From positions 989,153 through 1,053,152 of the forward strand of contig OZ250185.1 of the NCBI GenBank assembly GCA_965238265.1: a stretch of 64,000 bases of DNA, written 5' to 3'. A program made the translations under genes and the position numbers. Source of the stretch: Chloroflexota bacterium. GTDB taxonomy: Bacteria > Chloroflexota > UBA11872 > UBA12225 > JAJDUF01. Of the stretch, positions 1 through 64,000 are shown piece by piece. Under the pieces are notes generated by a model that worked only from the letters and a program-made list of their open reading frames with translations, made no database searches and was not told the DNA's origin. Each line of letters opens with the position of its first letter. Positions within the stretch are counted from its first letter, which is position 1.

Positions 1-332
1 GTCTATCCCCGCGTGTGCGGGGGAACCGCGCTTGTCTGTCATCGTCGTTTCCCTTATCCGGGTCTATCCCCGCGTGTGCGGGGGAACCTCGTCTGGTCTA
101 GGTCTGTCTGTAGGCGATCCAGGTCTATCCCCGCGTGTGCGGGGGAACCTCTCTAGTTGGGCCAGGCAGTACCGGAAGATGGGGTCTATCCCCGCGTGTG
201 CGGGGGAACCTCCTTCATTGATGTGACGAGTACGCGCGTATCGGGTCTATCCCCGCGTGTGCGGGGGAACCCATTCGATATCGTGGTCTCGGCAGTGCCT
301 AATGGGTCTATCCCCGCGTGTGCGGGGGAACC
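1..332 (-). CRISPR. Type I-E CRISPR array running off the left edge. Six 29-nt repeats are visible (the first is cut by the window edge), separated by five 32-nt spacers. The 28-nt conserved core on the plus strand is GGTCTATCCCCGCGTGTGCGGGGGAACC, so the canonical I-E form GGTTCCCCCGCACACGCGGGGATAGACC lies on the minus strand.
   Basis: Exact 28-nt repeat at 61-88, 122-149, 183-210, 244-271 and 305-332 with a 61-nt period, plus a partial copy at 1-27. The palindromic core CCCCGCGTGTGCGGGG matches the I-E (E. coli / actinobacterial) repeat family. The adjacent cas2-cas1 genes are on the same (minus) strand. Confidence 0.95.
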
Positions 333-420
333 CCTACAAGTGTACAGTATTTCCACTGCTTCTCGTCGGGTACCTCTGGGACATTGCCCGCCGATTCCCA
401 CATCCGCCACATGCAGGAGG
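333..420 (-). promoter_or_regulatory. Putative CRISPR leader between the cas2 stop and the first (leader-proximal) repeat
   Basis: Its position between cas2 (ends at 421) and the repeat at 304-332, transcribed leftwards with the cas operon. No promoter motif was confirmed. Confidence 0.5.
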
Positions 421-720
421 CTAGTGGTACTTCACCAAGTAGACACCTTCTGCATCTACGATCTCTTTGGGTGCTGCGCCAAGGGTTCGTATTTGCTGCT
501 CGCCCACCGCAGCTGGGTCACGCCACGTCATCACTATCGCGCCTTGTTGCAGCTCCCCATGCCACTGCGCCAGCACCTCCCAAACCCGCTCCCGGATACC
601 CTGCGTCATCTGGGGCGAGGTGTACACGCCAGGCGCTATCTCCAACATCGCCGAGGCGAGAAACCCTCGATACCGCGCCTCGACGTTAACCGTGACGACG
701 ACGGTCATGCTGCACCTCAC
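421..720 (-). CDS. cas2: Cas2 (type I-E) endoribonuclease / spacer-integration subunit
   Basis: The 99-aa ORF (MTVVVTVNVEARYRGFLASAMLEIAPGVYTSPQ...) has the typical Cas2e N-terminus and overlaps the cas1 stop. Confidence 0.85.
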   Translation of the reverse strand: MRCSMTVVVTVNVEARYRGFLASAMLEIAPGVYTSPQMTQGIRERVWEVLAQWHGELQQGAIVMTWRDPAAVGEQQIRTLGAAPKEIVDAEGVYLVKYH

Positions 721-1684
721 TCACCCGCGCCGGCTGACGTTGCCGCCGCTGCTCGGGGGGAGCAACGTCCTCGAAGAGCATTTTGATGCGGTCGATCATT
801 TTGGGGATGACGCCCTCGGTCCGGAGCAGCTTCCCCGTGGTGCGCCTGGTGTGCCGCTCGATATCCAGCCGTGAGTTCGCCGTGACTTGCCGGGCGGCCG
901 TGAACGCGGCCGGCAGCAAAATCGTGTCGCGGAACAGATCGGCAATGTCCAACGCAAAAGCGTCGCCGCTGTGCTCGTGAATGAAGCCTAGCTGCGGAAT
1001 GGCGCCGACGGCGGTGACCGCAATCACCGCCGCCGCCGTGACCGCGACCGACGCATGGTTGATGGCTTGATTGGGCAGGTCTGCCGCATGCGGGTTCGCT
1101 CGGTCGTAGCGCCGCCCCCGCCAGGTGATGCCATAGCGTTGGGCCAGGTTCTTGTACGTCTGCCGCATGCGGGCGCCCTCCATCCCGCGCAGGACATCAA
1201 GGCTCTGGTGTGGGAGCAGCTCGCCCAGGCGCAGGGCGTACATCTTGCGGGCAATGGTAATCCGGCTGCCCTGCGGGTCGCCCCAGGCCCACATCTGCCG
1301 GCGGGCGATCTCGGAGGTGTCCGGCAGCAGAGGTGGTGCCGTGTAGCACCGGACACCATCCATACCGACCGCGACGAGCGCGGTCCCGTGGCGCGCCAGC
1401 AAGCGCAGCGCGTCGTGGCTGACGGTGGAGCCGGGACCCAGAAGGATCATCGAAAGGGACTGGAACGGGATACCGTACTCGCCGCGGTCGAGGGCGCTGT
1501 CCCGATCAGGCCCGGCCTGGCGCTCAAAGCGCAGGGCGCCATCCCGGACGGTCAGCGCGCCCCGACTCAGCCAGAGCAGCCCATGACGATCCGCGTGGGG
1601 GATCCGGGCCGTCTCCAGCCCGAGCCGGCCGCGCAGCAAGGGGGTGCCCCCGGCTGCGGCAGCAAGACGGTCGCGCGGTAGCAT
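686..1684 (-). CDS. cas1: Cas1 (type I-E) integrase
   Basis: 332-aa ORF of Cas1e length, with conserved metal-binding acidic and His residues, directly upstream of cas2. Confidence 0.85.
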   Translation of the reverse strand: MLPRDRLAAAAGGTPLLRGRLGLETARIPHADRHGLLWLSRGALTVRDGALRFERQAGPDRDSALDRGEYGIPFQSLSMILLGPGSTVSHDALRLLARHGTALVAVGMDGVRCYTAPPLLPDTSEIARRQMWAWGDPQGSRITIARKMYALRLGELLPHQSLDVLRGMEGARMRQTYKNLAQRYGITWRGRRYDRANPHAADLPNQAINHASVAVTAAAVIAVTAVGAIPQLGFIHEHSGDAFALDIADLFRDTILLPAAFTAARQVTANSRLDIERHTRRTTGKLLRTEGVIPKMIDRIKMLFEDVAPPEQRRQRQPARVSEVQHDRRRHG

Positions 1685-1761
1685 CTGTCACCTCGGTCAG
1701 TCCCCGCCGCCGCGGGGAATACCTCTTTGGTTGTTAAGGTACGTCAAGCGGCGGCATCCGC

Positions 1762-2553
1762 TCACGGGCCGGTGGCACGGCGCGGCGGCCGGAGCAGGAG
1801 CATGCCGTAGCCGTAGGCGCGATGCCGGCCGATCCCGTGAGTCACGAGGCGCGCGAAGTCGTCGGCAGCGGTGACGGTCAGGGTCCCTTGCAGCACTGCA
1901 TGTGGCCCCTCCGTCGCGTGGGCGCGGCGCTTCCGCACCGTCCGCACCCGCTGGAACGATTGCAGCCGCGTCCCCGGCTCCAGCTCGGCGCCGCCGCGCC
2001 GTTCCAGCTGCGCGGCCAGCCAGTCGGTGTAGACCGCTTCCCGACTGCGCTCCATCGTGCCCGGCGGGTGTTGGCTCGCCTCCCACTGCCACACGTCGGT
2101 TTCTGCACCGGGATGCCGGGGGCCACTCCCGCGCGTGACGAGACGGCGGTTTTTCGGGCGGGCCACCGGGCGGGCGAGCACCTCGAACCCGAGCCGCTGC
2201 CCCGGTTGCCAGGTCGTGGGCATCGGCTTGCTGCACAGGCGCGCGGCGGGAAGCACCTGGCTCTGGAGCGGACAGGCAAAGGTCGCCGCCGCCTCGCGCA
2301 GCGCCGCCGCTTCGCATCCCGCGTAGCCGTAGAGGGTGCCGCACCGCTGCTGGCCGCGGGTGGGCCGGGGGATCAGCACGCGGAACGGCTTGGGCGCCAA
2401 GTCGCCAAATAGCTCCACCAAGAGGCAGTGCAGCGCGTAGCCGGCATCGAACGTGTTCCGGGCGATGAGACCCCGGGAGCCGGCCCAGCGGTGGAAGGCT
2501 CTGACATCCAACTCGGCCCGGATCATGTGCAGCGGTGCAGCGGTGCAGATCAT
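1762..2553 (-). CDS. cas6e: Cas6e (CasE) pre-crRNA endoribonuclease
   Basis: 263-aa ORF (MICTAAPLHMIRAELDVRAFHRWAGSRGL...) that overlaps the cas5e stop with ATGA-type coupling. Confidence 0.8.
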   Translation of the reverse strand: MICTAAPLHMIRAELDVRAFHRWAGSRGLIARNTFDAGYALHCLLVELFGDLAPKPFRVLIPRPTRGQQRCGTLYGYAGCEAAALREAAATFACPLQSQVLPAARLCSKPMPTTWQPGQRLGFEVLARPVARPKNRRLVTRGSGPRHPGAETDVWQWEASQHPPGTMERSREAVYTDWLAAQLERRGGAELEPGTRLQSFQRVRTVRKRRAHATEGPHAVLQGTLTVTAADDFARLVTHGIGRHRAYGYGMLLLRPPRRATGP

Positions 2554-3344
2554 GGCTGCTCATCCTCCCGCGATTCGGCGGACGGGAAATCCTTCATCAG
2601 CCGGGTGCCCTCGCATACCTGGCGCCCGCCGCCGTGCAGGCCGGACACCCAGTTGCGCTCGTCGGTCAACTGGTACGTCCGGTTGACCCTCACGCCGTCC
2701 GGCACATCGTTCGTGCCCTCGTCGGCGGGCCAAATCAACCGCACCAGTTCATCGGGAGTTCTTTTCAACTTCTCTCTCGACTCCTCAATCGGTATGTCCA
2801 TCAGTGCGTCCAGCGCGGTGCTGCCCTCGCGAAAGCCCCGGCGGAGACGACCGGACGGCAAACACGGCTTGCGCCCGATGAACAGCGGCCGTTTGGGTGC
2901 GTCCAGCGCCGCGGCGAGGTCGTCGAGCGTCGGCCCGTCACCATCAGCGGCCGGCTCCAGGCGCAAGGCAACGGTCACGCGCATATCGGCAAAGTAGTCG
3001 CGGTAGCGCAGATGGGGCGCATCGTAGGTATTGGCGCCGCCGGCTCTACCCTCGGGAATACCACGAGTGGTCCAGCCTTGGTCGTTCTTGTTCAGCTTGG
3101 CGGTCTGGAAGTCGCGCAGGCGCACGCCGCCGGCCGGCTCCCGGTCAATGCGGGCAGCGAATACCAGCCGGTCTTGCAGCCGCCGGTGTCGCTCCCGCTC
3201 GATGCGTCGCCAGCCGAGCGCGTTGGCCAGCAGGCCGGTGAGCATGGACGACGCCGGGAAGTCGCGGATGACGCCGTAGTTGTCTATCGTCTCGCCACCG
3301 AACGCCATCAGTGGCGCTTCGAGGTTGAGCAGCAGGTGCCGCAT
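2550..3344 (-). CDS. cas5e: Cas5e (CasD) Cascade subunit
   Basis: 264-aa ORF (MRHLLLNLEAPLMAFGGETIDNYGVIRDFPASSMLTGLLANALG...) with the typical Cas5e glycine-rich N-terminus. Confidence 0.85.
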   Translation of the reverse strand: MRHLLLNLEAPLMAFGGETIDNYGVIRDFPASSMLTGLLANALGWRRIERERHRRLQDRLVFAARIDREPAGGVRLRDFQTAKLNKNDQGWTTRGIPEGRAGGANTYDAPHLRYRDYFADMRVTVALRLEPAADGDGPTLDDLAAALDAPKRPLFIGRKPCLPSGRLRRGFREGSTALDALMDIPIEESREKLKRTPDELVRLIWPADEGTNDVPDGVRVNRTYQLTDERNWVSGLHGGGRQVCEGTRLMKDFPSAESREDEQP

Positions 3345-3347
3345 GGC

Positions 3348-4529
3348 TCACCCGGCCTCGCCGTTCCGGACGGCCTGCGCGACCCAGGCGGCCAGGTCAT
3401 CGAGGCAGAGCCGCTTCGCCTGGGGCAGGTCGCAGTCGTCAACCGCCATGACCCGCCGGCTCTCCCGTGCGCCATAGGCAGCATCCAGTTTGGATAGGTG
3501 CTTGGCCAGGGCGTCCACGGCCGCCGCGGTCCGCGCCTTCACCGGCGTTCGGAAGGCGTTGGCGAGGCTGCGCGGCTGGCGCGATCCGGCCTCAATCAGC
3601 ATCAGATCGGCATAGCCGTAGGGCGCGGTGGAGCCGAGCTTGGCCCCCGGCGAGACAGTAGCGATCAGATGCACCAGGTGCTCCACTACCTGACTGGCGA
3701 GGGTCTTGTCGGCGTTGGCCCAGGCCTCGGCGTCGCAGCCCGTCAGGTTGGACACCAGCCCCGGCACGTCCACGACGACGTAGCCATAGAACAGCCCCGC
3801 CGTCAGCTCCATATCGCCGATGTGGTCGGCGCCCGGGTCCTCGTCTACGTCCCGCAGGTCATCCACCACGGAGAAGTAGTCGCTCTCGCTTTCCTCCTGG
3901 TGGACGGTGAAGGCGTGGGCCACGTGGATGGCGGCATCAATGTTCGCGCCGGGATCGGACGTGACCATCCGGCCGAACAGGGCGCCGACGAGTCCGCCAG
4001 GCAGACTGGTCTGCTCCCGGAAGGCCCGGAAGTTCTCGCGCTGCTCGTTGCGGCGCTGGGTGCTGAACAGCAGTTTGGCGGCCTCAGCCGCGGCTTTGGG
4101 ATCGTCGTGATGCTCTTTGCAAATCGCGGCGGCCTGGTCACGGAGATATTCGACCTCCGCGTGGCCGAGCAGCAAGGGTTGCCGGCCGCTCCTGTCGGTA
4201 CCTTTCTCGCCGTACACGCCCTTCTGGAACTCCGCCTCGACGCCATCCAACACGTCCTCGGGGACGCCGTTCGCCTCCCGCAGCGGCTGGATCACGCTGC
4301 GCGTGACCACCTCGCGCGAGCGGATAGCGTCCGCGGCCCCATTGATATTGTGGAGCGCGAACTCGTCGTCCGCCACGCGCCAGTGTCGCTTGAGGCACTG
4401 AGACGAGACACGGGTTCGCACGGCATCGCCGAACGGCAGTCGCTTGGCGAGACCGCTGTCGTCGCGGTTCAGCAATGCTGCCGGGTACGAGTGCAGGGTA
4501 TGGATCTGCAGGAATCTTGGGATAGTCAC
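3348..4529 (-). CDS. cas7e: Cas7e (CasC) Cascade backbone subunit
   Basis: 393-aa ORF (MTIPRFLQIHTLHSYPAALLNRDDSGLAKRLPFGD...) with the hallmark Cas7e N-terminal motif. Confidence 0.88.
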   Translation of the reverse strand: MTIPRFLQIHTLHSYPAALLNRDDSGLAKRLPFGDAVRTRVSSQCLKRHWRVADDEFALHNINGAADAIRSREVVTRSVIQPLREANGVPEDVLDGVEAEFQKGVYGEKGTDRSGRQPLLLGHAEVEYLRDQAAAICKEHHDDPKAAAEAAKLLFSTQRRNEQRENFRAFREQTSLPGGLVGALFGRMVTSDPGANIDAAIHVAHAFTVHQEESESDYFSVVDDLRDVDEDPGADHIGDMELTAGLFYGYVVVDVPGLVSNLTGCDAEAWANADKTLASQVVEHLVHLIATVSPGAKLGSTAPYGYADLMLIEAGSRQPRSLANAFRTPVKARTAAAVDALAKHLSKLDAAYGARESRRVMAVDDCDLPQAKRLCLDDLAAWVAQAVRNGEAG

Positions 4530-4558
4530 TTCATGCCTCCTTACTCTGTGTTCGCTTC

Positions 4559-5155
4559 CTAGTCTTGCGGACGGCTCGCGCGGTTCTCCGCCCAGTAGTA
4601 GCGCCGCGCTATGTCGCGGCGAACGTAGTCCGCTCGCTCCTCGTTGTAACCATCATCGAGGATCAGTTGAGCCATCCGATACCAGTCGAACGCGCAGCCT
4701 TTGGCGCCCAACATGCGGAACATGCGCGCCAGCAGCGTCCGCAGCATCGGGCCGCGCGCAGTCAGCAGCCGGTTCAGGCGCGACTGACTGTAAAACTCGG
4801 TCGCTCTGCTCCGGTCGTCGCCGTAGAACAGCGCCACGCCAATGGGCGTATGCCGGTCGTGCGCTGATCGGCTCATGGCATCGCTCTCTGCGGTGCGGGT
4901 CATCAGCGCCAAGCCGTGCAGGACCAGCGCCCACTTGTGTTCGATAGCCGGACTGCCGAGCAAGTCGTACTGCGCCATCAGCCACCAGAAGACGGCCGCG
5001 TCCGGCTTGTCCGGGTCCATGCGGCGCAACTCGGCCAGGTCGCCGCGCGGAAAATCCTCGGCTGCCAACTGACGGGCAAAGCCGACGGCGACCTCACCCC
5101 ATGGGCGGCTCTGCACTGGCTGGTCAGGGAGTTCAGCCGTCGTTTCGGTCGTCAC
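4559..5155 (-). CDS. cse2: Cse2 (CasB, Cas11) Cascade small subunit
   Basis: 198-aa Arg-rich helical ORF lying between cse1 and cas7e. Confidence 0.8.
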   Translation of the reverse strand: MTTETTAELPDQPVQSRPWGEVAVGFARQLAAEDFPRGDLAELRRMDPDKPDAAVFWWLMAQYDLLGSPAIEHKWALVLHGLALMTRTAESDAMSRSAHDRHTPIGVALFYGDDRSRATEFYSQSRLNRLLTARGPMLRTLLARMFRMLGAKGCAFDWYRMAQLILDDGYNEERADYVRRDIARRYYWAENRASRPQD

Positions 5156-5158
5156 TCG

Positions 5159-6730
5159 CTACCTCCTTCTTGGGGGGAATAGCTCTGGGAATCCGTCTTT
5201 TGGCCCACGGATTCGCCCCTCGAATACGCTGTCGGCACGTACCCTAGCCCGGTAGCGTTGGATGGCCGGACAGGGCAGGGAATCCTCAGCATCCCGGAGA
5301 ATCCGCCGGGCGTGGTCTATCACGCCGTCCTTATCATCGTTCTTCAGCCAGCGGTGGCGAATACCCTTCCGCTCGGACTCGGCGGCCTCGAACTCCGTTT
5401 GCAGGTGATGGAAGAAGTCACGGTCAACGATCTCGTCGAGCTTATTGGCCCAGGGGTTGGCACGGTCACGCTGTTCGTCTCCGACGCCCTCGGTCTTGCC
5501 GCCCGCGGCGAAGGTCCAGATAGCATGTCGCAAGATGCGCTGCACTTTGCGAACATCCTCGACGCGTTCGCTCGCGATCCGGCCTAGTTCTTCGAGTCCA
5601 TCGGCGCGGCTGATAATCGGTATCACCTTCCCCTTGAACGGGATGATCCGCTCGTGATAGCCCTCGGTCTTGCCTTGACCGCGCACCATTCCGCGCGCGA
5701 CCAGCAGCATGTCCTGCGGCGAGCGGCGCTCGGCAGCGGTCAGCCTGAACAGAGGCGGCGCTTGCCAGTCGGTGGAGAGGTAGTCAACGGTTTTCTTGTA
5801 GGTGAAGCCGCCGGTGGGCAGGGTCAGCGACTTGCTCTCCTTCCTGTTGACGGGTGTCCAGGGGTCGCCGCTGAGGCCCTTCAACGCTTTGGCCTCGATG
5901 CGGGCCGCTTTGGAGGTAGCGCGGATGACGCTCACCCTTCCAATCGGATCGGCTTGCAACCGGATACGTCGGCAAATCTCGATATAGAAGGGATCGAGGT
6001 CGCTGAGGAGCAAGGCCTCAGCCTTTGTCCCATCCCAAGCCTTTGTCCACAGCAGTTGGAATCCGCCATCGCGCGTGAGGTCAAGGTCGAGGATGTTTTC
6101 GCGTTGCTCCAACAGCGCCCCAATGTCGCGGCGCACGTGAACCCCCGGCCGCACGGACGGGGTGAGGGTGAAGGCCGGCCGGCACCCCAACCCGCCGTTC
6201 ATGCGGGAAATCCCGTAGTTGCCCGCGCCGCCAAAGCCCTCCGTGGTTTGGAGCGTAATCAGCGCGAATAGCCAGTCGTTGATTGTGGCCGCCGACGCGA
6301 CGGCCGATTTGAGGTCGTGGTTTTTCGACGTGACCAGCATGTCTAGCTCGTCGGGCGTCTCGACCGTGCTCTTGTACTCGGCGAGCTTGCTCGGCGCGGA
6401 GGCCGGCGGCTGCATGAAGGCTGGCTCGCGGATGTCCGCGACGACCAGCTGCCACGGCTCGTCATCGGGATAGTCGGGTGTGAGGCCGCGAATGAGGTCC
6501 CGCCACTCCTCGGCAGCGGCCGGCGGCTCGCTAAGGCCGGCGCGGTGGAGCGACATGGCGCCGAGCTGGACGAGGAAGGCGTGCCAGGCGTGGCGCTGGT
6601 GCGGCCGCAGCACCGGGAAGCTGTCTACCCTGTCCGCCATCAGCGCGGCATAGACCTGCGGCAGCGTGGCCGCGACCGTTCCGTCGGCGGTGTTCATGTT
6701 GATGAGGGGTTCTGTGAGTAGGTTGAACAT
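5159..6730 (-). CDS. cse1: Cse1 (CasA, Cas8e) Cascade large subunit
   Basis: 523-aa ORF (MFNLLTEPLINMNTADGTVAATLPQVYAALMADRVDSFPVLRPHQRHAWHAFLVQL...) with the conserved Cse1 N-terminal motif. Confidence 0.88.
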   Translation of the reverse strand: MFNLLTEPLINMNTADGTVAATLPQVYAALMADRVDSFPVLRPHQRHAWHAFLVQLGAMSLHRAGLSEPPAAAEEWRDLIRGLTPDYPDDEPWQLVVADIREPAFMQPPASAPSKLAEYKSTVETPDELDMLVTSKNHDLKSAVASAATINDWLFALITLQTTEGFGGAGNYGISRMNGGLGCRPAFTLTPSVRPGVHVRRDIGALLEQRENILDLDLTRDGGFQLLWTKAWDGTKAEALLLSDLDPFYIEICRRIRLQADPIGRVSVIRATSKAARIEAKALKGLSGDPWTPVNRKESKSLTLPTGGFTYKKTVDYLSTDWQAPPLFRLTAAERRSPQDMLLVARGMVRGQGKTEGYHERIIPFKGKVIPIISRADGLEELGRIASERVEDVRKVQRILRHAIWTFAAGGKTEGVGDEQRDRANPWANKLDEIVDRDFFHHLQTEFEAAESERKGIRHRWLKNDDKDGVIDHARRILRDAEDSLPCPAIQRYRARVRADSVFEGRIRGPKDGFPELFPPRRR

Positions 6731-7004
6731 GGTTGTCGTCCTTGCTATGGGGTATCCTTAACTAGAACGGATGTCCAGAAGCGAGGTTGTGCAACTACAC
6801 GCTAACGGGGATTGGGCAACTCATGCACCGGCTTGTCGTCCATGGTTACTTGCGCTCCGGTCCCATCCCGGCCCGGAGCGACCACTACCTGAAACAGCAC
6901 ATCCTCAGTGATGACCGAGACGCATAGGGATTTACTTACTTGAGTGACCAGCCGAAGGTCATCCAAACTGGTACAATCGGACGGCCACAGGCCATAGGGA
7001 TAAG

Positions 7005-7087
7005 TGCGGTAGGTGGGACTCGAACTCACACGGCCACAGGCCACGTAGCTCCTGACTACGCGCGTCTACCAATTCCGCCACTACCGC
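7005..7087 (-). tRNA. tRNA-Leu-like class II tRNA sequence (possibly a pseudo-tRNA or att remnant). It has a 7-bp acceptor stem (GCGGTAG / CTACCGC), a Leu-type D-arm (GGCGGAATTGGTAGAC), a long variable arm and a T-loop (GTTCGAGTCC). The anticodon loop reads TCAGGAG, one nucleotide short of canonical UUCAGGU. The T-stem has one mismatch and no CCA is encoded.
   Basis: By-eye fold of the reverse complement of 7005-7087. The sequence resembles E. coli tRNA-Leu(CAG) through the D-arm. No tRNAscan was run. Confidence 0.4.
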
Positions 7088-7173
7088 GCGAACTCCCTAA
7101 CGTCGGAATCCTTCATTGCCCTTCAAAGGTTCATTGTATAGAATGGGAGCGCGATGTGTCAAGCACTCCCACT

Positions 7174-7266
7174 GGTTCCCCGCAGACAGACGCGGGGGTA
7201 GACCACTTCGTAGGGCGATGCTCACACATCGCACATTGGTTCCCCCGCACACGCGGGGTTGCGGGC
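7174..7266 (+). CRISPR. Degenerate mini-CRISPR of two decayed I-E repeats in plus-strand canonical orientation, opposite to the main array. The repeats are GGTTCCCCGCAGACAGACGCGGGGGTAGACC and GGTTCCCCCGCACACGCGGGGTTGCGGGC. They are separated by a ~33-nt spacer-like segment and preceded by an AT-richer leader-like stretch (ttcattgtatagaatgg).
   Basis: Both copies match the array repeat (GGTTCCCCCGCACACGCGGGGATAGACC) at about 80-90%, and their ~64-nt spacing is close to the 61-nt array period. They sit in the cas3-cse1 intergenic region. Confidence 0.5.
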
Positions 7267-7282
7267 GCCGGGGCTGTGCCGG

Positions 7283-9928
7283 CTAGAGTCGGCGCAGCCC
7301 CCGGCGGTCGTAGCGGCAGCGTCGCTCGCCAAGGGGGAACTCGAATCCGTCACCGTCCGGCGACGGTACTACCGACTCTGGTTCCTTACCGGACGGCAGC
7401 CAGTCCATCCGCAACGCCAACTTGTCAATCTGCTGCGAGCTGTCGAACGGGCTGGGCTGCGGGGGATCGAGGATTACGTCTAGCCGGTCGTCGCCGAGGC
7501 GCGTGCGTATCCGCTCCTCCTTGCCTGCAAAGGCGATGCCCTGATCGAGGAAAGTCTTGCAGCGCTCAATGACGACATGCTGGCCAGTGACGTTGTCCGC
7601 GATTCTCGCGCCCTCGACCTCGTTTGCATGGACAATCCAGTCCTCGCCCATTCCCCGCGTAATGGCTTTCAGCGCGCCCGGATGCGTGGCCCGCTCCACC
7701 AGCCGCCGGTTCATCTCCGGGATGCGCCACTCGGGATATTCGTCAATCAGCCGCCGCGTCGCTTCCAGTATCCGCAAGTCCTCGTACACATGGCCGTGTG
7801 GCCCCAAGCCGTTCGCGTTCGGCGTGCGCTCCAGCAATGGGGCGAGGTCGTTGTCCGGCGGCGTCAGGACGGTGCAGGCGGGCGTCGTATGGCCGGCCGG
7901 CCGGTCGTGGTGCTCGTGCCGATGGAGGCGGCCGATGCGCTGGAGCAGCACGTCCGCCGGGCAGAGGTCGGTAATCAGCAGGTCCGCGTCAATATCCAGC
8001 GACTGCTCCAGCGTTTGCGTGCCGACGACGATATGTCCACCGCCGGGCGGCTGTTTGCCAAGCTGCCGTTCCACCTCCTCATCCAGCAACCGGCGGTCCG
8101 CGGCGGCGAACCGGCCATGATGCAGCGTTGGCTTGCCGCAGACGGTGAACAGCAGCCCGGCGTCGGCGGGGCCGGCCAGCTCTTCTATCGCTTGCTGGGT
8201 ATTGATGGCGTAGTCAACGGTGTTGCGAACCACCAGGACCTTTGCACCGGCACGGGCGGCCGTCAAGGCGCGGTGGGCGGTGTCGTCGAAGTCGTGCATC
8301 CTGGAAACCGCCGTGATATGGACGCGCTTGCGCTGGTCGTTCTCGTTGGCCGCGAGGACCGCTTCACGGCCGTCTCCCAGTGTGGTGACCGCCGGGTATG
8401 CGGTGTTGATCGCGTCATCCAGCGAGAGGGACGGGGCCTCGCTGGTGCGGCGCGGCCGGAAGAGCCAGCGCAAGCGGGCCGCCGAGCCGAGCGTGGCGGA
8501 CATGAGCAAGGCGTAGCCGCCGGCGCCGATGTGGGCAGCGAGCAATTGCTCCAGAATGGCGCTCATGTAGGTGTCGGAAGCGTGAACCTCGTCTACGACC
8601 AAGAGATTGCGCGCCAGGCACGCGGCCCGCATATGGGCGTTCTTGACTTGGAGCGCGCCCAGCATCGCCTGGTCTACGGTGCCGACGGCGATCTGGGCAG
8701 CGAGGAACCGCTTGGGGTTCTCGGCAGCCCACGGTCTGTCGCGGTTGTAGTCCGGCAATTCCACGCCGGCGGCATCCGCGTCAGGTTCGTAGCCGGGGAC
8801 GGCGAGCACCACGGGCGGCCTGTGCTGTGGCAGCAGCTTGCCGATGAAGCGCTTGACGCGCCCGTGGATCTGGACGGCGGCCGCTCGCGTGGGCAGGGCG
8901 AAGTAGAGGCCGTCCACCAACTGTCGCTCGTACATCTTGGCAAAGCGCCAGAGCGCGGCCTCCGTCTTGCCGGAGCCGGTTTCGGACTCGATGATGACCA
9001 GCTGCTGATCCAGCGGCGTGCGCTGTGCAGTCGCTTGGATGGCGTTCGGCGTGGGTGAACCGGGTATGTCGAACAGCTCTCCGAACTCCGGTACGCGAGT
9101 AAAGCCGTTCCGCTGACCGAGTAAGTCCAGCCCTATCGCGCCGATGGCCTGCTTCGCCTGTCGCTGGGCCGCCTCGAAGTAGTCGTCCCGGTGTTCGTCA
9201 ACAAACGGGAACCAGTCCTCGTTGGAGCCAATCCAGTCGGCCCAGTTGCACAGTCCCAGGAACATGTGCTGGAAGGCGGGAGCGGACGGCAGTGGCGGGG
9301 CACCAGAGTCGAACGCCGCCGGGAACCATTGGCGCACCAGCTTGCCGATCCGCGCGACGCAGCGGCGCGGGTGAAGCTCGCCAAAGGAGCACCAGACGCG
9401 CGCGTTCTCCGACCGGCTGTCATGCAGATTCAGCGGCTCACCGTGATGCGACAGCGCCGCGACGAATAACGCACACGCGGTCACGCCGCCATCGCTATCC
9501 CAGGACAGAACGTCATCATCCCATCCCAGCGCCTCGAAGAACCACGCGGCAGTTTCCCCGTCCCTGCCAGTAAGCACGGGTACTAGGTCTGCCGTGTGTC
9601 CGGTGCGCGGTGGTTTCCTCTTGTTCGACAGGTCTTCCGGGCGCCAGATTCGCGCCTGGAAGCCGACGTTTACCTTGCCGATATCGTGCAGGGCAGCGAA
9701 GACAGCCAGACGCGCAGCGGTTGCGTCGTCGAGGTGGTCGAAACCAGCGGTCCAGGCCAGCCGGTTCCGGATGATCGGTTGGGCCAGCAGTGCCTCGAAG
9801 CAGGCGCCGACATCGGCAAGGTGGTACTCGAGCAGGTGAATGTCCTCCGGACCCCGTTGCCGGCCAGGGGCCGCCTTGGCCCAGAACAGCCTGGTGTAGG
9901 CCGGTGTGCCCTCTACCCGGCCGACCAC
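7283..9928 (-). CDS. cas3: Cas3 HD-nuclease / SF2 helicase (type I-E). A GTG start is predicted at 9928, overlapping the vapC stop.
   Basis: The 881-aa ORF has an N-terminal HD domain (...HLLEYHLADVGACFEALL..., HD motifs), helicase motifs (GSGKTEAAL Walker A, DEVH-type motif II) and a C-terminal domain. Confidence 0.88.
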   Translation of the reverse strand: MVGRVEGTPAYTRLFWAKAAPGRQRGPEDIHLLEYHLADVGACFEALLAQPIIRNRLAWTAGFDHLDDATAARLAVFAALHDIGKVNVGFQARIWRPEDLSNKRKPPRTGHTADLVPVLTGRDGETAAWFFEALGWDDDVLSWDSDGGVTACALFVAALSHHGEPLNLHDSRSENARVWCSFGELHPRRCVARIGKLVRQWFPAAFDSGAPPLPSAPAFQHMFLGLCNWADWIGSNEDWFPFVDEHRDDYFEAAQRQAKQAIGAIGLDLLGQRNGFTRVPEFGELFDIPGSPTPNAIQATAQRTPLDQQLVIIESETGSGKTEAALWRFAKMYERQLVDGLYFALPTRAAAVQIHGRVKRFIGKLLPQHRPPVVLAVPGYEPDADAAGVELPDYNRDRPWAAENPKRFLAAQIAVGTVDQAMLGALQVKNAHMRAACLARNLLVVDEVHASDTYMSAILEQLLAAHIGAGGYALLMSATLGSAARLRWLFRPRRTSEAPSLSLDDAINTAYPAVTTLGDGREAVLAANENDQRKRVHITAVSRMHDFDDTAHRALTAARAGAKVLVVRNTVDYAINTQQAIEELAGPADAGLLFTVCGKPTLHHGRFAAADRRLLDEEVERQLGKQPPGGGHIVVGTQTLEQSLDIDADLLITDLCPADVLLQRIGRLHRHEHHDRPAGHTTPACTVLTPPDNDLAPLLERTPNANGLGPHGHVYEDLRILEATRRLIDEYPEWRIPEMNRRLVERATHPGALKAITRGMGEDWIVHANEVEGARIADNVTGQHVVIERCKTFLDQGIAFAGKEERIRTRLGDDRLDVILDPPQPSPFDSSQQIDKLALRMDWLPSGKEPESVVPSPDGDGFEFPLGERRCRYDRRGLRRL

Positions 9929-10338
9929 GGATTCATTACCTCAATCCCACAGCCGGCAAAGTCATCCACATCCCGGGTCGCAACCCGTGCCCCTCGGGAG
10001 CGGGCAATCGCTGCGATCTGGCAGTCGGCCTGATTGATCGGCCGGCCAGCGGCACGGCGATCCGCCGCGATCACCGCGAATGCTCGGGCGGCCGCACTGT
10101 CGAAGGGCAAGATACGGTCGGCGAATAGGACACCGAAGGCACGCTCGGCCGCGGCAGCCAGACCGTGCCGCCGTCTTCCACCGGGCAACAGTGCGATGCC
10201 GCTGCGGATCTCCGCCTCAGTGACAGCGGTCACGAATAGGGTGCTCGCCAGCTGCTGGTCCAGCCAAGCAAGGACCTCCGGCTGCGGGTAGTCCCGCATC
10301 AGTTCCGAGACAACATTGGTATCCAGAACGATCATCAC
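9913..10338 (-). CDS. vapC: PIN-domain toxin VapC/FitB-like (copy A)
   Basis: The 141-aa ORF carries the four conserved PIN acidic residues (IVLDTNVV, TEAEI, DCQIAAIA, TRDVDDF). Confidence 0.85.
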   Translation of the reverse strand: MMIVLDTNVVSELMRDYPQPEVLAWLDQQLASTLFVTAVTEAEIRSGIALLPGGRRRHGLAAAAERAFGVLFADRILPFDSAAARAFAVIAADRRAAGRPINQADCQIAAIARSRGARVATRDVDDFAGCGIEVMNPWSAG

Positions 10339-10345
10339 CGTTGGC

Positions 10346-10630
10346 TCAGTCGAACCGGGGCGGTTCCCGCATCGGTTCCCGCGGCGGGATATCCAGCTCT
10401 ACGCTGCCGAAAGGCTTGAAAAGCTCGTGGATGGCTGTACCGAGGTTTCTTACGGGGGCTTTCTCCTGCCCGAGCGCGGCTCGCAGGATGTCATGCACCT
10501 CCTCTTCCAGGGAGTGGCCATGCTGGGCCGCCCGGCGGCGGAGGCGCTGCTGTAGGCTCTCGTCGAGGTTACGGACCGTGATACTGGCCATGCTCGTACC
10601 TCCGTCTGTCAACTCATTCCATCGTACCAC
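10346..10630 (-). CDS. vapB: VapB/FitA-like antitoxin (copy A). The probable true start is the internal Met at about 10591 (MASITVRNLDESLQQRL...).
   Basis: Small ORF immediately upstream of vapC that ends 8 nt before the vapC start. Its FitA-like N-terminus is typical of a plasmid-stability-protein antitoxin. Confidence 0.75.
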   Translation of the reverse strand: MVRWNELTDGGTSMASITVRNLDESLQQRLRRRAAQHGHSLEEEVHDILRAALGQEKAPVRNLGTAIHELFKPFGSVELDIPPREPMREPPRFD

Positions 10631-10715
10631 GACTGCACCGCAAGCAATTGGCCGGCCGAAGGCGGCGGGCGTCGTAGTCCAGAATGGAGAGCGGATTAGG
10701 GGTTCCGCGAGTATG

Positions 10716-10750
10716 GGTAGTGTTGCCTCACTCTCTCCGCTCGCCTATAA
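10716..10750 (+). promoter_or_regulatory. Near-consensus sigma70-like promoter TTGCCT-N17-TATAAT inside repeat copy A. It faces rightwards, antisense to the recombinase fragment. An identical copy lies at about 26507-26541.
   Basis: Motif read directly from the sequence (ttgcctcactctctccgctcgcctataat). Function unknown. Confidence 0.35.
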
Positions 10751-10788
10751 TTGCCGGGCGCAATGACCGGGGCGCTGGGCTTGGGAAC

Positions 10789-11240
10789 CTACAGGGGCAC
10801 CACCAATTCAAACGTGGTACTGCGTACAGTCCCCTCAGGCCCACCAGAATGTACTGTACTGCGAACTCGCCCATTCAGGGCGATCTCTGCGGCGTCCGCT
10901 CCACCTATCGGAGAGTCTTCCGGCGTGGGTATGGAGTAGACGATGGCGGCCCTGCCGGGCTTGACCTCGATCTCCTTGACGAAGGGCCGGACGAAGACCC
11001 TGGTCTCCGTCAGTTCGCTGGTCTTCAGGAAGTCGCTCATCTCCTCGGCGAAGGCGGCGATGGTGTCGGCGCTGTCGAGGAACTGCCGCCGCTCTGCCAG
11101 CAGCCCTCTGGCCTCCTCTGCGGCGACCTCCAGCTTCTCCTTGCGCTCCCGGTGCTCCCTGATGCGCTCGGAGGCGTCGGCCATCTCGATGTCGGTGGTC
11201 TCGATGACCTGCCGGATGCGGCCCAGCCGCCGCTTGGTCG
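10789..11240 (-). pseudogene. C-terminal fragment (~150 aa) of a large serine recombinase: coiled-coil plus the C-terminal ...FVKEIEVKPGRAAIVYSIPTPEDSPIGGADAAEIALNGRVRSTVHSGGPEGT... segment. The N-terminal catalytic domain is absent.
   Basis: The C-terminal half of ORF 10789-11778 resembles the conserved tail of large serine recombinases, whereas its N-terminal 180 aa are low-complexity nonsense. Confidence 0.45.
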
Positions 11241-11536
11241 AGGATGCCCCGGAGAAGGAGGTCCACCGCGAGCGGCTGAATACCACCGTGGTCGCCCTGG
11301 ACCTCGACGACGGCGAGATCACCGACATCGCCGCATAGCTCAGACGGCTCACTCTGAGCCGCAACACGCAGCAGTCGCTGTTCTCTGAGCTGAGTTCATG
11401 GCCGAAGAGCCGGTCAAGCCCAAGGGCCGAAGCCGCAAGGCCCAGCCTACGTCGATGTCCATGTTCGAGTGGGCGCTGACTCTGGAATAGGAGCGCGAGA
11501 CGGTCGGCGCGGGGCGCTAGGCCGAATACAGGGGGA

Positions 11537-11572
11537 GGACACCGCGATGATGCGGTGTCCTCCCCCTCCTGC
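11537..11572. repeat. Perfect 15-bp-stem hairpin GGGGGAGGACACCGC-gatgat-GCGGTGTCCTCCCCC. It is followed by a 30-bp motif (catgtatgcggcctttttgcgtttcagggtc) that recurs in diverged form at about 11958-11990.
   Basis: Read directly from the sequence. It may be an att-site or terminator remnant next to the recombinase fragment. Confidence 0.5.
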
Positions 11573-12707
11573 CCATGTATGCGGCCTTTTTGCGTTTCAG
11601 GGTCTTTGAGGCTTTGGCCGAGTATCGGTTGGAATCTCTCACACAGCCCGGTTGGATAATCGGACTGGTCGTGTATGAGAGCGTAAGCGGATTCCAAGCG
11701 GTAGGCAGTAATCCAGCGTTTCGGAGTAATCCAGCATATGGGCAGTTCATGGAGAACTACCCGCCAACTATCTTCCAAGCGACACTAGTTGTCTAACACT
11801 CTAGCATTGATAGGTAACGGAGTTACGCTTGGTCACAATCACCGTAGGGGTGGGTTTCAAACTCGCCTTATCGGCGTTAGGACACAAATCCTGCATATGC
11901 TGTCCATACCACGCCAATCCCGACTGCCCATCATTTCAAAGTTTTTCGTCTACTAGGCCATGTGTGCGGGCCTTTTTCGTTTCAGGGCCTCCGTCCATGT
12001 ATGCAGCCCTCGCCCGGCCTCGGTGCCCGGTGGCTTCCCACCCGCCGCGCGGGGTGTGATCATCCTGTCTACCAGGATGCCGACGCCGCTCGCCCGGCGG
12101 AACGTCTTGCGAGGGGGGCGTGTGTGCCCTCCCTTTTAGGACCCGCAAATCACGACGGTGTCACCGGTGTAATAGACGTGTACAGGAATCTGCACTGGAG
12201 TCCGCCGGGTGCTAGAGGGGTCGTTTGCCCACGCTACCAGATAGAAAACGGGGGCCACCGCGGGTCGCATGGTGCCATTCCAGCAAGCACTTGGGTACCG
12301 GGGCTGGTTCCAAGGCGATGGCCACGCCGCGGCTAGGGGTGGTGGCCAAGTGCCCCAGAGAAGGATGGCCAACATTGGCCACGCCGGAATTGGGGCAAAA
12401 TGGGGGCCACCGCGCCTGGACACCGCTCCCCACCGCCTGGCGCACGGGCAACCGGAGGCGGTGTGGCGTCTGTGGCAGGTGCTCACGCTGGGTGTGTGGT
12501 GGTCGGAGCCACCGCTGACGAGTGGCCACATGGGAGCAAGCACTTTAGGCTGGGAGATGCCGAAGCAGTTGCCACCGCCGGTCGCCCACGAGGGGTACCC
12601 CTGCCCCCGGTGAGCAGTGGCTCAAGTATCACGCCTTGCGCTCCTGCACGCCGCTTCAGCAGCCGGGAGGCCCTGATCGAAGTGCGCCACGCGCTTTGAC
12701 CGGCACC

Positions 12708-15844
<3,137 letters not shown>

Positions 15845-15925
15845 GGCGTCCGTCCTGCCCCGGACATGACATGGTCATTCCAATTGGGCAGCTGGCTCTT
15901 TCGCTGTAGCCCTATGTAGTCGTTG

Positions 15926-16306
15926 TCACGGTGCCGCTGAACGCTCTTCAATGATGACTTCGCCGTCGGCCCATGTTTCCAGCGTTACGCTACTGTCCCA
16001 GAGCAGATCCATTCCAAGCAGCGGGACACTATCCGATTGCAGCACCAGCGCATCAGCCAAGCGTCCGTGCCAGGATACCGTAGCACGGTAGGTATTGAAT
16101 TCGAATGGCTCCCCATTGGCCAACTCGAAGATTCGATAACCTGCCGAAGGAAGTCCCAACCGCCGAATGGCATCCGGGGGTAGTGTCAAGTAGCCGGTGA
16201 ATCCGGTGTCCAAGACGACCTCCAATTCTTGGAGGCGGTCCTCGCTGTCCATAACGGCTAAGGTAATCAAGGCTTGTTGGTACTGGTTTACTTTTCCCCT
16301 AATCAT
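15926..16306 (-). CDS. Retropepsin-like (clan AA) aspartic protease with a DTGF motif (VLDTGFTGYL)
   Basis: 126-aa ORF with a single D-T-G active-site motif followed by F, the size expected of a homodimeric retropepsin. Its ATGA start overlaps the stop of the upstream small ORF. Local GC is about 52-54%. Confidence 0.65.
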   Translation of the reverse strand: MIRGKVNQYQQALITLAVMDSEDRLQELEVVLDTGFTGYLTLPPDAIRRLGLPSAGYRIFELANGEPFEFNTYRATVSWHGRLADALVLQSDSVPLLGMDLLWDSSVTLETWADGEVIIEERSAAP

Positions 16307-16572
16307 GGCTTGAACGTCAAGCTCCCGCCGCCCATGCTGTAGGCAGCGCGATAACCGACCCGCAGTCCATAGATGACGGCATCCGACCGCCGTTGCTGCA
16401 ATCGGCGCGTGGCTGTTGCGTCGTTGGCATCCAACTCGTAATCGCCGGTTTCGATGTCAATGACCACGAACTTGCCGTGTTCCTGCGGCTCCACCAAGCG
16501 GCGTATCTTTTCCCGGTAGATCGCCTCGCCGCGAGCGCATGCCTCCTTGGGGCTATAAGTCCGGGTTGTCAT
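16303..16572 (-). CDS. Small 89-aa protein of unknown function, translationally coupled to the aspartic protease
   Basis: An ORF with a 4-bp ATGA overlap onto the downstream protease gene. No fold was recognised by eye. Confidence 0.5.
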   Translation of the reverse strand: MTTRTYSPKEACARGEAIYREKIRRLVEPQEHGKFVVIDIETGDYELDANDATATRRLQQRRSDAVIYGLRVGYRAAYSMGGGSLTFKP

Positions 16573-16639
16573 AGCATCCTCCCGTTGGCAGTCGCCGATG
16601 ACGCCGCGTGTAACGGCTCCATACCAGTATACCGGGCGC

Positions 16640-16860
16640 TAGTTGTCAGACGGTCCGCTGCCGGGCCCCAGCGTCGGCCCGGCCGGGCGGGTCAGCCGGC
16701 GGAAGGAGCCATACAGCGCATCGGCGGGAGGTCCGCTCGGCGCCGGGGGCGTCGGGGGCGATGTCCGGCCCGTGCGCCACCCGCCAGCCGAGGGCGGCCA
16801 GCCAGTCAAGGGCGGCGGCCTCAACGTCGGCTTCGGTGAGGGTCATTGGCGCGTTCACTG
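16640..16860 (-). pseudogene. Decayed ~220-bp duplicate of the hsdR 5' end: about 85% identical to 15598-15850 with a ~60-bp internal deletion and frameshifts
   Basis: ORF 16646-16858 ([42 protein letters not shown]...) parallels the HsdR N-terminus, and the nucleotide alignment to 15598-15850 is visible by eye. Confidence 0.7.
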
Positions 16861-17745
16861 GTTTCTAGCCTTTGCCCACATCAGTGATGACCGTCGAAAG
16901 GCTGACATTTTGGCCGTGTACCGATAGGCATTAGGCGGTTCTAGGTGGGAATTCGAGAGGTGTTCGATCAAGGCACCATACAGAGCAGCCAAATGCGTAC
17001 CTGGTATCGAACCGCCTTCTGTCTCCGCGCCTTCGGCGAAGAACCAGTCATAATCCGATTGTGCAACTTCAACAGGATATTTGTGAATTGAGATGCCTTC
17101 CTGCCCATCCATTTTCCCGTAGCATATGATTCCTTTGTTCAAGAGCACCGACATATTAGGCAGCAAACTAGGATCAACCGACGAGAGAAGAGTCATCACT
17201 TTTCCGAATTCGAAATCGCCACCATCTATACATAGAAGAAATGCATATAGGCTGTTCAAATATTTGTTCGGGCTGGCTAGCACGATATCATTCATTGATG
17301 TGGAGTCCTTAAGTCCTCCATGGAAGGTGTTTTCTACAAGAGGTCTATCCATTCCAGAAATCTGTTGCAAAACGTCATGCAGTTTCTCATAATAACGTTC
17401 GGACTGATAATAGGTTGATTTCACCTCACCGATTGCATATACGGAGGTTACGGGTACGTACTCGGTGCCATCTTTGGTAGTCAGCAACGACGGGAGGCTG
17501 AAATTGTCGGCGATGATTACATCCAATTGCGGGCTGACCAGATTGCTTGAATCGATGAGGTGACCGCTTGTAACATAGTAACGAGGCGGCAACATACGTT
17601 TCAAGTAGTCACGAACCGATTGTTCAACCTGGTTTCCAGCCGCTCTAATGTCTGTGGGGTGAATTCGAATGGCCTCCTCGCGTGCTCGCTGTAGGGCTTC
17701 CGCATCCGATTTGAAGATTCCTGCGAGGTTTAGGGTACTTGGCAT
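16855..17745 (-). CDS. Hypothetical 296-aa protein with a candidate PD-(D/E)xK nuclease motif (QLDVIIAD ... YAIGEVKST). It lies between hsdS and the hsdR remnant, and its GC (~48%) is well below that of its neighbours.
   Basis: The motif spacing (D ~30 aa before E-x-K) is consistent with a restriction-endonuclease-like fold. The composition shift is visible by eye, and no other homology was recognised. Confidence 0.45.
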
Positions 17746-17770
17746 CTACTTGTCCCTTTATTATACGTAC

Positions 17771-19375
17771 TCACAATGCCCCCACCTCACCCGACACCAG
17801 CCTCGGCAACAGCGCATCCCGCAGGTCGGCCAGGGTGCGTGATTCCGTTTTGGTTGACTCCATCTTGTCGAGGATGGAGCCAGCACTCATGGAAAACCAG
17901 TCCAACACGTCAGTTCCAGCAGTGGGAATTGCTACTTCAGTTTCACTAACGACCTCTGGACGAACCGCCGGATATGCTGCGCCATCCGCTCGGTGAGCCA
18001 GCCACTCAATATTGTCTGGGGCTGTCGCTGCAAGATATACCAACTCCCGGAACCGTGGGTTCAAAGGCCGAAGCACGGCGAATCCGGTGCTTCCCGTCAG
18101 ACCATCGTTTCCTATAAGTGAGTAAGAACCGTTGCCCGGTCGAACTGTCCCAACTATGGTGTCTCCAGAGCGAAGGGCCCGTTTTGCCCTACTAGGGGCA
18201 TCCTTCCAAGAAAAATGTTGCGTGGATTCGATTACTCCCCACTTTGTGTTCGCCAAGTCAACGTATTCGATATCTGTGGGGCTATTCGTTCTGGACCAAG
18301 ACTCAGGGTTGAGATTCGAAAACTCCCCGACCGCCTTCACCTCCCACCCCGCCGGTATCTCCCCCAGCTCCGAGGCCACCAGGCGCTCCGGGAACAGCGC
18401 CCACAGCTCCGGCGGCAGGTACGGCGCGCGACCGGCCAGCTTGGCGCGCGTGGGGCCGAAGTCCACGAACCAGTCCTGGAAGAGGGCGCGGGCCATGGCC
18501 TCCAGCGTCTCGTTCATCCGGCGGTTGAGCGCGATCTTGTCGTCGAGGGTGCCGAGGACGTGGGCGATGGCGCGCTGTTCGGGGAGGGGAGGTGCAAGTA
18601 CACTCAACGACTGGATCATTGCCTTCGTAAGGGCGTTTCGAGTTCCGCCTGATCCTGCCCAAGACAAGAGCATGGTCTGTGTCTCAGGACAAGCGAGGAA
18701 ATAGCGCAGGAAGCGCGAGTCTAACTGGTTTGGGTCTGTCCGAATGATAGCGACGTGCTGGTTCACCCGTGCCGGAAGCACTCCGGGATCAACCTGGCAC
18801 ACACGCGCCACCGAATCGCCGGTAATGTTCAGTAGCACATCATCTGGAAAGACCTCGACGTTCCGCAGGCCGTGCGCCTGTTCATCACTGATATAGGCCA
18901 ACCCCTCGTGGCTGAACCCAGCATTGTAGACGTTCTGGCTACGAATCAATGCGTAGGGTCCGTCTTCCAGGTAGACATCCCGGCCCCCTCGTGGCGTGGC
19001 TCCACTGCCAATTTTGGTGCAGGCATCTCCAAGCACTATTTCCCGCCACTCGCTCGCCGCTGCCGATTGCTCGTCCGTGCCTTGCTGCAACACTACGTAG
19101 TCGCGCTCTATCACCGCCCGGAAGCGCTCGGGGATCGTGTGCCAGTCGTGTACGTCCACCCGCATGGGCAGGTCCGATTCCTCAAAGGCTTCCTTCAGCC
19201 GACCGAGTACTCCCCACTCCAGCGGTCCCCCGCCGACAACGGCCAGGTCCAGGTCGGAGTAGTCCTTCGCGGTCCAAGTCGCACGGGAACCGAAGGCGCG
19301 TATCTCGCACGCCGGCACGTGCTCCGCCAGGATGCGCCGGACCGTGCCGAGGTGGTGCGGGTTGAGGTCAATCAT
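17771..19375 (-). CDS. hsdS: In-frame fusion of a minimal nucleotidyltransferase (MNT, residues 1-~105; GSRATWTAKDYSDLDLAVV) to a type I specificity subunit HsdS (residues ~112-534, two target-recognition domains)
   Basis: A single 534-aa ORF. The N-terminus has the GS-x9-DxD nucleotidyltransferase motif. From SEWREIVLGDACTKIGSGATP onwards it is a canonical HsdS with central and C-terminal conserved helices (LPEQRAIAHVLGTLDDKIALN...). No ATG separates the two parts. Confidence 0.75.
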   Translation of the reverse strand: MIDLNPHHLGTVRRILAEHVPACEIRAFGSRATWTAKDYSDLDLAVVGGGPLEWGVLGRLKEAFEESDLPMRVDVHDWHTIPERFRAVIERDYVVLQQGTDEQSAAASEWREIVLGDACTKIGSGATPRGGRDVYLEDGPYALIRSQNVYNAGFSHEGLAYISDEQAHGLRNVEVFPDDVLLNITGDSVARVCQVDPGVLPARVNQHVAIIRTDPNQLDSRFLRYFLACPETQTMLLSWAGSGGTRNALTKAMIQSLSVLAPPLPEQRAIAHVLGTLDDKIALNRRMNETLEAMARALFQDWFVDFGPTRAKLAGRAPYLPPELWALFPERLVASELGEIPAGWEVKAVGEFSNLNPESWSRTNSPTDIEYVDLANTKWGVIESTQHFSWKDAPSRAKRALRSGDTIVGTVRPGNGSYSLIGNDGLTGSTGFAVLRPLNPRFRELVYLAATAPDNIEWLAHRADGAAYPAVRPEVVSETEVAIPTAGTDVLDWFSMSAGSILDKMESTKTESRTLADLRDALLPRLVSGEVGAL

Positions 19376-19790
19376 TGCGCGCTTCCAACGCCGCCAGCAG
19401 CAGCCGCGCGTCGTGTACGAACTCCCTGGTGGCGCTATAGACCAGCGCGGCCTTCGCCTCGTCGTAGATGTGGGAGGTGACGTTCCTGGCTTCGTGATGC
19501 TGCATCCAGAGGTCTACGTCGGGAATGAGCCGATTTTCGGCCGCGAGGCGGAATAGCTGCCGCCGCGTGACGCCATCCGCGACGTCGGGGCCGACGTAGG
19601 TCCTCAACCAGCGCGCCATCAACTTCCAGGAAAGCTCGTAGGTGACCTCGAAGTTCTGTATAACGCCGGAGCGAATGCCGTTCCGCTCGACCTCGCTCAA
19701 CTCTCCCATGCGCGCGTCATTTTCGCTGACCGCCAGCAGGTCTGCGAGCGCTCTGATCGCGTTTCTCAGGTGGTCCAGCTCCAGTGGCAT
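19368..19790 (-). CDS. HEPN-domain protein (HI0074-like nucleotidyltransferase substrate-binding family; R-x4-HxY motif RNVTSHIY). It is the HEPN partner of the MNT fused to hsdS.
   Basis: 140-aa ORF whose stop overlaps the start of the MNT-hsdS ORF, and which carries the HEPN motif. Confidence 0.7.
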   Translation of the reverse strand: MPLELDHLRNAIRALADLLAVSENDARMGELSEVERNGIRSGVIQNFEVTYELSWKLMARWLRTYVGPDVADGVTRRQLFRLAAENRLIPDVDLWMQHHEARNVTSHIYDEAKAALVYSATREFVHDARLLLAALEARND

Positions 19791-19863
19791 GATCTTCCTC
19801 GTTACTCGCGGGCGTGCTCGTCCGCAACCCCCAGGCGTACCATGCTGATGTCAATGGCGCTGG

Positions 19864-20301
19864 TCATTCCCAAGTCTCCCCGGTCATCGTCTGGTACAGC
19901 CCAATGGCATCGTCAACAAAGTCATCCACCAGCGCCAGGGCTTGCTCCGCTTTTTCGCCGCTGTAGTCGTGGGTCGTGTCAATGCGAGCCTGTATGTATT
20001 CGTTCCATTGTGGGAAGGGAGACGAGAGCAGATTGTTCGCATCGGCCAAACGGAAGATGGGCCGGGGACTGCGGGGAGCTTCAGCAACGCCCAATTCTTC
20101 TTGCAGGTAGCGCCGGAGCACTTTATGCAGCGCATCGTAGCAGGTCTCGAACCGCTGAATCACCGATTCGGCCATTCCCTCATGGATAAATTGCGGCAGC
20201 GCCGGGTCAAGGTGTTTCCGATGCTCATGCTGCAATTCCAGGTTCTTGAGGGATTTTCTGAAGTTGCCGTAATCAATCATTGCCGTGCCCCGCTCACGCA
20301 C
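19864..20301 (-). CDS. HEPN-domain protein, second copy (R-x4-HxY motif RIDTTHDY)
   Basis: 145-aa ORF immediately downstream of the interrupted MNT at 20304-20656. Its GC is about 52%. Confidence 0.7.
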   Translation of the reverse strand: MRERGTAMIDYGNFRKSLKNLELQHEHRKHLDPALPQFIHEGMAESVIQRFETCYDALHKVLRRYLQEELGVAEAPRSPRPIFRLADANNLLSSPFPQWNEYIQARIDTTHDYSGEKAEQALALVDDFVDDAIGLYQTMTGETWE

Positions 20302-20303
20302 TA

Positions 20304-20656
20304 GAGCCTGCCCGTACTCAGCCGCACCAGGTCTGCCTCAATCTGGTCTCCGGCCTCATAAAGCGGTGTCCTAGTCGCCTCGACCGAGCGCCGGAAATAG
20401 GGATTCTTGATGGCCGAGCCGACCACCAAGTCCACCGTCCGGCCAAACAGCCGTTCCAGCGCTTCCCGCAGGCCGAAATACGTGTCGAAATACGCGCCGG
20501 TCGGCAGTGGCCGGAAGGTGACGACGAAGTCGAGGTCGCTGTGCCCCGGTCAGTACCGGCCGGTGGCGGCCGAGCCGAACAGGTCGAGCCGCCGGACCCG
20601 GTAGCGCCGGCAGAGCTGCTCCAGCTCGGCGGCGTGCTCCGCAATCACCGGGATCA
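20304..20656 (-). pseudogene. MNT-type nucleotidyltransferase (HEPN-cognate antitoxin family) interrupted by an in-frame TGA at 20550-20552 within the active-site region (LFGSAATGRY*PGHSDLDFVV)
   Basis: The reverse-complement translation runs in one frame from MIPVIAEHAAELEQLCRRYRVRRLDLFGSAATGRY, through a TGA, to PGHSDLDFVVTFRPL...GRL*. It ends 3 nt before the HEPN start. Confidence 0.65.
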
Positions 20657-20680
20657 TTGCGAGTGCTCCTCTCCCATCAG

Positions 20681-22276
<1,596 letters not shown>

Positions 22277-22518
22277 AGGCCATCTCTCCCCGCAAGCTCC
22301 AAGCTGCCCTGCAACCGGGCAGCTAGTATAGGTGGATTCTACTATCAGGTTGACGGGCCGTGGTCATGGTGCTCCCCTCCCGCGCCTGGTTGCAGCCATT
22401 TCCGGCTGCCTCCGCACAGCCCCGACCCACATGGTCTTGAGTGCTATCCAAGCATATGCGCCGAGACATCTCCGGTCAATGCGAGCTAGGCGGTGCTTCC
22501 CAGCAAAGCTGGTGGGGC

Positions 22519-24294
22519 CTATGTGCCTTCCCAATGCAACGAAGTACGGCGCTGATCTAGTTCGACAATGACCTTGGCAAAGAGGAATCCGTAACGCTCA
22601 ACGCTAGGATAGTCCTGCGGCTCGCCATTCACACGCAGCGTCAGCGGGCATCCCCGCGGCCTATGCACAAGGATGCAGGCATCCTGGAGCTGCGTCTCCG
22701 CTGTAAGGTGGATGCTGTGTCTGTCGTCGAAGGTGAACCGCACGGCGCGGCGTGCTCGCTCCCAAGCATTGATCTCGTAGGACTGCCACCACGGCAGCCC
22801 GCGTGTGCTGACGAGCTGTACGAGGTCTGTCATCGCAGTTGGTACGCCTGGACGGAGGACATGGTTGGGGTGGAAGAGATAGTGTGCAATACCGTAGTGT
22901 CGCTGCACGCGGTCGAGCAGTAACGGGCCTGCTGAGTAGGGCGCGAGCCAGCCCGGCCGGGCGTCAGGATCACTGACCGGGTGCATGAGGTCTTGGGTCA
23001 GCAGATTCACTTCCAGTACGTCGCTGCATACTCCCGAATCCGGATCCATGGGAAACCAGGGATGGGAGCTCCCCACGAGATACCCCGTGTTGCCGCGCCG
23101 GTTTGGACCCTTCGTTTGATCAGTAGCGACGCCAAGTTTGGTGAGCCAGTGGAAGAACTCCAAGTACCCTTCCCAGCGCAGACCATGGTTCTTGTTGGTG
23201 ATTACGGCATCCAGCCCAGCTTCCTGTTTAAGGTACGACCACTGGAAGCGTAGGTCCTCAAAGCGCCACCGCGTATGCTCCATCTGGGTGCGCGCATCGA
23301 AGTGGAGCGCGAGCTCGCTCCCCGAGGACCGCACGGCGTCGTAGAACTGGCGGGTGTAGCCGGGGTAGAGGATGCACCAGGTTGACTTGATCCCGAGCTC
23401 CTGCACGCGCTCGAGCATGTGCCACGCCTTCTCGATCTGGTTGCCATCGGAGTCATGCGAGAGGTGCGCGATCGCTGTGAGGTCACCGGGCCAGTACCAC
23501 AGCAGTGGAAACACCGCGCGGGCGTGCGTGGCGCAATAGAAGACGCTGCGCAGGAGAATGGCGCGCAACTCATCACCAATCGCTTCCAAGAAGAAGGGGA
23601 CTTCGGTGTCGTGTGTACGATCCCGGTTCCAGTCCAGCACCATGCCGTCTTCAACGTTGAACCTGCCGTCGTCAATATCGGCAGTACCATCCGGAGCAGG
23701 CACGCCATCCTGAAAGATGGGAATGCCTTGCAACATGTGCAGGATACACCAGGGCAAGTCGGCGGCCGTAAATAGAACAAGCCCCCGGCCCTGCCGGTGC
23801 TCTGAAATCCCCACACCAACCTGTTTGCCATCGGCGTCCGTCAACTCCGCCAGGACGGTTGCGCCAGAAACCTGGGCCGTGGCGGCGTCCCAGACGTGGA
23901 GTGAACTGTGGAGGTCGCGGACGACCACGTGATGTGGCTGCGTAACACGCAGAAATCCTTCGTGCAACCCCGACTGCGACTGCACACCACAGAGGTCGTC
24001 GAGGCCGCTGGTGCCTCCCAAGGCAACCAAGGCCCCTCCGCTGGCGACGAACCGGTACATCGCTTCTACATCTGGTGGAGAAGTATGGTGAGGGAGGAGG
24101 ACCACTCTGGTATCGAGGAGCGCTTCTGCGAGACCGGCAGAGTCGATGCGCGCGAACGGGATGCCGGCATGGCCCAGCACCTCCAGGATGTACCGCGAGC
24201 GGGGATGGTATGCACCATCCTGCAGATAGACGCCGATGGAGCCGGGATGGCCACGGATCATGGCTGTGTATCTCCTACAGCGGGGCCGCTGCAA
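22519..24294 (-). CDS. Hypothetical 591-aa protein. The N-terminus may be a class-I glutamine-amidotransferase-like / ThuA-like domain, and the C-terminus a polysaccharide-deacetylase-like region. It heads the co-directional island.
   Basis: A long ORF with only weak motif resemblance. The call is by eye. Confidence 0.3.
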   Translation of the reverse strand: MQRPRCRRYTAMIRGHPGSIGVYLQDGAYHPRSRYILEVLGHAGIPFARIDSAGLAEALLDTRVVLLPHHTSPPDVEAMYRFVASGGALVALGGTSGLDDLCGVQSQSGLHEGFLRVTQPHHVVVRDLHSSLHVWDAATAQVSGATVLAELTDADGKQVGVGISEHRQGRGLVLFTAADLPWCILHMLQGIPIFQDGVPAPDGTADIDDGRFNVEDGMVLDWNRDRTHDTEVPFFLEAIGDELRAILLRSVFYCATHARAVFPLLWYWPGDLTAIAHLSHDSDGNQIEKAWHMLERVQELGIKSTWCILYPGYTRQFYDAVRSSGSELALHFDARTQMEHTRWRFEDLRFQWSYLKQEAGLDAVITNKNHGLRWEGYLEFFHWLTKLGVATDQTKGPNRRGNTGYLVGSSHPWFPMDPDSGVCSDVLEVNLLTQDLMHPVSDPDARPGWLAPYSAGPLLLDRVQRHYGIAHYLFHPNHVLRPGVPTAMTDLVQLVSTRGLPWWQSYEINAWERARRAVRFTFDDRHSIHLTAETQLQDACILVHRPRGCPLTLRVNGEPQDYPSVERYGFLFAKVIVELDQRRTSLHWEGT

Positions 24295-24464
24295 TGCCCT
24301 GGGTTAGCACCAGGCTTCGCGAAGCAGACGGACTGCGGTTTGCTCAATCATTACGCCGGCCTCTGCGGTGTGCCGGCTGTGCGGTCCCAAGTTGACCTCG
24401 TAGGCGCCCTCGTCGAAGGCACGTGACGTCGGGAAGTAGCCCTGCCAGTCGTTCGCATAGCCGG

Positions 24465-24596
24465 CTATTGCCGTGACTGGAATTCTTCATAGAGGTCGAC
24501 GCCTGGCAGGTCTGGGGTGAACCGAATCTCCTTTTGCCGTTTGTTCCAGGATTCGGGGCCTTCCAGGATCCATATCATGTGTTCAGGGTTAGCCAT
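24465..24596 (-). CDS. Small 43-aa ORF (MANPEHMIWILEGPESWNKRQKEIRFTPDLPGVDLYEEFQSRQ) with a strong RBS (GGAGGAAG 7 nt upstream of the ATG) in a lower-GC patch
   Basis: The RBS and ORF were read from the sequence. Function unknown. Confidence 0.3.
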   Translation of the reverse strand: MANPEHMIWILEGPESWNKRQKEIRFTPDLPGVDLYEEFQSRQ

Positions 24597-25703
24597 GAGG
24601 TACTTCCTCCGAAGTCTGTATACTGTTCGTGCTATATGGATGTCGTCCCCATGATGAACCTGCCGACGGCTCGCGTGCAATCCCTGGCTACCGCGACGTA
24701 AGTTAATGCCAGTCATGGGACGGCGTCATGACTACGCCCGACCGGAAGGCGGCGAGGATCCTGCCCTATCACGTTCGGCGTCCTGTCCCACCTCTAGATA
24801 CGCGTCCAGTGACCTCCACCACCTAACTCTCCAATTCCCTACGACGCCTGGCGAAGAGGCCGCGCCAGCCGAGGACCTGCACATTCCCCGTTTCGTCCTC
24901 AATGATCACGAACACCGTGCCGTCCCGCCCGCGCGGGTGCCGCTTGGCCACAGGCTAGCCAATCACCGTAACCCATTCGTCATCGCCGCCCTTCTCCACT
25001 TCCCCGCCGGGAATACGCCGGGACGCAAGCCTGGTCTGACGAACTCCACGAGGCAGCCTCTTGGGTACAATGCGGTTTCCAGTTGCCTCTTGGGGAAGTC
25101 AACATGACAGGGGAAGGCTTAGCCTGCCGGCGACCCGGTTTGACCCCAATAAGGCTGCACACACATAAGCTCCCCCATAGGGCCCCCTAGAATTCGCAGT
25201 ACAACAGTACGCTCTGGCCCACAGAATCAAACTGCTGTGCTCGTTGCATACAAACATCGGAGCAACAGCACCCAAGTATCGGTTAGTCAATGGTCTGGAA
25301 CTGGAAAGAGCACAATCCCGGCGGATGCTGAACTGAGAGAGGTCGCGAGAAGGACGACTCGGCGTGATCTTTATGCCGAGCCAGCCGACCCTGGTGACCC
25401 GGCGTCGCCGCTACTGATGATGCCTAGGATTGGACTGAGGGCAAGACGCACGCCCTATCAGTTCCGGTTCTTCATGTAGGATGGCAAGTTGTCGGGAAAT
25501 CTGCCAGGAGCCCATCCTCTCAAGATACGATAAGAGACTCGCAGCAACCGCAGTCCATGGGCGTCCGCATCGTCACCGAGAACAGCACCAGCCTGCGCTT
25601 TGAGGACAGCCGGTTCGAGAGTGAGTAGCCCGCCCTGCCCTGGCCGCTTCTCCGGCGGCGAGACGGGGTATGATGGCACGCCGGCGGTTCGCGAAGGCGC
25701 TTA

Positions 25704-26129
25704 CTACCCGGCCGACCACGGATTCATTACCTCAATCCCACAGCCGGCAAAGTCATCCACATCCCGGGTCGCAACCCGTGCCCCTCGGGAGCGAGCAATC
25801 GCTGCGATCTGGCAGTCGGCCTGATTGATCGGCCGGCCAGCGGCACGGCGATCCGCCGCGATCACCGCGAATGCTCGGGCGGCCGCACTGTCGAAGGGCA
25901 AGATACGGTCGGCGAATAGGACACCGAAGGCACGCTCGGCCGCGGCAGCCAGACCGTGCCGCCGTCTTCCACCGGGCAACAGTGCGATGCCGCTGCGGAT
26001 CTCCGCCTCAGTGACAGCGGTCACGAATAGGGTGCTCGCCAACTGCTGGTCCAGCCAAGCAAGGACCTCCGGCTGCGGGTAGTCCCGCATCAGTTCCGAG
26101 ACAACATTGGTATCGAGAACGATCATCAC
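25704..26129 (-). CDS. vapC: PIN-domain toxin VapC/FitB-like (copy B), identical to copy A
   Basis: Its translation is identical to ORF 9913-10338. Confidence 0.85.
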   Translation of the reverse strand: MMIVLDTNVVSELMRDYPQPEVLAWLDQQLASTLFVTAVTEAEIRSGIALLPGGRRRHGLAAAAERAFGVLFADRILPFDSAAARAFAVIAADRRAAGRPINQADCQIAAIARSRGARVATRDVDDFAGCGIEVMNPWSAG

Positions 26130-26640
26130 CGTTGGCTCAGTCGAACCGGGGCGGTTCCCGCATCGGTTCCCGCGGCGGGATATCCAGCTCTACGCTGCCG
26201 AAAGGCTTGAAAAGCTCGTGGATGGCTGTACCGAGGTTTCTTACGGGGGCTTTCTCCTGCCCGAGCGCGGCTCGCAGGATGTCATGCACCTCCTCTTCCA
26301 GGGAGTGGCCATGCTGGGCCGCCCGGCGGCGGAGGCGCTGCTGTAGGCTCTCGTCGAGGTTACGGACCGTGATACTGGCCATGCTCGTACCTCCGTCTGT
26401 CAACTCATTCCATCGTACCACGACTGCACCGCAAGCAATTGGCCGGCCGAAGGCGGCGGGCGTCGTAGTCCAGAATGGAGAGCGGATTAGGGGTTCCGCG
26501 AGTATGGGTAGTGTTGCCTCACTCTCTCCGCTCGCCTATAATTGCCGGGCGCAATGACCGGGGCGCTGGGCTTGGGAACCTACAGGGGCACCACCAATTC
26601 AAACGTGGTACTGCGTACAGTCCACCTAGGCCCACCAGAG
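25705..26640. repeat. Direct repeat copy B (see 9915-10835). It carries the second vapB/vapC pair and a 17-codon recombinase 3' end.
   Basis: Near-identical to copy A. Confidence 0.9.
26137..26421 (-). CDS. vapB: VapB/FitA-like antitoxin (copy B)
   Basis: Its translation is identical to ORF 10346-10630. Confidence 0.75.
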   Translation of the reverse strand: MVRWNELTDGGTSMASITVRNLDESLQQRLRRRAAQHGHSLEEEVHDILRAALGQEKAPVRNLGTAIHELFKPFGSVELDIPPREPMREPPRFD

Positions 26641-26879
26641 TTTGCCTTTGATGCTCGGACAGAGGTAGGTCCCTAGCCGGCCGTTGTGGCCCGCGGCTCC
26701 AAGCGCCTCCTGGCCGCCTCTCTCCAGGCGCTGCTGTCATTTGTCGCTTTGCGGGTCTGCGCTCACGATGATTCGATCCGCACCTGCTCGCCCAGTCCGA
26801 GGTCGGCTATAGCCATTATGCCTCGTGCCCAGCACCGTTAGCTCGTCGGTGACGATGCTTATGGGCAGCTCCGAAGCGC

Positions 26880-28034
26880 TCAAGTTTCCCAGCTGGCCAC
26901 GAGGTTCGCCCTGACGAACTCGAGGTTCAGCGCCACTCCTAAGCCGGGGCGGTCCGAGACATGCACGTGACCGTCGCGAAACTCAATCGGCCGGTCGAGA
27001 CACGCCTGGTACTTCGGAATCTGCCCAACGCTGTGCTCCAGCCGGTAGAAGTTCGGGACGGTCAGCATGGCGTGCGCGCCGGCGACGATCTGGATCGGAC
27101 CGAGCGCGTTGTGAGGGCTGACCGGGACGTAGTAGGCTTCCGCCATCGCTGCGATCCGGCGCAGCTCGCTGATCCCGCCGGTCCAGCAGACATCAGGCAT
27201 GATGAAGTCAGCTAACCGCTGCTCGAAGATCGGCACGAAGTCGAAGCGCGTATACAGGCGCTCGCCCACGCAGATGGGAACATTGACCTGCTCGCGCACC
27301 GAGCGGAGCGCCTGTGGGCTTTCGGGCGGTAGTGGCTCCTCAAACCAACCAATCTTGTACGGTTCCAGGCGATTACACAGCCGAACGGCAGTGGGCACGT
27401 TGTAGTGACCGTGTGCATCAATGAGGATTTCGACCTTTGGGCCCACCGCCTCCCGCACCGCGGCGACCAGCGATGCTCCGTACTCTTCTCCCTCTGCGGA
27501 AATCTGGCCATCCAGATAAGCCGTGTGGTATGAACGCATCTCCTTGAAGGGGTCGAACTTGAGGGCGGTATGGCCACTGGCGACGGTGCGCTTGGCGGCC
27601 GCGGCGTAGTCCTCGGGCGTCTGACAGCCACCAAACCAGCCATTTGCATAGAGCGAGACGGCATCGCGGACCTTGCCGCCGAGCAGTTGATAGACCGGAC
27701 GATTGAGCAGCTGACCCTGAATGTCCCAGAGAGCGATGTCAATGGCGCTGGCTGCGGCGGTTGGCAGGCCACGCGATCCCAAGTAGGTGAAGCGCCGATA
27801 GATCTTGTGCCAGATGCGGTTGAGCGCGTCCGGGTCCTCGCCGATGAGCACCTCGGACAGGAGATGCACCGTGTTTCCAGTGATGAGACTGCCGCCACCG
27901 GGATAGTTGGTGCATTCGCCGACACCGGTGAGGCCACCGTCGGTCTCGACCTGTACGAAGGTCCACGTGCGGCCAAACTTCGCCTGCTGGCCGGCTGGAT
28001 CAATGACATACACCTTGAGACCGGTGATCTTCAT
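26880..28034 (-). CDS. Enolase-superfamily enzyme (mandelate racemase / muconate lactonizing enzyme family; sugar-acid dehydratase-like)
   Basis: 384-aa ORF (MKITGLKVYVIDPAGQQ...TDGGLTGVGECTNYPGG...) with the conserved MR/MLE N-terminal capping domain, barrel motifs and metal-binding acidic residues. Confidence 0.75.
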   Translation of the reverse strand: MKITGLKVYVIDPAGQQAKFGRTWTFVQVETDGGLTGVGECTNYPGGGSLITGNTVHLLSEVLIGEDPDALNRIWHKIYRRFTYLGSRGLPTAAASAIDIALWDIQGQLLNRPVYQLLGGKVRDAVSLYANGWFGGCQTPEDYAAAAKRTVASGHTALKFDPFKEMRSYHTAYLDGQISAEGEEYGASLVAAVREAVGPKVEILIDAHGHYNVPTAVRLCNRLEPYKIGWFEEPLPPESPQALRSVREQVNVPICVGERLYTRFDFVPIFEQRLADFIMPDVCWTGGISELRRIAAMAEAYYVPVSPHNALGPIQIVAGAHAMLTVPNFYRLEHSVGQIPKYQACLDRPIEFRDGHVHVSDRPGLGVALNLEFVRANLVASWET

Positions 28035-28057
28035 TACGTGTCCTCCATGACACAGTG

Positions 28058-29551
28058 CTAGGTTCCCGTTGCCTCCCGGATAAGGAGCCGATCCTTTTGG
28101 CTCCGGCGTATCCGTCGCTCCAAGTCCACTGGGTCCCAGTGCGCCAACAGCGCGCTCCGCAGCTCCTCGCGAATACCCTGATACGCCGGGTCACTTCCCA
28201 GGTCGTGGAACTCCCCGGGATCGCACGCCAGGTCGTACAGCTCCACCGGATCGTCCAGACTGTAGTTCAGCTTGTACCGTCCCCGCCGCAGCATCGCCAT
28301 CGGCCGCGCGACCCCATGCGCCAGATACTCCGAGAAGGCCTCGTCCTTCCACTCCGCTGTTTCGCCGCGGGCCAGTGCGAGCAGACTGTCCCCGTCCAGT
28401 GCGCTCTCCTGAGGCGCATCCGCCGCCTCGACGATGGTCGCTACCAGGTCCACCAACGAGACCACCCCGCTGACTCGCCGGCCGGCCGGGACCTGCCCCG
28501 GCCAGGCCAGTTGGAGCGGCACGCGCACCGACTGCTCATAGAAGTTGGACTTGCGCCACATCCCATGCTCGCCGGCCAGCTCGCCGTGGTCGCTGAAGTA
28601 CGCGATCAGGGTGTTCTCGCGCTGCCCGGTGGCCTCCAGCGCGTCGAGCAGCCGGCCGATCTTCTCGTCGAGATAGGTAATCAGGCCGTAGTAGCCCACG
28701 CGGCCCCGGCGGACCAGCTCCTCGGGAAACTCGGCGAGGCCAAAGGCTCGCCGCATCCGCTGATAGACAGGATGCTGGTTGTCGAGGTGGCCCGGTGGGA
28801 TCGTCGGCATATCCACCGCCGCTTCAGGATAGAGGTCCCAGAAGCGCTGGGGAACGACGAACGGGAAGTGGGGCGCCATGAAGGAGACGTTGAGCGCCCA
28901 GGGCTGCCGGCGCCGGGCCGGGTCGCGCAGGTAGTCGAGCGCGGCGGCCTCGGCCTGATCGTCCACCTCGATCTCCTCGGTACTGCCTGGCCCCGCCTGC
29001 TCCACGGCGCCCCATGGTCGGGGTGCGACGCGCGCGCCCTGAGACCAGTCCCGGATGGGATGGCCTCGTTCAGCGTGCAGGTCGCGGGCCAGCTGCGCTC
29101 GGAAGCCGTGCAGCTGGTCCGGGCCGTAGAAATGCTGTTTGCCGGACAGGACGACGTCGTAACCCACGGCCCGCAGCCGGTGTGCCCAGGTGGGAGCAGC
29201 GGAGGCGAGGGGCGTGGCGTTATCCCAGGCGCCGATGTGGTGGACGTACCGCCCGGTCATAAAGGACATGCGGGAGGGCGTACAGAGTGGCGAGTTGCAG
29301 TAGGCATTCTCGAAGACGACCCCTTCAGCGGCGAGGCGATCCAGGTTGGGGGTCCGGACCAAGGGATGGCCGTAAGGTCCGCTGAACATGGGCGCGTGCT
29401 CATCGGACATGATGAGCAGCAGGTTGGGCCGGTCGGTCGTCATTGCCATGCGCCTCGCTCTCTTCCGGTCTACCCGCAGGCTCAACGAGCAGGCTCCGCC
29501 CCGGTCTGCGCTGGCGGCAAGTGCATGGTCTCGGGCGGCAGGGGCACCCAC
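28058..29551 (-). CDS. Sulfatase (arylsulfatase family; CTPSR formylglycine motif)
   Basis: 497-aa ORF with NLLLIMSDEHA...NAYCNSPLCTPSRMSFMTGRY, the canonical C-x-P-x-R sulfatase signature. Confidence 0.85.
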   Translation of the reverse strand: MGAPAARDHALAASADRGGACSLSLRVDRKRARRMAMTTDRPNLLLIMSDEHAPMFSGPYGHPLVRTPNLDRLAAEGVVFENAYCNSPLCTPSRMSFMTGRYVHHIGAWDNATPLASAAPTWAHRLRAVGYDVVLSGKQHFYGPDQLHGFRAQLARDLHAERGHPIRDWSQGARVAPRPWGAVEQAGPGSTEEIEVDDQAEAAALDYLRDPARRRQPWALNVSFMAPHFPFVVPQRFWDLYPEAAVDMPTIPPGHLDNQHPVYQRMRRAFGLAEFPEELVRRGRVGYYGLITYLDEKIGRLLDALEATGQRENTLIAYFSDHGELAGEHGMWRKSNFYEQSVRVPLQLAWPGQVPAGRRVSGVVSLVDLVATIVEAADAPQESALDGDSLLALARGETAEWKDEAFSEYLAHGVARPMAMLRRGRYKLNYSLDDPVELYDLACDPGEFHDLGSDPAYQGIREELRSALLAHWDPVDLERRIRRSQKDRLLIREATGT

Positions 29552-32109
29552 TGTCGCGGCTTACCGAGGTGTACCGGTGCTCGCTTGCGCTCTTCAGGAT
29601 TGGCCAGGTGTGCCGGCCCCCAGTATACGCGCGGCTGACGCTGACGCCGCCCGCCGATAACGCGGGCTTTTTCGGGTCGAGGAGGCCCCGAGAGAGGTTC
29701 TAGGCGGTAGGTGTGCGCGACCTCCGTTTTCCAGCGGACGAGCCGCTCGCTTGGCATCGTGACCTTCCGGCCCGTGGTGAGGTCGTGAATCTGCGTCTCG
29801 CCCCAGGGGCTGACGACTTGACACGGGCCGCCGACCTCGCTGTGGACCACGATATACGGAATCGTGCCCTGGCGATATTCGCTGGTGACGAGGAAGGCGC
29901 CTACAGCGCGCATATGAGCAAAGGCGCCGGTCCACTCCCGTGGTACGGCCGGGAACACTCTGATTCGACCATTGTAGCTCTGGAGCAGCATCTCGTTGAC
30001 CGCGCCGGCGTAAGCCCACAGCGCGTGACCGTAGGATGGGCCATCGTCTCGCTGCTGTGGATGGAGGGCATAGCCGTTGCAGAAGGTCCCGTTGTGCTTG
30101 AGATGCGGGAAGATGCCCAGATCGTACAGGTATGCGCGCGCCGTGTCGCTCAATCCCAGGCGCGCTGCGACAGCTGCCAACCACATCCAGTTGGTGTTGT
30201 CCCCGACCATCGGTACGTCGAATGGAAAGAAGGGCACGCCGCGATTGCTCCGCGCCACAGCGCCTTCGAACGTGTACTTTGCCCGCGCGTAGTCGTCGGG
30301 TGGACTATCCAACCCCAGATCGCCAACGGGATAGATGGGTGCCAGCAGGCTAACATGAGCAAGTGGAAGGTCGGGCGGCGCACCCTCGTAATCCAGCAAG
30401 ACCTCATCATTCCGGGGATACCTCGCCAGATGATTGGCGATCTCCCCCCATGTGACGCGCAGATCGTGGTCCACGTCCAGCAGCTCGGCTGCTTCGACGG
30501 CGGCTGAGAGCGCTACCTTGATGAACGCCAGATCAATCGTGGGATCGCGTATCCAGAGATCGCCTTGCTCCGGCGAGTGCGATGGATAGATATGGTAGGT
30601 GCCTGCGTCGTCGCGCCGGAGGTACCCCTGATAGAACTCCGCCACTCCCTTCAGGACGGGGTAGCCCACCTCTTGCAACCAGGAGCGATCCTGGGAGTAG
30701 CGGTACAACTCCCAGAAGATGAAGGCGTGCCAGGCGGACATGCCCATCCAGTAGCGCGGCCACAAGTGGGCATGGTCAATCATGTTCGGGGTCGTAAGTA
30801 CGGGAAAGCGCACACCATCCACCCCATAGGTTTGACGCGTTCGGGCCCGTAGCTCGTCCAGACCCGAGGAATACAGTCGCCAATACGGCTCGCCTAGCTC
30901 TAGGTGGTTGCTGGCAAAGACCGGCCAGGTGTACTGCTGGATATTGATATCGCCGTGATAATTGCCGTGCAACTGCTGCCAGTCATCGAGATGCCACGGC
31001 GTCTGGATGGGGGGTGGATAGCGTCCGCGGTTGCAAGAGGCATGGTGATAGATGGCGTGATGCCAGAGGTGGCAGAGAAACTCGTCGCTAAACGAGACAA
31101 ACGACCGCTGCCAGAAGTTACTCCACCACCGCTGATGCTCCCGCGCTAGTCCGTCGTAGCCGGTCGCCTCAGCCGCGGCCACAAGCTCCCGCGCGGCCCC
31201 CAGCGGATCATCGCTTTCATGGGAGGTAACAACGCTCGTCAGCACCGTGACCTCGGGCACGTCCGGTTCGTCGAGGGTGGCTACCCATCCCGTGTCGTCC
31301 CGCTCGATGTGATAGCCAGCCCCGACAATCCGCGCCATGAGCACGTAACGCACGCCCTCCGGAAACGGATAATCTACCCAGAAGCACCGCCCATCACATC
31401 CGAAGACAGGATTGCCGAGCGTCGGATCGGGTTGCCGATGGAGGGTGACGCTGCGAGCTTGCGGCTCGTCGTAGATATATTCGGACCGACGAGCGCGGGG
31501 TGAGTCGTAGCCGGAGACCGGCAGCTCCCGGAACCGCACCAGGAGCACATTGCGCGTGGCGTGGACGAACGAGGTCGTCTGTGTTCGCATATAGCGCTTC
31601 TCAAGGTCGGTCGTCAGCTGGGCGCGGTGGAGGGAGAGTCGAGATTCGTACCCGCGTAAGACCATGCGCCCGGCCGGACTACGGAGACGGCCTCGCTCGT
31701 CAGTATCCAGGTGGAGGTGATCGGTGATCTCCGGCACACGCAACGACAGCACACCACAGGGCTTAAAGTTGGGCGGCTGGGTGCGGCCGCCGGCAATGGC
31801 CTGCTCACGCGCGCGCAGGTCGCGCAGCCCTTCCCAATCTTCCTGCTCGATCAGGCGCAAGACCTCGGCGTGCGTGGTCCACGTATAGTCCCGGTAAGGC
31901 GAGCGCAAGTCCCATACGTCAGTCTTCGTAATGCCCCAGGAGAAGCCGCCGGCACCGCCCGGCTGCCAGGCGACCGCGCAGAGATCGCCGTTGCCGAGCG
32001 GCAGCCCCGCAGTCCAGCTCCGGAGCGGCATCTGGGCAATCAGCTCATAGGCCGATAGGCAGGAGGCGTAGTCAACCGCAAAGTCTGCACCGGGGAACTC
32101 GGTTGTCAT
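29482..32109 (-). CDS. Large 875-aa hypothetical glycoside-hydrolase-like protein (six-hairpin / GH-like; family not assigned)
   Basis: A long ORF in a polysaccharide-utilisation-like neighbourhood. The start may lie downstream of the annotated one. No firm motif was found. Confidence 0.35.
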   Translation of the reverse strand: MTTEFPGADFAVDYASCLSAYELIAQMPLRSWTAGLPLGNGDLCAVAWQPGGAGGFSWGITKTDVWDLRSPYRDYTWTTHAEVLRLIEQEDWEGLRDLRAREQAIAGGRTQPPNFKPCGVLSLRVPEITDHLHLDTDERGRLRSPAGRMVLRGYESRLSLHRAQLTTDLEKRYMRTQTTSFVHATRNVLLVRFRELPVSGYDSPRARRSEYIYDEPQARSVTLHRQPDPTLGNPVFGCDGRCFWVDYPFPEGVRYVLMARIVGAGYHIERDDTGWVATLDEPDVPEVTVLTSVVTSHESDDPLGAARELVAAAEATGYDGLAREHQRWWSNFWQRSFVSFSDEFLCHLWHHAIYHHASCNRGRYPPPIQTPWHLDDWQQLHGNYHGDINIQQYTWPVFASNHLELGEPYWRLYSSGLDELRARTRQTYGVDGVRFPVLTTPNMIDHAHLWPRYWMGMSAWHAFIFWELYRYSQDRSWLQEVGYPVLKGVAEFYQGYLRRDDAGTYHIYPSHSPEQGDLWIRDPTIDLAFIKVALSAAVEAAELLDVDHDLRVTWGEIANHLARYPRNDEVLLDYEGAPPDLPLAHVSLLAPIYPVGDLGLDSPPDDYARAKYTFEGAVARSNRGVPFFPFDVPMVGDNTNWMWLAAVAARLGLSDTARAYLYDLGIFPHLKHNGTFCNGYALHPQQRDDGPSYGHALWAYAGAVNEMLLQSYNGRIRVFPAVPREWTGAFAHMRAVGAFLVTSEYRQGTIPYIVVHSEVGGPCQVVSPWGETQIHDLTTGRKVTMPSERLVRWKTEVAHTYRLEPLSGPPRPEKARVIGGRRQRQPRVYWGPAHLANPEERKRAPVHLGKPRQWVPLPPETMHLPPAQTGAEPAR

Positions 32110-32190
32110 GAGCTATTCCACCTACACCGGATTGGTGCTCGGTACTCGGCCCTCAGCTTCCTCTCGTACCGGTTGCTGCGAGCTGACTGC

Positions 32191-34200
32191 TCAATAGTGC
32201 GTCACTGCCTGCTGCATCGTTTCGAGTGCCCGACGCAACTGGTCGCGCTCGCGTCGCAGCTCGCGTAGCTCGCTGATGTGAGCGTCCGGGTCCTGCAACG
32301 CTTGGTAGATCACCCGTCCCTCAGCCTGCCGCGGCAGCGGTAATTCCATCACATGGGCAATGGTGACCGGCACATCCGGCGTCCACACGTGGCGCACCTC
32401 GGCACCTTGCTTAATCCCCGGACCAGCCATGATGAGCACCCCCGCCACTGTGCCATCGCCGCGACTATAGGTCGGCAAACCGACGTGCGTAGAGCGGGCA
32501 CGGTCCGGGCCAAGTGGCTCTACCACCGGTGCCTCGTCGCTACGCTGTGCCTGTAGGAGCAATTGAAAGCCCTCCGCCCAGTACCCAGGGGCTGAGACCA
32601 CGTACAGGTCTCCCATCCGGTCGGTGCCCAGACCGAGGACCGCGGCGTCCGCACGGCGCAGGACCATCGTGATCGGCCGCTTGCCAGTGACCGGATCGCG
32701 GATGTCATGGAGCACGTCAATCACTTCGTCGCAGACCTGCTCGTAGTCCTCGGGCGCTACGATTCCCTGCGGATCGCGCCCCTTGAGATTGACGTAGATG
32801 AAGCCGGCGGAGAGGTAGGCTCGCGTCCGGCTCCAGTCAATCGCGAGCTGCCCGGTGTCCGGGTCGGTGTGCAGGGCGATAAGCCCCCGCTGATGCAGGA
32901 GGTTGTTGACATGGACCATCGAGTGGATCGCGATCTGACCGTGGTCCGAGGCCACGACGACCAGCGCATCATCGCCAGCTTGCGCCACGATGGCGCCGAG
33001 CATTCGGTCACACGCCTGGTAGCCACGTAGGACCAGCGCCTCGTACTTGGCCGCCTCTTGTGGATGTGCAGCCGCATAGTCGGGGTCGAGGAAATAGCCG
33101 CCATAGCTGTGCTCCAGCCAGTCTGGGACGTGGCTTTGCATGAAGAAGAGGTCCCAGGGCCGGCGCTCCATCAAGTAACAGGTTGCACGGGCGAGCCAAT
33201 CCATCTGGTACTCGCTGCTCGTCAGCACTGTCTCTTCATCCACCCACCCCAGGCTCTCCTCCTGCCAATCGGGATGAGCGATAAACGGGCCGATGGCTTC
33301 ATGCAGCTCGGCGCCGAGCTCCTCCGGGTGAGTAAATCCGGCGGTGGGATAGACCTCACTGCAATACAGGCGGAAGCCGCGCGGCTCGCTCGACGCAGCC
33401 ATCAGCTTGAACCGAAGGGTGCCCTCTCGCGATCCCGTTGGTGTATCGAACGTCTCAGTAATCCACTCGCTCCACTCCCCAAGTCTTGTTGTGGCAACGG
33501 GAACCGTCGCTTCACCGGCGCGAGTGATAATGGCTTGGTCGTACGTGCGGTCGGTCGCCGCAGTGAGGAGCACCTCATAACGCCGTTCCGCATGCTCCAT
33601 GACAAAGTCACGGTAGCCGCGGTGGGTACTGCGCTGGCCGCGGAAGGAGAGTATTGTGTGCAGCGGGGGGAGCGCAGAGTCGACCGCCCCGGCTGCCGCC
33701 TCGTCGGCGTGCTCCAGCGCGACGATCTCACTGAGGGGATAGCTCTCGGTCGTGAAGCACCGGCTGGGGCTGATGAGATGCAGGTTGGTGGCTCGCCAGG
33801 CGACCGAATGGCCATCCACAACCCAGCCATCGCGGATCGTGGGCGGCCACGTAGCCGGGTACTTCATAAGAATGGAGCGCTTGCCAATGCGCTCGGCTGC
33901 GTCCCACAGATGCTCGGCCAGGTGTGCCGTCGAGACAAACGCGTCGTGGATACGGTCTGGGGGTTCGCCGATGATACGAAACTGATTGCCAGTGGCCCCG
34001 TGGACACGAGGGAACGTGCCCGTTGCCAGACAGGCCCAGTTGTTCCCAGTATTCGGGGGCATCGCGGGCCACAGCTCGGCGAAGACTCCACGCTCGATCA
34101 GGCGAGCCAGGTGCGGCAACTTACCAGCGGCAGCCCACTGCTTGATCTTGCGCGGCAGGGCCGCGTCCAGCCCAACAAAGACGAGCTTTTGTGGTGGCAC
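32191..34200 (-). CDS. Alkaline-phosphatase-superfamily protein (type I phosphodiesterase / nucleotide pyrophosphatase-like) with a C-terminal coiled-coil tail
   Basis: The N-terminus (VFVGLDAALPRKIKQWAAAGKLPHLARL...) is typical of the AlkP-core phosphodiesterase family. The ORF is 669 aa. Confidence 0.6.
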   Translation of the reverse strand: MPPQKLVFVGLDAALPRKIKQWAAAGKLPHLARLIERGVFAELWPAMPPNTGNNWACLATGTFPRVHGATGNQFRIIGEPPDRIHDAFVSTAHLAEHLWDAAERIGKRSILMKYPATWPPTIRDGWVVDGHSVAWRATNLHLISPSRCFTTESYPLSEIVALEHADEAAAGAVDSALPPLHTILSFRGQRSTHRGYRDFVMEHAERRYEVLLTAATDRTYDQAIITRAGEATVPVATTRLGEWSEWITETFDTPTGSREGTLRFKLMAASSEPRGFRLYCSEVYPTAGFTHPEELGAELHEAIGPFIAHPDWQEESLGWVDEETVLTSSEYQMDWLARATCYLMERRPWDLFFMQSHVPDWLEHSYGGYFLDPDYAAAHPQEAAKYEALVLRGYQACDRMLGAIVAQAGDDALVVVASDHGQIAIHSMVHVNNLLHQRGLIALHTDPDTGQLAIDWSRTRAYLSAGFIYVNLKGRDPQGIVAPEDYEQVCDEVIDVLHDIRDPVTGKRPITMVLRRADAAVLGLGTDRMGDLYVVSAPGYWAEGFQLLLQAQRSDEAPVVEPLGPDRARSTHVGLPTYSRGDGTVAGVLIMAGPGIKQGAEVRHVWTPDVPVTIAHVMELPLPRQAEGRVIYQALQDPDAHISELRELRRERDQLRRALETMQQAVTHY

Positions 34201-34371
34201 GACCAGTCACCCTCCTGCGGTGGGTTGTTGCCTACCGATTGCCCTCGTCTCTGCTCATGGCAGTTGAAGCCCTCGACCCTATCCTAGTGGGAGCAAGGAA
34301 GCCTCTGCCTCAGACAGACCCAGACCAGGCGGGGGCGAGGAGCAACACAGCTGACCCGCACAGTGCTCATG

Positions 34372-35889
34372 CTAGAGGTACTTCTGGATGATTGTGTCTA
34401 CCTTGGGCTTGGTGGCCTCGAGCGCCTGCCGCGCCGTCTCCTTGCCAGCCAAGACCGGTGCGTAGGCGTTGCGAATGGCTGCCTTGGCATCGTTCCAGAA
34501 GGGGCCACGCGGTGCCGGTTTAGCCACCTTCAGGGTTTCTATGGAGGCTGCCCGGTTCTGGGGGGGATGCGAGCCTACCCAATCGGCCGACTCGGCCACC
34601 TCCCTGTAGGCAGGAATCTGGGCACCGAACCCCATCAGGGCACGCTGACCGACCTCCCCGGCGAGGAAGCTAATGAAATCGAACCCTTCGGGGATATTCG
34701 GCGCTCCCTGCATCACCGCAAAGCCACCGGTAGTACTCCCGGAGGCGAATCCGGCTTTACCCGTCGGCAGCTTGTGAATATCGAACTCGAACTTCGCTCG
34801 TGTACGCATGTCTTGCACCTGCACGGCGCTCATGAACATCGCGTCTCGACCGGCGTAGAAGAACCGGACCGAGCTTAACTCACCCCGGTCCGCTTGCGTC
34901 GGTGCCACGCGATGCTTGGTGTACAGCTCCGCGTACCATTGCAGCGCATCCACGGCAGCAGGATCAACCATCATCCTGGTCGGATCAACGTCGTTGTCGA
35001 AGAGCTGGCCTCCCCAGCTCCGGATCATCGGCAGCAGATGAAACTCCCACCACTCGGTCAGCCCAATACCGAAGATGCGCTCGGCCGAACCTTCATCCCC
35101 CCGCGTCACACGACGAGCCGTTTCCAGCATCTCGTCCCAGGTCCAGGTGTCTTTGGGCAAGCTCTCTCCAGCCGAGTTGAAATGGGCGACGTTGGACCAG
35201 ATCATCCCGGTCAACGCAATCCACGGTAGCCCATACAGCTTGCCTTTCCACTCGTAGGCTTGGACGGTGCTGTCGTAGAAGGCCGTGAGGTCATACTTCA
35301 CCTGGCTGACATAACTATCTATCGCCGCAATCGCACCGGCCGGCACACGAGCAAGAACAGCGCCCTCGCCTGACCGGATGACATTCGGCGGCGTGCCGGC
35401 CGCGATCTGCGTGTCGAGCTTCTTCGTGAAGCCCGGCTGGGTTACCTCCAGCTCGACGCGGACTGCCTGCTGCTGGTCATGGTAGAGGTTAATGGCGCTC
35501 TGGAACAACTCGGCCAGATCCTGACGCCCGCCTGTACCCCAGGTGATCGTCACCGGCACCACCGCAGCTTTGCCAGCGGCGCCCTGCACGCCTTGTGCGC
35601 CTCTGGCGCCCGTTGCACCCTTCTGCCCCTGCGGACCCGCCGGCCCTGGCGGCCCGGCCTGCGGTTTGCCAACGTAGCGCACCGTAGGCTCGCCACAGGC
35701 GGCTGCCAGTAACCCTCCTAGCGTGGCTGCTGCGCCTCCGAGGTACCGTCTGCGACTTATGCGTGTCATCCTTCTGCTCCCTCGCTGACACCACTCGCTG
35801 CCTTCCTGTACTAAAGACCACTGTTCAACGTTCTCCCGTCGCACTACCTCCTTTTCGGGAACGCCCCTGATCGTAATCTGTACTGGCAT
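34372..35889 (-). CDS. ABC transporter sugar-binding protein (family-1 extracellular solute-binding protein) with a collagen-like (GXY)n segment near the N-terminus
   Basis: 505-aa ORF with a signal/anchor region and then GPPGPAGPQGQKGATGARGAQGVQGAAG (nt ~35570-35675). A typical SBP fold follows. Confidence 0.7.
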   Translation of the reverse strand: MPVQITIRGVPEKEVVRRENVEQWSLVQEGSEWCQRGSRRMTRISRRRYLGGAAATLGGLLAAACGEPTVRYVGKPQAGPPGPAGPQGQKGATGARGAQGVQGAAGKAAVVPVTITWGTGGRQDLAELFQSAINLYHDQQQAVRVELEVTQPGFTKKLDTQIAAGTPPNVIRSGEGAVLARVPAGAIAAIDSYVSQVKYDLTAFYDSTVQAYEWKGKLYGLPWIALTGMIWSNVAHFNSAGESLPKDTWTWDEMLETARRVTRGDEGSAERIFGIGLTEWWEFHLLPMIRSWGGQLFDNDVDPTRMMVDPAAVDALQWYAELYTKHRVAPTQADRGELSSVRFFYAGRDAMFMSAVQVQDMRTRAKFEFDIHKLPTGKAGFASGSTTGGFAVMQGAPNIPEGFDFISFLAGEVGQRALMGFGAQIPAYREVAESADWVGSHPPQNRAASIETLKVAKPAPRGPFWNDAKAAIRNAYAPVLAGKETARQALEATKPKVDTIIQKYL

Positions 35890-36167
35890 GACCGCACTAT
35901 ACCAGTAGTGACAGCATTTGCAACAGTCCCGCTGTGGGCTGTCAGGTGGACAAAGACCTGGTCGTTAGGTACTATTTCCGACACTGGCCCTCGTGGAAGG
36001 GGGTGTATTGTGCTGTCTTCCGATGGGGTCAAGTTGCAATTGACCGGCTGGAGGCGGGGAAGGTTAGGATGGGGTGGTTCTTCCGAAGACCGCTTGTGCC
36101 GGCCTCCCTCACCCCACTAGCCTCACCCACAAAATGGGGGGATGGGCTTTTGCGATAGCTTCAGGGA

Positions 36168-36449
36168 ATGCACTCGTGCCACCAAGGATACGGGAGTTGG
36201 TCCTTGAAGATGAAGGATAGTGCAAAGTACGTCAAACTTGTCGAGTGGTCCGACGAGGACCGGTGTTACGTGGGAAGCGCCCCCGGATTGATCTACGGCG
36301 GCTGCCATGGGTCTGACGAAAAGGAGGTGTTCGACGAGTTGTGTGCCATAGTCGAAGAGGTGGTCGCGCTGTACCGAAAGGACGGTAGGCCCCTGCCACC
36401 ACCGACAGCAGGGCGCGACTACGCCAACAAGCTGCAGCGCGTCGCGTAG
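36168..36449 (+). CDS. HicB-like (UPF0150) antitoxin-family protein with no adjacent HicA. It probably starts at the internal Met (MKDSAKYVKLVEW...).
   Basis: YVKLVEWSDEDRCYVGSAPGL...CHGSDEKEVFDELCAIVEEVV is typical of the HicB N-terminal domain. Confidence 0.55.
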   Translation: MHSCHQGYGSWSLKMKDSAKYVKLVEWSDEDRCYVGSAPGLIYGGCHGSDEKEVFDELCAIVEEVVALYRKDGRPLPPPTAGRDYANKLQRVA

Positions 36450-36541
36450 CTGGGCGCTAGTTGACCCCAGCTCGTCCCCATTGGCATGAAACAACGTGGC
36501 TGGCCGATTTTAATCTTTTCGTCACTTAGTAGGTAGCTGCG

Positions 36542-37072
36542 ATGCGTAACGTTTGGCTGCTTGGTGGGTTAACAACGGTGTTAGCCGTTGTCGCGCTGAT
36601 TATCGCAATCATTGCCTTGCTCTCCCTTTCAAATGCGCCTCCGCCGGGCGAGTCCGACCCCGGCGGCTACACCGTTGACCTGGTGCGTCAGGCTTTGCGG
36701 CGCTATGACGCCGAGGGTCGAGAGGCGACCCTCAACTACTATAATTCCCCGGATAGCGTGGAGGGGGAATGGTATGTCTTTATCGTAGATGAGCATGGCA
36801 AAGTGGTAGCCCATAGCAACCAAGCCCTGCTGGGCCGGGACTTGAAGGGTGACCTCGGCGTGGACGTTGCCGGCTACCGGTTCGGCGACGTGATGCTCGG
36901 CGCTACCGAGGAGGGCCTATGGGTAGATTACGTCTTCCTTAATCCCACCACCGGCGACCAGGAGGTCAAGCATTCCTGGGTGGTCAAGCACGATGGGCTG
37001 ATTTTCGGCTCCGGCTGGTACCAGGCCCTACCCAGCTCACCCCTGGACGTTACCAAGGCGGAACTGGTATAA
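36542..37072 (+). CDS. Small membrane-anchored protein with a single-Cache (sCache_2)-like periplasmic domain
   Basis: 176-aa ORF with an N-terminal TM helix and then ...EWYVFIVDEHGKVVAHSNQALLGRDLKGD... in a Cache-like pattern. Confidence 0.5.
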   Translation: MRNVWLLGGLTTVLAVVALIIAIIALLSLSNAPPPGESDPGGYTVDLVRQALRRYDAEGREATLNYYNSPDSVEGEWYVFIVDEHGKVVAHSNQALLGRDLKGDLGVDVAGYRFGDVMLGATEEGLWVDYVFLNPTTGDQEVKHSWVVKHDGLIFGSGWYQALPSSPLDVTKAELV

Positions 37073-37180
37073 ATCGGGTTGCAGCGCGTCGTGTAGCTGC
37101 GCGATAGTTGACCCCAGCGCGCCCCCCCATCGGCAGGAAGCGACATGGTTGCACAAATAAAGGCCGCAGGAGAGATGGCA

Positions 37181-37665
37181 ATGCGTAACGTTTGGCTATT
37201 CGGCGGGTTGGCAACGGGGTTAACCGCTGTCGCGCTGGTTATCGTAACCATCGTCTTTTCTCCTCTTCCGACGACTATAGCGTTGACCTGGTGGATCGGG
37301 AGCAATTCACGGTAGACCTGGTGCAGCGGGCGTTGGAGCGTTATGACAAAGAGGGCCGGGAGGCCACCCTCAAATACTACAACTCCCCGGAAAGCGCAAA
37401 TGGGGAATGGTACATCTTTATTGTCAATCTCGATGGCAACGTGGTCGCCCATGCCAACCAAGACCTGCTGGGCCGGGATTTGCAGGGTGACCTGGGCGTG
37501 GACGTGACCGGCTACCGATTCGGCGATGTGATGCTCGGCGCGACCGAGGACGGCTTGTGGGTAGACTATGTTTTCTTCAATCCCAGGACCGGCAAGCAGG
37601 ATGTCAAACATTCCTGGGTAATCAAGCACGATGACCCGACTTTCAGCCCCAACTGGTATAAATAG
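37181..37665 (+). pseudogene. Tandem paralog of 36542-37072 carrying a frameshift between the TM helix (frame starting at 37181) and the Cache-like domain (the frame of ORF 37192-37665)
   Basis: MRNVWLFGGLATGLTAVALVIVTIVF... runs into a stop after 44 codons. The Cache-like domain continues in another frame at about 85% identity to paralog 1. Confidence 0.55.
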
Positions 37666-37712
37666 GGCCGGGTACGTTGACGTAGGCTCGCCCCCCGTCG
37701 GCATGAGGCGCT

Positions 37713-38906
37713 ATGGTCGCTCAGATAGAGGTCGCAGGACTCTGGAAGGTATTCGGCGCGAAGCCGGAGCGCGCACTGCAATCGGAGCACGCTGCCAAGA
37801 GCCGCGCTGAGATCCAAGCGGAGCTGGGCTTGGTGGTGGCTCTGCGGGACCTGTCCTTCAGTGTGGACAGAGGCCAGATCTTCGTCGTCATGGGGCTGTC
37901 GGGCAGCGGCAAGTCAACGCTGGTGCGCTGTCTCATCAGGCTTACCGAAGCCACCAGGGGACAGCTCTACTTCGACGGCGAAGACATCCGTACCTACTCG
38001 TCCGCCCAGCTCACCCAGTTTCGCCGCGGGAAGATCGCGATGGTTTTCCAGCACTTTGGCCTGCTGCCGCACCGTCGGGTGCTGGACAACGTGGCCTATG
38101 GCCTTGAGATACAAGGCATGGACAAGGCGGCACGGTACCGGGCGGCGGCAGAGGCCATCGAGACGGTGGGACTCAAGAGCTGGGAACACTACTACCCCCG
38201 GGAGATGAGCGGTGGCATGCAGCAGCGCGTCGGGATTGCCAGGGCGCTAGCGGTCAATCCCGAAGTGCTGCTCATGGACGAGCCGTTCAGCGGCCTCGAC
38301 CCTCTCATCCGCAGAGAGATGCAGGACGAGCTGCTCTCGCTGCAGACGGAGCTTCGCAAAACCATCGTCTTCATCACGCACGACCTGAACGAAGCCCTGA
38401 AGCTGGGCGACCGCATTGCCATCATGCGGGACGGGCAGATTATTCAGGAAGGCTCGCCAGAGGAGATTGTCACACTGCCGACCGACGACTACGTGACCGA
38501 GTTTGTCCAGGACGTGTCCAGAGCCAAGGTCATCCAGGCAAAGGCCATCATGCAGAAGCCTGGCGTGGTCGTGTACGAACAACAGGGTCCCCGCGTGGCG
38601 CTGCACACCATGCAGAGTCACGGCGTTGATGCGGCGTTCCTGATCGGGCGCGACTCCACCTTGCGGGGGTTTCTCACGGAGGACCAGGCCAAGGCCCTCG
38701 CCGCCCAGCGCCAGGGATCGCTGGAAGACGCACGGATCACCCCGGCGATGACCACGAACCCCGACACCTATATCGAAGAGATCATCCCGCTCGCAGCGCA
38801 GACCGAATATCCGATCGCAGTGGTTGCCGATAACGGGGGGCTATTGGGCGAGATTCGCCGGGGCGCCCTGCTGACCGGTCTGTCGGCAGGCAGTGAGGAG
38901 AGCTAA
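37713..38906 (+). CDS. proV: Glycine betaine/proline ABC transporter ATP-binding protein (ProV/OpuAA-like, with C-terminal CBS domains)
   Basis: Walker A GLSGSGKST, the ABC signature LSGGMQQR and Walker B LLMDEP, plus a ~120-aa C-terminal extension. Confidence 0.85.
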   Translation: MVAQIEVAGLWKVFGAKPERALQSEHAAKSRAEIQAELGLVVALRDLSFSVDRGQIFVVMGLSGSGKSTLVRCLIRLTEATRGQLYFDGEDIRTYSSAQLTQFRRGKIAMVFQHFGLLPHRRVLDNVAYGLEIQGMDKAARYRAAAEAIETVGLKSWEHYYPREMSGGMQQRVGIARALAVNPEVLLMDEPFSGLDPLIRREMQDELLSLQTELRKTIVFITHDLNEALKLGDRIAIMRDGQIIQEGSPEEIVTLPTDDYVTEFVQDVSRAKVIQAKAIMQKPGVVVYEQQGPRVALHTMQSHGVDAAFLIGRDSTLRGFLTEDQAKALAAQRQGSLEDARITPAMTTNPDTYIEEIIPLAAQTEYPIAVVADNGGLLGEIRRGALLTGLSAGSEES

Positions 38907-39972
38907 CATGGCCCAGGCCGAAAACGCGCAATCCGGTACGGCAATCCCATCACCGCGCAGTACGCTCGGCACCAACCGGACTCTCCACCGTCTGCTGGCC
39001 GGGTTGGCGGTAGTTGTCATTGTGCTGCTAGCCAGCCTGTTGCTGTGGGGCACCGAGATGGAGTTCCCCACCACTGTGTCTAGCTCTACAGTCCAAACTT
39101 CCGGTGGTGGCACCGTCACACTGGAGAAAACGGTCCGCGAGGTCACGGGCGGCGCCATTGACGATGCGGTCACGTGGCTGACGCGCGAGGGGGACTGGCT
39201 GTTCGAGAGCCTGAGCACGACCGTCACCTATGCGCTGGTTCGCATCGAGAACAGCCTGAAGTGGGTACCCTGGCCCGCCATCGTGGTGGCTCTCGCTCTC
39301 CTTTCCTTTGCGGTGGGACGATGGCAGCTTCTGGCCTTCACGTCCTTTGCGCTGCTCTTCGTCGGCTTCATGGACCTTTGGGAAAACACCATAGACACGA
39401 TTGCGCTCATGGTGGTGGCGGTGGCGATTGCGGTGGCCATCGGCCTGCCCTTGGGTGTGTTGGCCGCCCGCAGCCAACTGGCCAACAACCTGATGCGCCC
39501 ATTCCTAGACGGCATGCAGACCATGCCCAGTTTTGTCTACCTGCTCCCGGGAATCCTCTTCTTTGGCTTGGGGAAACCGGCCGGAATCTTCGCCACCATC
39601 ATCTACGCCGTCCCCCCGGTCATCCGGCTGACCAACCTGGGAATCCGGCAGGTGCCCTCCGAAACGGTTGAAGCCGCCCGGTCTTTCGGGGCATCGCCAC
39701 TGCAGATACTCACCAAAGTTCAGATTCCGATGGCCTTGCCCACAATCATGGCCGGCATCAACCAGACGACGCTGATGGCGCTGGCCATGGTGACCATCGC
39801 CAGCATGGTCGCTGCCGGCGGCCTGGGCGATAACGTGCTGCGGGCGCTGCAAAAGAACCAGCCGGGCAACGGAGCAATCGCCGGGCTGGCCATCGTATTC
39901 CTCGCCATCATCATGGACCGCCTCACCCAGTCGGTGGCCCGCAAGCGACAGGAAGCCCTGAACGTCGGCTAG
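38893..39972 (+). CDS. proW: Glycine betaine ABC transporter permease (ProW/OpuAB-like)
   Basis: 359-aa polytopic membrane protein carrying the BtuC/EAA-loop permease signature. Its start overlaps the proV stop. Confidence 0.8.
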   Translation: MRRANMAQAENAQSGTAIPSPRSTLGTNRTLHRLLAGLAVVVIVLLASLLLWGTEMEFPTTVSSSTVQTSGGGTVTLEKTVREVTGGAIDDAVTWLTREGDWLFESLSTTVTYALVRIENSLKWVPWPAIVVALALLSFAVGRWQLLAFTSFALLFVGFMDLWENTIDTIALMVVAVAIAVAIGLPLGVLAARSQLANNLMRPFLDGMQTMPSFVYLLPGILFFGLGKPAGIFATIIYAVPPVIRLTNLGIRQVPSETVEAARSFGASPLQILTKVQIPMALPTIMAGINQTTLMALAMVTIASMVAAGGLGDNVLRALQKNQPGNGAIAGLAIVFLAIIMDRLTQSVARKRQEALNVG

Positions 39973-40122
39973 CAGCAAACGACCATCACCTACCCCCTCC
40001 AGCAGTAGCAACATGGGCGACTTGTTGCACGCCCCCCTTTTTTTGACAGCGTTAATCGGCGCTGATACACTTACCATCGTAGCTGCAGAGTTGCGTGACC
40101 TGTCCTGAGTTAGGGAGATACC

Positions 40123-41187
40123 ATGTACAGACTATTCGCACTGATGGCGGTGTTGCTCGCTACAATCTCCATCGTTGCCTGCGCGGACTCCGAGCCGGAG
40201 ACCGTCGAGGTGACAAGAGAAGTTGTCGTCGAGGTGACGCCTACGCCAGCCCCCAAAGAGACCATCATTTTCAGCGACCTGAACTGGACCAGCGCCCAGG
40301 TCCAGAACCGCATCGCGCAGTACATCGTCGAAAAGGGCTACGGCTATCCCACCGAGGTGGTTTTCGGCGCCACGCTGCCGCTGTTCCAGGGCCTGCGCCG
40401 GGGCGACAGCCACGTCACCATGGAAATCTGGCTGCCTAACCAGGACGAAGCCTGGATGGAAGCACAGGCGGCAGGCGAAGTGGTTTCCGTAGGCTTGAGC
40501 CTGGGCAAAGATTGGCAGTCGGCTTTCGTCATCCCGAAATATCTCCAGGAGCAATATCCCGATCTGGACAGCGTTGAAGACCTGAAGGACGACAAGTTCA
40601 AGAAACTGTTTGCGACCACGGAAACGGGCGGAAAAGCGCGCCTGGTGTCCTGCGTCATCGGCTGGGTCTGCGAGGAGGTCAACGCCAAGCAGATTGATGG
40701 CTACGACCTAGCAGGCCACGTGCATGTGATTAATCCGGGCGACAGCGCGGCGGCGAACGCCGACCTCTACGGCGCTTACGAGAAGAAGGAGCCGTGGCTT
40801 GGCTACCAGTGGGGTACCAACGACCCGGCCCTGGTCCTGGACCTGGTCCGGCTCAAAGAACCCGACTATAGTGACGAATGCTGGTTCACGACCAAGGCGT
40901 GCGCCTACGAAGACGCTACCATCCTGATTGCCGTGCATCCTGAACTCCCGACTAGGGCTGCCGACGTGGTAGAAATGCTGCGGGCGTGGGACTTCAACAT
41001 CAGCGCCTATAAGGTGGTCGCCGCCTGGCAAAGCGAAAACCCGGATGCCGACACCAATGACGCCGCCCTCTGGTGGCTGAACAGCAATGTCGACACTTGG
41101 AAAGGCTGGGTGCCCGCCGAGGCCGCCGAGTCCATTCAGGCCGCCCTCGCTGCCAACGAAATCCCCGCCGGCTGGCCCAAAGAATAA
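40123..41187 (+). CDS. proX: Glycine betaine-binding periplasmic protein (ProX/OpuAC-like)
   Basis: 354-aa ORF with lipoprotein-like N-terminal segment LATISIVAC (C24 in ORF 40123-41187) and an aromatic-rich substrate-binding fold. The call rests on operon context. Confidence 0.7.
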   Translation: MYRLFALMAVLLATISIVACADSEPETVEVTREVVVEVTPTPAPKETIIFSDLNWTSAQVQNRIAQYIVEKGYGYPTEVVFGATLPLFQGLRRGDSHVTMEIWLPNQDEAWMEAQAAGEVVSVGLSLGKDWQSAFVIPKYLQEQYPDLDSVEDLKDDKFKKLFATTETGGKARLVSCVIGWVCEEVNAKQIDGYDLAGHVHVINPGDSAAANADLYGAYEKKEPWLGYQWGTNDPALVLDLVRLKEPDYSDECWFTTKACAYEDATILIAVHPELPTRAADVVEMLRAWDFNISAYKVVAAWQSENPDADTNDAALWWLNSNVDTWKGWVPAEAAESIQAALAANEIPAGWPKE

Positions 41188-41280
41188 GACCGGCCGGACC
41201 GATGCCGGCACTGGTCATTGGCTTAGGTAGAAGCCGACAGGGCTATCCCCGCTATCCCCGAGGGTAGCGGGGACGTCTCA

Positions 41281-41748
41281 TTACCGGCCTAGCAGCGGAT
41301 TCACGCCCCTGACATTTACTCCATAGTCATAGACCAAATCTCCCCCGGTCATCCCGGATAAAACCAATCCGACTATGCCAATCAAAACGACGGCCAGATA
41401 AAGAGGCGTTGTGCCAGCATCCGCTCCTTTCCTGCAAGAAATCCAGCGCCAGATTGTCAGTGCGGTGAAGAACGCGGTAACGGCAAAGCTCCAATTTTGA
41501 TGCACCTCGATCACGCCATGTGGCTCGGTTTCTTCATAGGGAAAATGAGAGATAAGGCCGGTTACACTGGCAATGAGCGCTCCTAGTGTGCCGGTCCACA
41601 GCAAAAGCCAGGAGGTGTGCTGCAAGTTGGCACTGGATTTGATGTGCATTGCAACACTCACCCCGGCACTCACAACGAGGAGCGCGATTGGGAAATGAGC
41701 AGCGATAGCGTGCAAATCCTGAAGCGTATCGGTCAGTATTTGCAACAT
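41281..41748 (-). CDS. Small integral membrane protein (4 TM; DUF2231-like)
   Basis: Hydrophobicity pattern only. Confidence 0.4.
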   Translation of the reverse strand: MLQILTDTLQDLHAIAAHFPIALLVVSAGVSVAMHIKSSANLQHTSWLLLWTGTLGALIASVTGLISHFPYEETEPHGVIEVHQNWSFAVTAFFTALTIWRWISCRKGADAGTTPLYLAVVLIGIVGLVLSGMTGGDLVYDYGVNVRGVNPLLGR

Positions 41749-41801
41749 TTCTATCTCCGCGTATGCCGAGAGCTGCTCTGCGTCAGGAGCTACCGCATTC
41801 T

Positions 41802-42548
41802 TTAGACGTCCACCACACGCCCCGCTGGCAGGTGGGTGAGGCGGCCTTCAAGACTATCGTGGAGGCGGTAGTGCAGCAGCCACTCTCCGGCTTGGGGATC
41901 ACGTACCTCAGCGGTCGTGTCAACCACGGTGGTTAGCATCGCCGCCGGCCAGTCCGGACTACCATTCAGCAGGGTGAGGGCCCACGCGGCGAGCACCGTG
42001 GCCTCGTTTCCTTGCACATAGAGGCGTACCCGGTCGGCCGCGGACCAGCCGGGGTGAAACGTCGCCAGCAGGAGTGTCGGGTAGCCGGCGGCGTTGGGCC
42101 ACTCCACTACACGGGTGCGCGGGCTGACCGGGAGATCGCGGATCGTGGCGATGTCTACGGCCGGGAAGGCGACCCCGAGCACCATCAGGCCGATCTCGTA
42201 GAGCGCCTGCGGCTCGGTGCCAGCTAAGGGCTGCACGCGCAGCCACCCGAAAAGCTGGCGCCAGGCGTCAGGAGCAAACCCGGCCACGGCATCGCAGGCG
42301 CCCGGTGTAGCGAAATACGGGAACAGCCGCGGCCAGCGCGCCGTCACCGCGCGCAGCATCTCGGCCAAGACTTCCGGTCCGGCCATGTCAGCGACATCGG
42401 GCCGGCGGCGCTGATCGGCGGCGCCGAGCCGACGCGGTATGGCCTCGGTCGCTTCCAGCCACAGCAGCGTATAGAGGGCAAACGCGGCGTGGCGGGCTAA
42501 CTCGCGATCCGGGGATAGCGCCCCGGTCAGGTCGGGTCCACTCTCCAT
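41802..42548 (-). CDS. Hypothetical protein (248 aa)
   Basis: ORF only. Confidence 0.3.
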   Translation of the reverse strand: MESGPDLTGALSPDRELARHAAFALYTLLWLEATEAIPRRLGAADQRRRPDVADMAGPEVLAEMLRAVTARWPRLFPYFATPGACDAVAGFAPDAWRQLFGWLRVQPLAGTEPQALYEIGLMVLGVAFPAVDIATIRDLPVSPRTRVVEWPNAAGYPTLLLATFHPGWSAADRVRLYVQGNEATVLAAWALTLLNGSPDWPAAMLTTVVDTTAEVRDPQAGEWLLHYRLHDSLEGRLTHLPAGRVVDV

Positions 42549-42589
42549 GCACCGGCGAGTGTAGCACGCCCACCCACCTCCGGCCGGCC

Positions 42590-42715
42590 TGGTAGAATGC
42601 CCGCAGCGTGAGCAGGACCTACCCCCAACCCCCTCCCTGAAGGGAAGGGACTACCGGGCGCTGCACTGACTCCCCTGCCCTGGAGGGAAGGGGACGGGGG
42701 TTAGGTGAAAACTAG
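42590..42715. repeat. Intergenic palindromic repeat family A (ctacccccaaccccctccctgaagggaaggg ... ccctggagggaaggggacgggggttaggt). A second copy lies at about 45365-45485.
   Basis: Two ~120-bp copies compared by eye. Each contains an inverted repeat. Confidence 0.7.
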
Positions 42716-42732
42716 GCAAAGACGCACAGACG

Positions 42733-43347
42733 ATGGATCAGTCACAGGACAACGCAGGTAGCCCTACGCCGGCCCCCGGCGTATCACCCGCGGCAGACGA
42801 TCTGGCGCGGGTCGAAATCCGCGGCCTGAGGTTGGAGGATCAGGCCGCGGTAGAGGCCATCACGGCCGAGGCGTTCCGGGGCGTATCCATTGATGAAGTC
42901 ATCGAGCAGCGGTTCGGGTCGCTGCGGCCGCTCTCCTGGCAGACGATCAAGAGCACGGCGGTCGGCGCCGAGGTGCGCGAGCAGGCCGCGACCTGCTTTG
43001 TGGCCGAGCTGGACGGGCAGGTGATCGGCTACATTACGACCGCGGTATCCCAGCGCACGAGCACGGGGCGCATTCCCAATATCGGCATTGCGCGCGGCTA
43101 CCGTGGCCTGGGCCTGGGCACCCGGCTGATCGAGTACGCGCTGGCTTACTTCCGGCGGCAGGGCCTGCGGCTCGCACGCATCGAGACCCTGGTGCAGAAT
43201 AGCGTTGGTGACTACCTCTATCGGAAGCTAGGATTCCAGGAGATTGCCCGTCAAATCCACTTCGCCCTGCCGCTGGTGGATACAGCACCAGGTTCCGCCG
43301 CCGCCGCGTGTCAGGAGCCGGATCACACTCACGAGGTCATGCCATGA
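42733..43347 (+). CDS. GNAT family N-acetyltransferase
   Basis: The acetyl-CoA-binding motif (IARGYRGLGLGTRLIEYA) lies in a 204-aa ORF. Confidence 0.75.
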   Translation: MDQSQDNAGSPTPAPGVSPAADDLARVEIRGLRLEDQAAVEAITAEAFRGVSIDEVIEQRFGSLRPLSWQTIKSTAVGAEVREQAATCFVAELDGQVIGYITTAVSQRTSTGRIPNIGIARGYRGLGLGTRLIEYALAYFRRQGLRLARIETLVQNSVGDYLYRKLGFQEIARQIHFALPLVDTAPGSAAAACQEPDHTHEVMP

Positions 43348-44183
43348 GATTTGCCTGCTGCAACGAACTCCTTGAAGACTGGCCGCTGGAGCGACAGTTT
43401 CGTTTCTTGCGCGAAGTTGGCTACGAGGGCATCGAGGTGGCGGCCTTCACCCTGGCACCACGGATCACCGACGTCACGACCGGGCAACGCGCCGCCATCC
43501 GCCGGCTGGCGGCCGACGTGGGCGTGGCCATCACCGGCCTGCACTTCCTACTCGCACGGACGGAGGGCCTGCACCCCACGTCCCCCGATGCGGCCGTGCG
43601 CCGGCGCACAGCGGACTATCTGCGCGCGCTCGTGGACTGCTGCGCCGACGTTGACGGGCGGTTCATGGTGTTCGGGTCGCCGCAGCAGCGCAATCTGGCG
43701 GAGGGCGTGAGCGTGGAGGATGGCCGACGCTCGCTCATCGAGGTGCTGCACGCGGCGCTGCCGGCCGCGGCGGATGCCGGCGTCACGATCTGCCTCGAAC
43801 CGCTCCCGCCGCCGCAGTCGAACTTTGTCCGCACAACGGACGAGGCGATCAGCATTATCGCGGAGGTCAACCATCCCCACCTGCGCCTCATTCTCGACGG
43901 GCGCAGTCTGGCCGCCCAAACGCAAACGCAGCAGCAGAGCCTGGCCGAGATTATCCGCACTACGGAGGGGTACACGGCCTACTGTCAGGCCAACGATGCC
44001 AATAGCGGCGGTCCCGGCGCCGGTGACACCGACTTCGTGGAGATCTTCGGCGCCTTGCACGAGATCGGGTACGATGGCTGGATGTCGGTCGAGGCGTTCG
44101 ACTTCAGCCCCGGGCCGGAGAACGTTGCCCGCGATAGCCTCGCGTACATGCAGCGGGCCTACGCGGCCGCCGTAGCGGAGTAG
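43308..44183 (+). CDS. Sugar phosphate isomerase/epimerase (xylose-isomerase-like TIM barrel)
   Basis: 291-aa ORF with the family pattern (GYEGIEV, ICLEPLPPP, HLRLILD). Confidence 0.7.
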   Translation: MSGAGSHSRGHAMRFACCNELLEDWPLERQFRFLREVGYEGIEVAAFTLAPRITDVTTGQRAAIRRLAADVGVAITGLHFLLARTEGLHPTSPDAAVRRRTADYLRALVDCCADVDGRFMVFGSPQQRNLAEGVSVEDGRRSLIEVLHAALPAAADAGVTICLEPLPPPQSNFVRTTDEAISIIAEVNHPHLRLILDGRSLAAQTQTQQQSLAEIIRTTEGYTAYCQANDANSGGPGAGDTDFVEIFGALHEIGYDGWMSVEAFDFSPGPENVARDSLAYMQRAYAAAVAE

Positions 44184-44321
44184 GAATACCGACCGGCGCG
44201 TGCGGCGGTGCCCGCGCCGCCAAGGCACGTGACTTGACGGCCGGAATAGTATACTATCATCGTTCGACTGGGAGGCGGCAATAGTTCTCACGCCGCCTGG
44301 CGTCATGACGGAGGAGTAGGC

Positions 44322-45329
44322 ATGGGATCGCTGACACAAGCGCAGGTTGACAGCTTCAACGAACAGGGATACCTCGTCGTCGAGGACCTGCTGGAACCCG
44401 AGGCTATCCTCGATCCGGTCATTCAGGAGTATCACGGAGTTCTCGATAGACTCGCCGACCATCTCTATACGCAAGGCGATATTGCCTCGCGCTATGAAGA
44501 GCTTCCCTTCAGTGAGCGCATCACTCGCATCTCTGCCGAGACCGGCAAGAACCACCAGCAGTTCTACGACTTCTCTCTGCCGTTTAGCGGCGTCAAGCAC
44601 GACACGCCTTTCTGGACCGGCCCGGCGGTGTTCAACGCCTTCGTCTATGAGCCGCTGCTCGACGTCATCGAATCGCTCATCGGCCCGGAGATCTACTCGA
44701 ATCCGGTCCAGCACGTGCGGATCAAGCCACCGGAGCAGTACCTCCCCAAGAACGAGCACGGCGACGCGGTCATCGGTATGACGCCCTGGCACCAGGATCA
44801 TGGAGTGGTGACACCGGAGGCCGATGATACGCGGATGCTCACCGTCTGGTTCCCGCTTCTCGATGCACCGCTCGAAAAGGGGCCGCTGCGGATCGTACCC
44901 GGGAGCCATCGGGGTGACCTGCTCACGCATTGCTTGAACTACATGGGTAACAAGCTCACGCCGCCGGCGTCCCGCCAGATCCCGGAGAAGCTCTTCGCGG
45001 CCGGGATGGCCAAGCCGATGCCCTTGGACCGCGGTAGCGTGCTCTTTCTGCACAAGCGGACGGTCCATTCTTCGCTGCCCAACGTCAGCGAGGAGGTCCG
45101 CTGGAGCTTCGATCTCCGCTACAACCCCACGGGCGAGCCGACCGGGCGACACCTGTTCCCCGGCTTTGTCGCGCGGAGCCGCGCCAACCCCGAGACGGAG
45201 CTACGCGACCCCGACCGCTGGGCCCGGCTCTGGCTGGAAGCCCGCGAAACCATGTCCCGGATCAACCAAGACGGTCAGTCGGACGTGCAGTTTGGTCGCT
45301 GGGGCGACGATCACCCCGACTGCGCCTAG
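44322..45329 (+). CDS. Phytanoyl-CoA dioxygenase (PhyH) family Fe(II)/2-oxoglutarate oxygenase
   Basis: 335-aa ORF with the HxD...H facial-triad spacing (WHQDHG ... HSSLPN). Confidence 0.65.
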   Translation: MGSLTQAQVDSFNEQGYLVVEDLLEPEAILDPVIQEYHGVLDRLADHLYTQGDIASRYEELPFSERITRISAETGKNHQQFYDFSLPFSGVKHDTPFWTGPAVFNAFVYEPLLDVIESLIGPEIYSNPVQHVRIKPPEQYLPKNEHGDAVIGMTPWHQDHGVVTPEADDTRMLTVWFPLLDAPLEKGPLRIVPGSHRGDLLTHCLNYMGNKLTPPASRQIPEKLFAAGMAKPMPLDRGSVLFLHKRTVHSSLPNVSEEVRWSFDLRYNPTGEPTGRHLFPGFVARSRANPETELRDPDRWARLWLEARETMSRINQDGQSDVQFGRWGDDHPDCA

Positions 45330-45501
45330 AGCTGCTCCGTCAGGAAAACGTCCGATCCGCCTCCCTGTGGGGGGGGGGCTGCCCCTACCCCCAACCCCCT
45401 CCCTGAAGGGAAGGGGCTACCGGTTGCATTGATGACTCCCCTTCCCTGGAGGGAAGGGGCCGGGGGTTAGGTCCAACCCTGCTCGTCCGTGAGGTACACC
45501 T

Positions 45502-46671
45502 ATGACTGCAACCACTGTTGTCGTACAGGCCGGCTTTCATCGGCGGCGCAGCTGCCCCCTGCTGGCAACGCTACCGGCCGCTGCGGCCCAGGGGGCGATG
45601 ACCCTCCACGATGACCGCGGCCGGTTGACGCCCTATCAGGTGGAGCCGGCGGCCGAGCCGGGACAGGTGCGGTTGGCCTGGCTCCTCGACGATCTCCCGG
45701 CCGGCGAGACCCGCCGCTACACCGTAGCTACCGCCGGCAGCAGCGCCGCGCCGCCGGCTCCCGCCGGTGTGACGCTGACCGACCAGGACGGGACACACTT
45801 GGACATCACGGTCGGCGGCGACCGCTTCACTTCCTATTACTATGCCGGGGAGCTGGCCCGGCCCTACTTCCATCCCGTCGTCGGGCCGGGCGGTGGATTA
45901 GTGACGCGCGGCTTCCCGATGGAGCCGGACGTGCCCGGTGAAACGCATGACCATCCGCATCACCGGGGCATCTATTTCGCGCATGGCGATGTCAACGGCA
46001 CCAACAACTGGAGCGAGGTCGCCGGGCACGCCACGATGCGGCACCAACGCTTCGAGCGGCTGATCTCCGGCCCGGTGCAGGGGAGCTTCACCCAGTCGCT
46101 GGACTGGCTCGATACCGCGGGCGCGGTCGTGCTGACGGAGCAGCGCACCGTGACCGTCTACCACACACTCAACGACGAGCGGCTGCTTGATGCGTCGCTC
46201 TCGTTCCGGGCCAGCGCCGGCGCAGTGACCTTTGGCGACACGAAGGAAGGTGGCCTCATCTCCGTGCGGGTAGCCACCAGCATGGACGCCAAGGAGGCGG
46301 GACGCATCGAGAACGCCGCCGGTGGCATCCAAGAGGCGGAGACGTGGGGCAAGCGCGCCCAGTGGTGCGACTACTCCGGCCCGGTCGCCGGCCAAACGCT
46401 CGGTGTCTGTCTGATGGATCATCCCGACAACCCTCGCCATCCGACGCACTGGCACGTCCGCGACTACGGGCTGATGACGGCTAACCCCTTCGGCCTCCGC
46501 GACTACCGGCGCGACCCGGCGCAGCGTGGCGATTGGCTGCTCCAAAACAGCGCCCGGCAGACCTTCCGCTACCGGGTGCTGATCCACCGCGGCAACGCCC
46601 GCGAGGCCGCCCTCCACGCGCGCTACCAAGACCTCGCCCACCCGCCGGCCGTCACCGTCGAGACGAGCTAA
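45502..46671 (+). CDS. Hypothetical protein, possibly PmoA-like (DUF6807) family
   Basis: Weak recollection of the HPHHRGIYFAHGDVNG motif. The start is probably internal to the ORF. Confidence 0.35.
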   Translation: MTATTVVVQAGFHRRRSCPLLATLPAAAAQGAMTLHDDRGRLTPYQVEPAAEPGQVRLAWLLDDLPAGETRRYTVATAGSSAAPPAPAGVTLTDQDGTHLDITVGGDRFTSYYYAGELARPYFHPVVGPGGGLVTRGFPMEPDVPGETHDHPHHRGIYFAHGDVNGTNNWSEVAGHATMRHQRFERLISGPVQGSFTQSLDWLDTAGAVVLTEQRTVTVYHTLNDERLLDASLSFRASAGAVTFGDTKEGGLISVRVATSMDAKEAGRIENAAGGIQEAETWGKRAQWCDYSGPVAGQTLGVCLMDHPDNPRHPTHWHVRDYGLMTANPFGLRDYRRDPAQRGDWLLQNSARQTFRYRVLIHRGNAREAALHARYQDLAHPPAVTVETS

Positions 46672-46826
46672 TCCACGGCGGCATTGGCTCCCTCACCGAC
46701 CCACCGGCCTGAGCCACAGGGCGCCCACAAGGGACGCCCCCACCAATGGCAATCCTACGTAGGGGCACCCCTGGTAGGTGCCCTGATACCTAACCCAGTG
46801 AGCCGCCTCACCCCCGCCGGCCTCCG

Positions 46827-46880
46827 GCGGACTCCCCCTCTCTATCACTCGGCGATGGAGAGGGGGCCGGGGGGTGAGGC
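46827..46880. repeat. Palindromic intergenic repeat family B (GGACTCCCCCTCTCTATCACTCGGCGATGGAGAGGGGGCCGGGGGGTGAGG). Copies also lie at 48138-48190 and 62324-62374.
   Basis: Three near-identical copies. The stem is CCCCCTCTC...GAGAGGGGG. Confidence 0.8.
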
Positions 46881-46969
46881 CCGCGAAGGTGCAGTTGAAA
46901 CGTCTCTAGCCCGCTGATATGCTAGGGGTGTCGCGCATACAGTCGGTTGCCGGATGAAGGAGGGCGTGA

Positions 46970-47188
46970 GTGCCGAGTAAGGGAGCGCTGGAGGTTGATG
47001 GACTGGTCAGAGAGACGCTGCCCAATGCCGTCTTCCGGGTAGAGCTGGACGGCGGTCATCGCGTGCTTGCGCATATTGGCGGGAAGATGCGCAAGCACTA
47101 TATCCGGGTCCTCGTGGGGGACCGGGTCCGTATCGAGTTATCGGAATATGACCTCACCAAGGGGCGCATTACCTGGAAGTATCGCTAA
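46970..47188 (+). CDS. infA: Translation initiation factor IF-1
   Basis: 72-aa protein with the S1-like OB fold, almost identical in pattern to bacterial IF-1 (…[62 protein letters not shown]). Confidence 0.95.
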
Positions 47189-47222
47189 ATCGCTTGATCC
47201 TACCTGGCCCCCACCCTAGCCA

Positions 47223-47423
47223 TCAGCGATGCCGTGCCGTACCGGTATTGACCCGTGCCCGGCGCCGAGCGGCCGTCGCCTTGGCCTCCCGCCGCAGACG
47301 GAGGGCGAGATAGGCGAGGGTGAACAAGACGATGACGGTCAGCAAGTAGATCAGAAAGAGGTCGTGCTCCATAGCCCAGACCCTCCGAGCTAGAACGAGT
47401 GACCGGGGCAGTCCGTTGTGCAT
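47223..47423 (-). CDS. Small membrane protein (66 aa, 1 TM)
   Basis: ORF plus a hydrophobic helix. Weak call. Confidence 0.25.
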   Translation of the reverse strand: MHNGLPRSLVLARRVWAMEHDLFLIYLLTVIVLFTLAYLALRLRREAKATAARRRARVNTGTARHR

Positions 47424-47633
47424 GGCGGCGGCGGGCCGGACACCGCACCGTCGCTGGCTCTACGCCGGCTCACTCGGCCGGCACATACCGGCACGAATGC
47501 CAACACCCAACGACGCTGCGTGCATTGCTCTTGCTGCGCCCAGCGGTAGAATGGACGGGGCAACGGCCCACACGGCGCTGCCAGGCCGGGCACTCCGGCC
47601 TCGCGGCGCGCGGTCAGGAAGAGGGAGTGCGGC

Positions 47634-47924
47634 ATGGAATTTTGGAGTGCAGCCGTCATAATCGTGACGATTGGCTGCGTTACCGGCGTGATCACCACGG
47701 CCATTGACAAATTCGCCAGCGGTAAGCGCCGCCGCCTGGAAATCGAACTCAAGGCCGAACGGAAACAAACGTCCCTCACGCAGCGGCGGGTGTCGGAGCT
47801 GGAGGAAGACAATCAGCGGCTACGCCAGCAGCTGGAATGGCACACCCGCCTGCTGACGGCCCAAGGCAACGAGCGCTCGCGCCTCAGCGAGCACAGCGAG
47901 CCGGAGCCGAGCCAGCGCTTGTAG
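47634..47924 (+). CDS. Small membrane-anchored coiled-coil protein (96 aa)
   Basis: An N-terminal TM segment followed by heptad-like repeats. Confidence 0.35.
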   Translation: MEFWSAAVIIVTIGCVTGVITTAIDKFASGKRRRLEIELKAERKQTSLTQRRVSELEEDNQRLRQQLEWHTRLLTAQGNERSRLSEHSEPEPSQRL

Positions 47925-47954
47925 GGGCAGTTGGTGCTGGCCCCCTCCTCCCTT

Positions 47955-48084
47955 TTGTCAGCATCAGGATTATCAGGATGGAAGGATGGGCCGGATAAGC
48001 ACCCGACCAATCCTGTCCATTCCTGATGCTGACAAGGTACGCGCTTTACACCCGCCGCTGGATTCCCGCTTGCGCGGGAATGAC
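47955..48084. repeat. Compound hairpin element: a long imperfect inverted repeat (tgtcagcatcaggat...atcctg..cctgatgctgacaa) followed by a family-D hairpin GGATTCCCGCTTGCGCGGGAATGA. Family-D copies also lie at 55571-55592 and 55625-55654.
   Basis: By-eye inverted repeats. The pattern resembles a miniature inverted-repeat element. Confidence 0.6.
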
Positions 48085-48215
48085 AACGAGAAGGCGTGAG
48101 AATGACGGAGGGGACCGGGATGATGGCGGCACAGGCGGCGGACTCCCCCTCGCTATCACTCGGCGATGGAGAGGGGGCCGGGGAGTGAGGCAGGTCACTG
48201 ACCACTGGCCACTAC

Positions 48216-49610
48216 TCAGGCTGCGGCCAGCTCGCGTGTCGTGGCAGCGAGGGCTTGGTCGAGCAGCTCGACGATGCGATCAATCTGCGCTTCGGTGACG
48301 ACCAGCGGCGGACAGAGCAAAAAGTGGTCGCCACGCACCCCATCCACGCAGCCACTCCCCGGATAGATCACGAGGCCGCGCTCGAAACAGTGGGCCGCCA
48401 GGCGAGCGCTGGCGCCTACCTCGGGCGGGAACGGCTCCTTGGTCGCGCGATCAGCGACAAGCTCCACACCCAGCAGCAGGCCGCGACCGCGAATGTCGCC
48501 GACGAGGGCATGCTTTCGCCAGCGCTCGGCCTGCGCGAAGAGATACTCCCCGTGCGTCGCCGACCGCTGCACCAGATCGTCTTCCACCACAATGTCGAGC
48601 ACCGCGGACCCGACGGTGGCCGACAGGGGATTCGCCGCGTAGGTGAAGATGTGGTCGAAGGTCACTTGTTGCTCGGCGAAGACCGACCACACGCGATCAG
48701 ACACCGCCACGGCGCCGAGGGGGGCGTAGCCGCCGCTAATGCCCTTCGCCATGGTCATCAGATCGGGCACCACCGACCAGTGCTCCATGCCAAAGGTCTT
48801 CCCGGTACGACCAAACCCGGTGATGACCTCATCGGCGATAAAGAGCACGTCGTAGCGGTCACAGATTTCGCGGATGATGGGGAAATACTCCGGTGGCGGC
48901 ACGGTAGCGCCGGCCGCCGCACCCACGATCGGCTCGGCAATAAAGGCCGCAACCCGTTCCGGCCCGGCTTCTTGGATCGCGGTCTCCAGCGCCGTAGCGC
49001 ACTCCAGCGCGCAGTCGGGATAGGTCTTGCCGAAGGGACAGCGATAACAATAGTTCGGCTCGATGTGCGGGAAGTCCAGCAGCAACGGCTCGAACTTCGC
49101 CCGCCGTCCGCGGTGGCCGGTGGCGGAGAGGGCGCCCAAGGTAGCGCCGTGGTAGCTCTGCCACCGCCCGATAACCACGTGCCGCTCCTGGCCGCGGGCG
49201 AGATAGTATTGGCGCGCCAGCTTGATGGCCACTTCCGTCGCCTCGGAGCCGCCCGAGGTGAACAGGAAGTGTTGCAGCGTGCCCGGCGTGAGCGCCCCCA
49301 GCCGCCGGGCCAAGTCCTCTGCCGGCCGGTTGCTAAAAATGTTGGAGATGCAGTACGTCAGGGTCCCGGCCTGCCGACCGATGGCCTCAGCCACACGCGG
49401 CTCGCCGTGCCCCACGAGCGCCACGGCGATGCCGGCGATAGCGTCAATGTATTCCTTGCCGTCTTGGTCGTAGACGTAGATGCCCTCGCCGCGGACGAGC
49501 GTGGGGTATTCCCGCGCGGGATTGAGCGGGAACACGGCTCCGTTCCGGGCTGGCGCTTGCTGTTGCATATCGGCCTCTTTCTCCGGTCCGCTGCGGTAGG
49601 GGCGCAGCAT
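48216..49610 (-). CDS. Class-III (omega) aminotransferase, PLP-dependent
   Basis: 464-aa ORF with the class-III aminotransferase pattern (FTSGGSEATEVAIKLAR; DEVITGFGRTGKTFG; catalytic lysine at TMAKGISGG). Confidence 0.85.
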   Translation of the reverse strand: MLRPYRSGPEKEADMQQQAPARNGAVFPLNPAREYPTLVRGEGIYVYDQDGKEYIDAIAGIAVALVGHGEPRVAEAIGRQAGTLTYCISNIFSNRPAEDLARRLGALTPGTLQHFLFTSGGSEATEVAIKLARQYYLARGQERHVVIGRWQSYHGATLGALSATGHRGRRAKFEPLLLDFPHIEPNYCYRCPFGKTYPDCALECATALETAIQEAGPERVAAFIAEPIVGAAAGATVPPPEYFPIIREICDRYDVLFIADEVITGFGRTGKTFGMEHWSVVPDLMTMAKGISGGYAPLGAVAVSDRVWSVFAEQQVTFDHIFTYAANPLSATVGSAVLDIVVEDDLVQRSATHGEYLFAQAERWRKHALVGDIRGRGLLLGVELVADRATKEPFPPEVGASARLAAHCFERGLVIYPGSGCVDGVRGDHFLLCPPLVVTEAQIDRIVELLDQALAATTRELAAA

Positions 49611-49626
49611 GCTGCGCCCACTCCCC

Positions 49627-50475
49627 CTACCCAGCGGCAGTAGATTGCCGTCGGAGGGCCAACGATGGCGCCCCGCCCCCCCGCCGCAGGTTCACGATCT
49701 CCGCCATAATCGCCAAGGCGATCTCTTCCGGCCAACGAGCGCCGATGTCCAGACCAATAGGTGCATACACCCGATGCAGCTTTTCGTCGGGAATACCTTC
49801 GGCCACCAGCCGCTCGAAGACGACCAGCACGCGCCGTTTGCTCCCGATCATGCCGATGTACGGGGCCGGCGAGCCGATGATCTGCTGCAAGATCGCCTCG
49901 TCATGCTCATGTCCGCGCGTGACCAGCACGATATAGGTCCGCACGTGGAGCCTCAGCGTCCCCATCGCCGCGGCAAAATCCGCGGCGATCACGCGGTCCG
50001 CTTCCGGAAAGCGCTCGCGGTTGGCGAAGTGCGCGCGATCATCAATGACCGTGACCCGGTAGCCGAGCACCTTGGCGATCTGCGCGAGCGGCTCACCGAT
50101 ATGGCCGGCTCCCGCGATGATGAGCTGCTCTTGCGGTAAGTGGGGCTGGATGGAAACCTCGACCACGGCCCCCTCCCGCTGCTCGGCCTGACGCAGACTG
50201 CCACCGCGCGTGGGCAGGGGAGCACCGTCGGGTGCGAATCGGGCCAGCCGGATATGCTCGTCGGCGATGGCCGGCCGCGCCGCGGCGGCGATGGCCTCCC
50301 GCACAGCGCCGGGTGGCATATCTCCTTCCACAGCACCGGAGTCGGGAGCGATGAGCTTCTGTCCAGGGGCGTAACCCGCAACCCCGCGCGCACGTATCAC
50401 CGTCACGAGGGCAAACGGCCGTTCTTCATCCAGAAGGGTGGCCATCCGGCCAGCATAGGAAGGGGCAGCCATCAC
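49627..50475 (-). CDS. xdhC: XdhC/CoxI-family molybdenum-cofactor insertion chaperone (Rossmann-domain part)
   Basis: 282-aa ORF with a family-like core. The upstream ORF supplies the N-terminal domain. Confidence 0.6.
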   Translation of the reverse strand: MMAAPSYAGRMATLLDEERPFALVTVIRARGVAGYAPGQKLIAPDSGAVEGDMPPGAVREAIAAAARPAIADEHIRLARFAPDGAPLPTRGGSLRQAEQREGAVVEVSIQPHLPQEQLIIAGAGHIGEPLAQIAKVLGYRVTVIDDRAHFANRERFPEADRVIAADFAAAMGTLRLHVRTYIVLVTRGHEHDEAILQQIIGSPAPYIGMIGSKRRVLVVFERLVAEGIPDEKLHRVYAPIGLDIGARWPEEIALAIMAEIVNLRRGGGAPSLALRRQSTAAG

Positions 50476-50876
50476 GACGCCGCGTTTTCCAAATCTGGGG
50501 TCAGCACGTCAATGAAGACCTCCATCGTCCCGCCGCACACGTCGCCGCCAGGATCGTCCGGGTCATCGGCGAGCACGAACTCCCGCAGGCCGGAGGTACG
50601 GGCGCGGAGCAGGCGCATCGCCTCCGCCCACACGTCGGCCTCGACGCACCCGCCGCCAATCGTGCCCAGCATCGCGCCATCGGCGAAGATGAGCATGTTG
50701 GCTCCGGCCTTCTGTGGAGTCGAGCCGCGCGTGGCGACGACGGTAGTCATGGCGACCGGTTCATCTTGGCGCAAGCGTTCGTCCGCTGCGGCGTAGAGTG
50801 TACGCATAGCTACGCTCATCTGATTATCCTTACCGGCGCTGGCGAGCACACTGGCTCTGGGGCGGCAGTATAGCAA
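50472..50876 (-). CDS. XdhC N-terminal-domain protein, the split partner of 49627-50475
   Basis: TTVVATRGSTPQKAGANMLIFADGAMLGTIGGGCVEADV is the typical XdhC/CoxF N-terminal domain. Its 4-bp overlap with the downstream ORF suggests a naturally split gene or a frameshift. Confidence 0.6.
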   Translation of the reverse strand: MLYCRPRASVLASAGKDNQMSVAMRTLYAAADERLRQDEPVAMTTVVATRGSTPQKAGANMLIFADGAMLGTIGGGCVEADVWAEAMRLLRARTSGLREFVLADDPDDPGGDVCGGTMEVFIDVLTPDLENAAS

Positions 50877-51052
50877 AGGCCGGGAGTGGCCCGTGCGCTG
50901 CGGAGGGCCGCCGGTGTAACATTCTCACCCTTGGGGCCAAGTACATCTAGTGGGCAGCAATCCTCGGCAGACACGTAGCTTGCGCCGCACGATGAAACCG
51001 ACACGCGGGCGCGGCTGTCTTAGAGAACGTAGCGGTAAGAAGAGGGAGCGGT

Positions 51053-52180
51053 ATGGGTGAGGCGATCCGGAACATCGCGCGGCGCAAAGTACGGAGCGGC
51101 TTGACGATCTTCGGCATCGTCATCGGGACGTTTGCCCTGACCGTCATGGGCGGGATGACGGAGAACTTCAGTCGTCAGATTGACGGCGCTGTCCGCATCG
51201 TCGGCAACACCGTCGAGATTGATTCTGAGAAGCAGATCAACCTGACGACCGTCCGCCGCATCGAGCGCGTTGACGGCGTGCGGGCTGTTGTCCGCAGCTT
51301 GGGGAGCGAGCTGATCGAAGACGAGGACGAGGAACGTCCGGGTATCACCTTCGGCCCCCCCAACACCGTGTTCGGCATTGCGCCGCAACACGACACCATC
51401 TTCTTCAAGGGGGTCCGCCTCCAAGCCGGGCGCTGGTTGGAGCGTGGCGATACTTATAAGACGGTGCTCGGATCAAACGTCGCCGCCAACAAGAAGGTGG
51501 GGGTCGGCGATACCATCATTTGGCTCAAGAAGAAGCTCACGGTTGTCGGCGTCATGGAGAGCACGCAGACCTTTCCCGACAACTTTGCCGTGGTGCCGTT
51601 CGAAACGGTGCGCCGGGTGCGGCGTTTTCCGCTCTGGGTAGTCGGCAGCATTGCCGTCATCCCGGAGAGTCCACAGATTACCGAAGAGGTGGCCGAGCGG
51701 ATCACCAAGCAGGTGCATGGCGTTACCGCTGAATCGCCGGAGCGGCAAATCGCCGATATCCGCCAAGCCATGGCGATCTTCCAAGCCATCGTGCTCAGCG
51801 GCTCGCTGCTCGCTGCGATTGTCGGCGGGCTATCGGTCGTGAACACGATGATTATGTCGGTGCGGGAGCGCACCCGCGAGATCGGGCTGAAGAAAGCGGT
51901 CGGGGCCAGCGATGGCGCTATCGTCGGGGAATACCTCCTCGAAGCGGCGATGATGGGGTTGCTCGGTGGCATTTTCGGCATCGTGCTCGGCTCCACCCTC
52001 GCCCAAGTGCTCAACGCTGCCTTTGCCGAGGCTCTCTCCGGCGCGCCGCTCTTCCTCATCACCCTGCGCCTGGTGGCCCTCACCATGGCGTTCGCGGTGG
52101 CCATCGGCGGTGTGGCCGGCTTGTACCCTGCTTGGAGCGCGTCGCGGCTCGACCCGGTGCAGGCGCTCCGCAGCACCTAA
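51053..52180 (+). CDS. ABC transporter permease, FtsX/MacB-like
   Basis: 375-aa ORF with an N-terminal TM helix, a periplasmic domain and a C-terminal 3-TM FtsX module. Confidence 0.75.
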   Translation: MGEAIRNIARRKVRSGLTIFGIVIGTFALTVMGGMTENFSRQIDGAVRIVGNTVEIDSEKQINLTTVRRIERVDGVRAVVRSLGSELIEDEDEERPGITFGPPNTVFGIAPQHDTIFFKGVRLQAGRWLERGDTYKTVLGSNVAANKKVGVGDTIIWLKKKLTVVGVMESTQTFPDNFAVVPFETVRRVRRFPLWVVGSIAVIPESPQITEEVAERITKQVHGVTAESPERQIADIRQAMAIFQAIVLSGSLLAAIVGGLSVVNTMIMSVRERTREIGLKKAVGASDGAIVGEYLLEAAMMGLLGGIFGIVLGSTLAQVLNAAFAEALSGAPLFLITLRLVALTMAFAVAIGGVAGLYPAWSASRLDPVQALRST

Positions 52181-52227
52181 CACGCTGACCAAGACCTCGA
52201 TCAAGGAAGTACGGAAGGAGAGACACT

Positions 52228-54633
52228 ATGCGTCGGATCATTATCGGGATCATCCTACTCGTCGTAGTCGGTGCGGTGATTGTCGTCGTCAGTGGCGTGC
52301 TCCCTGTTGGGGATGGAGAAGACACCACCGCGGGGCCAACGCCTACTGCCGAACCGGACCCGTTGATCGCAGAAGGCATTGTGGTCGCCGCCAAGCAGGC
52401 GGAACTCAGCTTTGGCATCGGCGGTACGGTGACGAAGGTCTCCGTCGAGCTGGGGTCGTTGGCGCGGTCGGGCGCCATCCTTGCGACACTCGATGCGGCC
52501 GACGCCGAGCTGCAAGTGCGCTCGGCCGAAAACGACGTGCAGGCCCACCGCGCCGCCCTCGACCAGCTCCGCACCGGGCCGCGCTCGGAGGAGATCGCTT
52601 CCCTGCAAGCGGCCGTGGCGGCCGCCCGTGCCCAGCTCGCCCAGCTCGAAGCCGCTACACCAGCGGACGAACAGACCGCACTCGCCCAACTCCAGTCCGC
52701 CAAGGTTCAGCTCGCTGCCCTCACGCAGGGGCCAGCGGCGGCAGATGTGGCCATCGCCGACGCTGCCCTCGCTACTGCCCAAGCACGGCTCGCCGCCATC
52801 GAAGACGGCCCTACCGCCGCCGACTTGACTATCGTTGACGCCGCGCTCGCTACCGCCCAAGCGCGACTCGCCGCCATCGAAGACGGCCCTACCGCCGCCG
52901 ACTTGACTATCGTTGACGCCGCGCTCGCTACCGCCCAAGCGCGACTCGCCGCCATCGAAGACGGCCCTACCGCCGCCGACTTGACTATCGCCGATGCTGC
53001 CCTCGCTACCGCCCAAGCGCGACTCGCCGCCATCGAAGATGGGCCACGCCCCGAAGACGTGCGGAGCGCAGAGGCTCAAGTGCGCCAAGCGGAGATTCGC
53101 CTAGCGGCAGCACGCCAAGCAGCGCAGGGTGGCGACCTCGTGAGCGCCCAGGCCAGCCTGGCCTCGGCGCAGACCCGGTTGGCGCAAGTCAAGGCCGGGC
53201 CGACCGCCACCGACATCGCCGCGGCCCAGGCTGGCGTTGATACGGCAGAGAACTCGCTGGCCCAGCTACGCGATGGCTCGACGCGCGCCGAAGACGTGCG
53301 GGCAGCCGAGCTGGGAGTGCAGCAGGCGCTCATCGGCCTCGACCGCGCCCGCGCCGGCCGCGATACGGCCGCCAGCATGCCCGGGGTCAGCGGATCGCAG
53401 ATCGCGGCGGCCGACGCCGACGTACAAGCAGCCGAGCTTGCCGTCCAAATAGCGCAGAACAACCTGGCCAAGGTGCGTAGCGGGGCCACGCCGTGGGCCT
53501 TGCGGCAGGCCGAGCTGGCCGTCGAGCAAGCCAAGGCCGGGCTGGCGCAGCTCACTGACCCCAAGACCTACGACATCCGGACGGCCGAGGCGGCCGTAGA
53601 GCAGGCCCACGCCACACTCGCCAAAGTCAGCGCCGCCCTTGAAACCGAGATCGCGCAGGCCGAGGCCGGCCTGACCCAGGCGCAAGCCAATCTGGACCGC
53701 CTGCTGCAACCCGACGCTGCCGATCTGGAAGCCGCCCGTCAAGTGGTCCGCCAGGCGGAAGCCCAGCGCCAGAAACTCCTGCAACCCAGCGCCGCCGATC
53801 TGGAAGCCGCTCGCCAAGCAGTCCGCCAGGCGGAAGCCCAGCGCCAGAAACTCCTGCAACCCAGCGCCGCCGATCTGGAAGCCGCTCGCCAAGCAGTCCG
53901 CCAGGCGGAAGCCCAACGCCAGAAACTCCTGCAGCCCAGCGCTGCCGATCTGGAAGTCACCCGCCAAGCGGTCCGCCAAGCGGAAGCCCAGCGCCAGAAG
54001 CTCTTTGCAGCTGCCGCGGCCAGCACGCTCGCTACGGCCCAAGCTAACGTGGATCAGGCGCAAGCCAGTCTGGACCGCCTGCAAGCCACCCGACCCCACC
54101 AGGTCACCGCCGCCCGACAGAGCGTGGCACAGGCGCGGGCACAGCTTGCGCTCCGGCAGGCGCCGCCGACAGAGGCCGATATCGAAGCGGCGCAGGCGGC
54201 GCTGGCCCGCGCCGAAACGGCGCTCACCCAAGCTAGACAAGCACAGGACAACACCACCCTCACAGCGCCGTTCGCCGGGACCGTGGCCACACTCTCCCTG
54301 AGCGAGGGCGAGCGTGTGGGCGCCGGTGCGGCGGTAGTCACGCTGGTTGATATGTCGCGCCTGGTGATCGAGACGAGAGACCTGGATGAAAGCGGCGTGG
54401 CGCGGGTGGCCGTTGACCAGCCGGTCGAAGTGGTTATCTATGCGCTGGAGCACACCTTGCCGGGGCGCATCGTGCGGATTGACCCGCTGGGGGTGACTCG
54501 CTCCGGCGGCGATACGATGTATACGGCGACAGTAGCACTCAGCGAGGACGTGCCGGGGCTGCGACCCGGCATGACCACCAAGGTGGACTTCACCGCCGCC
54601 AACCCTCCACCCGAGCCAGCCGACAAATCATGA
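52228..54633 (+). CDS. HlyD/MacA-family periplasmic adaptor (membrane-fusion protein) with a greatly extended coiled-coil containing perfect tandem repeats
   Basis: 801-aa ORF with an N-terminal TM helix, a long Ala/Gln-rich coiled-coil, and C-terminal beta-barrel and membrane-proximal domains (TLTAPFAGTVATLSLSEGERV...). Confidence 0.8.
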   Translation: MRRIIIGIILLVVVGAVIVVVSGVLPVGDGEDTTAGPTPTAEPDPLIAEGIVVAAKQAELSFGIGGTVTKVSVELGSLARSGAILATLDAADAELQVRSAENDVQAHRAALDQLRTGPRSEEIASLQAAVAAARAQLAQLEAATPADEQTALAQLQSAKVQLAALTQGPAAADVAIADAALATAQARLAAIEDGPTAADLTIVDAALATAQARLAAIEDGPTAADLTIVDAALATAQARLAAIEDGPTAADLTIADAALATAQARLAAIEDGPRPEDVRSAEAQVRQAEIRLAAARQAAQGGDLVSAQASLASAQTRLAQVKAGPTATDIAAAQAGVDTAENSLAQLRDGSTRAEDVRAAELGVQQALIGLDRARAGRDTAASMPGVSGSQIAAADADVQAAELAVQIAQNNLAKVRSGATPWALRQAELAVEQAKAGLAQLTDPKTYDIRTAEAAVEQAHATLAKVSAALETEIAQAEAGLTQAQANLDRLLQPDAADLEAARQVVRQAEAQRQKLLQPSAADLEAARQAVRQAEAQRQKLLQPSAADLEAARQAVRQAEAQRQKLLQPSAADLEVTRQAVRQAEAQRQKLFAAAAASTLATAQANVDQAQASLDRLQATRPHQVTAARQSVAQARAQLALRQAPPTEADIEAAQAALARAETALTQARQAQDNTTLTAPFAGTVATLSLSEGERVGAGAAVVTLVDMSRLVIETRDLDESGVARVAVDQPVEVVIYALEHTLPGRIVRIDPLGVTRSGGDTMYTATVALSEDVPGLRPGMTTKVDFTAANPPPEPADKS
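52750..53040 (+). repeat. About 4.5 copies of a perfect 60-bp tandem repeat inside the MFP gene, encoding AALATAQARLAAIEDGPTAADLTIVD
   Basis: Identical 60-nt units read directly from the sequence. Confidence 0.9.
53690..54000 (+). repeat. About 4 copies of a near-perfect 75-bp tandem repeat inside the MFP gene, encoding LLQPSAADLEAARQAVRQAEAQRQK
   Basis: Identical or near-identical 75-nt units read directly from the sequence. Confidence 0.9.
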
Positions 54634-54657
54634 AGCTCTAGTCACAGCGACCACCTC

Positions 54658-54685
54658 GTAGGGGCGCAGCATGCTGCGCCCCTAC
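54658..54685. repeat. Perfect 26-bp palindrome TAGGGGCGCAGCATGCTGCGCCCCTA just downstream of the MFP gene. A second, imperfect copy lies at about 49594-49630.
   Basis: Read directly from the sequence. A stem-loop element of the REP or terminator type. Confidence 0.75.
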
Positions 54686-54740
54686 AGCGAACAACGGAGC
54701 CAACGTAGAGGCGGCGCATGTACCGCCCAGGAGAAGAAGC

Positions 54741-55538
54741 ATGAGAATGCCATCGTGGTTGCGGCCGGACACAACGCCGGCAGCCGGTAACGGCGTCGAG
54801 AGCAGCGCGGCCGCCGCGCCAACAACCAACAACGCCATCGTCGAGCTGCGCGATCTCCGTCGTGATTACGAGATGGGTGGGGAGACCATTCACGCCCTGG
54901 CCGGCATGGACCTCGTAATCCATCGCGGCGAGTTCATGAGCATCATGGGGCGCTCAGGATCGGGGAAGTCTACCCTGCTGAACATGATTGGGTGCCTCGA
55001 CCGTCCGACGAGCGGCCAGGTCATCATTGACGGCGTTGATGTCACGCAGGTACCAAAGCGCCAGCTGCCCCGCATCCGCCGCGAGAAGGTCGGGTTTGTC
55101 TTTCAGCAGCACAATCTCGTGCCCATCCTCACCGCCGAAGAGAACGTCTCCCTCCCCTTGCGCTACGCCAATGTGTCCAACCGGGAGTGCCGCGAGCGTG
55201 CGCGGGCCGCGCTCGCGGCACTCAGCATGGACGACCGTCTCACCCACAAGCCCACCGAACTCTCCGGTGGTCAGCAACAGCGCGTCGCTATCGCTCGTGC
55301 GCTCGTCACCGATCCCGCTATCGTGCTCGCCGACGAGCCAACCGGCGAGCTTGACACGCAGACATCCGCCGCGATCATCGAGGTGATGCACGAGATGAAT
55401 GAGCAACGCGGCCAGACGTTTATCATCGTCACCCACGACCCCGGCGTGTCCGAGCGCACCAACCGCATCATCCAGATGTCCGACGGCAAGGTGATCGACG
55501 ATTCCACCGCTTCCCCGGCAGCGGTCACGGCCACCTAG
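54741..55538 (+). CDS. ABC transporter ATP-binding protein (MacB/LolD-type)
   Basis: Walker A GRSGSGKST, the signature LSGGQQQRVAIARAL and Walker B VLADEPTGELD. Confidence 0.88.
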   Translation: MRMPSWLRPDTTPAAGNGVESSAAAAPTTNNAIVELRDLRRDYEMGGETIHALAGMDLVIHRGEFMSIMGRSGSGKSTLLNMIGCLDRPTSGQVIIDGVDVTQVPKRQLPRIRREKVGFVFQQHNLVPILTAEENVSLPLRYANVSNRECRERARAALAALSMDDRLTHKPTELSGGQQQRVAIARALVTDPAIVLADEPTGELDTQTSAAIIEVMHEMNEQRGQTFIIVTHDPGVSERTNRIIQMSDGKVIDDSTASPAAVTAT

Positions 55539-55714
55539 TCGCAAGCGAGGCTCCGTTGACATCTCCCGCCATTCCCGCTTGTGCGGGAATCCAGGGCGGG
55601 TACGCCGCCTGTTGCCTCAGACGCCTGGATTCCGGCTTCCGTCGGAATGACGGGAGGGGGGCGCCACGGTACCCCCGGGGCCAGCGTAGCGCATTGGTAG
55701 GCTACAATAGCTCC

Positions 55715-55882
55715 ATGCAGATGACAGCGCGAGAGTTAAAGCTGCACTTGGGACACTACCTAGAGGCGGTACGTCACGGCCAGACACTGTGCATCACCTG
55801 GCGCGGTCAAGCCGTTATACACCCCGCCGACTTTCGTGTGCCGCAGCCGCGCGTTACCATACGTCCTCCTAGCGGAGAATAG
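55715..55882 (+). CDS. Phd/YefM-family antitoxin (55 aa)
   Basis: MQMTARELKLHLGHYLEAVRHGQTLCITWRGQAVIHP is the typical Phd/YefM N-terminal fold. The longer listed ORF (from 55556) reads through an upstream repeat element. Confidence 0.65.
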   Translation: MQMTARELKLHLGHYLEAVRHGQTLCITWRGQAVIHPADFRVPQPRVTIRPPSGE

Positions 55883-55942
55883 GCTAGGCTATCCTTGACA
55901 TAGGGGCGACACCGAATACATGCTTGCGCGGAGGAGGAGATC

Positions 55943-56266
55943 ATGGCGAGCACGGCCACCATCAAGCGTGGGCGTCCCCCGTACCCGGACAACGACCGCC
56001 GCGACCAAGAAATCAAGAGCTACGTCACGAAGGACGAGAAGGCACGGCTCGTCGCGCAAGCGCGCGCCGTGGGGCTATCCCTCAGCGACTATCTCCGCGC
56101 CGAGCTGCGACCGCTAGTGCCAGCCGCTGAAGAAGCGTTGGCGCAGCTCACTGCCCAGGGACTCGCGACTCCAGGTACTGGCAAGCTCCCACCATACGAC
56201 CCGGCGGCAGCCAAACGTTCCGCGGCTGCGCTCATTCTGGCAGAGCGAGACACGGAGCGTCCTTGA
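55943..56266 (+). CDS. Ribbon-helix-helix DNA-binding protein (CopG/MobC-like), 107 aa
   Basis: KRGRPP...SYVTKDEKARLVAQARAVGLSLSDYLRAEL shows the RHH pattern. Confidence 0.5.
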   Translation: MASTATIKRGRPPYPDNDRRDQEIKSYVTKDEKARLVAQARAVGLSLSDYLRAELRPLVPAAEEALAQLTAQGLATPGTGKLPPYDPAAAKRSAAALILAERDTERP

Positions 56267-56331
56267 CGTGATCATCTCCATGCTCGCTGTGCTCTCTGTG
56301 GCCCACTGACCCCCGGCCACTGACCCTCTGG

Positions 56332-57441
56332 CTAGGCCGGGGGCGCCACGGATTGGTGCCGGACCGTCAGTTTGGCGAGCCGCTCCGGATCGGGGGTAGG
56401 CAAGCGCCCGGTATGCGGTTGGAAGGTCAGCTGCGGCGTCAGCTCCAGCGGCGGTGTGGCCAGGTCCTGCTCGTAGAAGCGAGACGAGGGGAACACGTCG
56501 CCGGGGTAGGTGAAGTTGGGCAGCGTAGCCAGCTCTACACAGAACGCGCCGCCGACAGCGCTCTCCAACATGCCACCAACCCACACCGGGATACCGGCCT
56601 GCTGCGCCAGGTCGTGGACGGCCAGCGAGTTCGACAACCCTCCGGTGCGGCCCGGCTTGATATTGATGTACCGGCAAGCGTCCACCTGGATTGCCTGCTC
56701 CGCTGCCTTGACGCTGGTGATCGTCTCGTCGAGGCAGATCGGGGTCTCGATCTGCCGGGCCAGCGCCGCGTGGTCGAGCACGTCGGCGTAGTGCAGCGGC
56801 TGCTCGATGAACGCTAACCCTAGCCCATCAATGGCCTTGAAGAACGGCAGGTCGCCGAGCGTATAGCCGGCGTTACAGTCTATATGGAAGGTCGTCTTGG
56901 GAAACGCGCCGGTGACGGTACGCAGCATGTCGAGGTCCCAGCCCTTGGCGACCTTGAGCTTGATACGCGGAAAGCCGGCATCTACGGCCTGCTGGATATT
57001 GCCGAGCAGCATGTCAAGCGAGTCCTGAATACCAAAGTCGGCGCCGGCGACCACCTCGCGCGTCTCACCACCCAGCAAACGGTGGAGCGGTATTCCCGTC
57101 CGAGCCACTTCCAACGTCCACCAGCAGATTTCGATAGCGGCCTTGGCGAAGCTGTTGCCCTTGAATACGTCGAGCCGCCGGTTCAGGTCGGCAGCGGTCT
57201 CGTATTCGCGGCCGACGATGTGCGGGCCAAAGACCTCCGTGACGAGGTAGTAGACGGAGCCGGCGCTCTCCGGCAAGTACGTGGGGGCAAAGAAGGGCGT
57301 GGACTCGGACCAACCCTCGTGTTCGCCGCTCGTGGCCTTCACCAACACCGAGTGGATGTCGTAGTCCACGCCGTAGGCCGTCCGCCAGGGATAGATGAGC
57401 GGCATCGAGACGTAGTACACATCCAGCTTGTCAATACGCAT
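56332..57441 (-). CDS. Enolase-superfamily enzyme (o-succinylbenzoate synthase / dipeptide-epimerase-like MR/MLE member)
   Basis: 369-aa ORF with the KxK motif, metal ligands and a catalytic Lys in MR/MLE spacing. Confidence 0.65.
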   Translation of the reverse strand: MRIDKLDVYYVSMPLIYPWRTAYGVDYDIHSVLVKATSGEHEGWSESTPFFAPTYLPESAGSVYYLVTEVFGPHIVGREYETAADLNRRLDVFKGNSFAKAAIEICWWTLEVARTGIPLHRLLGGETREVVAGADFGIQDSLDMLLGNIQQAVDAGFPRIKLKVAKGWDLDMLRTVTGAFPKTTFHIDCNAGYTLGDLPFFKAIDGLGLAFIEQPLHYADVLDHAALARQIETPICLDETITSVKAAEQAIQVDACRYINIKPGRTGGLSNSLAVHDLAQQAGIPVWVGGMLESAVGGAFCVELATLPNFTYPGDVFPSSRFYEQDLATPPLELTPQLTFQPHTGRLPTPDPERLAKLTVRHQSVAPPA

Positions 57442-57492
57442 GCAGCGCTCCTTTGGCGAGCTATCAGCTATCAGCGGTCGGTGAACGGGCCA

Positions 57493-59613
57493 CTAGCCAC
57501 TGACCACTGGATAGGTGAAGACGTGGTCGGCCGGGGGTAGCTCCGCGAGCTGCGGCAGCTGCCTCTCCGCATCGGCCGCCAGCAACCACAGGTCGCGGGT
57601 ACCACCACGCTCCACCAGGCACGCCAGCGGCGGCGCGTGTGGGTCTTGCGCCGGGAACCATGTGACGCGCTCGACGGTGGGCTGTGCCCGGTAGGGGTGG
57701 AAGAGCGCCGCGAAACAGGTGCGCTGGGCGCTGCGCCGGCGAATGACCACGGGCATGGTTTCCGACGCCGGATTGTCCGGCCCGAGCGCGGTAATGACCT
57801 GAGTCGGTGGTCCGCCGCTGAAATGCAGCTGTAGCCCGCCGCCATCCCCGGCGAAGGTCAGCGTGGCGGCTGCGGTACCGGCCCACTGCCGGGCGGCGGT
57901 GAGGTGGACATAACCTTCGTTCGCCTCCGTACCCGGCGCCAAGGGCTGGCTGGCGAGGGGGCTGGTCAACGTGCCGCGATTGTGATGCACCCAGTCAATA
58001 TCCCCCGCTTCCTCCCGCTCCACCAGGAAGAGGTCGAGAAAGTAGCCCTGTCCCACCAGGAATACCCGCCGCAGCCGGGCGTCGCCATAGAGGCCAGGCT
58101 CCCCCCAGGCGACGGCGGCATCAGCGATGCCAAAGGGGCCGTCCTCCGGGGCGCGAAAGCGCCGCAGCTCACCACGGCCCGGCGGCTGGGCTGTCTGATC
58201 CAGCAGGACCGTGTTATGGCTCAGGGTATGCCGATACCAGGTGTCATTGAGGCCGATGCCGTAACCGGGCGTACCGAGATCGGGTGACAACCGCTGGTCA
58301 TCGAGCATGAGCAGCATGGTGAGCTTGTCGGGATGTCCATGCGTGCCGCCGTGCCGCCCGTACTTGAGGAGGAGATAGGGCTGCTCGTCCTCGTGGGCGC
58401 CCCAGTGGCGCAGCACTGCGTAGCCCGAGGGCGGCAGGTGGACACTCGCCGGAACGGGCACGTCGTCGGCCGGCAGTGGGTCGAGACCGTAGAGCAACGC
58501 CTCGACCGTATCGCGCGGCCGCTCCCGGTAGGTGCGCTGGAGCACGGCCCGGTACGCCGGTTCGTTGTACCAGGCGGCGGCGACCTCATAGAAGCCGGCC
58601 GATGACGGGATACCGTGACCGCACTCGTCGAGCAGGCTGGTGTGGTACCAGCAATCGTTGAACGCCGGCAGCGTCAGGTCGGGATAGGCCCACTGGAGCG
58701 GAGCCGACAGCATCGCGCGGATCTGTGGGACCGGCCGCAGATCGGTCTCGGTGCCTTCGCTCGCCCGCGCATGCCAGAGGAGGGGGGCCAGGGAATAGAA
58801 ATGGTAACTCGCCGAGCCTTCATACCACGCGCCATCGGCCAGTATTCCCTGCGTCACCTGATTGTGGAACCCCACCGGGCCGGACAGCGCCCATTCGGTC
58901 AGGTCCGCGCGGTCGGTTACGATACCGATGGTGCCAATCGCCGCGTTCAGCCAATTCTCGATGTTGTGAATCCGGTTTAGCCGGTTGACCCGCAGGTGCT
59001 CCGCTGCGGGGATGAGCAACCGCTCCCGGATAGTGGCGAGGTCAGCGGCCGCGAGCGTCTCGCGCAAAAACCAGGTGGCCCAGGCCAGTGGGATGATCCA
59101 GACGCTCTCGTCCAGGGCGCTGAACGTGACCTTGCCCTTCACCGACCGGCCATTCTCGTGCTCGAAGTCGGCATACCGCTCGGCGTACCCGAGCAGAATA
59201 TCCCGCGCCTTGTCCCGGTGCTCGGCAGTACCCGCGATCTGCCACAACAGGGCAAGCCGAAACGCCGCCTCGGCCAGATCGTGGTTGACGGACCAGAGCC
59301 ATGCCGCGTCATACGGTTCACCGGAGAACCACGCCCCGTCAACCGGGCAGCGATGCCGATGGGGGCTGGTCGGATCGTATTCGAGCTGGACCGCATGATC
59401 TGGACAGAAGAATTCGTGGTAGTAGCCGGCCGGGCGCTCCGGCAAGTACAGGGGCCGCTCGAATGTCCAAGCCACGTCGGCGTGTAACCGCCGCATCGCC
59501 GCGGCAAAGGCCGGCGCTGTAGCCCGCGTGCGGATCAGATCGAGCTGTTGCGTACTAAGCATTGTGCGTTTCCTGTCGGTAGGGAAGTGATGCGTTCTGC
59601 GCCGCACCATCAT
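57493..59613 (-). CDS. Heparinase II/III-like polysaccharide lyase family protein
   Basis: 706-aa ORF with an N-terminal alpha/alpha toroid-like region and a C-terminal beta-sandwich. By-eye resemblance only. Confidence 0.45.
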   Translation of the reverse strand: MMVRRRTHHFPTDRKRTMLSTQQLDLIRTRATAPAFAAAMRRLHADVAWTFERPLYLPERPAGYYHEFFCPDHAVQLEYDPTSPHRHRCPVDGAWFSGEPYDAAWLWSVNHDLAEAAFRLALLWQIAGTAEHRDKARDILLGYAERYADFEHENGRSVKGKVTFSALDESVWIIPLAWATWFLRETLAAADLATIRERLLIPAAEHLRVNRLNRIHNIENWLNAAIGTIGIVTDRADLTEWALSGPVGFHNQVTQGILADGAWYEGSASYHFYSLAPLLWHARASEGTETDLRPVPQIRAMLSAPLQWAYPDLTLPAFNDCWYHTSLLDECGHGIPSSAGFYEVAAAWYNEPAYRAVLQRTYRERPRDTVEALLYGLDPLPADDVPVPASVHLPPSGYAVLRHWGAHEDEQPYLLLKYGRHGGTHGHPDKLTMLLMLDDQRLSPDLGTPGYGIGLNDTWYRHTLSHNTVLLDQTAQPPGRGELRRFRAPEDGPFGIADAAVAWGEPGLYGDARLRRVFLVGQGYFLDLFLVEREEAGDIDWVHHNRGTLTSPLASQPLAPGTEANEGYVHLTAARQWAGTAAATLTFAGDGGGLQLHFSGGPPTQVITALGPDNPASETMPVVIRRRSAQRTCFAALFHPYRAQPTVERVTWFPAQDPHAPPLACLVERGGTRDLWLLAADAERQLPQLAELPPADHVFTYPVVSG

Positions 59614-59761
59614 CCGTCTTCAGCAAGCTGCCTAGCTCCTTCACTCGACGGGGCTGGGATAGGGCTAGGCGAGCACATAATACCAGGCTTACTCCGGTTG
59701 CTTCTGGTTCCATCCTAGTGCTACTTTCGGCCAAGTGCCAGGAGCCGGACCGACCACCGGC

Positions 59762-60865
59762 TCAGATGGTCACGCCGGCTTCGGCAGCGAGCCGGCGCAC
59801 GAGCGTGTTGAACAACGCACCACGCGACCGGCGGATGCTGGCGGCGTCCTGCTCACGGGCCAGGCCAAGCGCGCGGTCCCAGATATTCATGGCATCCTGC
59901 GCGTCCAGGGCACGCAGCACCTTCACATAGAACCCGCGCGAGGCCCCGGTCTCTCCCAATACTCCCTCGGCATGTTCTACCTGCTCGCGCCAGTCGGGAC
60001 GCTCGGCGAGCAGGTCAACGGGACCACGCTTGCGTTGCTGTGTGGATGTAGCTTGTTGAGTGTGACCCACAATCGATTCTCTATCGAATCCGATTCGACG
60101 AATCGTGTCGGCCAGTTTGACCGGCTCATTACTTGTCGGTTGCTGCTCTAATCTGGCCGTTGGGCTAAGGTGGTCAGATTGACCGGCTGACATTTCCTGC
60201 CGGTCAATCTGGCCGGCTAAGGGCGCCAGCGCTGCGTTCCTGCTCGTCACTGGTGCTCCGTGGCCACCATGGGGATGAGCGGCCGCCGCGGTGGTCGCCT
60301 CGATAGGCGGCCTAGCGGTTGGGGCCGGTGCGGCCGCCGCTTTGCGGCGCGAGCGTGCGGGTGACTTGGTGGCCACGGAGCTCCCGTCCGTTCCGAGCGA
60401 GACGGGGAAGCCGCACATTTCTTCGGTGCGAGGTGGGCGGTCCGTGTCTTGGGCCAGCGCCATGGCCAGCTGCTCGTCTTCTTCGGTGAGCGGGTCGTCG
60501 AGGGCCACGATATAGCGGTTGTGTGCCTGAACGCCGTGGCCGACGGACGGATCATAGCGCCACTGATGCTGACGTTGGACAAAAGGGGCTAGGCGCTCGT
60601 CGGTCAAGTGGCGCCGCAGGGTGCGTTCCGAAATGCCGACGAGGCTGGCGAGTTTTGCCGCGGACAGCTCAACAGACTGGCCGTTCTGGGTCAGGCAGAG
60701 GCGGCGAAGCTGGATGATGAGCAGTGACAAATCGCCCCCCAGCCGTGGCGCCCAGCGGGTGAGGAAGTAGTCGCGGACGGGCAAGGTGACATCGGGCCGC
60801 ACCAAGCGGTTGTAGATCGAGCGATAGACGCCCATCAACTGAAGTGTGTGGGACTCTAGTTCCAT
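59762..60865 (-). CDS. HTH DNA-binding protein (367 aa) with a low-complexity Ala/Arg-rich C-terminal half. It may be a replication-initiator-like or phage-type regulator.
   Basis: LSAAKLASLVGISERTLRRHL HTH motif. Confidence 0.4.
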   Translation of the reverse strand: MELESHTLQLMGVYRSIYNRLVRPDVTLPVRDYFLTRWAPRLGGDLSLLIIQLRRLCLTQNGQSVELSAAKLASLVGISERTLRRHLTDERLAPFVQRQHQWRYDPSVGHGVQAHNRYIVALDDPLTEEDEQLAMALAQDTDRPPRTEEMCGFPVSLGTDGSSVATKSPARSRRKAAAAPAPTARPPIEATTAAAAHPHGGHGAPVTSRNAALAPLAGQIDRQEMSAGQSDHLSPTARLEQQPTSNEPVKLADTIRRIGFDRESIVGHTQQATSTQQRKRGPVDLLAERPDWREQVEHAEGVLGETGASRGFYVKVLRALDAQDAMNIWDRALGLAREQDAASIRRSRGALFNTLVRRLAAEAGVTI

Positions 60866-60976
60866 GTGATGGCTCCTCGTCGTGCGATGATGCGTAGTAG
60901 CTGTGACAAGGGTGAGTAGCTCTTGACTGCTGGGGCTGCCTCGTCCGCCGGAGTAGGGTAGGGCAGTCCCAGCGGA

Positions 60977-61456
60977 TCACTGGCGCTCGGCACCTCCCTC
61001 CGTACCTCCCGGCTGCCGGCGCTGAGTCGGCGCGTGGTCCACTGGCAGCGCCAGCAGCCCATCCAGGTAGAACGCCTCCCAATAGAGCGGTTGGGCGTCC
61101 TGGCGGCTGGGCCGTTCTTCCCACTCGCCCAGCAAGAAGACCTGCCCATGACCGACGTTGCGCGTGGCCAGCACTCGGCGCTGCCGCATGTCGGCAATCA
61201 GTTTTGTGATCGTATTCCGGCTTACGGGTAGGGCCTGGGCCATCAGCAGGCCCGCCGTCGCGTAGGCGGTCAGAAAGCCCTGCGCGTGGTACTCGCGCGC
61301 TTCACGGGGGCAATCGGCCTCGCCACGGCACACCCGCCGCCGCAGCCAGCCGTAGAGCTTCTGGCCGTCGGCGCTCCAGTCGTACAGCAGTGGGTGCTCC
61401 CGCAGACGGGTAGGGAAGTCCCAGATCATGGCCCCGTCCTCCCGCCGCCGCTCCAA
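60977..61456 (-). CDS. HTH DNA-binding protein (159 aa), a probable paralog of the N-terminal domain of 59762-60865
   Basis: SRNTITKLIADMRQRRVL HTH motif. Confidence 0.35.
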   Translation of the reverse strand: MERRREDGAMIWDFPTRLREHPLLYDWSADGQKLYGWLRRRVCRGEADCPREAREYHAQGFLTAYATAGLLMAQALPVSRNTITKLIADMRQRRVLATRNVGHGQVFLLGEWEERPSRQDAQPLYWEAFYLDGLLALPVDHAPTQRRQPGGTEGGAERQ

Positions 61457-61762
61457 CTATGCATTGAGGACATAGGTTGACCCACCGCACACGACCTATG
61501 TGGTGCCAGCATACGCAGGATACGATGCCTTTGCGACACAACCATTTCCTCGCCGGACCTCGACCACGATGCCGATGGCTAAGTACCCCGCCTGCCCGCC
61601 GCACTCCGAGTGTACCAGACGATGCACAAATTATCGCCAGCGCTACGATCCATAGCGTCACAACTCCTGTGCATCACTAGGATAGCACGGCATTCGCGCC
61701 GAATACGAACCGGCGGCAGTGGATCGGCGTCCGCTAGGCAGTGCCGCGGGGACGGCTTCCGC

Positions 61763-62173
61763 TCAACGGGCGTGCCACTGAGCGGCCAAGAGCGCGACGA
61801 CTTGCCGGAACCGCCGGCGGTCGGTAGCGGGGATGGTGGGGTTGGCGAGGATGGCTGTGACCTGGCTGACGGTAGTGTCCAAGGGGCCGAGCTGGGCCAG
61901 CGCTTGCGGGAGCTGACCGCCAGCTACCAGGAGCGTGTCAGTCTCCTCACCGGTGAGGCCCAGCGCCGTTGCCAACGCCAGGATGGCGGCCCGGCGGGGT
62001 GGTTCGCGCTGACCGCGCTCCAGTCTGCTCAGGTAGCTGAAGTCGAGACTCACCCGCCGGCCCAGGGCCGGCAGCGATAACTGGGCGCGTTGCCGATGCG
62101 AGCGGAGGAGCGAGCCGAACGAGGTCACACCGGGAGTATGCAGCATCTTGGTCACATTGGCAAACATCATCAT
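61763..62173 (-). CDS. XRE-family HTH transcriptional regulator
   Basis: LRSHRQRAQLSLPALGRRVSLDFSYLSRLERGQREPP is the classic XRE HTH. Confidence 0.7.
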   Translation of the reverse strand: MMMFANVTKMLHTPGVTSFGSLLRSHRQRAQLSLPALGRRVSLDFSYLSRLERGQREPPRRAAILALATALGLTGEETDTLLVAGGQLPQALAQLGPLDTTVSQVTAILANPTIPATDRRRFRQVVALLAAQWHAR

Positions 62174-62367
62174 GGATACTCGGCTAGCGCCAACCAGTCT
62201 TGGTCACATTGGCAAAATCATGAAGAGACCCGTACTCGATACAGTTTGCGCCGAGTAGCTGTCGGCGGGGGGCACGTTCTATCTCCTGTAGGGGCGTCCT
62301 CCCCGCCTGTAGAGGCACTGCCGCACTCCCCCTCTCTATCGCTCGGCGATGGAGAGGGGGCCGGGGG

Positions 62368-62994
62368 GTGAGGCGCGGTCCAACCCCGCGTGGTTGGGGT
62401 GGCGGGGTGGCCGACAGCTCTTGGGCCAGCGGGCTATACTCTGGCCGTAGCGTTGCCGGCTGGCGCGAGAACGATTCGGCTGGGGGAGGGCGAGTGATGG
62501 CGGTGTCGGGTGCTGCTTTCCGGGACGTGATGAGCCACTGGGCCACCGGTGTCACGGTGGTGACGACGTGCCATGACGGCGAGAACCACGGCATGACCGT
62601 GAATTCGTTCTCTTCGCTGACGGTGGAGCCACCGTTGGTGCTCTTCTGCGCCGACCGGTCCGCGCACACCTACGGGCTTGTCAAGGCAAGTGGCGTCTTC
62701 GTCGTCAACGTGCTCAGTGCGGGTCAAGAGGAGCTCTCGAACCTGTTTGCCGGCCGCTATCCGGAGCGCGACGCGGACCGCTTTGCCGGCGTAGCGTATC
62801 GGCAGGCAGCGACCGGAGCGCCCATTCTGCAAGGCAGTCTGGGGTATCTCGACTGTCGCGTGGTCGCGCGGTATCCGCAAGGTACGCATACCATCTTTGT
62901 TGGTGCAGTCGAGGCGGCGGAGCTGCTGCAGCCCGAGGAGCAGCCCCTCCTCTACTACCATCGCCGCTACCGGCAGTTTCGCGATCATCGGTAG
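62368..62994 (+). CDS. Flavin reductase (NAD(P)H:FMN oxidoreductase) domain protein. The probable start is the internal Met at about 62497.
   Basis: HWATGVTVVTTCHDGENHGMTVNSFSSLTVEPPLVLFC is the flavin-reductase-like domain signature. Confidence 0.75.
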   Translation: MRRGPTPRGWGGGVADSSWASGLYSGRSVAGWRENDSAGGGRVMAVSGAAFRDVMSHWATGVTVVTTCHDGENHGMTVNSFSSLTVEPPLVLFCADRSAHTYGLVKASGVFVVNVLSAGQEELSNLFAGRYPERDADRFAGVAYRQAATGAPILQGSLGYLDCRVVARYPQGTHTIFVGAVEAAELLQPEEQPLLYYHRRYRQFRDHR

Positions 62995-63060
62995 TGACCA
63001 GTACCGTCCGGGGCCGGGTGTGTCCGCGGCACGTCCGTCACACTGCTAGGGACTGAGCTA

Positions 63061-64000
63061 ATGAACCGGACCCATACCTTCCCCGTCGTGATCGTTCGTG
63101 GGACCAGCTATGAGTTGGGGCGGCAACATGGTGAACAGGCCGCGCCGCTGGTCGAGCAGTACCTGCTCTGGATCGAGCGCCTCACGGGGCTATCCAGAGA
63201 CACGCTCTGCCGCAACGCCATGCAGTTCGTCCCGCGGCTGGAAGCGCTCAGTCCGGCGTTGGTCGAGGAGGTGCGCGGCCTGGCCGACGGCGCGGGCATC
63301 TCCTTCGAGGAGGCGGTGCTCTGCCAGGCCCGCGCCGAAGCCGCGCATGCCCCCGCGGACGGCGGCTGCACGGCCTTTGCCCTGACTGGTGCAGCCACCA
63401 CCGACGGCCGCACGCTGGCCGGGCAGAACCAGGACCTCGCACCCGAATATGCCGACGTGACCATCGTGCTGCGGGTCCAGCCGACCGATGGCCGGCCGCG
63501 AGCCGTGATGGTCACATTTGCCGGACAGCTTGGCTACGCCGGGATGAACGAGTACGGTGTCGCGCACTTTGCCAATGCGCTCTACGATGCGCCCTGGCAG
63601 CCGGGCCTGCCGCACTATCCACTCAAGCGCCTCACCCTGGAGCAGCGCACGGTGGCCGACTGCGTACAGCTCTATCGTGACCACCGGGTCTGCTCGGCGG
63701 GCAATGTCGTGCTGTGCGACGGGCAGGGGAGTATTGGCGACATTGAGGCGCGACCGGAGGGGATCGCCGTCTACACCGACGAGCATCCCGACGCCCGCTT
63801 ACACACCAACCACTACGTCACGTCGCAGTTTGCCCCGTTCGAGACCAACTCGCTGGCCGACTCCTGCCCGCGCCTCGACCGCATCCGTGTGCTCGTGCAG
63901 GAGCACTGGGGCCGGATCACCGTGGATACTATGAAGACGATCCTGGCGGATCATGAAGGTGACCCGGCCGGCATCTGTCGTCATGGCGGGGAGGGCATGC
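63061..64000 (+). CDS. C45-family peptidase / acyl-CoA:6-aminopenicillanic-acid-acyltransferase-like protein, 5' partial (runs off the right edge). It is not in the ORF track because no stop falls within the window.
   Basis: Translation from the ATG at 63061 is open to the window end. It contains the ...ADGGCTAFALTG... Cys nucleophile context typical of the AAT/C45 family. Confidence 0.55.
   Translation, partial: MNRTHTFPVVIVRGTSYELGRQHGEQAAPLVEQYLLWIERLTGLSRDTLCRNAMQFVPRLEALSPALVEEVRGLADGAGISFEEAVLCQARAEAAHAPADGGCTAFALTGAATTDGRTLAGQNQDLAPEYADVTIVLRVQPTDGRPRAVMVTFAGQLGYAGMNEYGVAHFANALYDAPWQPGLPHYPLKRLTLEQRTVADCVQLYRDHRVCSAGNVVLCDGQGSIGDIEARPEGIAVYTDEHPDARLHTNHYVTSQFAPFETNSLADSCPRLDRIRVLVQEHWGRITVDTMKTILADHEGDPAGICRHGGEGM

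Follow-up and report, generated by a model that had tools for sequence, protein, structure and literature searches.

Introduction

Regulatory mini-arrays are an element type already published for type I-E CRISPR-Cas systems, in which CreR occupies the cas3-cas8e gap of Salmonella enterica and Escherichia coli (Liu et al. 2023, 10.1101/2023.03.10.532045; Shmakov et al. 2023, 10.1101/2023.03.03.530964). In I-F loci, creA and a toxin occupy the gap from cas3 to csy1, as in the CrePA system of Acinetobacter baylyi, whose CreP has a KilAC domain (10.1101/2024.01.05.574328). The Cascade-repressed RNA toxins characterised to date act at the mRNA side of translation, where they tie up rare tRNAs or stall the ribosome. 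Leucyl-tRNA synthetase (LeuRS) does not read the anticodon, and anticodon variants of tRNA-Leu and tRNA-Ser mistranslate and are toxic (PMC11028032, PMC7954030, PMC6827378).

Here we report the analysis of the gap between cas3 and cse1 in a I-E locus of a Chloroflexota bacterium, which lies in a stretch of 64,000 nucleotides referred to below as the window. The gap is bounded upstream by cas3 (7283..9928, minus strand; 881 aa; Pfam Cas3_HD, DEAD and Cas3-like_C_2) and downstream by cse1 (5159..6730, minus strand), and cas6e and all Cascade genes are present at the locus. We interpret the gap as a self-contained regulatory cassette. The explanation that we favour, and as a whole consider fairly probable, combines this cassette with a tRNA as its cargo and a CreT-like role for that tRNA.

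Results

Two repeat-like units enclose one spacer-like sequence on the plus strand of this cas intergenic region, an arrangement typical of CreR/CreA. The units, which a preliminary description of this DNA had placed about 64 nt apart, were confirmed at 7174..7205 (ΨR1) and 7238..7266 (ΨR2) with a start-to-start spacing of 64 nt. Their local alignment scores against the array repeat consensus GGTTCCCCCGCACACGCGGGGATAGACCC are 32 and 42, respectively, and both exceed the scores of all 6341 background 40-nt tiles of the window (both strands; maximum 25). Decay of the repeats is asymmetric, as in CreR/CreA elements. ΨR1 keeps the 5'-handle part (GTAGACCA in place of ATAGACCC of the array; 6 of 8 positions match) and a hairpin, CCCCGC/GCGGGG, with an enlarged 8-nt loop. 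The first 21 nt of ΨR2, GGTTCCCCCGCACACGCGGGG, comprise the 3'-handle and the Cas6e hairpin and equal the array repeat at 21/21 positions; these are precisely the 21 nt that remain on a mature crRNA. The last 8 nt of ΨR2 are degenerate (TTGCGGGC vs ATAGACCC, two of eight matching); in both units the outer half has decayed.

Between the units lies a Ψspacer of 32 nt, CTTCGTAGGGCGATGCTCACACATCGCACATT (7206..7237, plus strand), which is identical in the related locus L005 and differs in L003 at two positions only (17-18); a variant that co-varies with its target occurs in four further loci (L007, L008, L089 and L091). A spacer conserved between genomes and co-varying with a target is again characteristic of CreR/CreA, and the identical repeats and genome-specific foreign spacers of an ordinary CRISPR array are not found in this mini-array. 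In its sequence anatomy the mini-array corresponds to a CreR/CreA regulatory crRNA gene and not to the decayed remnant proposed earlier; its decay is patterned, and the same spacer recurs in other genomes.

An inverted repeat with 15-nt arms, located by a repeat search, spans the cas3 stop codon (7270..7301, unstranded). Folding of the mini-array transcript (MFE, z=-5.5) yields this hairpin, which is shared by L003 and L005 and has no U-tract; it is terminator-like and would separate the convergent cas3 and mini-array transcripts. The suggestion that an antisense mini-array might be regulatory is supported as regards the regulatory role, as the guide matches a site at the promoter facing cse1; antisense transcription into cas3, from which this hairpin separates the mini-array, is not supported. 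A pairing of leader and spacer (GCGAUGUGU/ACACAUCGC) that encloses ΨR1 in the fold was rejected; L003, L005 and L007 have no compensatory change.

The promoter scan returned two sites, back to back, vs 0.2 expected in shuffles, and both are found in the window, L003 and L005. The promoter-like stretch already noticed ahead of the mini-array corresponds to TTGCCC-N17-TAGAAT on the plus strand (7116..7144). The second site, TTGACA-N18-TACAAT (7133..7162, minus strand), faces the tRNA-like sequence and cse1 and is near-consensus, with 11/12 matches read from 7162 to 7133. In most of the 28 loci displayed, the PAM directly follows a TTGACA...-10 element.

A plain ungapped search of the window with the Ψspacer gave no good site; the target became clear through orthologous loci and a scoring that ignores each sixth base. 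Positions 6, 12 and 18 were left out of the pairing score; mismatches fall there, as would be expected of pairing by Cascade. The cas3-cse1 gaps were compared in 30 related I-E loci, which form part of a larger set. Spacer and target match in 28-30 of the 30 at positions 1-5 and in 25-30 at positions 7-11, vs eight at position 6, three at position 12 and seven at position 18; from position 19 on, matches are random. All 30 targets have an AAN PAM (AAT 16, AAC 10, AAG 2, AAA 2). Many real loci reach 14-15 matches out of 15, and shuffled spacers reach 11-13 at best (mean ~9.8).

The target in the window consists of a PAM, AAC (7131..7129), and the protospacer CTTTGAAGGGCAATGAAG (7128..7111), together 7111..7131 on the minus strand. 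It overlaps the expected transcription start of the minus-strand promoter, and the -35 element of the mini-array promoter falls within it. Mismatches to spacer positions 1-15 occur at 4, 6 and 12 only. The site is weakened by the mismatch at position 4, which lies in the seed, and by a PAM other than AAG. It matches at 12 of the 15 counted positions, no better than the best shuffled spacer, and was called solely because it is orthologous to the sites of L003 (AAT followed by CTTCGCAGGGCAATG) and L005 (AAG followed by CTTCGCAGGGCAAT). The guide is of the CTTCGTAGGGCG type. Partial PAM-proximal complementarity at a cas or toxin promoter, as known from CreR/CreA, is thus present, if weak in the window alone. 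As read from the aligned loci, the guide covaries with a PAM-flanked target across the 30. A regulatory circuit consisting of a crRNA-like guide and autoregulation at this promoter is, on these comparisons, very likely.

The only tRNA that ARAGORN called in the whole window lies on the minus strand (7004..7087; 84 nt), in agreement with the class-II tRNA described earlier at 7005-7087. It scores 41.7 bits with the Rfam tRNA model (RF00005; gathering score 29, E=1.9e-7) in a local sensitive scan; a whole-window Rfam scan with fast filters missed it. Its best BLAST matches in E. coli genomes and phages are all annotated as tRNA-Leu (~79% identical). As had been noted, the acceptor stem in the ARAGORN model is a perfect 7 bp, the D-arm is of the Leu type (GTGGCGGAATTGGTAGACGCG, identical to that of E. 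coli tRNA-Leu; 3-bp stem, 11-nt loop) and the variable arm is long (GGCC-TGT-GGCC). The T-loop is TTCGAGT, the first pair G1-C72 and the discriminator A73; a CCA end is not encoded. This is a tRNA-Leu class-II body.

The anticodon loop (U-C-A-G-G-A-G; 7055..7049) had been considered one nucleotide short. It has the normal 7 nt, and the one-base length difference from E. coli tRNA-Leu sits in the variable loop. The anticodon is AGG, a proline anticodon, in the window and in L003 and TGG, also proline, in L005. A leucine anticodon (NAG or YAA at 34-36) is absent, and CAG occurs one position out of register. Bacterial tRNA-Pro has a class-I body, U33, G37 (the m1G37 site) and C1-G72. The long variable arm, C33, A37 and G1-C72 of the present molecule exclude it from that family; C33 was correctly recognised before. 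AGG would read mainly CCU, which makes up 7% of the proline codons here. Together with C33, a possible U32.G38 pair may make the loop decode poorly. In E. coli, G35, G36 and A73 are also identity elements of prolyl-tRNA synthetase (ProRS), so harmless charging with proline is a possible alternative. The T-stem mismatch reported earlier exists in the window (A.C, position 7016) and is private to this contig; L002, L003 and L005 have T at the equivalent position, and their T-stem pairs perfectly.

Among the loci retrieved, nhmmer detected the tRNA-like sequence in the window, L001, L002, L003 and L005 only, five contigs that represent at least three lineages; L001 and L002 are near-identical copies of the window locus, recovered by look-ups with its Cse1 and closest homologues. 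Look-ups of Cse1 homologues revealed no further tRNA lineage among the matches listed. Exact-pattern scans of JGI metagenome contigs and IMG/VR found neither the tRNA-like sequence nor a parent tRNA-Leu with the same anticodon stem. The three loci compared are not sisters in the Cse1 tree, and their Cse1 proteins are 77-79% identical; 83-84 of the 84 nt of the tRNA are identical among them (98-100%), vs ~80-90% of the flanks. Besides the private T-stem change, the lineages differ at wobble position 34 alone, so the anticodon stays NGG; no compensatory change occurs among the copies on the five contigs.

The tRNA continues into a conserved 3' extension (6943..7003, minus strand; ~90% identical in L003 and L005), found by identity and fold. 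This contains the second copy of a 14-nt direct repeat (7030-7043 and 6981-6994), which is kept in L003 and L005; only 35 nt separate the two copies, and these contain no element. A duplicated tRNA 3' segment flanking an element with an integrase, as expected of an att site, is not seen. The extension also contains a possible hairpin, GUGGCCG...UGGUCAC, which is not claimed; four of five substitutions are unpaired, but there is no compensatory pair. The cassette meets resident small-ORF remnants at three different junctions, at about -185, -70 and -90 from the cse1 ATG. The earlier interpretation as a pseudo-tRNA or att relic does not agree with these results; because the tRNA is so much better conserved than its flanks, a neutral pseudogene or att scar is unlikely, and we consider it probable that the sequence is selected, functional cargo.

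Relatives have either nothing or small ORFs in the slot that separates target and cse1. These ORFs end right at the cse1 start or run into it, and they resemble leading genes of the operon rather than toxin genes in their own right. Pfam and PADLOC scans of these small-ORF cargoes gave no credible match and no KilAC domain, and a protein search with one of them returned two sequences only. The 3' relic of such a small ORF remains in the window (6802..6929, minus strand), translated as ...CVSVITEDVLFQVVVAPGRDG... up to its stop codon; it aligns with the small ORFs of L086 (-175..-73 from the cse1 ATG) and L089 (-197..-69). By this alignment, the tRNA has taken the place of the protein gene in the window. 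A conserved element, GGACATCCGTTCT, lies ~40 nt upstream of cse1 (6764..6776, minus strand) and is present in nearly all close relatives. The scan found no promoter-like site between tRNA and cse1 in the window, L003 and L005, so tRNA and Cascade genes probably share a transcript, and some tRNA would be made at all times. Adjacency of cas3 and cse1 is the normal I-E order, and the gap of some relatives measures only 94 nt; the comparison speaks against the rearrangement once thought to have joined cas3 to cse1-cas2. Directly upstream of cas3 we observed a vapBC-like pair (VapC-type PIN nuclease), which is duplicated in the window.

The architecture of CreT (strong Shine-Dalgarno sequence, mini-ORF, stabilising hairpin) is not found; the window has ATG-AAG-...-TAG. 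A CreT-type mini-ORF between target and tRNA, which in L003 consists of rare codons (ATG AGA ATA GCG CGG TAG), was rejected; its start codon is missing in L005, and the ATG lies within the target. A 19-codon ORF after the tRNA (MACGRPIVPVW...) was likewise dismissed, as it has no Shine-Dalgarno sequence and a 1-nt indel in L003 breaks its frame though the DNA is conserved. The 80-aa ORF called by gene finders (7044..6802) is a chimera of tRNA sequence and small-ORF relic.

Discussion

We propose that the mini-array is transcribed from its own plus-strand promoter and that its RNA would be cut by Cas6e into an 8-nt handle (GUAGACCA), the 32-nt Ψspacer and the 21-nt hairpin handle and be loaded into Cascade. 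The first ~15 nt of the Ψspacer would pair with the AAN-PAM site just past the -10 element of the strong minus-strand promoter. As this pairing is partial, Cascade would bind without triggering Cas3. Bound Cascade would block the start of transcription towards cse1, and the mini-array would probably repress itself, since its -35 element lies in the same target site. In this predicted circuit the Cascade operon regulates itself in the manner of CreR/CreA.

From the repressed promoter, the first RNA to be made would be a tRNA that combines a leucine-type body with a proline anticodon (AGG here, UGG in L005). It carries C33 and A37 rather than the U33 and G37 of a genuine tRNA-Pro, and the usual tRNA maturation enzymes probably release it from the leader of the Cascade transcript. 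Cascade, where present, would keep this tRNA low; with Cascade lost or blocked by an anti-CRISPR, the promoter would open and the tRNA accumulate. Since LeuRS ignores the anticodon, it would be expected to charge the tRNA with leucine, proline codons would then be read as leucine, and growth would be damaged. A tRNA without m1G37 may also shift the reading frame. Processing, repression, charging and toxicity are steps that we infer, and a Cascade-repressed, translation-perturbing tRNA of CreT-like function is our best guess. The specific proposal of a miscoding toxin that guards CRISPR and moves as a cassette between I-E loci, displacing small-protein cargoes, is tentative, and we rate it as possible but doubtful; under the weakened operator of the window, a potent toxin would be difficult to maintain.

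The most serious competing explanation accepts the mini-array as described and takes the tRNA as an element of the Cascade mRNA leader that acts in cis on processing or stability, with cuts by RNase P and RNase Z as in the tRNAs that share a transcript with tufB in E. coli, or as a harmless co-transcribed tRNA. The lack of a predicted promoter between tRNA and cse1 agrees with this, as do the place of the slot in the operon leader of relatives, the tolerance of a weakened target in the window, and C33 and G38, which suggest poor decoding. However, a mere cleavage signal needs neither every identity feature of tRNA-Leu nor an NGG anticodon that varies only at the wobble base, many relatives have no leader element at all, and the spread of the cassette to non-sister loci, at differing junctions, is easier to reconcile with a selfish or selected cargo than with a passive leader; we therefore think this account rather unlikely. 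Improbable, in our judgement, is a toxic or regulatory effect of the tRNA that does not depend on miscoding: it might titrate LeuRS or EF-Tu, mimic a Shine-Dalgarno sequence with the GGAG exposed in its loop, or serve as decoy or substrate of the VapC-type PIN nuclease encoded next to cas3. GGAG is retained in the loop of all three versions, the duplicated vapBC-like pair is close by, and CreT RNAs are known to interfere with translation initiation or with tRNA pools, but nothing favours such a route specifically. The PIN neighbour is an observation from the window, a Shine-Dalgarno complementarity of four bases is weak, and there is no start codon, unlike in known CreTs.

We attach very little probability to the view that the gap holds a decayed array and a pseudo-tRNA or att scar of a cas3-cse1 rearrangement, with no function beyond possible antisense effects on cas3. 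Its arguments are the degenerate repeats, the 14-nt direct repeat (7030-7043 / 6981-6994), C33 and the T-stem mismatch of the tRNA in this contig, and the destruction of part of a small ORF beside the tRNA. Against these stand the patterned degeneration, which spares the handles but not the remainder, the co-variation of spacer and target in 30 loci with the 6-nt periodicity of Cascade, the conservation of the tRNA relative to its flanks, its intact T-stem in L002, L003 and L005, the normal gene order with gaps down to 94 nt in some relatives and the lack of an integrase or other element between the direct repeats; with a Cse1 identity of 77-79%, the related loci are not assembly duplicates. 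A small ordinary immune array with one phage-derived spacer would explain the repeat-spacer-repeat unit, the 32-nt spacer and the leader-like promoter, but has hardly any chance of being correct given the same spacer in different genomes, its match to the host's own adjacent promoter, pairing that ends after ~15-17 nt, degenerate outer repeat halves and no match of the linked tRNA cassette in viral and metagenome collections.

In the favoured reading, a regulatory cassette with a tRNA cargo, the mini-array extends the CreR/CreA principle to I-E systems of Chloroflexota and of uncultured lineages (Binatia, Caldilineaceae, Entotheonella). The 30 co-varying guide-target pairs constitute a natural data set in which positions 1-5, 7-11 and 13-17 matter and positions 6, 12 and 18 are free, with PAMs apparently chosen for binding without cleavage, AAT and AAC being far commoner than AAG. 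What is new is the tRNA cargo, not the regulatory mini-array; in the literature searched we found no description of a cargo at a Cascade promoter that joins a tRNA-Leu body with a proline anticodon. Even without toxicity, crRNA-like control over a tRNA that is released from a Cascade operon leader would be a new arrangement. A Cascade-repressed mismatched tRNA, if confirmed, would attack translation from the adaptor side. It would also be one of the few deliberately mismatched tRNAs that occur naturally in bacteria. It would then represent a new class of CRISPR-guarding RNA toxin, acting by proteome-wide Pro-to-Leu miscoding and possibly by frameshifting.

Comparison with known systems

The cassette shares with the CreR mini-arrays of I-E systems the cas3-cas8e gap, two degenerate repeats of which ΨR1 keeps the 5'-handle and ΨR2 the 3'-handle, and a conserved spacer that matches ~15 PAM-proximal nt of the Cascade promoter region with a mismatch at every sixth position. 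It differs in its hosts, which are Chloroflexota and relatives, in PAMs that are mostly AAT or AAC and not AAG, in a target that also overlaps the -35 element of the mini-array itself, and in the tRNA or small ORF between target and cas8e. With CreTA of Haloarcula (I-B) and of Acinetobacter and Pseudomonas (I-F) it has in common a guide in a cas intergenic region, a target at the promoter of an adjacent small RNA gene, a translation-related RNA and the behaviour of a unit that moves between loci. CreT of those systems comprises a Shine-Dalgarno sequence, a hairpin and a mini-ORF with rare codons for Arg or Ile or with Pro-Pro, whereas here the RNA itself is a tRNA and there is no conserved mini-ORF; cargo and Cascade genes also appear to be driven by one promoter, and the toxicity of the cargo, unlike that of CreT, is putative. 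CrePA resembles it in using the slot from cas3 to the first Cascade gene and a cargo promoter that is repressed by Cascade, putatively so in the present cassette, and relatives of the present locus carry small protein genes there; the subtype is different, and these small ORFs lack KilAC or any other Pfam or PADLOC match.

The combination of an anticodon-blind synthetase body with a foreign anticodon is shared with anticodon-swapped class-II tRNAs, namely engineered tRNA-Ser(UGG) and tRNA-Leu variants and the tRNA-Ser(CAG) of Candida, which likewise has a base other than U (G) at position 33. Those tRNAs are eukaryotic or engineered, whereas charging and decoding of the present one are predictions, and we know of no anticodon-swapped tRNA under CRISPR control. 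The position of a tRNA ahead of protein genes in one transcription unit has a counterpart in thrU-tyrU-glyT-thrT-tufB of E. coli, but the tRNAs of that unit are ordinary decoders with matching body and anticodon.

Results

A complete type I-E locus (cas3, cse1, cse2, cas7, cas5, cas6e, cas1 and cas2) is encoded on the minus strand of the window. Its CRISPR array lies at 1-332, with a repeat that reads GGTTCCCCCGCACACGCGGGGATAGACCC in the crRNA sense, and a gap of 552 nt separates cas3 (9928..7283) from cse1 (6730..5159). At least 80 related loci were collected with a Cse1 profile and 11 through exact-protein look-ups (together L001-L091); the nearest Cse1 relatives come from Chloroflexota MAGs. 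A comparison of the cas3-cse1 gap in these loci, as the preliminary description had proposed, revealed an antisense mini-array of the same kind as that of the window in many of them.

The two plus-strand repeat-like units described previously, ΨR1 (7174-7205) and ΨR2 (7238-7266), were readily recovered, with scores of 32 and 42 against the array consensus versus 25 for the best of 6341 background tiles. ΨR1 has kept its hairpin, with an enlarged loop, and six of the eight 5' handle bases; in ΨR2, precisely the 21 bases that form the 3' handle in mature I-E crRNAs are kept and the final eight are gone. The same asymmetric repeat decay is found in creA and creR genes (Shmakov et al., 10.1101/2023.03.03.530964; Liu et al., 10.1101/2023.03.10.532045). 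In the predicted fold of the mini-array transcript the two repeat hairpins form, and a strong hairpin at its end (7270-7301) lies between the mini-array and the convergent cas3. The intervening Ψspacer (7206-7237) is identical in the window and L005 and differs by two bases in L003; a related variant occurs in L007, L008, L089 and L091. A lone repeat-like sequence, GTATTCCCCGCGGCGGCGGGGACTGACCG (1694-1722, minus strand), lies where the 3' end of cas6e meets cas1. It has an intact hairpin and matches the array consensus at 19/29 positions; it may be a chance match, and two further 19/29 matches occur elsewhere in the window.

The promoter-like stretch noted earlier, which separates the mini-array from the tRNA, holds two back-to-back sites, a plus-strand TTGCCC-N17-TAGAAT and a minus-strand TTGACA-N18-TACAAT (11/12), against 0.2 sites expected from shuffles. 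A 9-nt sequence in the mini-array leader, GCGATGTGT (7151-7159), runs antisense to the minus-strand promoter's -35 region and is perfectly complementary to Ψspacer positions 19-27 (7224-7232), closing a long stem around ΨR1 in the predicted fold; the resemblance in L003, L005 and L089 is imperfect and shows no compensatory change.

Past the -10 box of the minus-strand promoter, at the orthologous site, the cas-sense strand matches the 5' part of the spacer, with AAN in front of the match. This target reads AAG followed by CTTCGCAGGGCAAT in L005, AAT and CTTCGCAGGGCAATG in L003, AAA and CCTTGTATtGCcATGCT in L007, AAT and CCTTGcATGGCaATGCT in L089, and AAC and CTTtGaAGGGCaATG in the window. When guide and target were scored over the first 18 spacer positions, with positions 6, 12 and 18 ignored, pairs were found in ~30 loci. 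Positions 1-5 match in 28-30 of 30 loci and positions 7-11 in 25-30, and the number of matching loci drops from 28 to 18 over positions 13-17; position 6 matches in 8 loci, position 12 in 3 (less than the random expectation) and position 18 in 7, and from position 19 onward the match is random. The scoring did not select for mismatches at the ignored positions, and such a six-base periodicity is the known hallmark of guide-target pairing by Cascade. AAT serves as the PAM in 16 loci, AAC in 10, AAG in 2 and AAA in 2; the prevalence of AAT/AAC (26/30) and the mismatch at position 12 may result from selection for target binding that does not recruit Cas3. In most of the 28 loci displayed, the target directly follows the TTGACA...-10 promoter, at the expected transcription start. 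The target contains the -35 of the mini-array promoter in the window as well as in L003 and L005. In the window, seed position 4 of the target is mismatched, and the call rests on orthology because the score of 12/15 only equals that of the best shuffled control.

The mini-array has every sequence-level feature of the CreR/CreA type, and we conclude that, judged by its sequence, it is a regulatory crRNA gene of this type, whose crRNA is predicted to direct Cascade to two promoters, that of the Cascade operon and that of the mini-array itself. The regulatory role suggested in the preliminary description was right in spirit; its reading of the repeats as a relic array is not supported.

The sole tRNA in the 64 kb (ARAGORN, whole window) is encoded on the minus strand at 7087..7004. 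In its cloverleaf the 7-bp acceptor stem is perfect, the D-stem has 3 bp and an 11-nt loop, the 5-bp anticodon stem is lengthened by one G·U pair, the variable arm is long and the T-arm contains a single A.C mismatch. The Rfam tRNA model gave 41.7 bits (E=1.9e-7; gathering score 29) when the region was scanned alone; a whole-window Rfam scan with fast filters missed it. BLAST searches against E. coli genomes and phages returned annotated tRNA-Leu genes only (~79% identity, 93% of the query), and the D-arm GTGGCGGAATTGGTAGACGCG is the same as that of E. coli tRNA-Leu. The earlier assignment to class II with a Leu-type D-arm is confirmed. The anticodon loop, previously thought to be one nucleotide short, has the normal seven bases (U-C-A-G-G-A-G), including the reported C33, and its in-register anticodon is AGG, for proline. 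Compared with bona fide bacterial tRNA-Pro, the loop has C rather than U at position 33 and A rather than G at position 37, and it also differs at position 38. The molecule is a tRNA by covariance score that departs from tRNA-Leu in its anticodon and from tRNA-Pro in body class, U33, G37 and the 1-72 pair; its body bears features used by LeuRS, by which it is predicted to be charged.

Among the window, L003 and L005, the only between-lineage difference in the 84 nt of this hybrid tRNA is at wobble position 34 (A in the window and L003, T in L005), so that the anticodon is AGG or UGG, both proline. The T-stem mismatch was seen correctly, though the underlying change at 7016 (C instead of T) is private to the window contig and absent from L002, L003 and L005. 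The flanking cas3 and cse1 DNA is ~80-90% identical (60-nt windows) and the Cse1 proteins 77-79%; ~60 nt downstream of the tRNA are ~90% conserved as well. Such near-invariance between diverged flanks speaks against the pseudo-tRNA or att relic proposed before, and a rearrangement joining cas3 to cse1-cas2 found no support.

The three tRNA-bearing lineages are not sisters in the Cse1 tree: L003 groups with L089 (88%) and L005 with L090 (85%), and L089 and L090 carry other cargo. Identity between L003 and L089 is ~87% in the genes and down to 12-48% in the gap, and that between the window and L003 is up to 97-100% across the tRNA. The right-hand junctions between cassette and resident sequence are all different (~-185, -70 and -90 from the cse1 ATG), and the remnant at each junction is of the kind carried by the relatives of the locus in question. 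Conservation, tree and junctions together indicate that the mini-array with its CTTCGTAGGGCG guide, the target and the tRNA move as one cassette, which has been either exchanged between loci or retained under strong selection. Exact-pattern scans of JGI metagenome contigs and IMG/VR yielded no copy of the tRNA.

In many relatives (e.g. L037, L041, L049), cse1 starts 70-110 nt past the target, an arrangement that is plain CreR autoregulation. In others, the slot between target and cse1 holds a small ORF just upstream of cse1, often adjoining or overlapping its start and belonging to one of at least four unrelated families (50-110 aa): beta-rich (L006, L007, L008, L013, L015, L016, L024, L032, L052, L083, L084, L086, L089, L091), coiled-coil (L018, L021, L022, L029, L053, L057, L059, L070, L071, L078, L079), Cys-rich (L063, L075, L082) and a fourth type (L035, L042, L064, L080). 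These ORFs have no Pfam or PADLOC match, and a protein search with one member found 2 sequences only; they may encode Cascade-co-regulated accessory proteins or toxins. The tRNA fills the slot in the window (also in its near-identical copies L001 and L002, which come from other samples), L003 and L005; directly past the cassette, the window retains the last ~40 codons of an L086/L089-type small ORF (6929..6802).

Another cargo arrangement is seen in L084 (1877-2101, minus) and L090 (2095-2319, minus), close relatives of L005, where a 74-aa ORF lies upstream of the mini-array on the same strand; its hydrophobic C-terminal stretch (...LYRALWLAGLAIVTVNVTLTTALVKLL) looks by eye like a membrane segment. 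A partly palindromic motif, GAACATCCGTTC (GGACATCCGTTCT in the window; 6764-6776, minus strand), ~40 nt upstream of the cse1 start, has the same position in nearly all close relatives, including L085, L087 and L088, which have no mini-array, and may act as an operator for a protein or as an element of the mRNA. In L088 (Cse1 83% identical), the mini-array and cargo region is deleted entirely from just past the cas3 stop (2200-2510), cse1 is cut to 470 aa and cas3 is split, as if the locus were decaying.

A PIN-domain (VapC-like) gene (9913..10338) overlaps the cas3 start; in L087 the gene caller placed PIN and Cas3_HD on a single product. This gene, the ORF upstream of it and ~200 nt more form a 937-nt duplication (9913-10848 and 25704-26639; 99.5% identity). 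Tandem repeats of 75 and 78 nt at ~52.7-54 kb (52697-54082) and two dispersed families of GC-rich palindromic elements of 56-89 nt (46825-46880, 48136-48191, 62319-62374; 42618-42706, 45384-45472) are unrelated to the mini-array and tRNA.

Discussion

The sequences themselves establish how the gap is built, that it is conserved, that guide and target co-vary and that the tRNA is a hybrid. If the tested I-E system of Salmonella and E. coli is taken as a guide, Cas6e would process the mini-array transcript, and Cascade would bind the target and repress.

We tentatively suggest a CreT-like role for the hybrid tRNA. Active Cascade would throttle its promoter; if Cascade were lost or blocked, the tRNA would be over-produced, leucine would be inserted at proline codons and the cell would be harmed. 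G37 is required for m1G37, which prevents +1 frameshifting by tRNA-Pro, and a non-U base at position 33 is known from Candida tRNA-Ser(CAG), which reassigns CUG. Such a role is favoured by these loop differences, by the features used by LeuRS, which does not read the anticodon, by the mistranslation and dose-proportional toxicity of tRNA-Leu and tRNA-Ser with foreign anticodons (PMC11028032, PMC7954030, PMC6827378), by the position in the gap between cas3 and the first Cascade gene, where I-F loci keep creA and the CreP toxin (10.1101/2024.01.05.574328), and by the action of all known CreT RNAs on translation. It is weakened because the tRNA seemingly shares its promoter with cse1 (none was called between them in the window, L003 and L005), the operator in the window is weakened, decoding may suffer badly from C33 and a potential U32.G38 pair, AGG would chiefly read CCU (7% of proline codons here), and ProRS may recognise the tRNA via G35, G36 and A73. 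The main rival, in which the tRNA is a passenger or acts benignly in processing or as part of the leader, is itself rather unlikely in our estimate; non-coding modes (LeuRS sink, SD mimic, decoy for the PIN nuclease) are, even taken together, quite improbable. Membership in the described CreT architecture was rejected, as there is no conserved SD and mini-ORF, and the start codon is missing in L005.

I-E loci with a mini-array between cas3 and cas8e have already been described. Mini-arrays are reported in ~19% of bacterial I-E loci (Shmakov et al., 10.1101/2023.03.03.530964), and Salmonella creR represses the casA promoter in a Cascade-dependent manner (Liu et al., 10.1101/2023.03.10.532045). 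In the literature searched, no crRNA-like regulator was described with a tRNA or tRNA-like molecule as its cargo. The type of regulatory mini-array reported here is therefore already known, and the new part is the hybrid tRNA under putative control of Cascade.

Follow-up and report, generated by a model that had tools for sequence, protein, structure and literature searches.

The window, i.e., the whole 64,000-nt stretch of Chloroflexota DNA analysed here, contains a pair of direct repeats (936 nt each, offset by 15,791 bp according to self-BLAST and ungapped comparison) which bound a 15.8-kb restriction-modification island, designated E1 and located on the minus strand from ~26639 to 10849 (Table 1). 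Between the repeats lie hsdM, two HEPN genes, an MntA-HsdS fusion, a DUF6602 gene, a protease-like ORF, a frameshifted hsdR, a 580-aa ORF and two non-coding stretches. In its own direction, E1 begins with a decayed tRNA-Ala copy and vapBC-B, proceeds through the 580-aa ORF, a type I RM system with embedded HEPN/MNT genes, the nuclease and the protease-like genes, and ends with the C-terminal third of a large serine recombinase (LSR). The lesion in hsdR is a 10-bp deletion at ~14941; the gene is intact (1048 aa) in the related contig L006 and split as in the window in a 57x contig. The DUF6602 gene is missing from contig L004 and replaced in L006. Beyond repeat copy A, cas3 opens a type I-E block (E2). 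Cse1, Cse2, Cas7, Cas5, Cas6e, Cas1 and Cas2 are called downstream of cas3 in relatives, and a CRISPR array occupies positions 1 to 332, from the first base of the window.

Table 1. Features of the E1 island and its borders (window coordinates).
Feature	Position	Strand	Evidence or remark
cas3 (HD + helicase), opening the type I-E block after copy A	7283..9928	-	Pfam
Repeat copy A: vapC-A, vapB-A, divergent promoter region, decayed tRNA-Ala copy, att core	9913..10848	.	6 mismatches to copy B
vapC-A, PIN toxin, 140 aa	9913..10335	-	Pfam PIN 3.8e-16; NCBIfam VapC matches sub-threshold only
vapB-A, FitA-like RHH antitoxin, 81 aa	10346..10591	-	Pfam FitA-like_RHH 7e-18
Promoter-like TTGCCT-17-TATAAT, copy A	10723..10751	+	upstream of decayed tRNA; 10/12 matches, 0.2 expected
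Decayed tRNA-Ala(GGC), copy A	10769..10846	+	3′ CCA end = att core start; antisense to last 19 LSR codons
C-terminal LSR remnant of E1, coiled-coil + C-terminal region only	10789..11424	-	tblastn with full-length homologues
att-type junction A: LSR-E1 3′ end, then TGGTGGGCCTGAGGGGACT	10831..10848	-	
Conserved 30-aa ORF by the degenerate stretch	11389..11481	+	
Non-coding degenerate stretch, LSR remnant to hsdR, ~1.4 kb	11430..12700	.	no family matches; 98.8% in L006
hsdR, inactivated, split into 328 + 715/728 aa	12708..15844	-	Pfam
89-aa ORF + 126-aa clan-AA aspartic-protease-like ORF	15926..16572	-	all matches under curated cut-offs
DUF6602, NucC-like PD-(D/E)xK nuclease	16855..17745	-	Pfam 2e-19; PADLOC PD_DExK and NucC
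MntA-like nucleotidyltransferase fused to HsdS, 534 aa	17771..19375	-	
Two HEPN genes (HI0074 / NTase_sub_bind family)	19368..20301	-	
hsdM	20681..22276	-	Pfam N6_Mtase 1e-105
580-591-aa ORF, conserved in all E1 copies	22519..24294	-	called as 580 aa in 4 haplotypes; no match in Pfam, PADLOC or NCBIfam
Second non-coding stretch, 580-aa ORF to vapC-B, ~1.4 kb	24300..25700	.	
Repeat copy B = left-end module of E1	25704..26639	.	mosaic-divergent in relatives, vapC-B a pseudogene there
vapC-B	25704..26126	-	protein identical to VapC-A in the window
vapB-B	26137..26382	-	
Copy B twin of the promoter-like site	26514..26542		
Decayed tRNA-Ala, copy B	26560..26637	+	same as copy A save 3 nt near 3′ end
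att-type junction B: unrelated flank, then TGGTGGGCCTAGGTGGACT	26622..26639	-	

The toxin-antitoxin (TA) pair resembles type II systems of the FitAB/VapBC kind, as an RHH antitoxin (Pfam FitA-like_RHH) is followed after a 10-nt gap by a 140-aa PIN toxin; unlike them, the predicted toxin scores under the curated cut-offs of the NCBIfam VapC models. VapB-A is called as 81 aa in seven related contigs. The overlap of vapC-A with cas3 noted earlier is real: the vapC-A stop codon (9913-9915) falls within the cas3 ORF, the two genes sharing the last 16 nt of vapC-A, and this is kept in all seven related contigs bearing cas3. The GTG start of cas3 (9926-9928), preceded by GAGGT, is the sole canonical start keeping the conserved Cas3 N-terminus. 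Since both the start codon and the Shine-Dalgarno sequence fall inside vapC, vapBC-A is fused to cas3, and transcription of the latter together with the TA operon, as well as translational coupling to it, is probable.

The original prediction of near-identical direct repeats bounding the island was borne out, with coordinates off by only 2-13 nt. Its count of about three differences applies to the coding part, where three synonymous sites in vapC differ (10003, 10251 and 10324), and fails for the whole repeat, which has six mismatches (99.4% identity); the other three cluster beside the right edge (~10837-10841), and copy B of the window retains the private edge bases AGGTGG. Each copy carries vapB, vapC and the expected LSR tail, comprising the last 19 codons plus stop rather than about 17, and a longer LSR remnant precedes copy A only. 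The repeat does not consist of vapBC and a recombinase tail alone: the part without genes represents a tRNA-Ala copy in decay, aligning collinearly with tRNA-Ala(GGC) and its promoter (z = 6.0-8.5; 0 of 1000 shuffles as high). ARAGORN and Rfam call no tRNA at copy A. The decayed tRNA is conserved from the promoter through the CCA end in other contexts, the promoter-like site shares homology with the real tRNA-Ala promoter region, and both hexamers are invariant in 9/9 aligned homologues. The 936-bp repeat is best read as a left-end module common to E1 and E2, composed of the decayed tRNA-Ala copy and vapBC; such a decayed copy is the usual inter-element scar of tRNA-targeting islands.

The proposed decay of the recombinase is supported, as only the last third of the E1 LSR remains. 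Homology at 10831-11424 covers residues ~349-527 of 545; the remnant contains no Resolvase, Recombinase or Zn-ribbon domain and matches no Pfam domain, and the window as a whole retains neither catalytic nor DNA-binding domains of an LSR. Self-excision of E1 is therefore impossible. Deletion by homologous recombination between the repeats could still occur, but none was observed.

The core 12-mer TCTGGTGGGCCT occurs within the window only at 10848 and 26639, i.e., at two repeat edges, and also flanks E1 at both ends in L006. At ten loci involving five tRNA species (Lys, Glu, Ala, Gln and Met), LSR homologues stop exactly at the 3′ CCA end of the opposite-strand tRNA; three of them are full-length (L026, L027 and L030, the first with Resolvase, Recombinase and Zn_ribbon domains) and the rest are remnants. 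Junctions A and B share the register of these ten (..cattc followed by TGGTGGGCCTGAGGGGACT, compared with TGGTGGACCTGGGGGGACT in tRNA-Ala). The homologues are conserved up to GGP and continue with either tRNA-encoded tails (TRT..) or 'TVxxTxFE..' tails. The att core in this LSR family would overlap both the last recombinase codons (..GGP) and the 3′ end of the target tRNA, so each integration would leave the succession of LSR 3′ end, core and next left end. The right edge of both repeats thus has the form of an LSR att-type junction, and its register suggests an origin by LSR site-specific recombination.

About eight related metagenome haplotypes share the two-copy layout. Contig L006 carries a single repeat copy (98.5% like copy A) and E1 without CRISPR-Cas on one side and without the sugar cluster on the other; these different flanks support the earlier view of the segment between the repeats as a discrete inserted island. 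More distant relatives show a short LSR scar alone at tRNA-Ala, and three (L038, L040 and L043) are without both E1 and the CRISPR block. In 99%-identical relatives, E2 ends with an N-terminally truncated LSR abutting the real tRNA-Ala(GGC); a truncated LSR overlapping this tRNA comes after the CRISPR array in L008, L015, L018 and L019. The real tRNA-Ala and the second LSR are known from relatives only, their place being immediately beyond the window edge. In L017 and L020, a 'tail' and a phage-like element take the place of the tRNA behind this LSR, which fits continuing insertion at the tRNA-proximal end.

We consider it moderately probable that degenerate LSR islands accreted head-to-tail towards tRNA-Ala(GGC), and that their shared left-end module was homogenised by gene conversion. 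The islands would have built up in series on the 3′ side of the tRNA, E1, as we infer, before E2. The latter would begin at junction A with the decayed tRNA-Ala copy and vapBC-A, followed by the type I-E cas operon and the CRISPR array, and with both recombinases dead the E1/E2 structure would be frozen. This reading draws on direct observations of the repeat, gene content, junction register, tRNA-Ala homology, LSR truncation, haplotype comparisons and mosaicism. The E1 and E2 recombinase remnants are 49% identical, whereas the left-end modules are 88-99% identical; more divergence of vapBC would be expected, so homogenisation or module exchange is needed. The flank left of junction B differs among the window, L006 and L038-type contigs, with two DUF3179 genes and Peptidase_M16 absent from the window, and accretion therefore calls for additional deletions with endpoints precisely at the core. 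The three variable bases next to it allow no consistent assignment to one crossover point. The truncated LSR beside tRNA-Ala shares its lineage with the scar of relatives without CRISPR-Cas; an older island, and not the CRISPR block, may have been its source. For precisely this E1/E2 pair, neither an active element nor a circular form nor an empty site was seen.

Of the two origins offered originally, recombinase-mediated insertion followed by decay fits best, given the att-type edges and the L006 flanks. The other, Campbell-type integration, in which a circular E1 with decayed tRNA and vapBC crossed over within the 936-bp homology with a resident module before cas3, we regard as unlikely, although it predicts the geometry seen: the modules show homology along their entire length and do undergo homologous exchange, and the end of homology at the vapC stop and the core would be explained without two elements sharing a left end. 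However, it still requires a resident copy of the module whose right edge is itself an LSR att junction, E1 in L006 has the 12-bp core at either end and no long repeat, as is typical of site-specific insertion, and none of ~12 related contigs proved to be the predicted relative without the island, in which one vapBC would adjoin cas3. A local duplication of a chromosomal segment comprising the tRNA-Ala copy and vapBC, brought about for example by unequal crossing-over or by slippage during replication, with no part played by a recombinase and the LSR remnant present by coincidence, is quite improbable. Its pieces do exist as separate chromosomal sequences: at about the same place in the chromosome, L042 has a lone 90%-identical vapBC with its promoter, lacking both the tRNA-like part and cas3, and in L038-L044 the tRNA-like element stands alone upstream of the sugar cluster. 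Nevertheless, the right edge of both copies matches the LSR/tRNA junction register to the base, the LSR remnant reads straight into copy A, and the intervening 15 kb acts as one unit in L006.

The identity above 99% might suggest recent insertion, which haplotype comparison contradicts. In the nearest two-copy haplotype, copy B is a mosaic only 93.6% identical to copy A, with a stop codon in its vapC, whereas the 18.5-kb flanks differ from those of the window at ~0.06%; this contrast points to recent gene conversion in the lineage of the window. Relative to L005, the window has 84 differences in 20.4 kb, which fall in blocks; copy B accounts for 60 of them and copy A for 7. The divergent allele is found in copy B of L004 and L005 and as one patch in copy A of L012, and its blocks carry stop and frameshift mutations. 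The two modules would thus exchange sequence, and in the strain of the window conversion may have overwritten copy B almost end to end. Given the similarity of the single L006 copy to copy A, the divergent blocks in copy B of other strains may be imports rather than ancestral. The same similarity would suit a scenario in which the strain of the window gained its second copy very recently, by duplication or insertion, with outside imports reaching copy B of the relatives later and no conversion of B by A, and the damaged blocks could then derive from a decayed foreign paralogue. We hold this to be highly improbable: the layout is common to haplotypes differing by 0.06-1.2% elsewhere, so duplication predates them; the distribution of the divergent allele over both copies needs inter-copy exchange anyway; and copy B still has its private edge bases. 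An artefact of assembly or consensus, with copy B put together out of reads from copy A or with contig ends collapsed, is scarcely credible, even with related contigs bearing metagenome long-read assembly names and several strains coexisting per sample, as the layout recurs in independent assemblies from at least three samples, the 0.94-kb repeat is probably much shorter than the reads, and the six differing positions include copy B-specific markers.

E1 is an island of a common type, instructive in some details; accretion has already been described for tRNA-targeting islands. In the tycheposons of Prochlorococcus, elements integrate at tRNAs and newcomers push older ones deeper into the island; neighbours are separated by tRNA-derived repeats, integrase fragments are left over, defence and metabolic functions occur among the cargo, and 27 of 937 elements use a large serine recombinase (bioRxiv 10.1101/2020.12.28.424599). 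E1 and E2 share the tRNA location, the tRNA-derived repeats between elements, the fragmented recombinases and the defence cargo. In contrast, all recombinases seen here are LSRs, with the att core overlapping their final codons, the scar comprises a decayed but full-length tRNA with promoter and TA operon (936 bp) rather than a partial tRNA of ~40 nt, the host is a Chloroflexota lineage, as the VapC and LSR relatives also suggest, and neither a replication module nor an active copy was seen.

SXT/R391 elements form tandem arrays yielding hybrids. In streptococci, tandem accretion of ICEs, IMEs and prophages has been described (PMC5357655, PMC7168690, PMC13651849). Such arrays resemble E1 and E2 in their head-to-tail growth, through recombination of incoming attP with a resident hybrid att site, and in subsequent recombination between homologous parts of neighbours. 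Those elements are active and conjugative or mobilisable, whereas E1 and E2 are immobilised remnants, in which exchange shows up as gene conversion within a 0.9-kb module.

The Shewanella composite island CGI48 at tRNA-Trp is reported to be stabilised by a HipAB TA system (PMC8978831). It is similar in having a type II TA operon at the edge of a composite (nested or tandem) tRNA-integrated island; unlike there, vapBC-B is a pseudogene in relatives of the window. As the two vapBC copies are identical, deletion between the repeats leaves one intact, and the duplicated module cannot protect E1 from that deletion; a stabilising role of vapBC, if any, is something we infer rather than observe. In Sulfolobales, vapBC pairs are interspersed in cas gene cassettes and were proposed to help cassette retention (PMC4390879). 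Here vapBC also directly adjoins CRISPR-Cas interference genes, but in a bacterial type I-E locus, with the cas3 start and Shine-Dalgarno sequence within the TA operon.

Finally, in Myxococcus phage Mx8 (intP/intX), attP lies inside the integrase gene and integration alters the C-terminus of the enzyme, a tyrosine recombinase. The LSR family described here would likewise have its crossover site in the 3′ end of the recombinase gene, with integrated and free forms encoding different C-terminal tails, whereas the enzyme is an LSR and its alternative tails are antisense to tRNA or tRNA-derived sequence.

Self-comparison of the window yields one long direct repeat, the two copies of which (A and B) lie at an offset of 15,791 bp and differ at 6 of 936 nt in an ungapped comparison. 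Three of the mismatches are synonymous and fall in vapC (10003, 10251 and 10324), and the other three cluster at the right edge; at the protein level, VapB-A equals VapB-B and VapC-A equals VapC-B. The minus strand of each copy has genes for an 81-aa antitoxin of the FitA-like RHH type and a 140-aa PIN toxin. Each copy further includes the final 19 codons, with the stop, of a large serine recombinase (LSR) reading frame, which extends upstream as an LSR C-terminal part at copy A only. On its left the repeat ends precisely with the vapC stop codon, and the unit consists of a decayed tRNA-Ala copy running one way and vapB-vapC running the opposite way, the last 19 LSR codons being antisense to the decayed tRNA. 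Between the copies lies a restriction-modification island (E1) comprising a 580-aa ORF without a family match, hsdM, two HEPN genes, an MntA-HsdS fusion ORF, a NucC-like DUF6602 nuclease gene, two small ORFs (one aspartic-protease-like) and hsdR, with two non-coding stretches of ~1.4 kb each. By self-comparison and by ORF and domain calls, all factual statements of the original prediction, which described a defense island bounded by such repeats, are borne out.

Coordinates of features in and around the repeat-bounded island
Feature	Position in window	Strand	Remark
ARAGORN tRNA-Pro(AGG) call	7004-7087		84 nt, between cas3 and cse1
Repeat copy A	9913-10848		vapBC-A on minus strand
Decayed tRNA-Ala copy (A)	10769-10846
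End of another truncated ORF	~11235-11338	+	C-terminal end, just before the 30-aa ORF
30-aa ORF	11389-11481	+	MAEEPVKPKGRSRKAQPTSMSMFEWALTLE
hsdR	12708-15844		10-bp deletion at ~14941 relative to L006
Segment of hsdR 5' end	15589-15838
Diverged duplicate of that segment	16659-16843		~82%
NucC-like DUF6602 nuclease	16855-17745
MntA-HsdS ORF	17771-19375		534 aa
Two HI0074-family HEPN genes	19368-20301		precede the MntA-HsdS ORF
580-591-aa ORF	22519-24294		directly upstream of hsdM
Repeat copy B	25704-26639		vapBC-B on minus strand
Decayed tRNA-Ala copy (B)	26560-26637
Sugar cluster (10 kb)	26643-36614		SBP, phosphodiesterase, GH95, sulfatase, MR_MLE
Two tandem paralogous segments	36433-37607		~640 bp each, 81% identical, small proteins, beside a dCache gene
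Dispersed G+C-rich repeats	42618-42706, 45384-45472, 46825-46880, 48136-48191, 62319-62374		56-89 nt, two families; internal palindromes; resemble REP or MITE elements
Tandem 75-nt and 78-nt repeats	52697-54082		66-88% identical; apparently coding region, strong AT skew

Exact-protein look-ups identified about 12 related contigs, all from metagenome assemblies of long reads and sharing 92-99.9% identity with the window. The order copy B, island, LSR remnant, copy A, cas3 recurs in ctg554114 and ctg799790, and ctg460561 shows the same order as far as it extends. Because independent assemblies share the layout, the repeat is real and not an artefact of the window's assembly, a concern raised with the original prediction. 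A presumed haplotype without copy B (L007) was discarded, as its contig begins within the 580-aa ORF. Exact-protein look-ups with the window's VapC (141 and 140 aa) and with protein P0002 gave no match. Scanning genome contigs for VapC gave just two relatives (70% and 59%), from a MAG of Chloroflexota and one of Acidimicrobiia, with no LSR or tRNA near either, and plasmid megablast of 7000-28500 found nothing beyond weak hsdR/hsdM matches.

Comparison of these contigs bears on the age of the repeat. Over 20.4 kb the window and ctg554114 differ at 84 positions, 60 of them in copy B and 7 in copy A; the other 18.5 kb hold ~11 differences besides one 6-nt indel. Within ctg554114 the two copies are only 93.6% identical, and copy B of another related contig (L004) is 88% identical to the window's copy A. 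The differences are blocky: none occurs in any copy between the att core and vapB codon ~27, and a divergent block, with an early TAG codon in vapC, spans the 3' half of vapB and the 5' end of vapC. An extra mid-vapC block in L004 differs at ~35-40% of positions, and copy A of ctg460561 holds a patch of the same divergent allele. Shared divergent alleles and blocky differences indicate that the duplication is older than these strains and that the copies exchange sequence. The window's copy B appears to have been overwritten almost end to end, keeping three private bases at its right edge. In L006, a relative with one copy only, this copy resembles copy A at 98.5%; the divergent blocks could therefore have been imported and need not represent the ancestral state of copy B. 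Whichever state is ancestral, these comparisons argue that recombination, not insertion age, sets the identity of the repeats. Long near-identical direct repeats flanking an island need not date its insertion; the population data here point to old repeat copies kept identical through gene conversion.

The recombinase gene of the window is a remnant. It retains only residues ~349-527 of 545, a coiled-coil and C-terminal region homologous to bona fide LSRs (49-57% identity to residues ~349-538 of three full-length LSRs, E = 1e-38 to 1e-46). The 179-aa ORF has no Pfam domain; Recombinase (PF07508) and Zn-ribbon (PF13408) domains are absent from the fragment, and tblastn with LSR residues 1-348, covering the Resolvase catalytic domain with its nucleophilic serine, found no match across the window. 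A homologue at locus L026 possesses all three domains (Resolvase 3e-33, Recombinase 3e-19, Zn_ribbon 3e-13), and a truncated LSR in L008 carries the latter two. Since no catalytic or DNA-binding domain is found anywhere in the window, E1 cannot excise itself, and the truncation leaves excision possible only in trans. The remnant has 569 database relatives, of which the best 120 are all short (131-265 aa) and represent truncated C-termini; judging from these, intact genes of the clade seem rarer than remnants, or are split by gene callers. Relatives also occur at 12 JGI metagenome loci, and those read end to end measure ~530-620 aa. Among the best 120, conservation extends to ..GGP, followed either by a 'TVxxTxFE..' tail or by a 'TRT..' tail of the sort that a tRNA T-arm read antisense typically gives. 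Beside the remnant, on the opposite strand, a 30-aa ORF is called in every haplotype; the end of the other truncated ORF just before it marks the breakpoint that deleted the LSR N-terminus.

The register in which these recombinases meet tRNA genes identifies the repeat's right edge. At the JGI loci, LSR 3' ends overlap by ~15 nt with a tRNA gene on the other strand (Lys, Glu, Ala, Gln or Met), at its 3' end. Close relatives of the window carry, after the CRISPR array, an N-terminally truncated LSR (49% identical to the window fragment) that overlaps tRNA-Ala(GGC) in the same manner. When the junctions are aligned, the tRNA CCA end falls at the same recombinase codon; in that register junctions A and B, the right edges of the two copies, read ..cattc followed by TGGTGGGCCTGAGGGGACT, versus TGGTGGACCTGGGGGGACT for tRNA-Ala. 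The LSR remnant runs into junction A in the register of 10 LSR/tRNA junctions, and we therefore regard the right edge of the repeat as a junction of att type that belongs to an LSR family targeting tRNA genes. Within the window, only the two right edges contain the 12-mer TCTGGTGGGCCT (minus strand), and both island ends carry TGGTGGGCCT.., matching the tRNA-Ala(GGC) 3' end at 17 of 19 positions. No LSR-like remnant was detected in the window left of junction B, and no core-like site at the far end of the neighboring sugar cluster. At junction A the core is the centre of a 7-bp inverted repeat (GTACAGT..ACTGTAC), which is too short to serve as evidence. The succession of LSR tail and vapBC was considered as a general trait of the clade and rejected, another gene occupying this place in L037 and vapBC being absent from the 12 JGI loci.

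The 156 nt inward from the core recur at 81-87% identity in more distant relatives, where they precede a sugar-utilization cluster or adjoin tRNA-Ala(TGC). The conserved span extends from a promoter-like TTGCCT-17-TATAAT (window plus strand) to ..GGCCCACCA and then stops. Local alignment of the tail to tRNA-Ala is not significant, whereas global collinear alignment with tRNA-Ala(GGC) plus promoter is highly so (z = 6.0-8.5; 0 of 1000 shuffles reach the score), with homology covering the whole 78-nt element; after this result we dropped the view that the tail is merely the recombinase's last codons. A functional RNA was likewise rejected: ARAGORN and Rfam call no tRNA at either copy of the element (Rfam not even at E <= 10), its MFE is no better than that of shuffles (z = -0.14), and acceptor pairing is lost in the homologues. 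The element is thus a decayed copy of tRNA-Ala, not a functional tRNA by the tests applied.

Relatives also place E1 and its neighbors in other combinations. In L006, E1 is 98.7-98.8% identical to that of the window and lies in different flanks: the 10-kb sugar cluster is absent on its left, and on its right the LSR remnant passes through the same core into a different tail followed by a TatD gene, without vapBC-A and without CRISPR-Cas. More distant relatives (L038, L040 and L043) possess the sugar cluster, 92.6% identical to the window's, and neither E1 nor CRISPR-Cas; these distant relatives show MR_MLE, two DUF3179 genes, Peptidase_M16 and an LSR scar, short and internally deleted, and then tRNA-Ala(GGC). 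One distant relative (L042) has a lone vapBC, 90% identical. Since a decayed tRNA-Ala element precedes the sugar cluster in distant relatives, this cluster could itself be such an island, of older date. Two further loci (L017 and L020) have a tail and a phage-like element, and no tRNA, beyond the truncated LSR that follows the CRISPR array, an arrangement that fits insertion continuing at the tRNA-proximal end. An exact empty site for E1 alone was not found among the related contigs. The original prediction, an inserted island with a decayed recombinase, thus stands in that part; the insertion is not recent, however, and the foreseen island-less ancestor with a single vapBC next to cas3 was not found.

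The 5' side of tRNA-Ala(GGC), outside the window, is a second variable defense hotspot in six loci (L015, L018, L019, L038, L040 and L043), containing, by strain, Shedu (SduA_C), PIN-TPR-GreABC, GmrSD plus HEPN, or a methylase; on this side a second, partial copy of tRNA-Ala lies in L018. Near the dCache gene, L006 has a single copy of the ~640-bp segment.

We propose that degenerate LSR islands make up the region, arranged head to tail on the 3' side of tRNA-Ala(GGC). E1 and the CRISPR-Cas block would each start with the same left-end module, junction A representing the joint between an LSR 3' end, the core and the next left end. Incoming elements would have recombined with the tRNA-proximal att site, accretion of this type having been described for tRNA-targeted islands (bioRxiv 10.1101/2020.12.28.424599) and being reported for streptococcal ICE/IME (PMC5357655, PMC7168690 and PMC13651849). 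The recombinases would have decayed first, and gene conversion would then have homogenized the two 0.94-kb modules. Against this scheme, the LSR remnants are only 49% identical versus 88-99% for the modules, and an older island may be the source of the truncated LSR at the tRNA. To account for the different left flanks, additional deletions with an end at the core would be needed, and the bases beside the core give no consistent crossover point. Campbell-type integration through a homologous crossover within the module, as originally suggested, yields the same geometry; we give it a lower rating, since nothing but the short core bounds E1 in L006.

The CRISPR-Cas block follows copy A directly. 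VapC matches PF01850 (PIN, 3.8e-16) above the gathering score, its best NCBIfam equivalog score (47.6 bits) being below the cut-off of 140; VapB matches PF22513 (FitA-like_RHH, 7e-18), with 10 nt from the vapB stop to the vapC start. The cas3 gene starts at a GTG 16 nt inside vapC, preceded by GAGGT, the only canonical start preserving the conserved Cas3 N-terminus. The predicted overlap of the vapC end with the cas3 start is real, recurring with the same 16 nt in all seven cas3-bearing contigs, and we infer that cas3 is co-transcribed with the toxin-antitoxin (TA) operon. The locus is of type I-E, with Cas3 HD and helicase domains, repeats every 61 nt, and the Pfam families of Cse1, Cse2, Cas7, Cas5, Cas6e, Cas1 and Cas2 in genes called in 99%-identical contigs. 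Positions of vapBC beside cas genes have been described earlier and proposed to aid retention (PMC4390879), and TA modules are reported to stabilize composite islands (PMC8978831). Deletion of E1 between identical repeats is predicted to leave a working vapBC, so the duplication does not protect E1; in relatives the copy B vapBC is already a pseudogene. The tRNA-Pro called by ARAGORN within the cas operon, also seen in L008 and L017, is probably false, as Rfam finds no tRNA there at its gathering score.

The type I restriction-modification system of E1 includes HsdM and HsdS, the latter fused to MntA, and no intact HsdR occurs in the window. Intact in L006 (1048 aa), hsdR is divided here by its deletion into 328 and 715 aa; as a 57x contig shows the same split, the inactivation of the restriction subunit in the lineage is genuine, with hsdM and hsdS still present. 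The system is predicted to be methylation-competent at best. Residues 1-105 of the fusion ORF form an MntA-like nucleotidyltransferase, followed by a complete HsdS, and one PADLOC HsdS model also matches the N-terminal part. A HEPN-MNT (type VII) toxin-antitoxin pairs a HEPN toxin with an MntA antitoxin encoded separately; here, beside the two HEPN genes, these 105 aa are the sole MNT among the E1 genes (MntA model, 31.6 versus a cut-off of 60 bits), and L004 has an additional free-standing MNT gene. The 580-591-aa ORF, kept in every island copy and with no match in Pfam, PADLOC or NCBIfam, is a candidate for an unknown defense-associated gene. A variable slot between hsdS and hsdR contains the nuclease in the window, is empty in L004 and holds three other genes in L006, including an FRG/TPR protein; its insertion point is marked by the diverged duplicate of the hsdR 5' end.

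A complete type I-E locus thus lies inside a chain of recombinase-delimited islands beside a tRNA, headed by a TA operon that overlaps cas3, an arrangement offering a concrete, testable route for CRISPR-Cas gain, loss and retention. We speculate, doubtfully, that Chloroflexota-type bacteria harbor an LSR clade combining four unusual properties. Its members may target tRNA genes, at least those for Ala, Lys, Glu, Gln and Met, at their extreme 3' end, may have the att core within their own last codons, and may possess a tRNA-derived P' arm read antisense as the C-terminal tail of the enzyme. They may also ferry whole defense systems, among them a complete CRISPR-Cas locus of type I-E in which cas3 may be translationally hooked onto a vapBC addiction module. 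Such a clade, should it be active and not yet described, would constitute a defined vehicle by which CRISPR-Cas is transferred horizontally, and its serine integrases would have target sites (tRNA) that are conserved in nature and predictable. The register relative to tRNA 3' ends is fixed, and if active members exist, their att sites should be predictable from sequence alone. In the literature searched, tRNA targets are described mainly for tyrosine integrases, and serine-recombinase tRNA targeting also for a small minority of tycheposons (bioRxiv 10.1101/2020.12.28.424599). The region itself belongs to an already known sort, the tRNA-associated, recombinase-built defense islands with TA modules.

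What the first reader, a model, noticed from the sequence alone, without database searches (positions are those of the whole stretch)
9913..10630. A VapBC (FitAB-like) module is translationally juxtaposed to cas3
The vapC stop (9913-9915) lies 13 nt inside the predicted cas3 start (GTG at 9928), and vapB, vapC, cas3 and the Cascade genes are all co-directional. The arrangement implies co-transcription of a PIN toxin with the interference nuclease. TA-CRISPR coupling, such as CreTA or addiction of cas operons, is an emerging theme. A VapBC read-through into cas3 could make loss of the cas locus costly, or it could tune cas3 expression.
Basis: partly seen in the sequence, partly recalled or inferred. 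Interest (0 to 1): 0.55.

Follow-up and report, generated by a model that had tools for sequence, protein, structure and literature searches.

The report
FitAB toxin-antitoxin cassette fused to cas3
A common, mobile toxin-antitoxin gene pair has become welded onto the front of the CRISPR nuclease gene cas3 in a group of Chloroflexota, so that cas3 now starts inside the toxin gene and probably depends on the pair's promoter, but it does not look like a device that locks the CRISPR system into the genome.

Summary
On the minus strand a FitA-like RHH antitoxin gene (10591-10346) and a FitB-like PIN toxin gene (10335-9913) run straight into cas3. The cas3 GTG (9928) lies 16 nt inside vapC and is the only possible start. 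The same junction is intact in five related Chloroflexota loci. There the start toggles GTG/ATG through a change that is silent in vapC, and vapBC is under purifying selection. I infer a vapB-vapC-cas3 operon driven by the conserved vapB promoter. The Cascade genes lie behind a separate 552-nt spacer with their own promoter.

The addiction reading is not supported. The cassette is a generic, multi-copy module, and a second copy encoding identical proteins sits 15.8 kb away (25704-26639). Two relatives kept vapBC but deleted the cas locus, leaving only a short cas3 stub. Four relatives in which cas3 keeps its native start carry decayed vapBC.

The best reading is that a mobile TA cassette was captured as the 5' expression module of cas3, possibly placing Cas3 under TA autoregulation. 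This is a modestly novel architecture of a known association.

A side lead may be more interesting: a CreR/CreA-like mini-array and an odd tRNA lie between cas3 and cas8e.

The parts
10346..10591 (-). vapB, a FitA-like ribbon-helix-helix antitoxin of 81 aa
   Evidence: Pfam PF22513 at E=4.6e-18. It matches FitA chains 2bsq_E and 2h1o_E at E=5e-3. Omega is 0.1-0.35 among cas3-linked copies.
9913..10335 (-). vapC, a FitB-like PIN toxin of 140 aa, with stop TAG at 9915-9913
   Evidence: Pfam PF01850 at E=3.7e-16. It aligns end to end with FitB 2h1c at E=2e-29, and D5, E42, D104 and D122 are all present. Omega is 0.06-0.29.
9913..9928 (-). 16-nt vapC/cas3 overlap (GTGGTCGGCCGGGTAG). The cas3 start codon lies in the Pro-Trp codons of the conserved NPW C-terminus of VapC.
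   Evidence: Sequence. The geometry is identical in L001, L020, L023, L037 and L038, with a GTG/ATG toggle.
9938..9942 (-). GAGGT Shine-Dalgarno-like motif 9 nt upstream of the cas3 start, inside vapC
   Evidence: Sequence. It is conserved, or improved to GGAGGT, in the relatives.
7283..9928 (-). cas3 (type I-E; HD nuclease plus helicase, 881 aa)
   Evidence: Pfam Cas3_HD, DEAD and Cas3-like_C_2. Homologues are 60-98% identical.
10592..10660 (-). Conserved vapB promoter/leader. It contains the GCCGGCC palindrome, TTGCTT (10647-10642), a 15-nt spacer, the extended -10 TGgTACGAT (10629-10621) and the GGAGG Shine-Dalgarno (10603-10599).
   Evidence: This is the most conserved non-coding stretch in 10 aligned copies, including the copies outside cas loci and the decayed ones. 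The promoter assignment is an inference: the stretch does not meet the strict sigma-70 scan.
10661..10848 (-). Far-upstream part of the 936-bp cassette. It includes the last ~60 nt of a serine-recombinase reading frame (10789-10848) and a divergent promoter-like site, TTGCCT-17-TATAAT, on the + strand (10723-10751).
   Evidence: It is duplicated with the cassette. It is conserved upstream of vapB in L020, L023, L029 and L002, but is missing in L038.
10849..11270 (-). Remnant of the C-terminal part of a large serine recombinase, apparently not intact
   Evidence: The ORF translation ends in a recombinase-like coiled-coil and C-terminus, but it has no Pfam hit. L030 has Resolvase and Recombinase fragments in the same position. 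The assignment is weak.
25704..26639 (-). Second copy of the whole vapBC cassette, with no cas3 behind it
   Evidence: It is 99.4% identical over 936 nt to 9913-10848, and VapB and VapC are 100% identical. Homology ends exactly at the vapC stop codon.
7133..7162 (-). Separate promoter-like site for the Cascade operon (TTGACA-18-TACAAT, 11 of 12 matches). It is included as context to show that Cascade is not simply read through from vapBC-cas3.
   Evidence: A TTGACA box follows the mini-array in most related loci.

Best explanation
A generic, mobile FitAB-type VapBC cassette landed at the cas3 edge of a type I-E CRISPR-Cas locus. The cassette is about 936 bp: promoter, vapB and vapC, plus the tail of a serine-recombinase gene. 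The locus lies in a defence island of a Chloroflexota lineage, and the cassette sits where related loci have a divergent RNase_T exonuclease gene.

In one sub-lineage, which includes this window, the cassette became fused to cas3. The native first four codons and the 5' region of cas3 are gone. cas3 now initiates at a GTG/ATG inside the last codons of vapC, behind a GAGGT ribosome-binding site that is also inside vapC.

vapB, vapC and cas3 therefore most likely form one transcript from the conserved vapB promoter, and cas3 translation starts within the vapC coding region. By analogy with FitAB and other VapBC systems, that promoter would be repressed by the VapB-VapC complex. Cas3 would then be made at a low, TA-buffered level, and more would be made when VapB is degraded.

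The Cascade and adaptation genes are expressed separately, from their own promoter behind cas3.

The cassette persists because it is a selfish TA and because cas3 has become dependent on it for expression. It does not persist because it guards the CRISPR locus.

Shown: gene identities, the junction, its conservation, purifying selection, cassette multiplicity, and decay or loss in relatives.
Inferred: co-transcription, autoregulation, and any adaptive value.
For: Identity:
- vapB is FitA-like_RHH, vapC is PIN and cas3 is Cas3_HD.
- VapC matches FitB at E=2e-29 with all four catalytic acidic residues.

Junction:
- There is only one possible cas3 start.
- The same 16-nt overlap is found in six loci whose Cas3 is 76-98% identical, with a GTG/ATG toggle that is silent in vapC.

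Selection and co-inheritance:
- Omega is 0.1-0.3 for vapB and vapC.
- dS for vapBC (0.18-0.43 between the species-level loci) is similar to dS for cas3 (0.28-0.49).

No internal signals:
- No sense-strand promoter-like or terminator-like site lies from vapB into cas3 in the window, L001, L020 or L037.
- The roughly 70 nt upstream of vapB is the best-conserved non-coding stretch.

Dependence pattern:
- All loci with the fused junction keep vapBC intact.
- All four loci in which cas3 keeps a native start (MSTAEG, MSTTEG or MTTTES) with its own upstream sequence have decayed vapBC.

Mobile and generic nature of the cassette:
- There is a second copy in the window.
- There are thousands of relatives at 70-80% identity.
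- L031-34 and L042 sit in contexts without cas genes.
- Recombinase remnants lie alongside.
- The outgroups carry RNase_T instead.

Separate Cascade promoter.
Against: - There is no transcript data. A promoter inside vapC that does not resemble sigma-70 consensus cannot be excluded, and Chloroflexota promoters are poorly known.
- The proposed vapB promoter has a 15-nt spacer and failed the strict scan.
- No clear operator inverted repeat was found.
- The link between an intact vapBC and a fused junction could be phylogenetic inertia. The Cas3 tree is only roughly resolved and looks mosaic, with L023/P0012 grouping among the unfused loci.
- The direction of change, spacer-first then fusion or two separate insertions, is unresolved. 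The cassette boundary falls exactly at the vapC stop codon in three different contexts, which a simple deletion model does not explain.
Confidence: 0.6

Rival explanations
1. Addiction. VapBC stabilises the cas locus: cells that delete the region lose the labile antitoxin, are poisoned by the stable VapC, and so CRISPR-Cas is retained.
For: - The toxin has intact catalytic residues, and the pair is under purifying selection and physically welded to cas3.
- The same idea was proposed for vapBC pairs inside and beside cas and cmr cassettes of Sulfolobales (PMC3119797).
- TA genes are enriched in type I cas loci (bioRxiv 10.1101/2023.03.03.530964).
Against: - A second copy in the same window encodes identical VapB and VapC, so antitoxin would still be supplied. 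PMC3119797 itself notes that similar VapBC pairs would compensate for each other.
- L029 and L043 deleted cas3 to cas2 but kept vapBC.
- vapBC decayed beside intact cas loci four times.
- The cassette sits at the very edge of the locus and cannot penalise point mutations or internal deletions of cas genes.
Confidence: 0.08
2. Functional coupling of dormancy and immunity. Infection or stress degrades VapB. This releases the VapC RNase, which slows growth, and at the same time de-represses the operon, which raises Cas3. Interference is boosted while the cell is arrested.
For: - The operon architecture would produce exactly this co-induction.
- The general hypothesis is published (PMC3506569).
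- The fused arrangement has been kept for as long as these species have diverged.
Against: - There is no evidence for a trigger, for VapC targets, or for any benefit.
- The same cassette lives happily outside cas loci.
- vapBC is dispensable where cas3 has its own start.
- Cascade is regulated separately.
Confidence: 0.15
3. Mere adjacency. cas3 is transcribed from an unrecognised promoter inside vapC. The overlap is a harmless by-product of a selfish insertion and has no regulatory consequence.
For: - Consensus scans are weak evidence in Chloroflexota.
- cas3 has its own Shine-Dalgarno motif.
- In L038 the cassette's far-upstream part is replaced, yet the locus is otherwise the same.
Against: - No promoter-like site lies inside vapBC in four loci.
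- The native cas3 upstream region is absent.
- vapBC is intact in every fused locus and decayed in every unfused one.
Confidence: 0.17

Closest known systems
FitAB of Neisseria gonorrhoeae (type II TA; RHH antitoxin FitA plus PIN toxin FitB; PDB 2h1c, 2h1o, 2bsq)
   Same: - VapC aligns over its full length with FitB at E=2e-29, with D5, E42, D104, D122 and the C-terminal NPW all present.
- VapB matches FitA and the Pfam FitA-like RHH family.
- The gene order is antitoxin then toxin, with a 10-nt gap.
   Different: - Here the toxin gene contains the start codon and ribosome-binding site of cas3.
- The cassette is duplicated in the genome.
- No FitA-type operator repeat could be recognised.
vapBC pairs interspersed in or flanking CRISPR-Cas and Cmr cassettes of Sulfolobales (You et al. 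2011, PMC3119797; Garrett et al. 2015, PMC4390879)
   Same: VapBC modules lie immediately beside cas gene cassettes in variable genome regions, and were proposed to help keep them.
   Different: - Those are archaeal, and no shared reading frame or start with a cas gene is reported in the text I read.
- Those VapBCs are all unique in their genome. The authors treat that uniqueness as essential for maintenance, whereas this genome has two identical copies.
CreTA, the CRISPR-repressed RNA toxin-antitoxin, and CreR mini-arrays (PMC9458426, PMC8501985, bioRxiv 10.1101/2023.03.10.532045)
   Same: Both are toxin-antitoxin elements embedded in a type I cas locus. The idea of coupling a toxin to Cas function is shared.
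   Different: - In CreTA the toxin is repressed by Cascade guided by a degenerate mini-CRISPR, so the cell is addicted to the Cas proteins themselves.
- VapBC is a self-contained protein pair with no dependence on Cas.
- The locus's own mini-array spacer has no seed-plus-PAM match near the vapB promoter.
TA 'cargo' genes enriched near mini-arrays in I-B, I-D, I-E and I-F loci (Shmakov et al. 2023, bioRxiv 10.1101/2023.03.03.530964)
   Same: They report a statistical association of TA genes with type I-E cas loci. This locus also has a mini-array, antisense to cas3, between cas3 and cas8e.
   Different: Their cargo sits between the mini-array and the effector genes and is predicted to be Cascade-regulated. 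Here vapBC is on the other side of cas3 and is fused to it.
E. coli type I-E locus, where cas3 has its own promoter separate from the casABCDE12 operon (my own knowledge)
   Same: cas3 and Cascade are separate transcription units with a long regulatory spacer between them.
   Different: Here the cas3 promoter and start have been replaced by those of a TA cassette.

Membership tests
VapBC / FitAB type II toxin-antitoxin | PIN-domain toxin with the four conserved acidic active-site residues | tested here: met
   PF01850 at E=3.7e-16. D5, E42, D104 and D122 align with FitB.
VapBC / FitAB type II toxin-antitoxin | Small DNA-binding antitoxin gene (RHH) immediately upstream in the same orientation | tested here: met
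   PF22513 at E=4.6e-18. The vapB stop is 10 nt before the vapC ATG.
VapBC / FitAB type II toxin-antitoxin | The toxin inhibits growth and is neutralised by the cognate antitoxin | not testable with these tools
   There is only indirect support: purifying selection on both genes, and decay that removes or disables the toxin (L035, L036, L030 D122G).
VapBC / FitAB type II toxin-antitoxin | Autoregulated promoter with an operator bound by the antitoxin or the complex | tested here: inconclusive
   A conserved ~70-nt region with an extended -10-like TGgTACGAT and a GCCGGCC palindrome is present. It has no clear FitA-type inverted repeat and fails the strict promoter scan.
Type I-E CRISPR-Cas | cas3 (HD plus helicase), cas8e/cse1, cse2, cas7, cas5, cas6e, cas1, cas2, and an array with a 61-nt period | tested here: met
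   Pfam hits were found for all genes except the 523-aa cas8e candidate. Its homologues in relatives carry PF09481. The array lies at 1-340.
CreTA-type CRISPR-regulated TA (considered for vapBC) | The toxin promoter is targeted by a degenerate mini-CRISPR guide (seed plus PAM), so that Cascade represses the toxin | tested here: not met
   The mini-array spacer has no seed-plus-PAM match near 10592-10700. Its best match is at 7128, beside the Cascade promoter.
Addiction (post-segregational killing) module for the cas locus | The antitoxin is supplied only by the region being protected | tested here: not met
   A second cassette at 25704-26639 encodes identical VapB and VapC.
Addiction (post-segregational killing) module for the cas locus | Loss of the guarded genes is not observed while the TA remains | tested here: not met
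   L029 and L043 have vapBC followed by a 67-nt or 31-nt cas3 stub and then unrelated genes.
Single vapB-vapC-cas3 operon | One transcript spans the three genes | not testable with these tools
   Consistent with it: a 16-nt overlap, no promoter-like or terminator-like sites on the sense strand in four loci, and a conserved junction. RNA data are needed.

The most novel reading that the evidence does not exclude
The vapB promoter has become the only promoter of cas3. The interference nuclease would then be licensed by a toxin-antitoxin switch: Cas3 is held low by VapB-VapC autorepression and is induced together with the VapC RNase when VapB is degraded during infection or stress. Growth arrest and target DNA destruction would be synchronised. 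Selection on cas3 expression, rather than on toxicity, would be what keeps the cassette intact in the fused lineage.
Probability: 0.15. Interest if true: 0.7.

Novelty: new variant of a known kind. Interest (0 to 1): 0.38.

Why it matters
TA modules are known to cluster with CRISPR-Cas loci, but why they do so is still argued: guard, co-regulator or hitch-hiker. This locus is a natural comparison series. It offers fused and intact copies, unfused and decayed copies, cases where the TA was kept and cas was lost, and a duplicated TA. The pattern argues against the guard idea and for capture of a selfish cassette as an expression module for cas3.

If the operon reading is confirmed, it would be a clear case of a Cas nuclease placed under toxin-antitoxin autoregulation. 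It would also be an example of a host gene becoming dependent on a selfish element. The practical consequence is small unless a cultured carrier is found.

Tried and rejected
- An exact-sequence look-up of VapC found nothing on record.
- The metagenome scan with VapC returned only one relative, at 35% identity, so it gave no extra contexts.
- Rfam found nothing credible in 9800-11900, so the conserved region upstream of vapB matches no known RNA family.
- I searched for a match of the mini-array spacer, and by extension for any Cascade control, at the vapB promoter. There is none.
- I looked for an operator-type inverted repeat upstream of vapB. One call failed on a strand argument, and inspection of the alignment was inconclusive.
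- I tried to decide whether the fused junction arose from the spacer-containing arrangement by deletion or from a separate insertion. The Cas3 tree looks mosaic, and the cassette ends exactly at the vapC stop codon in three contexts. This remains unresolved.
- I considered that the cassette is an integron-like or site-specifically mobilised unit. A similar GGCCsACCAsG motif lies near both ends, but this was seen by eye only and not tested.
- I considered that the second copy is an assembly artefact. I rejected this because both copies have unique flanks and differ at six positions.
Full report
**What is there**

All the genes in question are on the minus strand.
- A FitA-like ribbon-helix-helix antitoxin gene runs from ATG 10591 to 10346. 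The ATG has a GGAGG 7 nt upstream, and the Pfam profile starts at residue 2.
- Ten nucleotides later comes a PIN toxin gene, ATG 10335 to TAG 9915-9913.
- cas3 begins at GTG 9928, 16 nt before the end of vapC, and ends at 7283.
- Pfam gives FitA-like_RHH (E=4.6e-18), PIN (E=3.7e-16) and Cas3_HD plus helicase plus Cas3 C-terminal domain.
- VapC aligns end to end with the gonococcal FitB structure (E=2e-29). It keeps the four catalytic acidic residues D5, E42, D104 and D122 and the C-terminal NPW. VapB matches FitA.
- Downstream lie cas8e, cse2, cas7, cas5, cas6e, cas1 and cas2 and a CRISPR array with a 61-nt period at 1-340. This is a complete type I-E system.

**Is the cas3 start right?**

Yes.
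- GTG 9928 is the only in-frame ATG/GTG/TTG in the first 80 codons, and an in-frame stop lies five codons upstream.
- The Cas3_HD profile begins at residue 16.
- Ten Cas3 sequences, the window's plus nine homologues 71-98% identical to it, begin MVGRVE or MVGQVE and continue .PAYTRLFWAK.
- In five loci fetched from related Chloroflexota assemblies (L001, L020, L023, L037, L038), vapB and vapC sit in the same place with the same 16-nt overlap.
- The start codon is GTG in two of them and ATG in three. The difference is a CCG/CCA change that is synonymous in the vapC frame.
- A GAGGT, or GGAGGT, lies 9 nt upstream of the start, inside vapC.

**Is the pair alive, and did it travel with cas3?**

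Among the cas3-linked copies, omega is 0.1-0.35 for vapB and 0.06-0.2 for vapC. Between the species-level loci, their synonymous divergence (0.18-0.43) is close to that of cas3 (0.28-0.49; omega about 0.3-0.4). Both genes are therefore under purifying selection and have been attached to cas3 for as long as these genomes have diverged. The higher protein identity of VapC (about 91%) than of Cas3 (76-82%) reflects stronger constraint, not more recent transfer.

**Expression signals**
- No sense-strand promoter-like or terminator-like site lies between the vapB upstream region and the first 300 nt of cas3. This holds in the window, L001, L020 and L037.
- The roughly 70 nt before the vapB ATG is the best-conserved non-coding stretch in ten aligned copies. 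It contains a GCCGGCC palindrome, TTGCTT, a 15-nt spacer, TGgTACGAT and GGAGG. I read it as an extended -10 promoter and leader, but this is inference, because it failed the strict consensus scan.
- Behind cas3 there is a 552-nt spacer with a strong TTGACA-18-TACAAT site. A TTGACA box in this position is widespread in related loci. The Cascade operon therefore has its own promoter and should not be counted as part of a vapBC read-through unit.

**The cassette is generic, mobile and duplicated**
- The window holds a second copy: 25704-26639 is 99.4% identical to 9913-10848 over 936 nt, and it encodes identical VapB and VapC.
- The homology stops exactly at the vapC stop codon on one side and at 10848 on the other. 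Three of the six differences are synonymous changes in vapC.
- The second copy has no cas gene behind it.
- Between the two copies lies a type I restriction-modification system with an embedded MNT/HEPN pair, so this is a defence island.
- The left end of the cassette carries the last ~60 nt of a serine-recombinase reading frame. The cas3-linked copy is flanked by a longer remnant of that gene. L030 has Resolvase and Recombinase fragments in the same place.
- VapC belongs to a very large family, with thousands of proteins at 70-80% identity. Relatives at 77-78% identity sit in unrelated contexts (L031-34, L042).

**A natural series of comparisons**

Cas3 relatives at 72-81% identity show other states of the same association.
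- L030 has a vapC with D122G and other damage and a frameshifted end. Its vapB is almost entirely deleted, and a 126-nt spacer precedes a cas3 that starts MSTTEG.
- L035 and L036 carry remnants of vapB and vapC interrupted by a small repeat element, and their cas3 starts MSTAEG.
- L002 has only a displaced vapC fragment.
- The MSTAEG-type N-terminus resembles that of outgroup Cas3 proteins (MTNTEGAPAYT), so it is probably the native one and the MVGRVE start is derived.
- Every locus with the fused junction keeps vapBC intact. Every locus in which cas3 has its own start has let vapBC decay. This is what one expects if cas3 in the fused lineage depends on the cassette for expression. Shared ancestry could produce the same pattern, and the Cas3 tree is not clean.
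- L029 and L043 carry vapBC at 87-88% identity, followed by 67 nt and 31 nt of the cas3 5' end and then glycosyltransferase and radical-SAM genes. In those genomes the cas locus was deleted and the TA stayed.
- More distant relatives (17 loci) have no vapBC. They have a divergent RNase_T-family exonuclease gene next to cas3, which is absent from the vapBC clade and from the whole window.

Co-transcription and translational juxtaposition are well supported by anatomy and conservation, though not measured.

The addiction idea is not supported, for four reasons:
- A second identical VapB source exists in the same genome.
- cas loci have been lost while the TA stayed.
- The TA has decayed next to intact cas loci.
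- A module at the edge of the locus cannot punish loss of Cascade function.

The authors who first proposed that vapBC pairs keep cas cassettes in Sulfolobales pointed out that similar VapBC pairs in one genome would cancel that effect (PMC3119797). CreTA works differently: an RNA toxin is repressed by Cascade through a mini-CRISPR guide (PMC9458426; bioRxiv 10.1101/2023.03.10.532045). The mini-array spacer of this locus has no seed-plus-PAM match at the vapB promoter.

**Most likely mechanism**

A selfish FitAB cassette was captured as the 5' expression module of cas3. I give this about 0.6. From what is known of FitAB and VapBC autoregulation (established family knowledge), Cas3 would then be produced at a low level set by VapB-VapC repression and would rise when VapB is degraded. 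Whether this is adaptive, for example by coupling dormancy to interference as in PMC3506569, or simply a frozen accident, cannot be decided here.

**Literature**

I found descriptions of the following:
- vapBC beside cas cassettes (PMC3119797, PMC4390879);
- enrichment of TA genes in I-B, I-D, I-E and I-F loci (Shmakov et al. 2023);
- CreTA and CreR;
- a 2025 review of TA-CRISPR coupling that does not mention VapBC or cas3 operons (PMC12737573).

I found no report of a cas3 gene that starts inside a toxin gene. I therefore rate this a new variant of a known association, of moderate interest.

**Side lead**

The cas3-cas8e spacer holds a two-repeat mini-array antisense to cas3 (7174-7262, + strand). 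Its 3' hairpin is identical to the array repeat.
- Spacer bases 1-15 match a site that starts at 7128, just downstream of the -10 of the TTGACA promoter.
- In L001 and L002 the only mismatches are at positions 6 and 12. The window has one more, at position 4.
- The PAM is AAG in L002, AAT in L001 and AAC in the window.

This fits the published CreR/CreA type.

In the window, L001 and L002 only, an 84-nt tRNA lies between that promoter and cas8e (Rfam 41.7 bits).
- It has a long variable arm, a D-arm that looks like tRNA-Leu (from my memory of E. coli tRNA-Leu), discriminator A73 and an abnormal anticodon loop, UCAGGAG.
- The anticodon is AGG in the window and L001 and UGG in L002.
- A Leu-type body with a Pro anticodon under a Cascade-repressed promoter could be a CreT-like toxic tRNA. 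This is speculation and was only partly followed up.

Noticed in passing
window 7174-7262 (+), target about 7114-7128 (-): A CreR/CreA-like mini-array lies just after the cas3 stop, antisense to cas3: a degenerate repeat, a ~31-33-nt spacer, then a repeat whose hairpin is identical to the array repeat. Spacer nt 1-15 (CTTCGTAGGGCGATG) match the site next to the -10 of the TTGACA-18-TACAAT promoter. In L001 and L002 the only mismatches are at positions 6 and 12; the window has one more at position 4. The PAM is AAG in L002, AAT in L001 and AAC in the window. The mini-array plus a TTGACA box is conserved in about 10 related loci.
   Followed up: partly
window 7004-7087 (-): An 84-nt tRNA lies between the Cascade promoter and cas8e (Rfam tRNA 41.7 bits). 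It has a class II long variable arm, a Leu-like D-arm and A73, but its anticodon loop is UCAGGAG (C33, anticodon AGG, called 'Pro' by ARAGORN). L001 has the same tRNA and L002 has anticodon UGG. L020, L030 and L038 keep the mini-array but lack the tRNA. It is possibly a Cascade-repressed, mistranslating 'toxic tRNA' cargo. The window's copy has an A-C mismatch in the T stem.
   Followed up: partly
window 25704-26639 (-): A second copy of the 936-bp vapBC cassette, in the same orientation and 15.8 kb from the first, with homology ending exactly at the vapC stop codon. The two direct repeats bracket the type I R-M region and could delete it by recombination.
   Followed up: yes
window 12708-22276 (-): A type I restriction-modification system lies between the two vapBC copies. 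hsdR is split into two overlapping ORFs (14858-15844 HSDR_N; 12708-14894 the remainder). There is also a DUF6602 gene, an hsdS fused to a nucleotidyltransferase (17771-19375), a HEPN-type partner (19368-19790) and hsdM (20681-22276).
   Followed up: partly
L004-L018, L022, L026, L039-L041, just upstream of cas3 on the opposite strand: A ~180-210-aa RNase_T (PF00929, DnaQ-like) exonuclease gene is divergently adjacent to cas3 in 17 related type I-E loci. It is absent from the vapBC-bearing clade and from the whole 64-kb window. It is a candidate CRISPR-associated exonuclease that the vapBC cassette displaced.
   Followed up: partly
window 10723-10751 (+): A divergent promoter-like site, TTGCCT-17-TATAAT, sits in the upstream part of the cassette and points away from vapB. 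Both hexamers are kept in L020 and L023, and L029 keeps TTGCCT with a TATAAT-to-CATAAT change, while the spacer varies. What it would transcribe is unknown, and Rfam finds nothing there.
   Followed up: partly
L035 about 4400-4580; L036 about 4770-4960: A small element with terminal inverted repeats (…GTAGTGTTTCAGTTTGA … TCAAACTGAGACACTAC…) interrupts the vapC remnant in two loci. It looks like a MITE.
   Followed up: no
L023 10874-11065 (-): A second, partial vapC copy (aa 58-121, 84% identical) lies downstream of cas3 in L023. L023 also lacks the mini-array and has a different cas3-cas8e spacer.
   Followed up: no
window 5159-6730 (-): The 523-aa gene in the cas8e/cse1 position has no Pfam hit at E<0.01, although its counterparts in related loci are recorded with PF09481 (CRISPR_Cse1). 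It is a divergent Cse1.
   Followed up: no
L038 7488-10911: In the closest relative (Cas3 98% identical), the cas8e and cas7 genes are called as short fragments, and the promoter/tRNA segment of the spacer is missing. This is either a decaying locus or frameshift errors in a 17x assembly.
   Followed up: no
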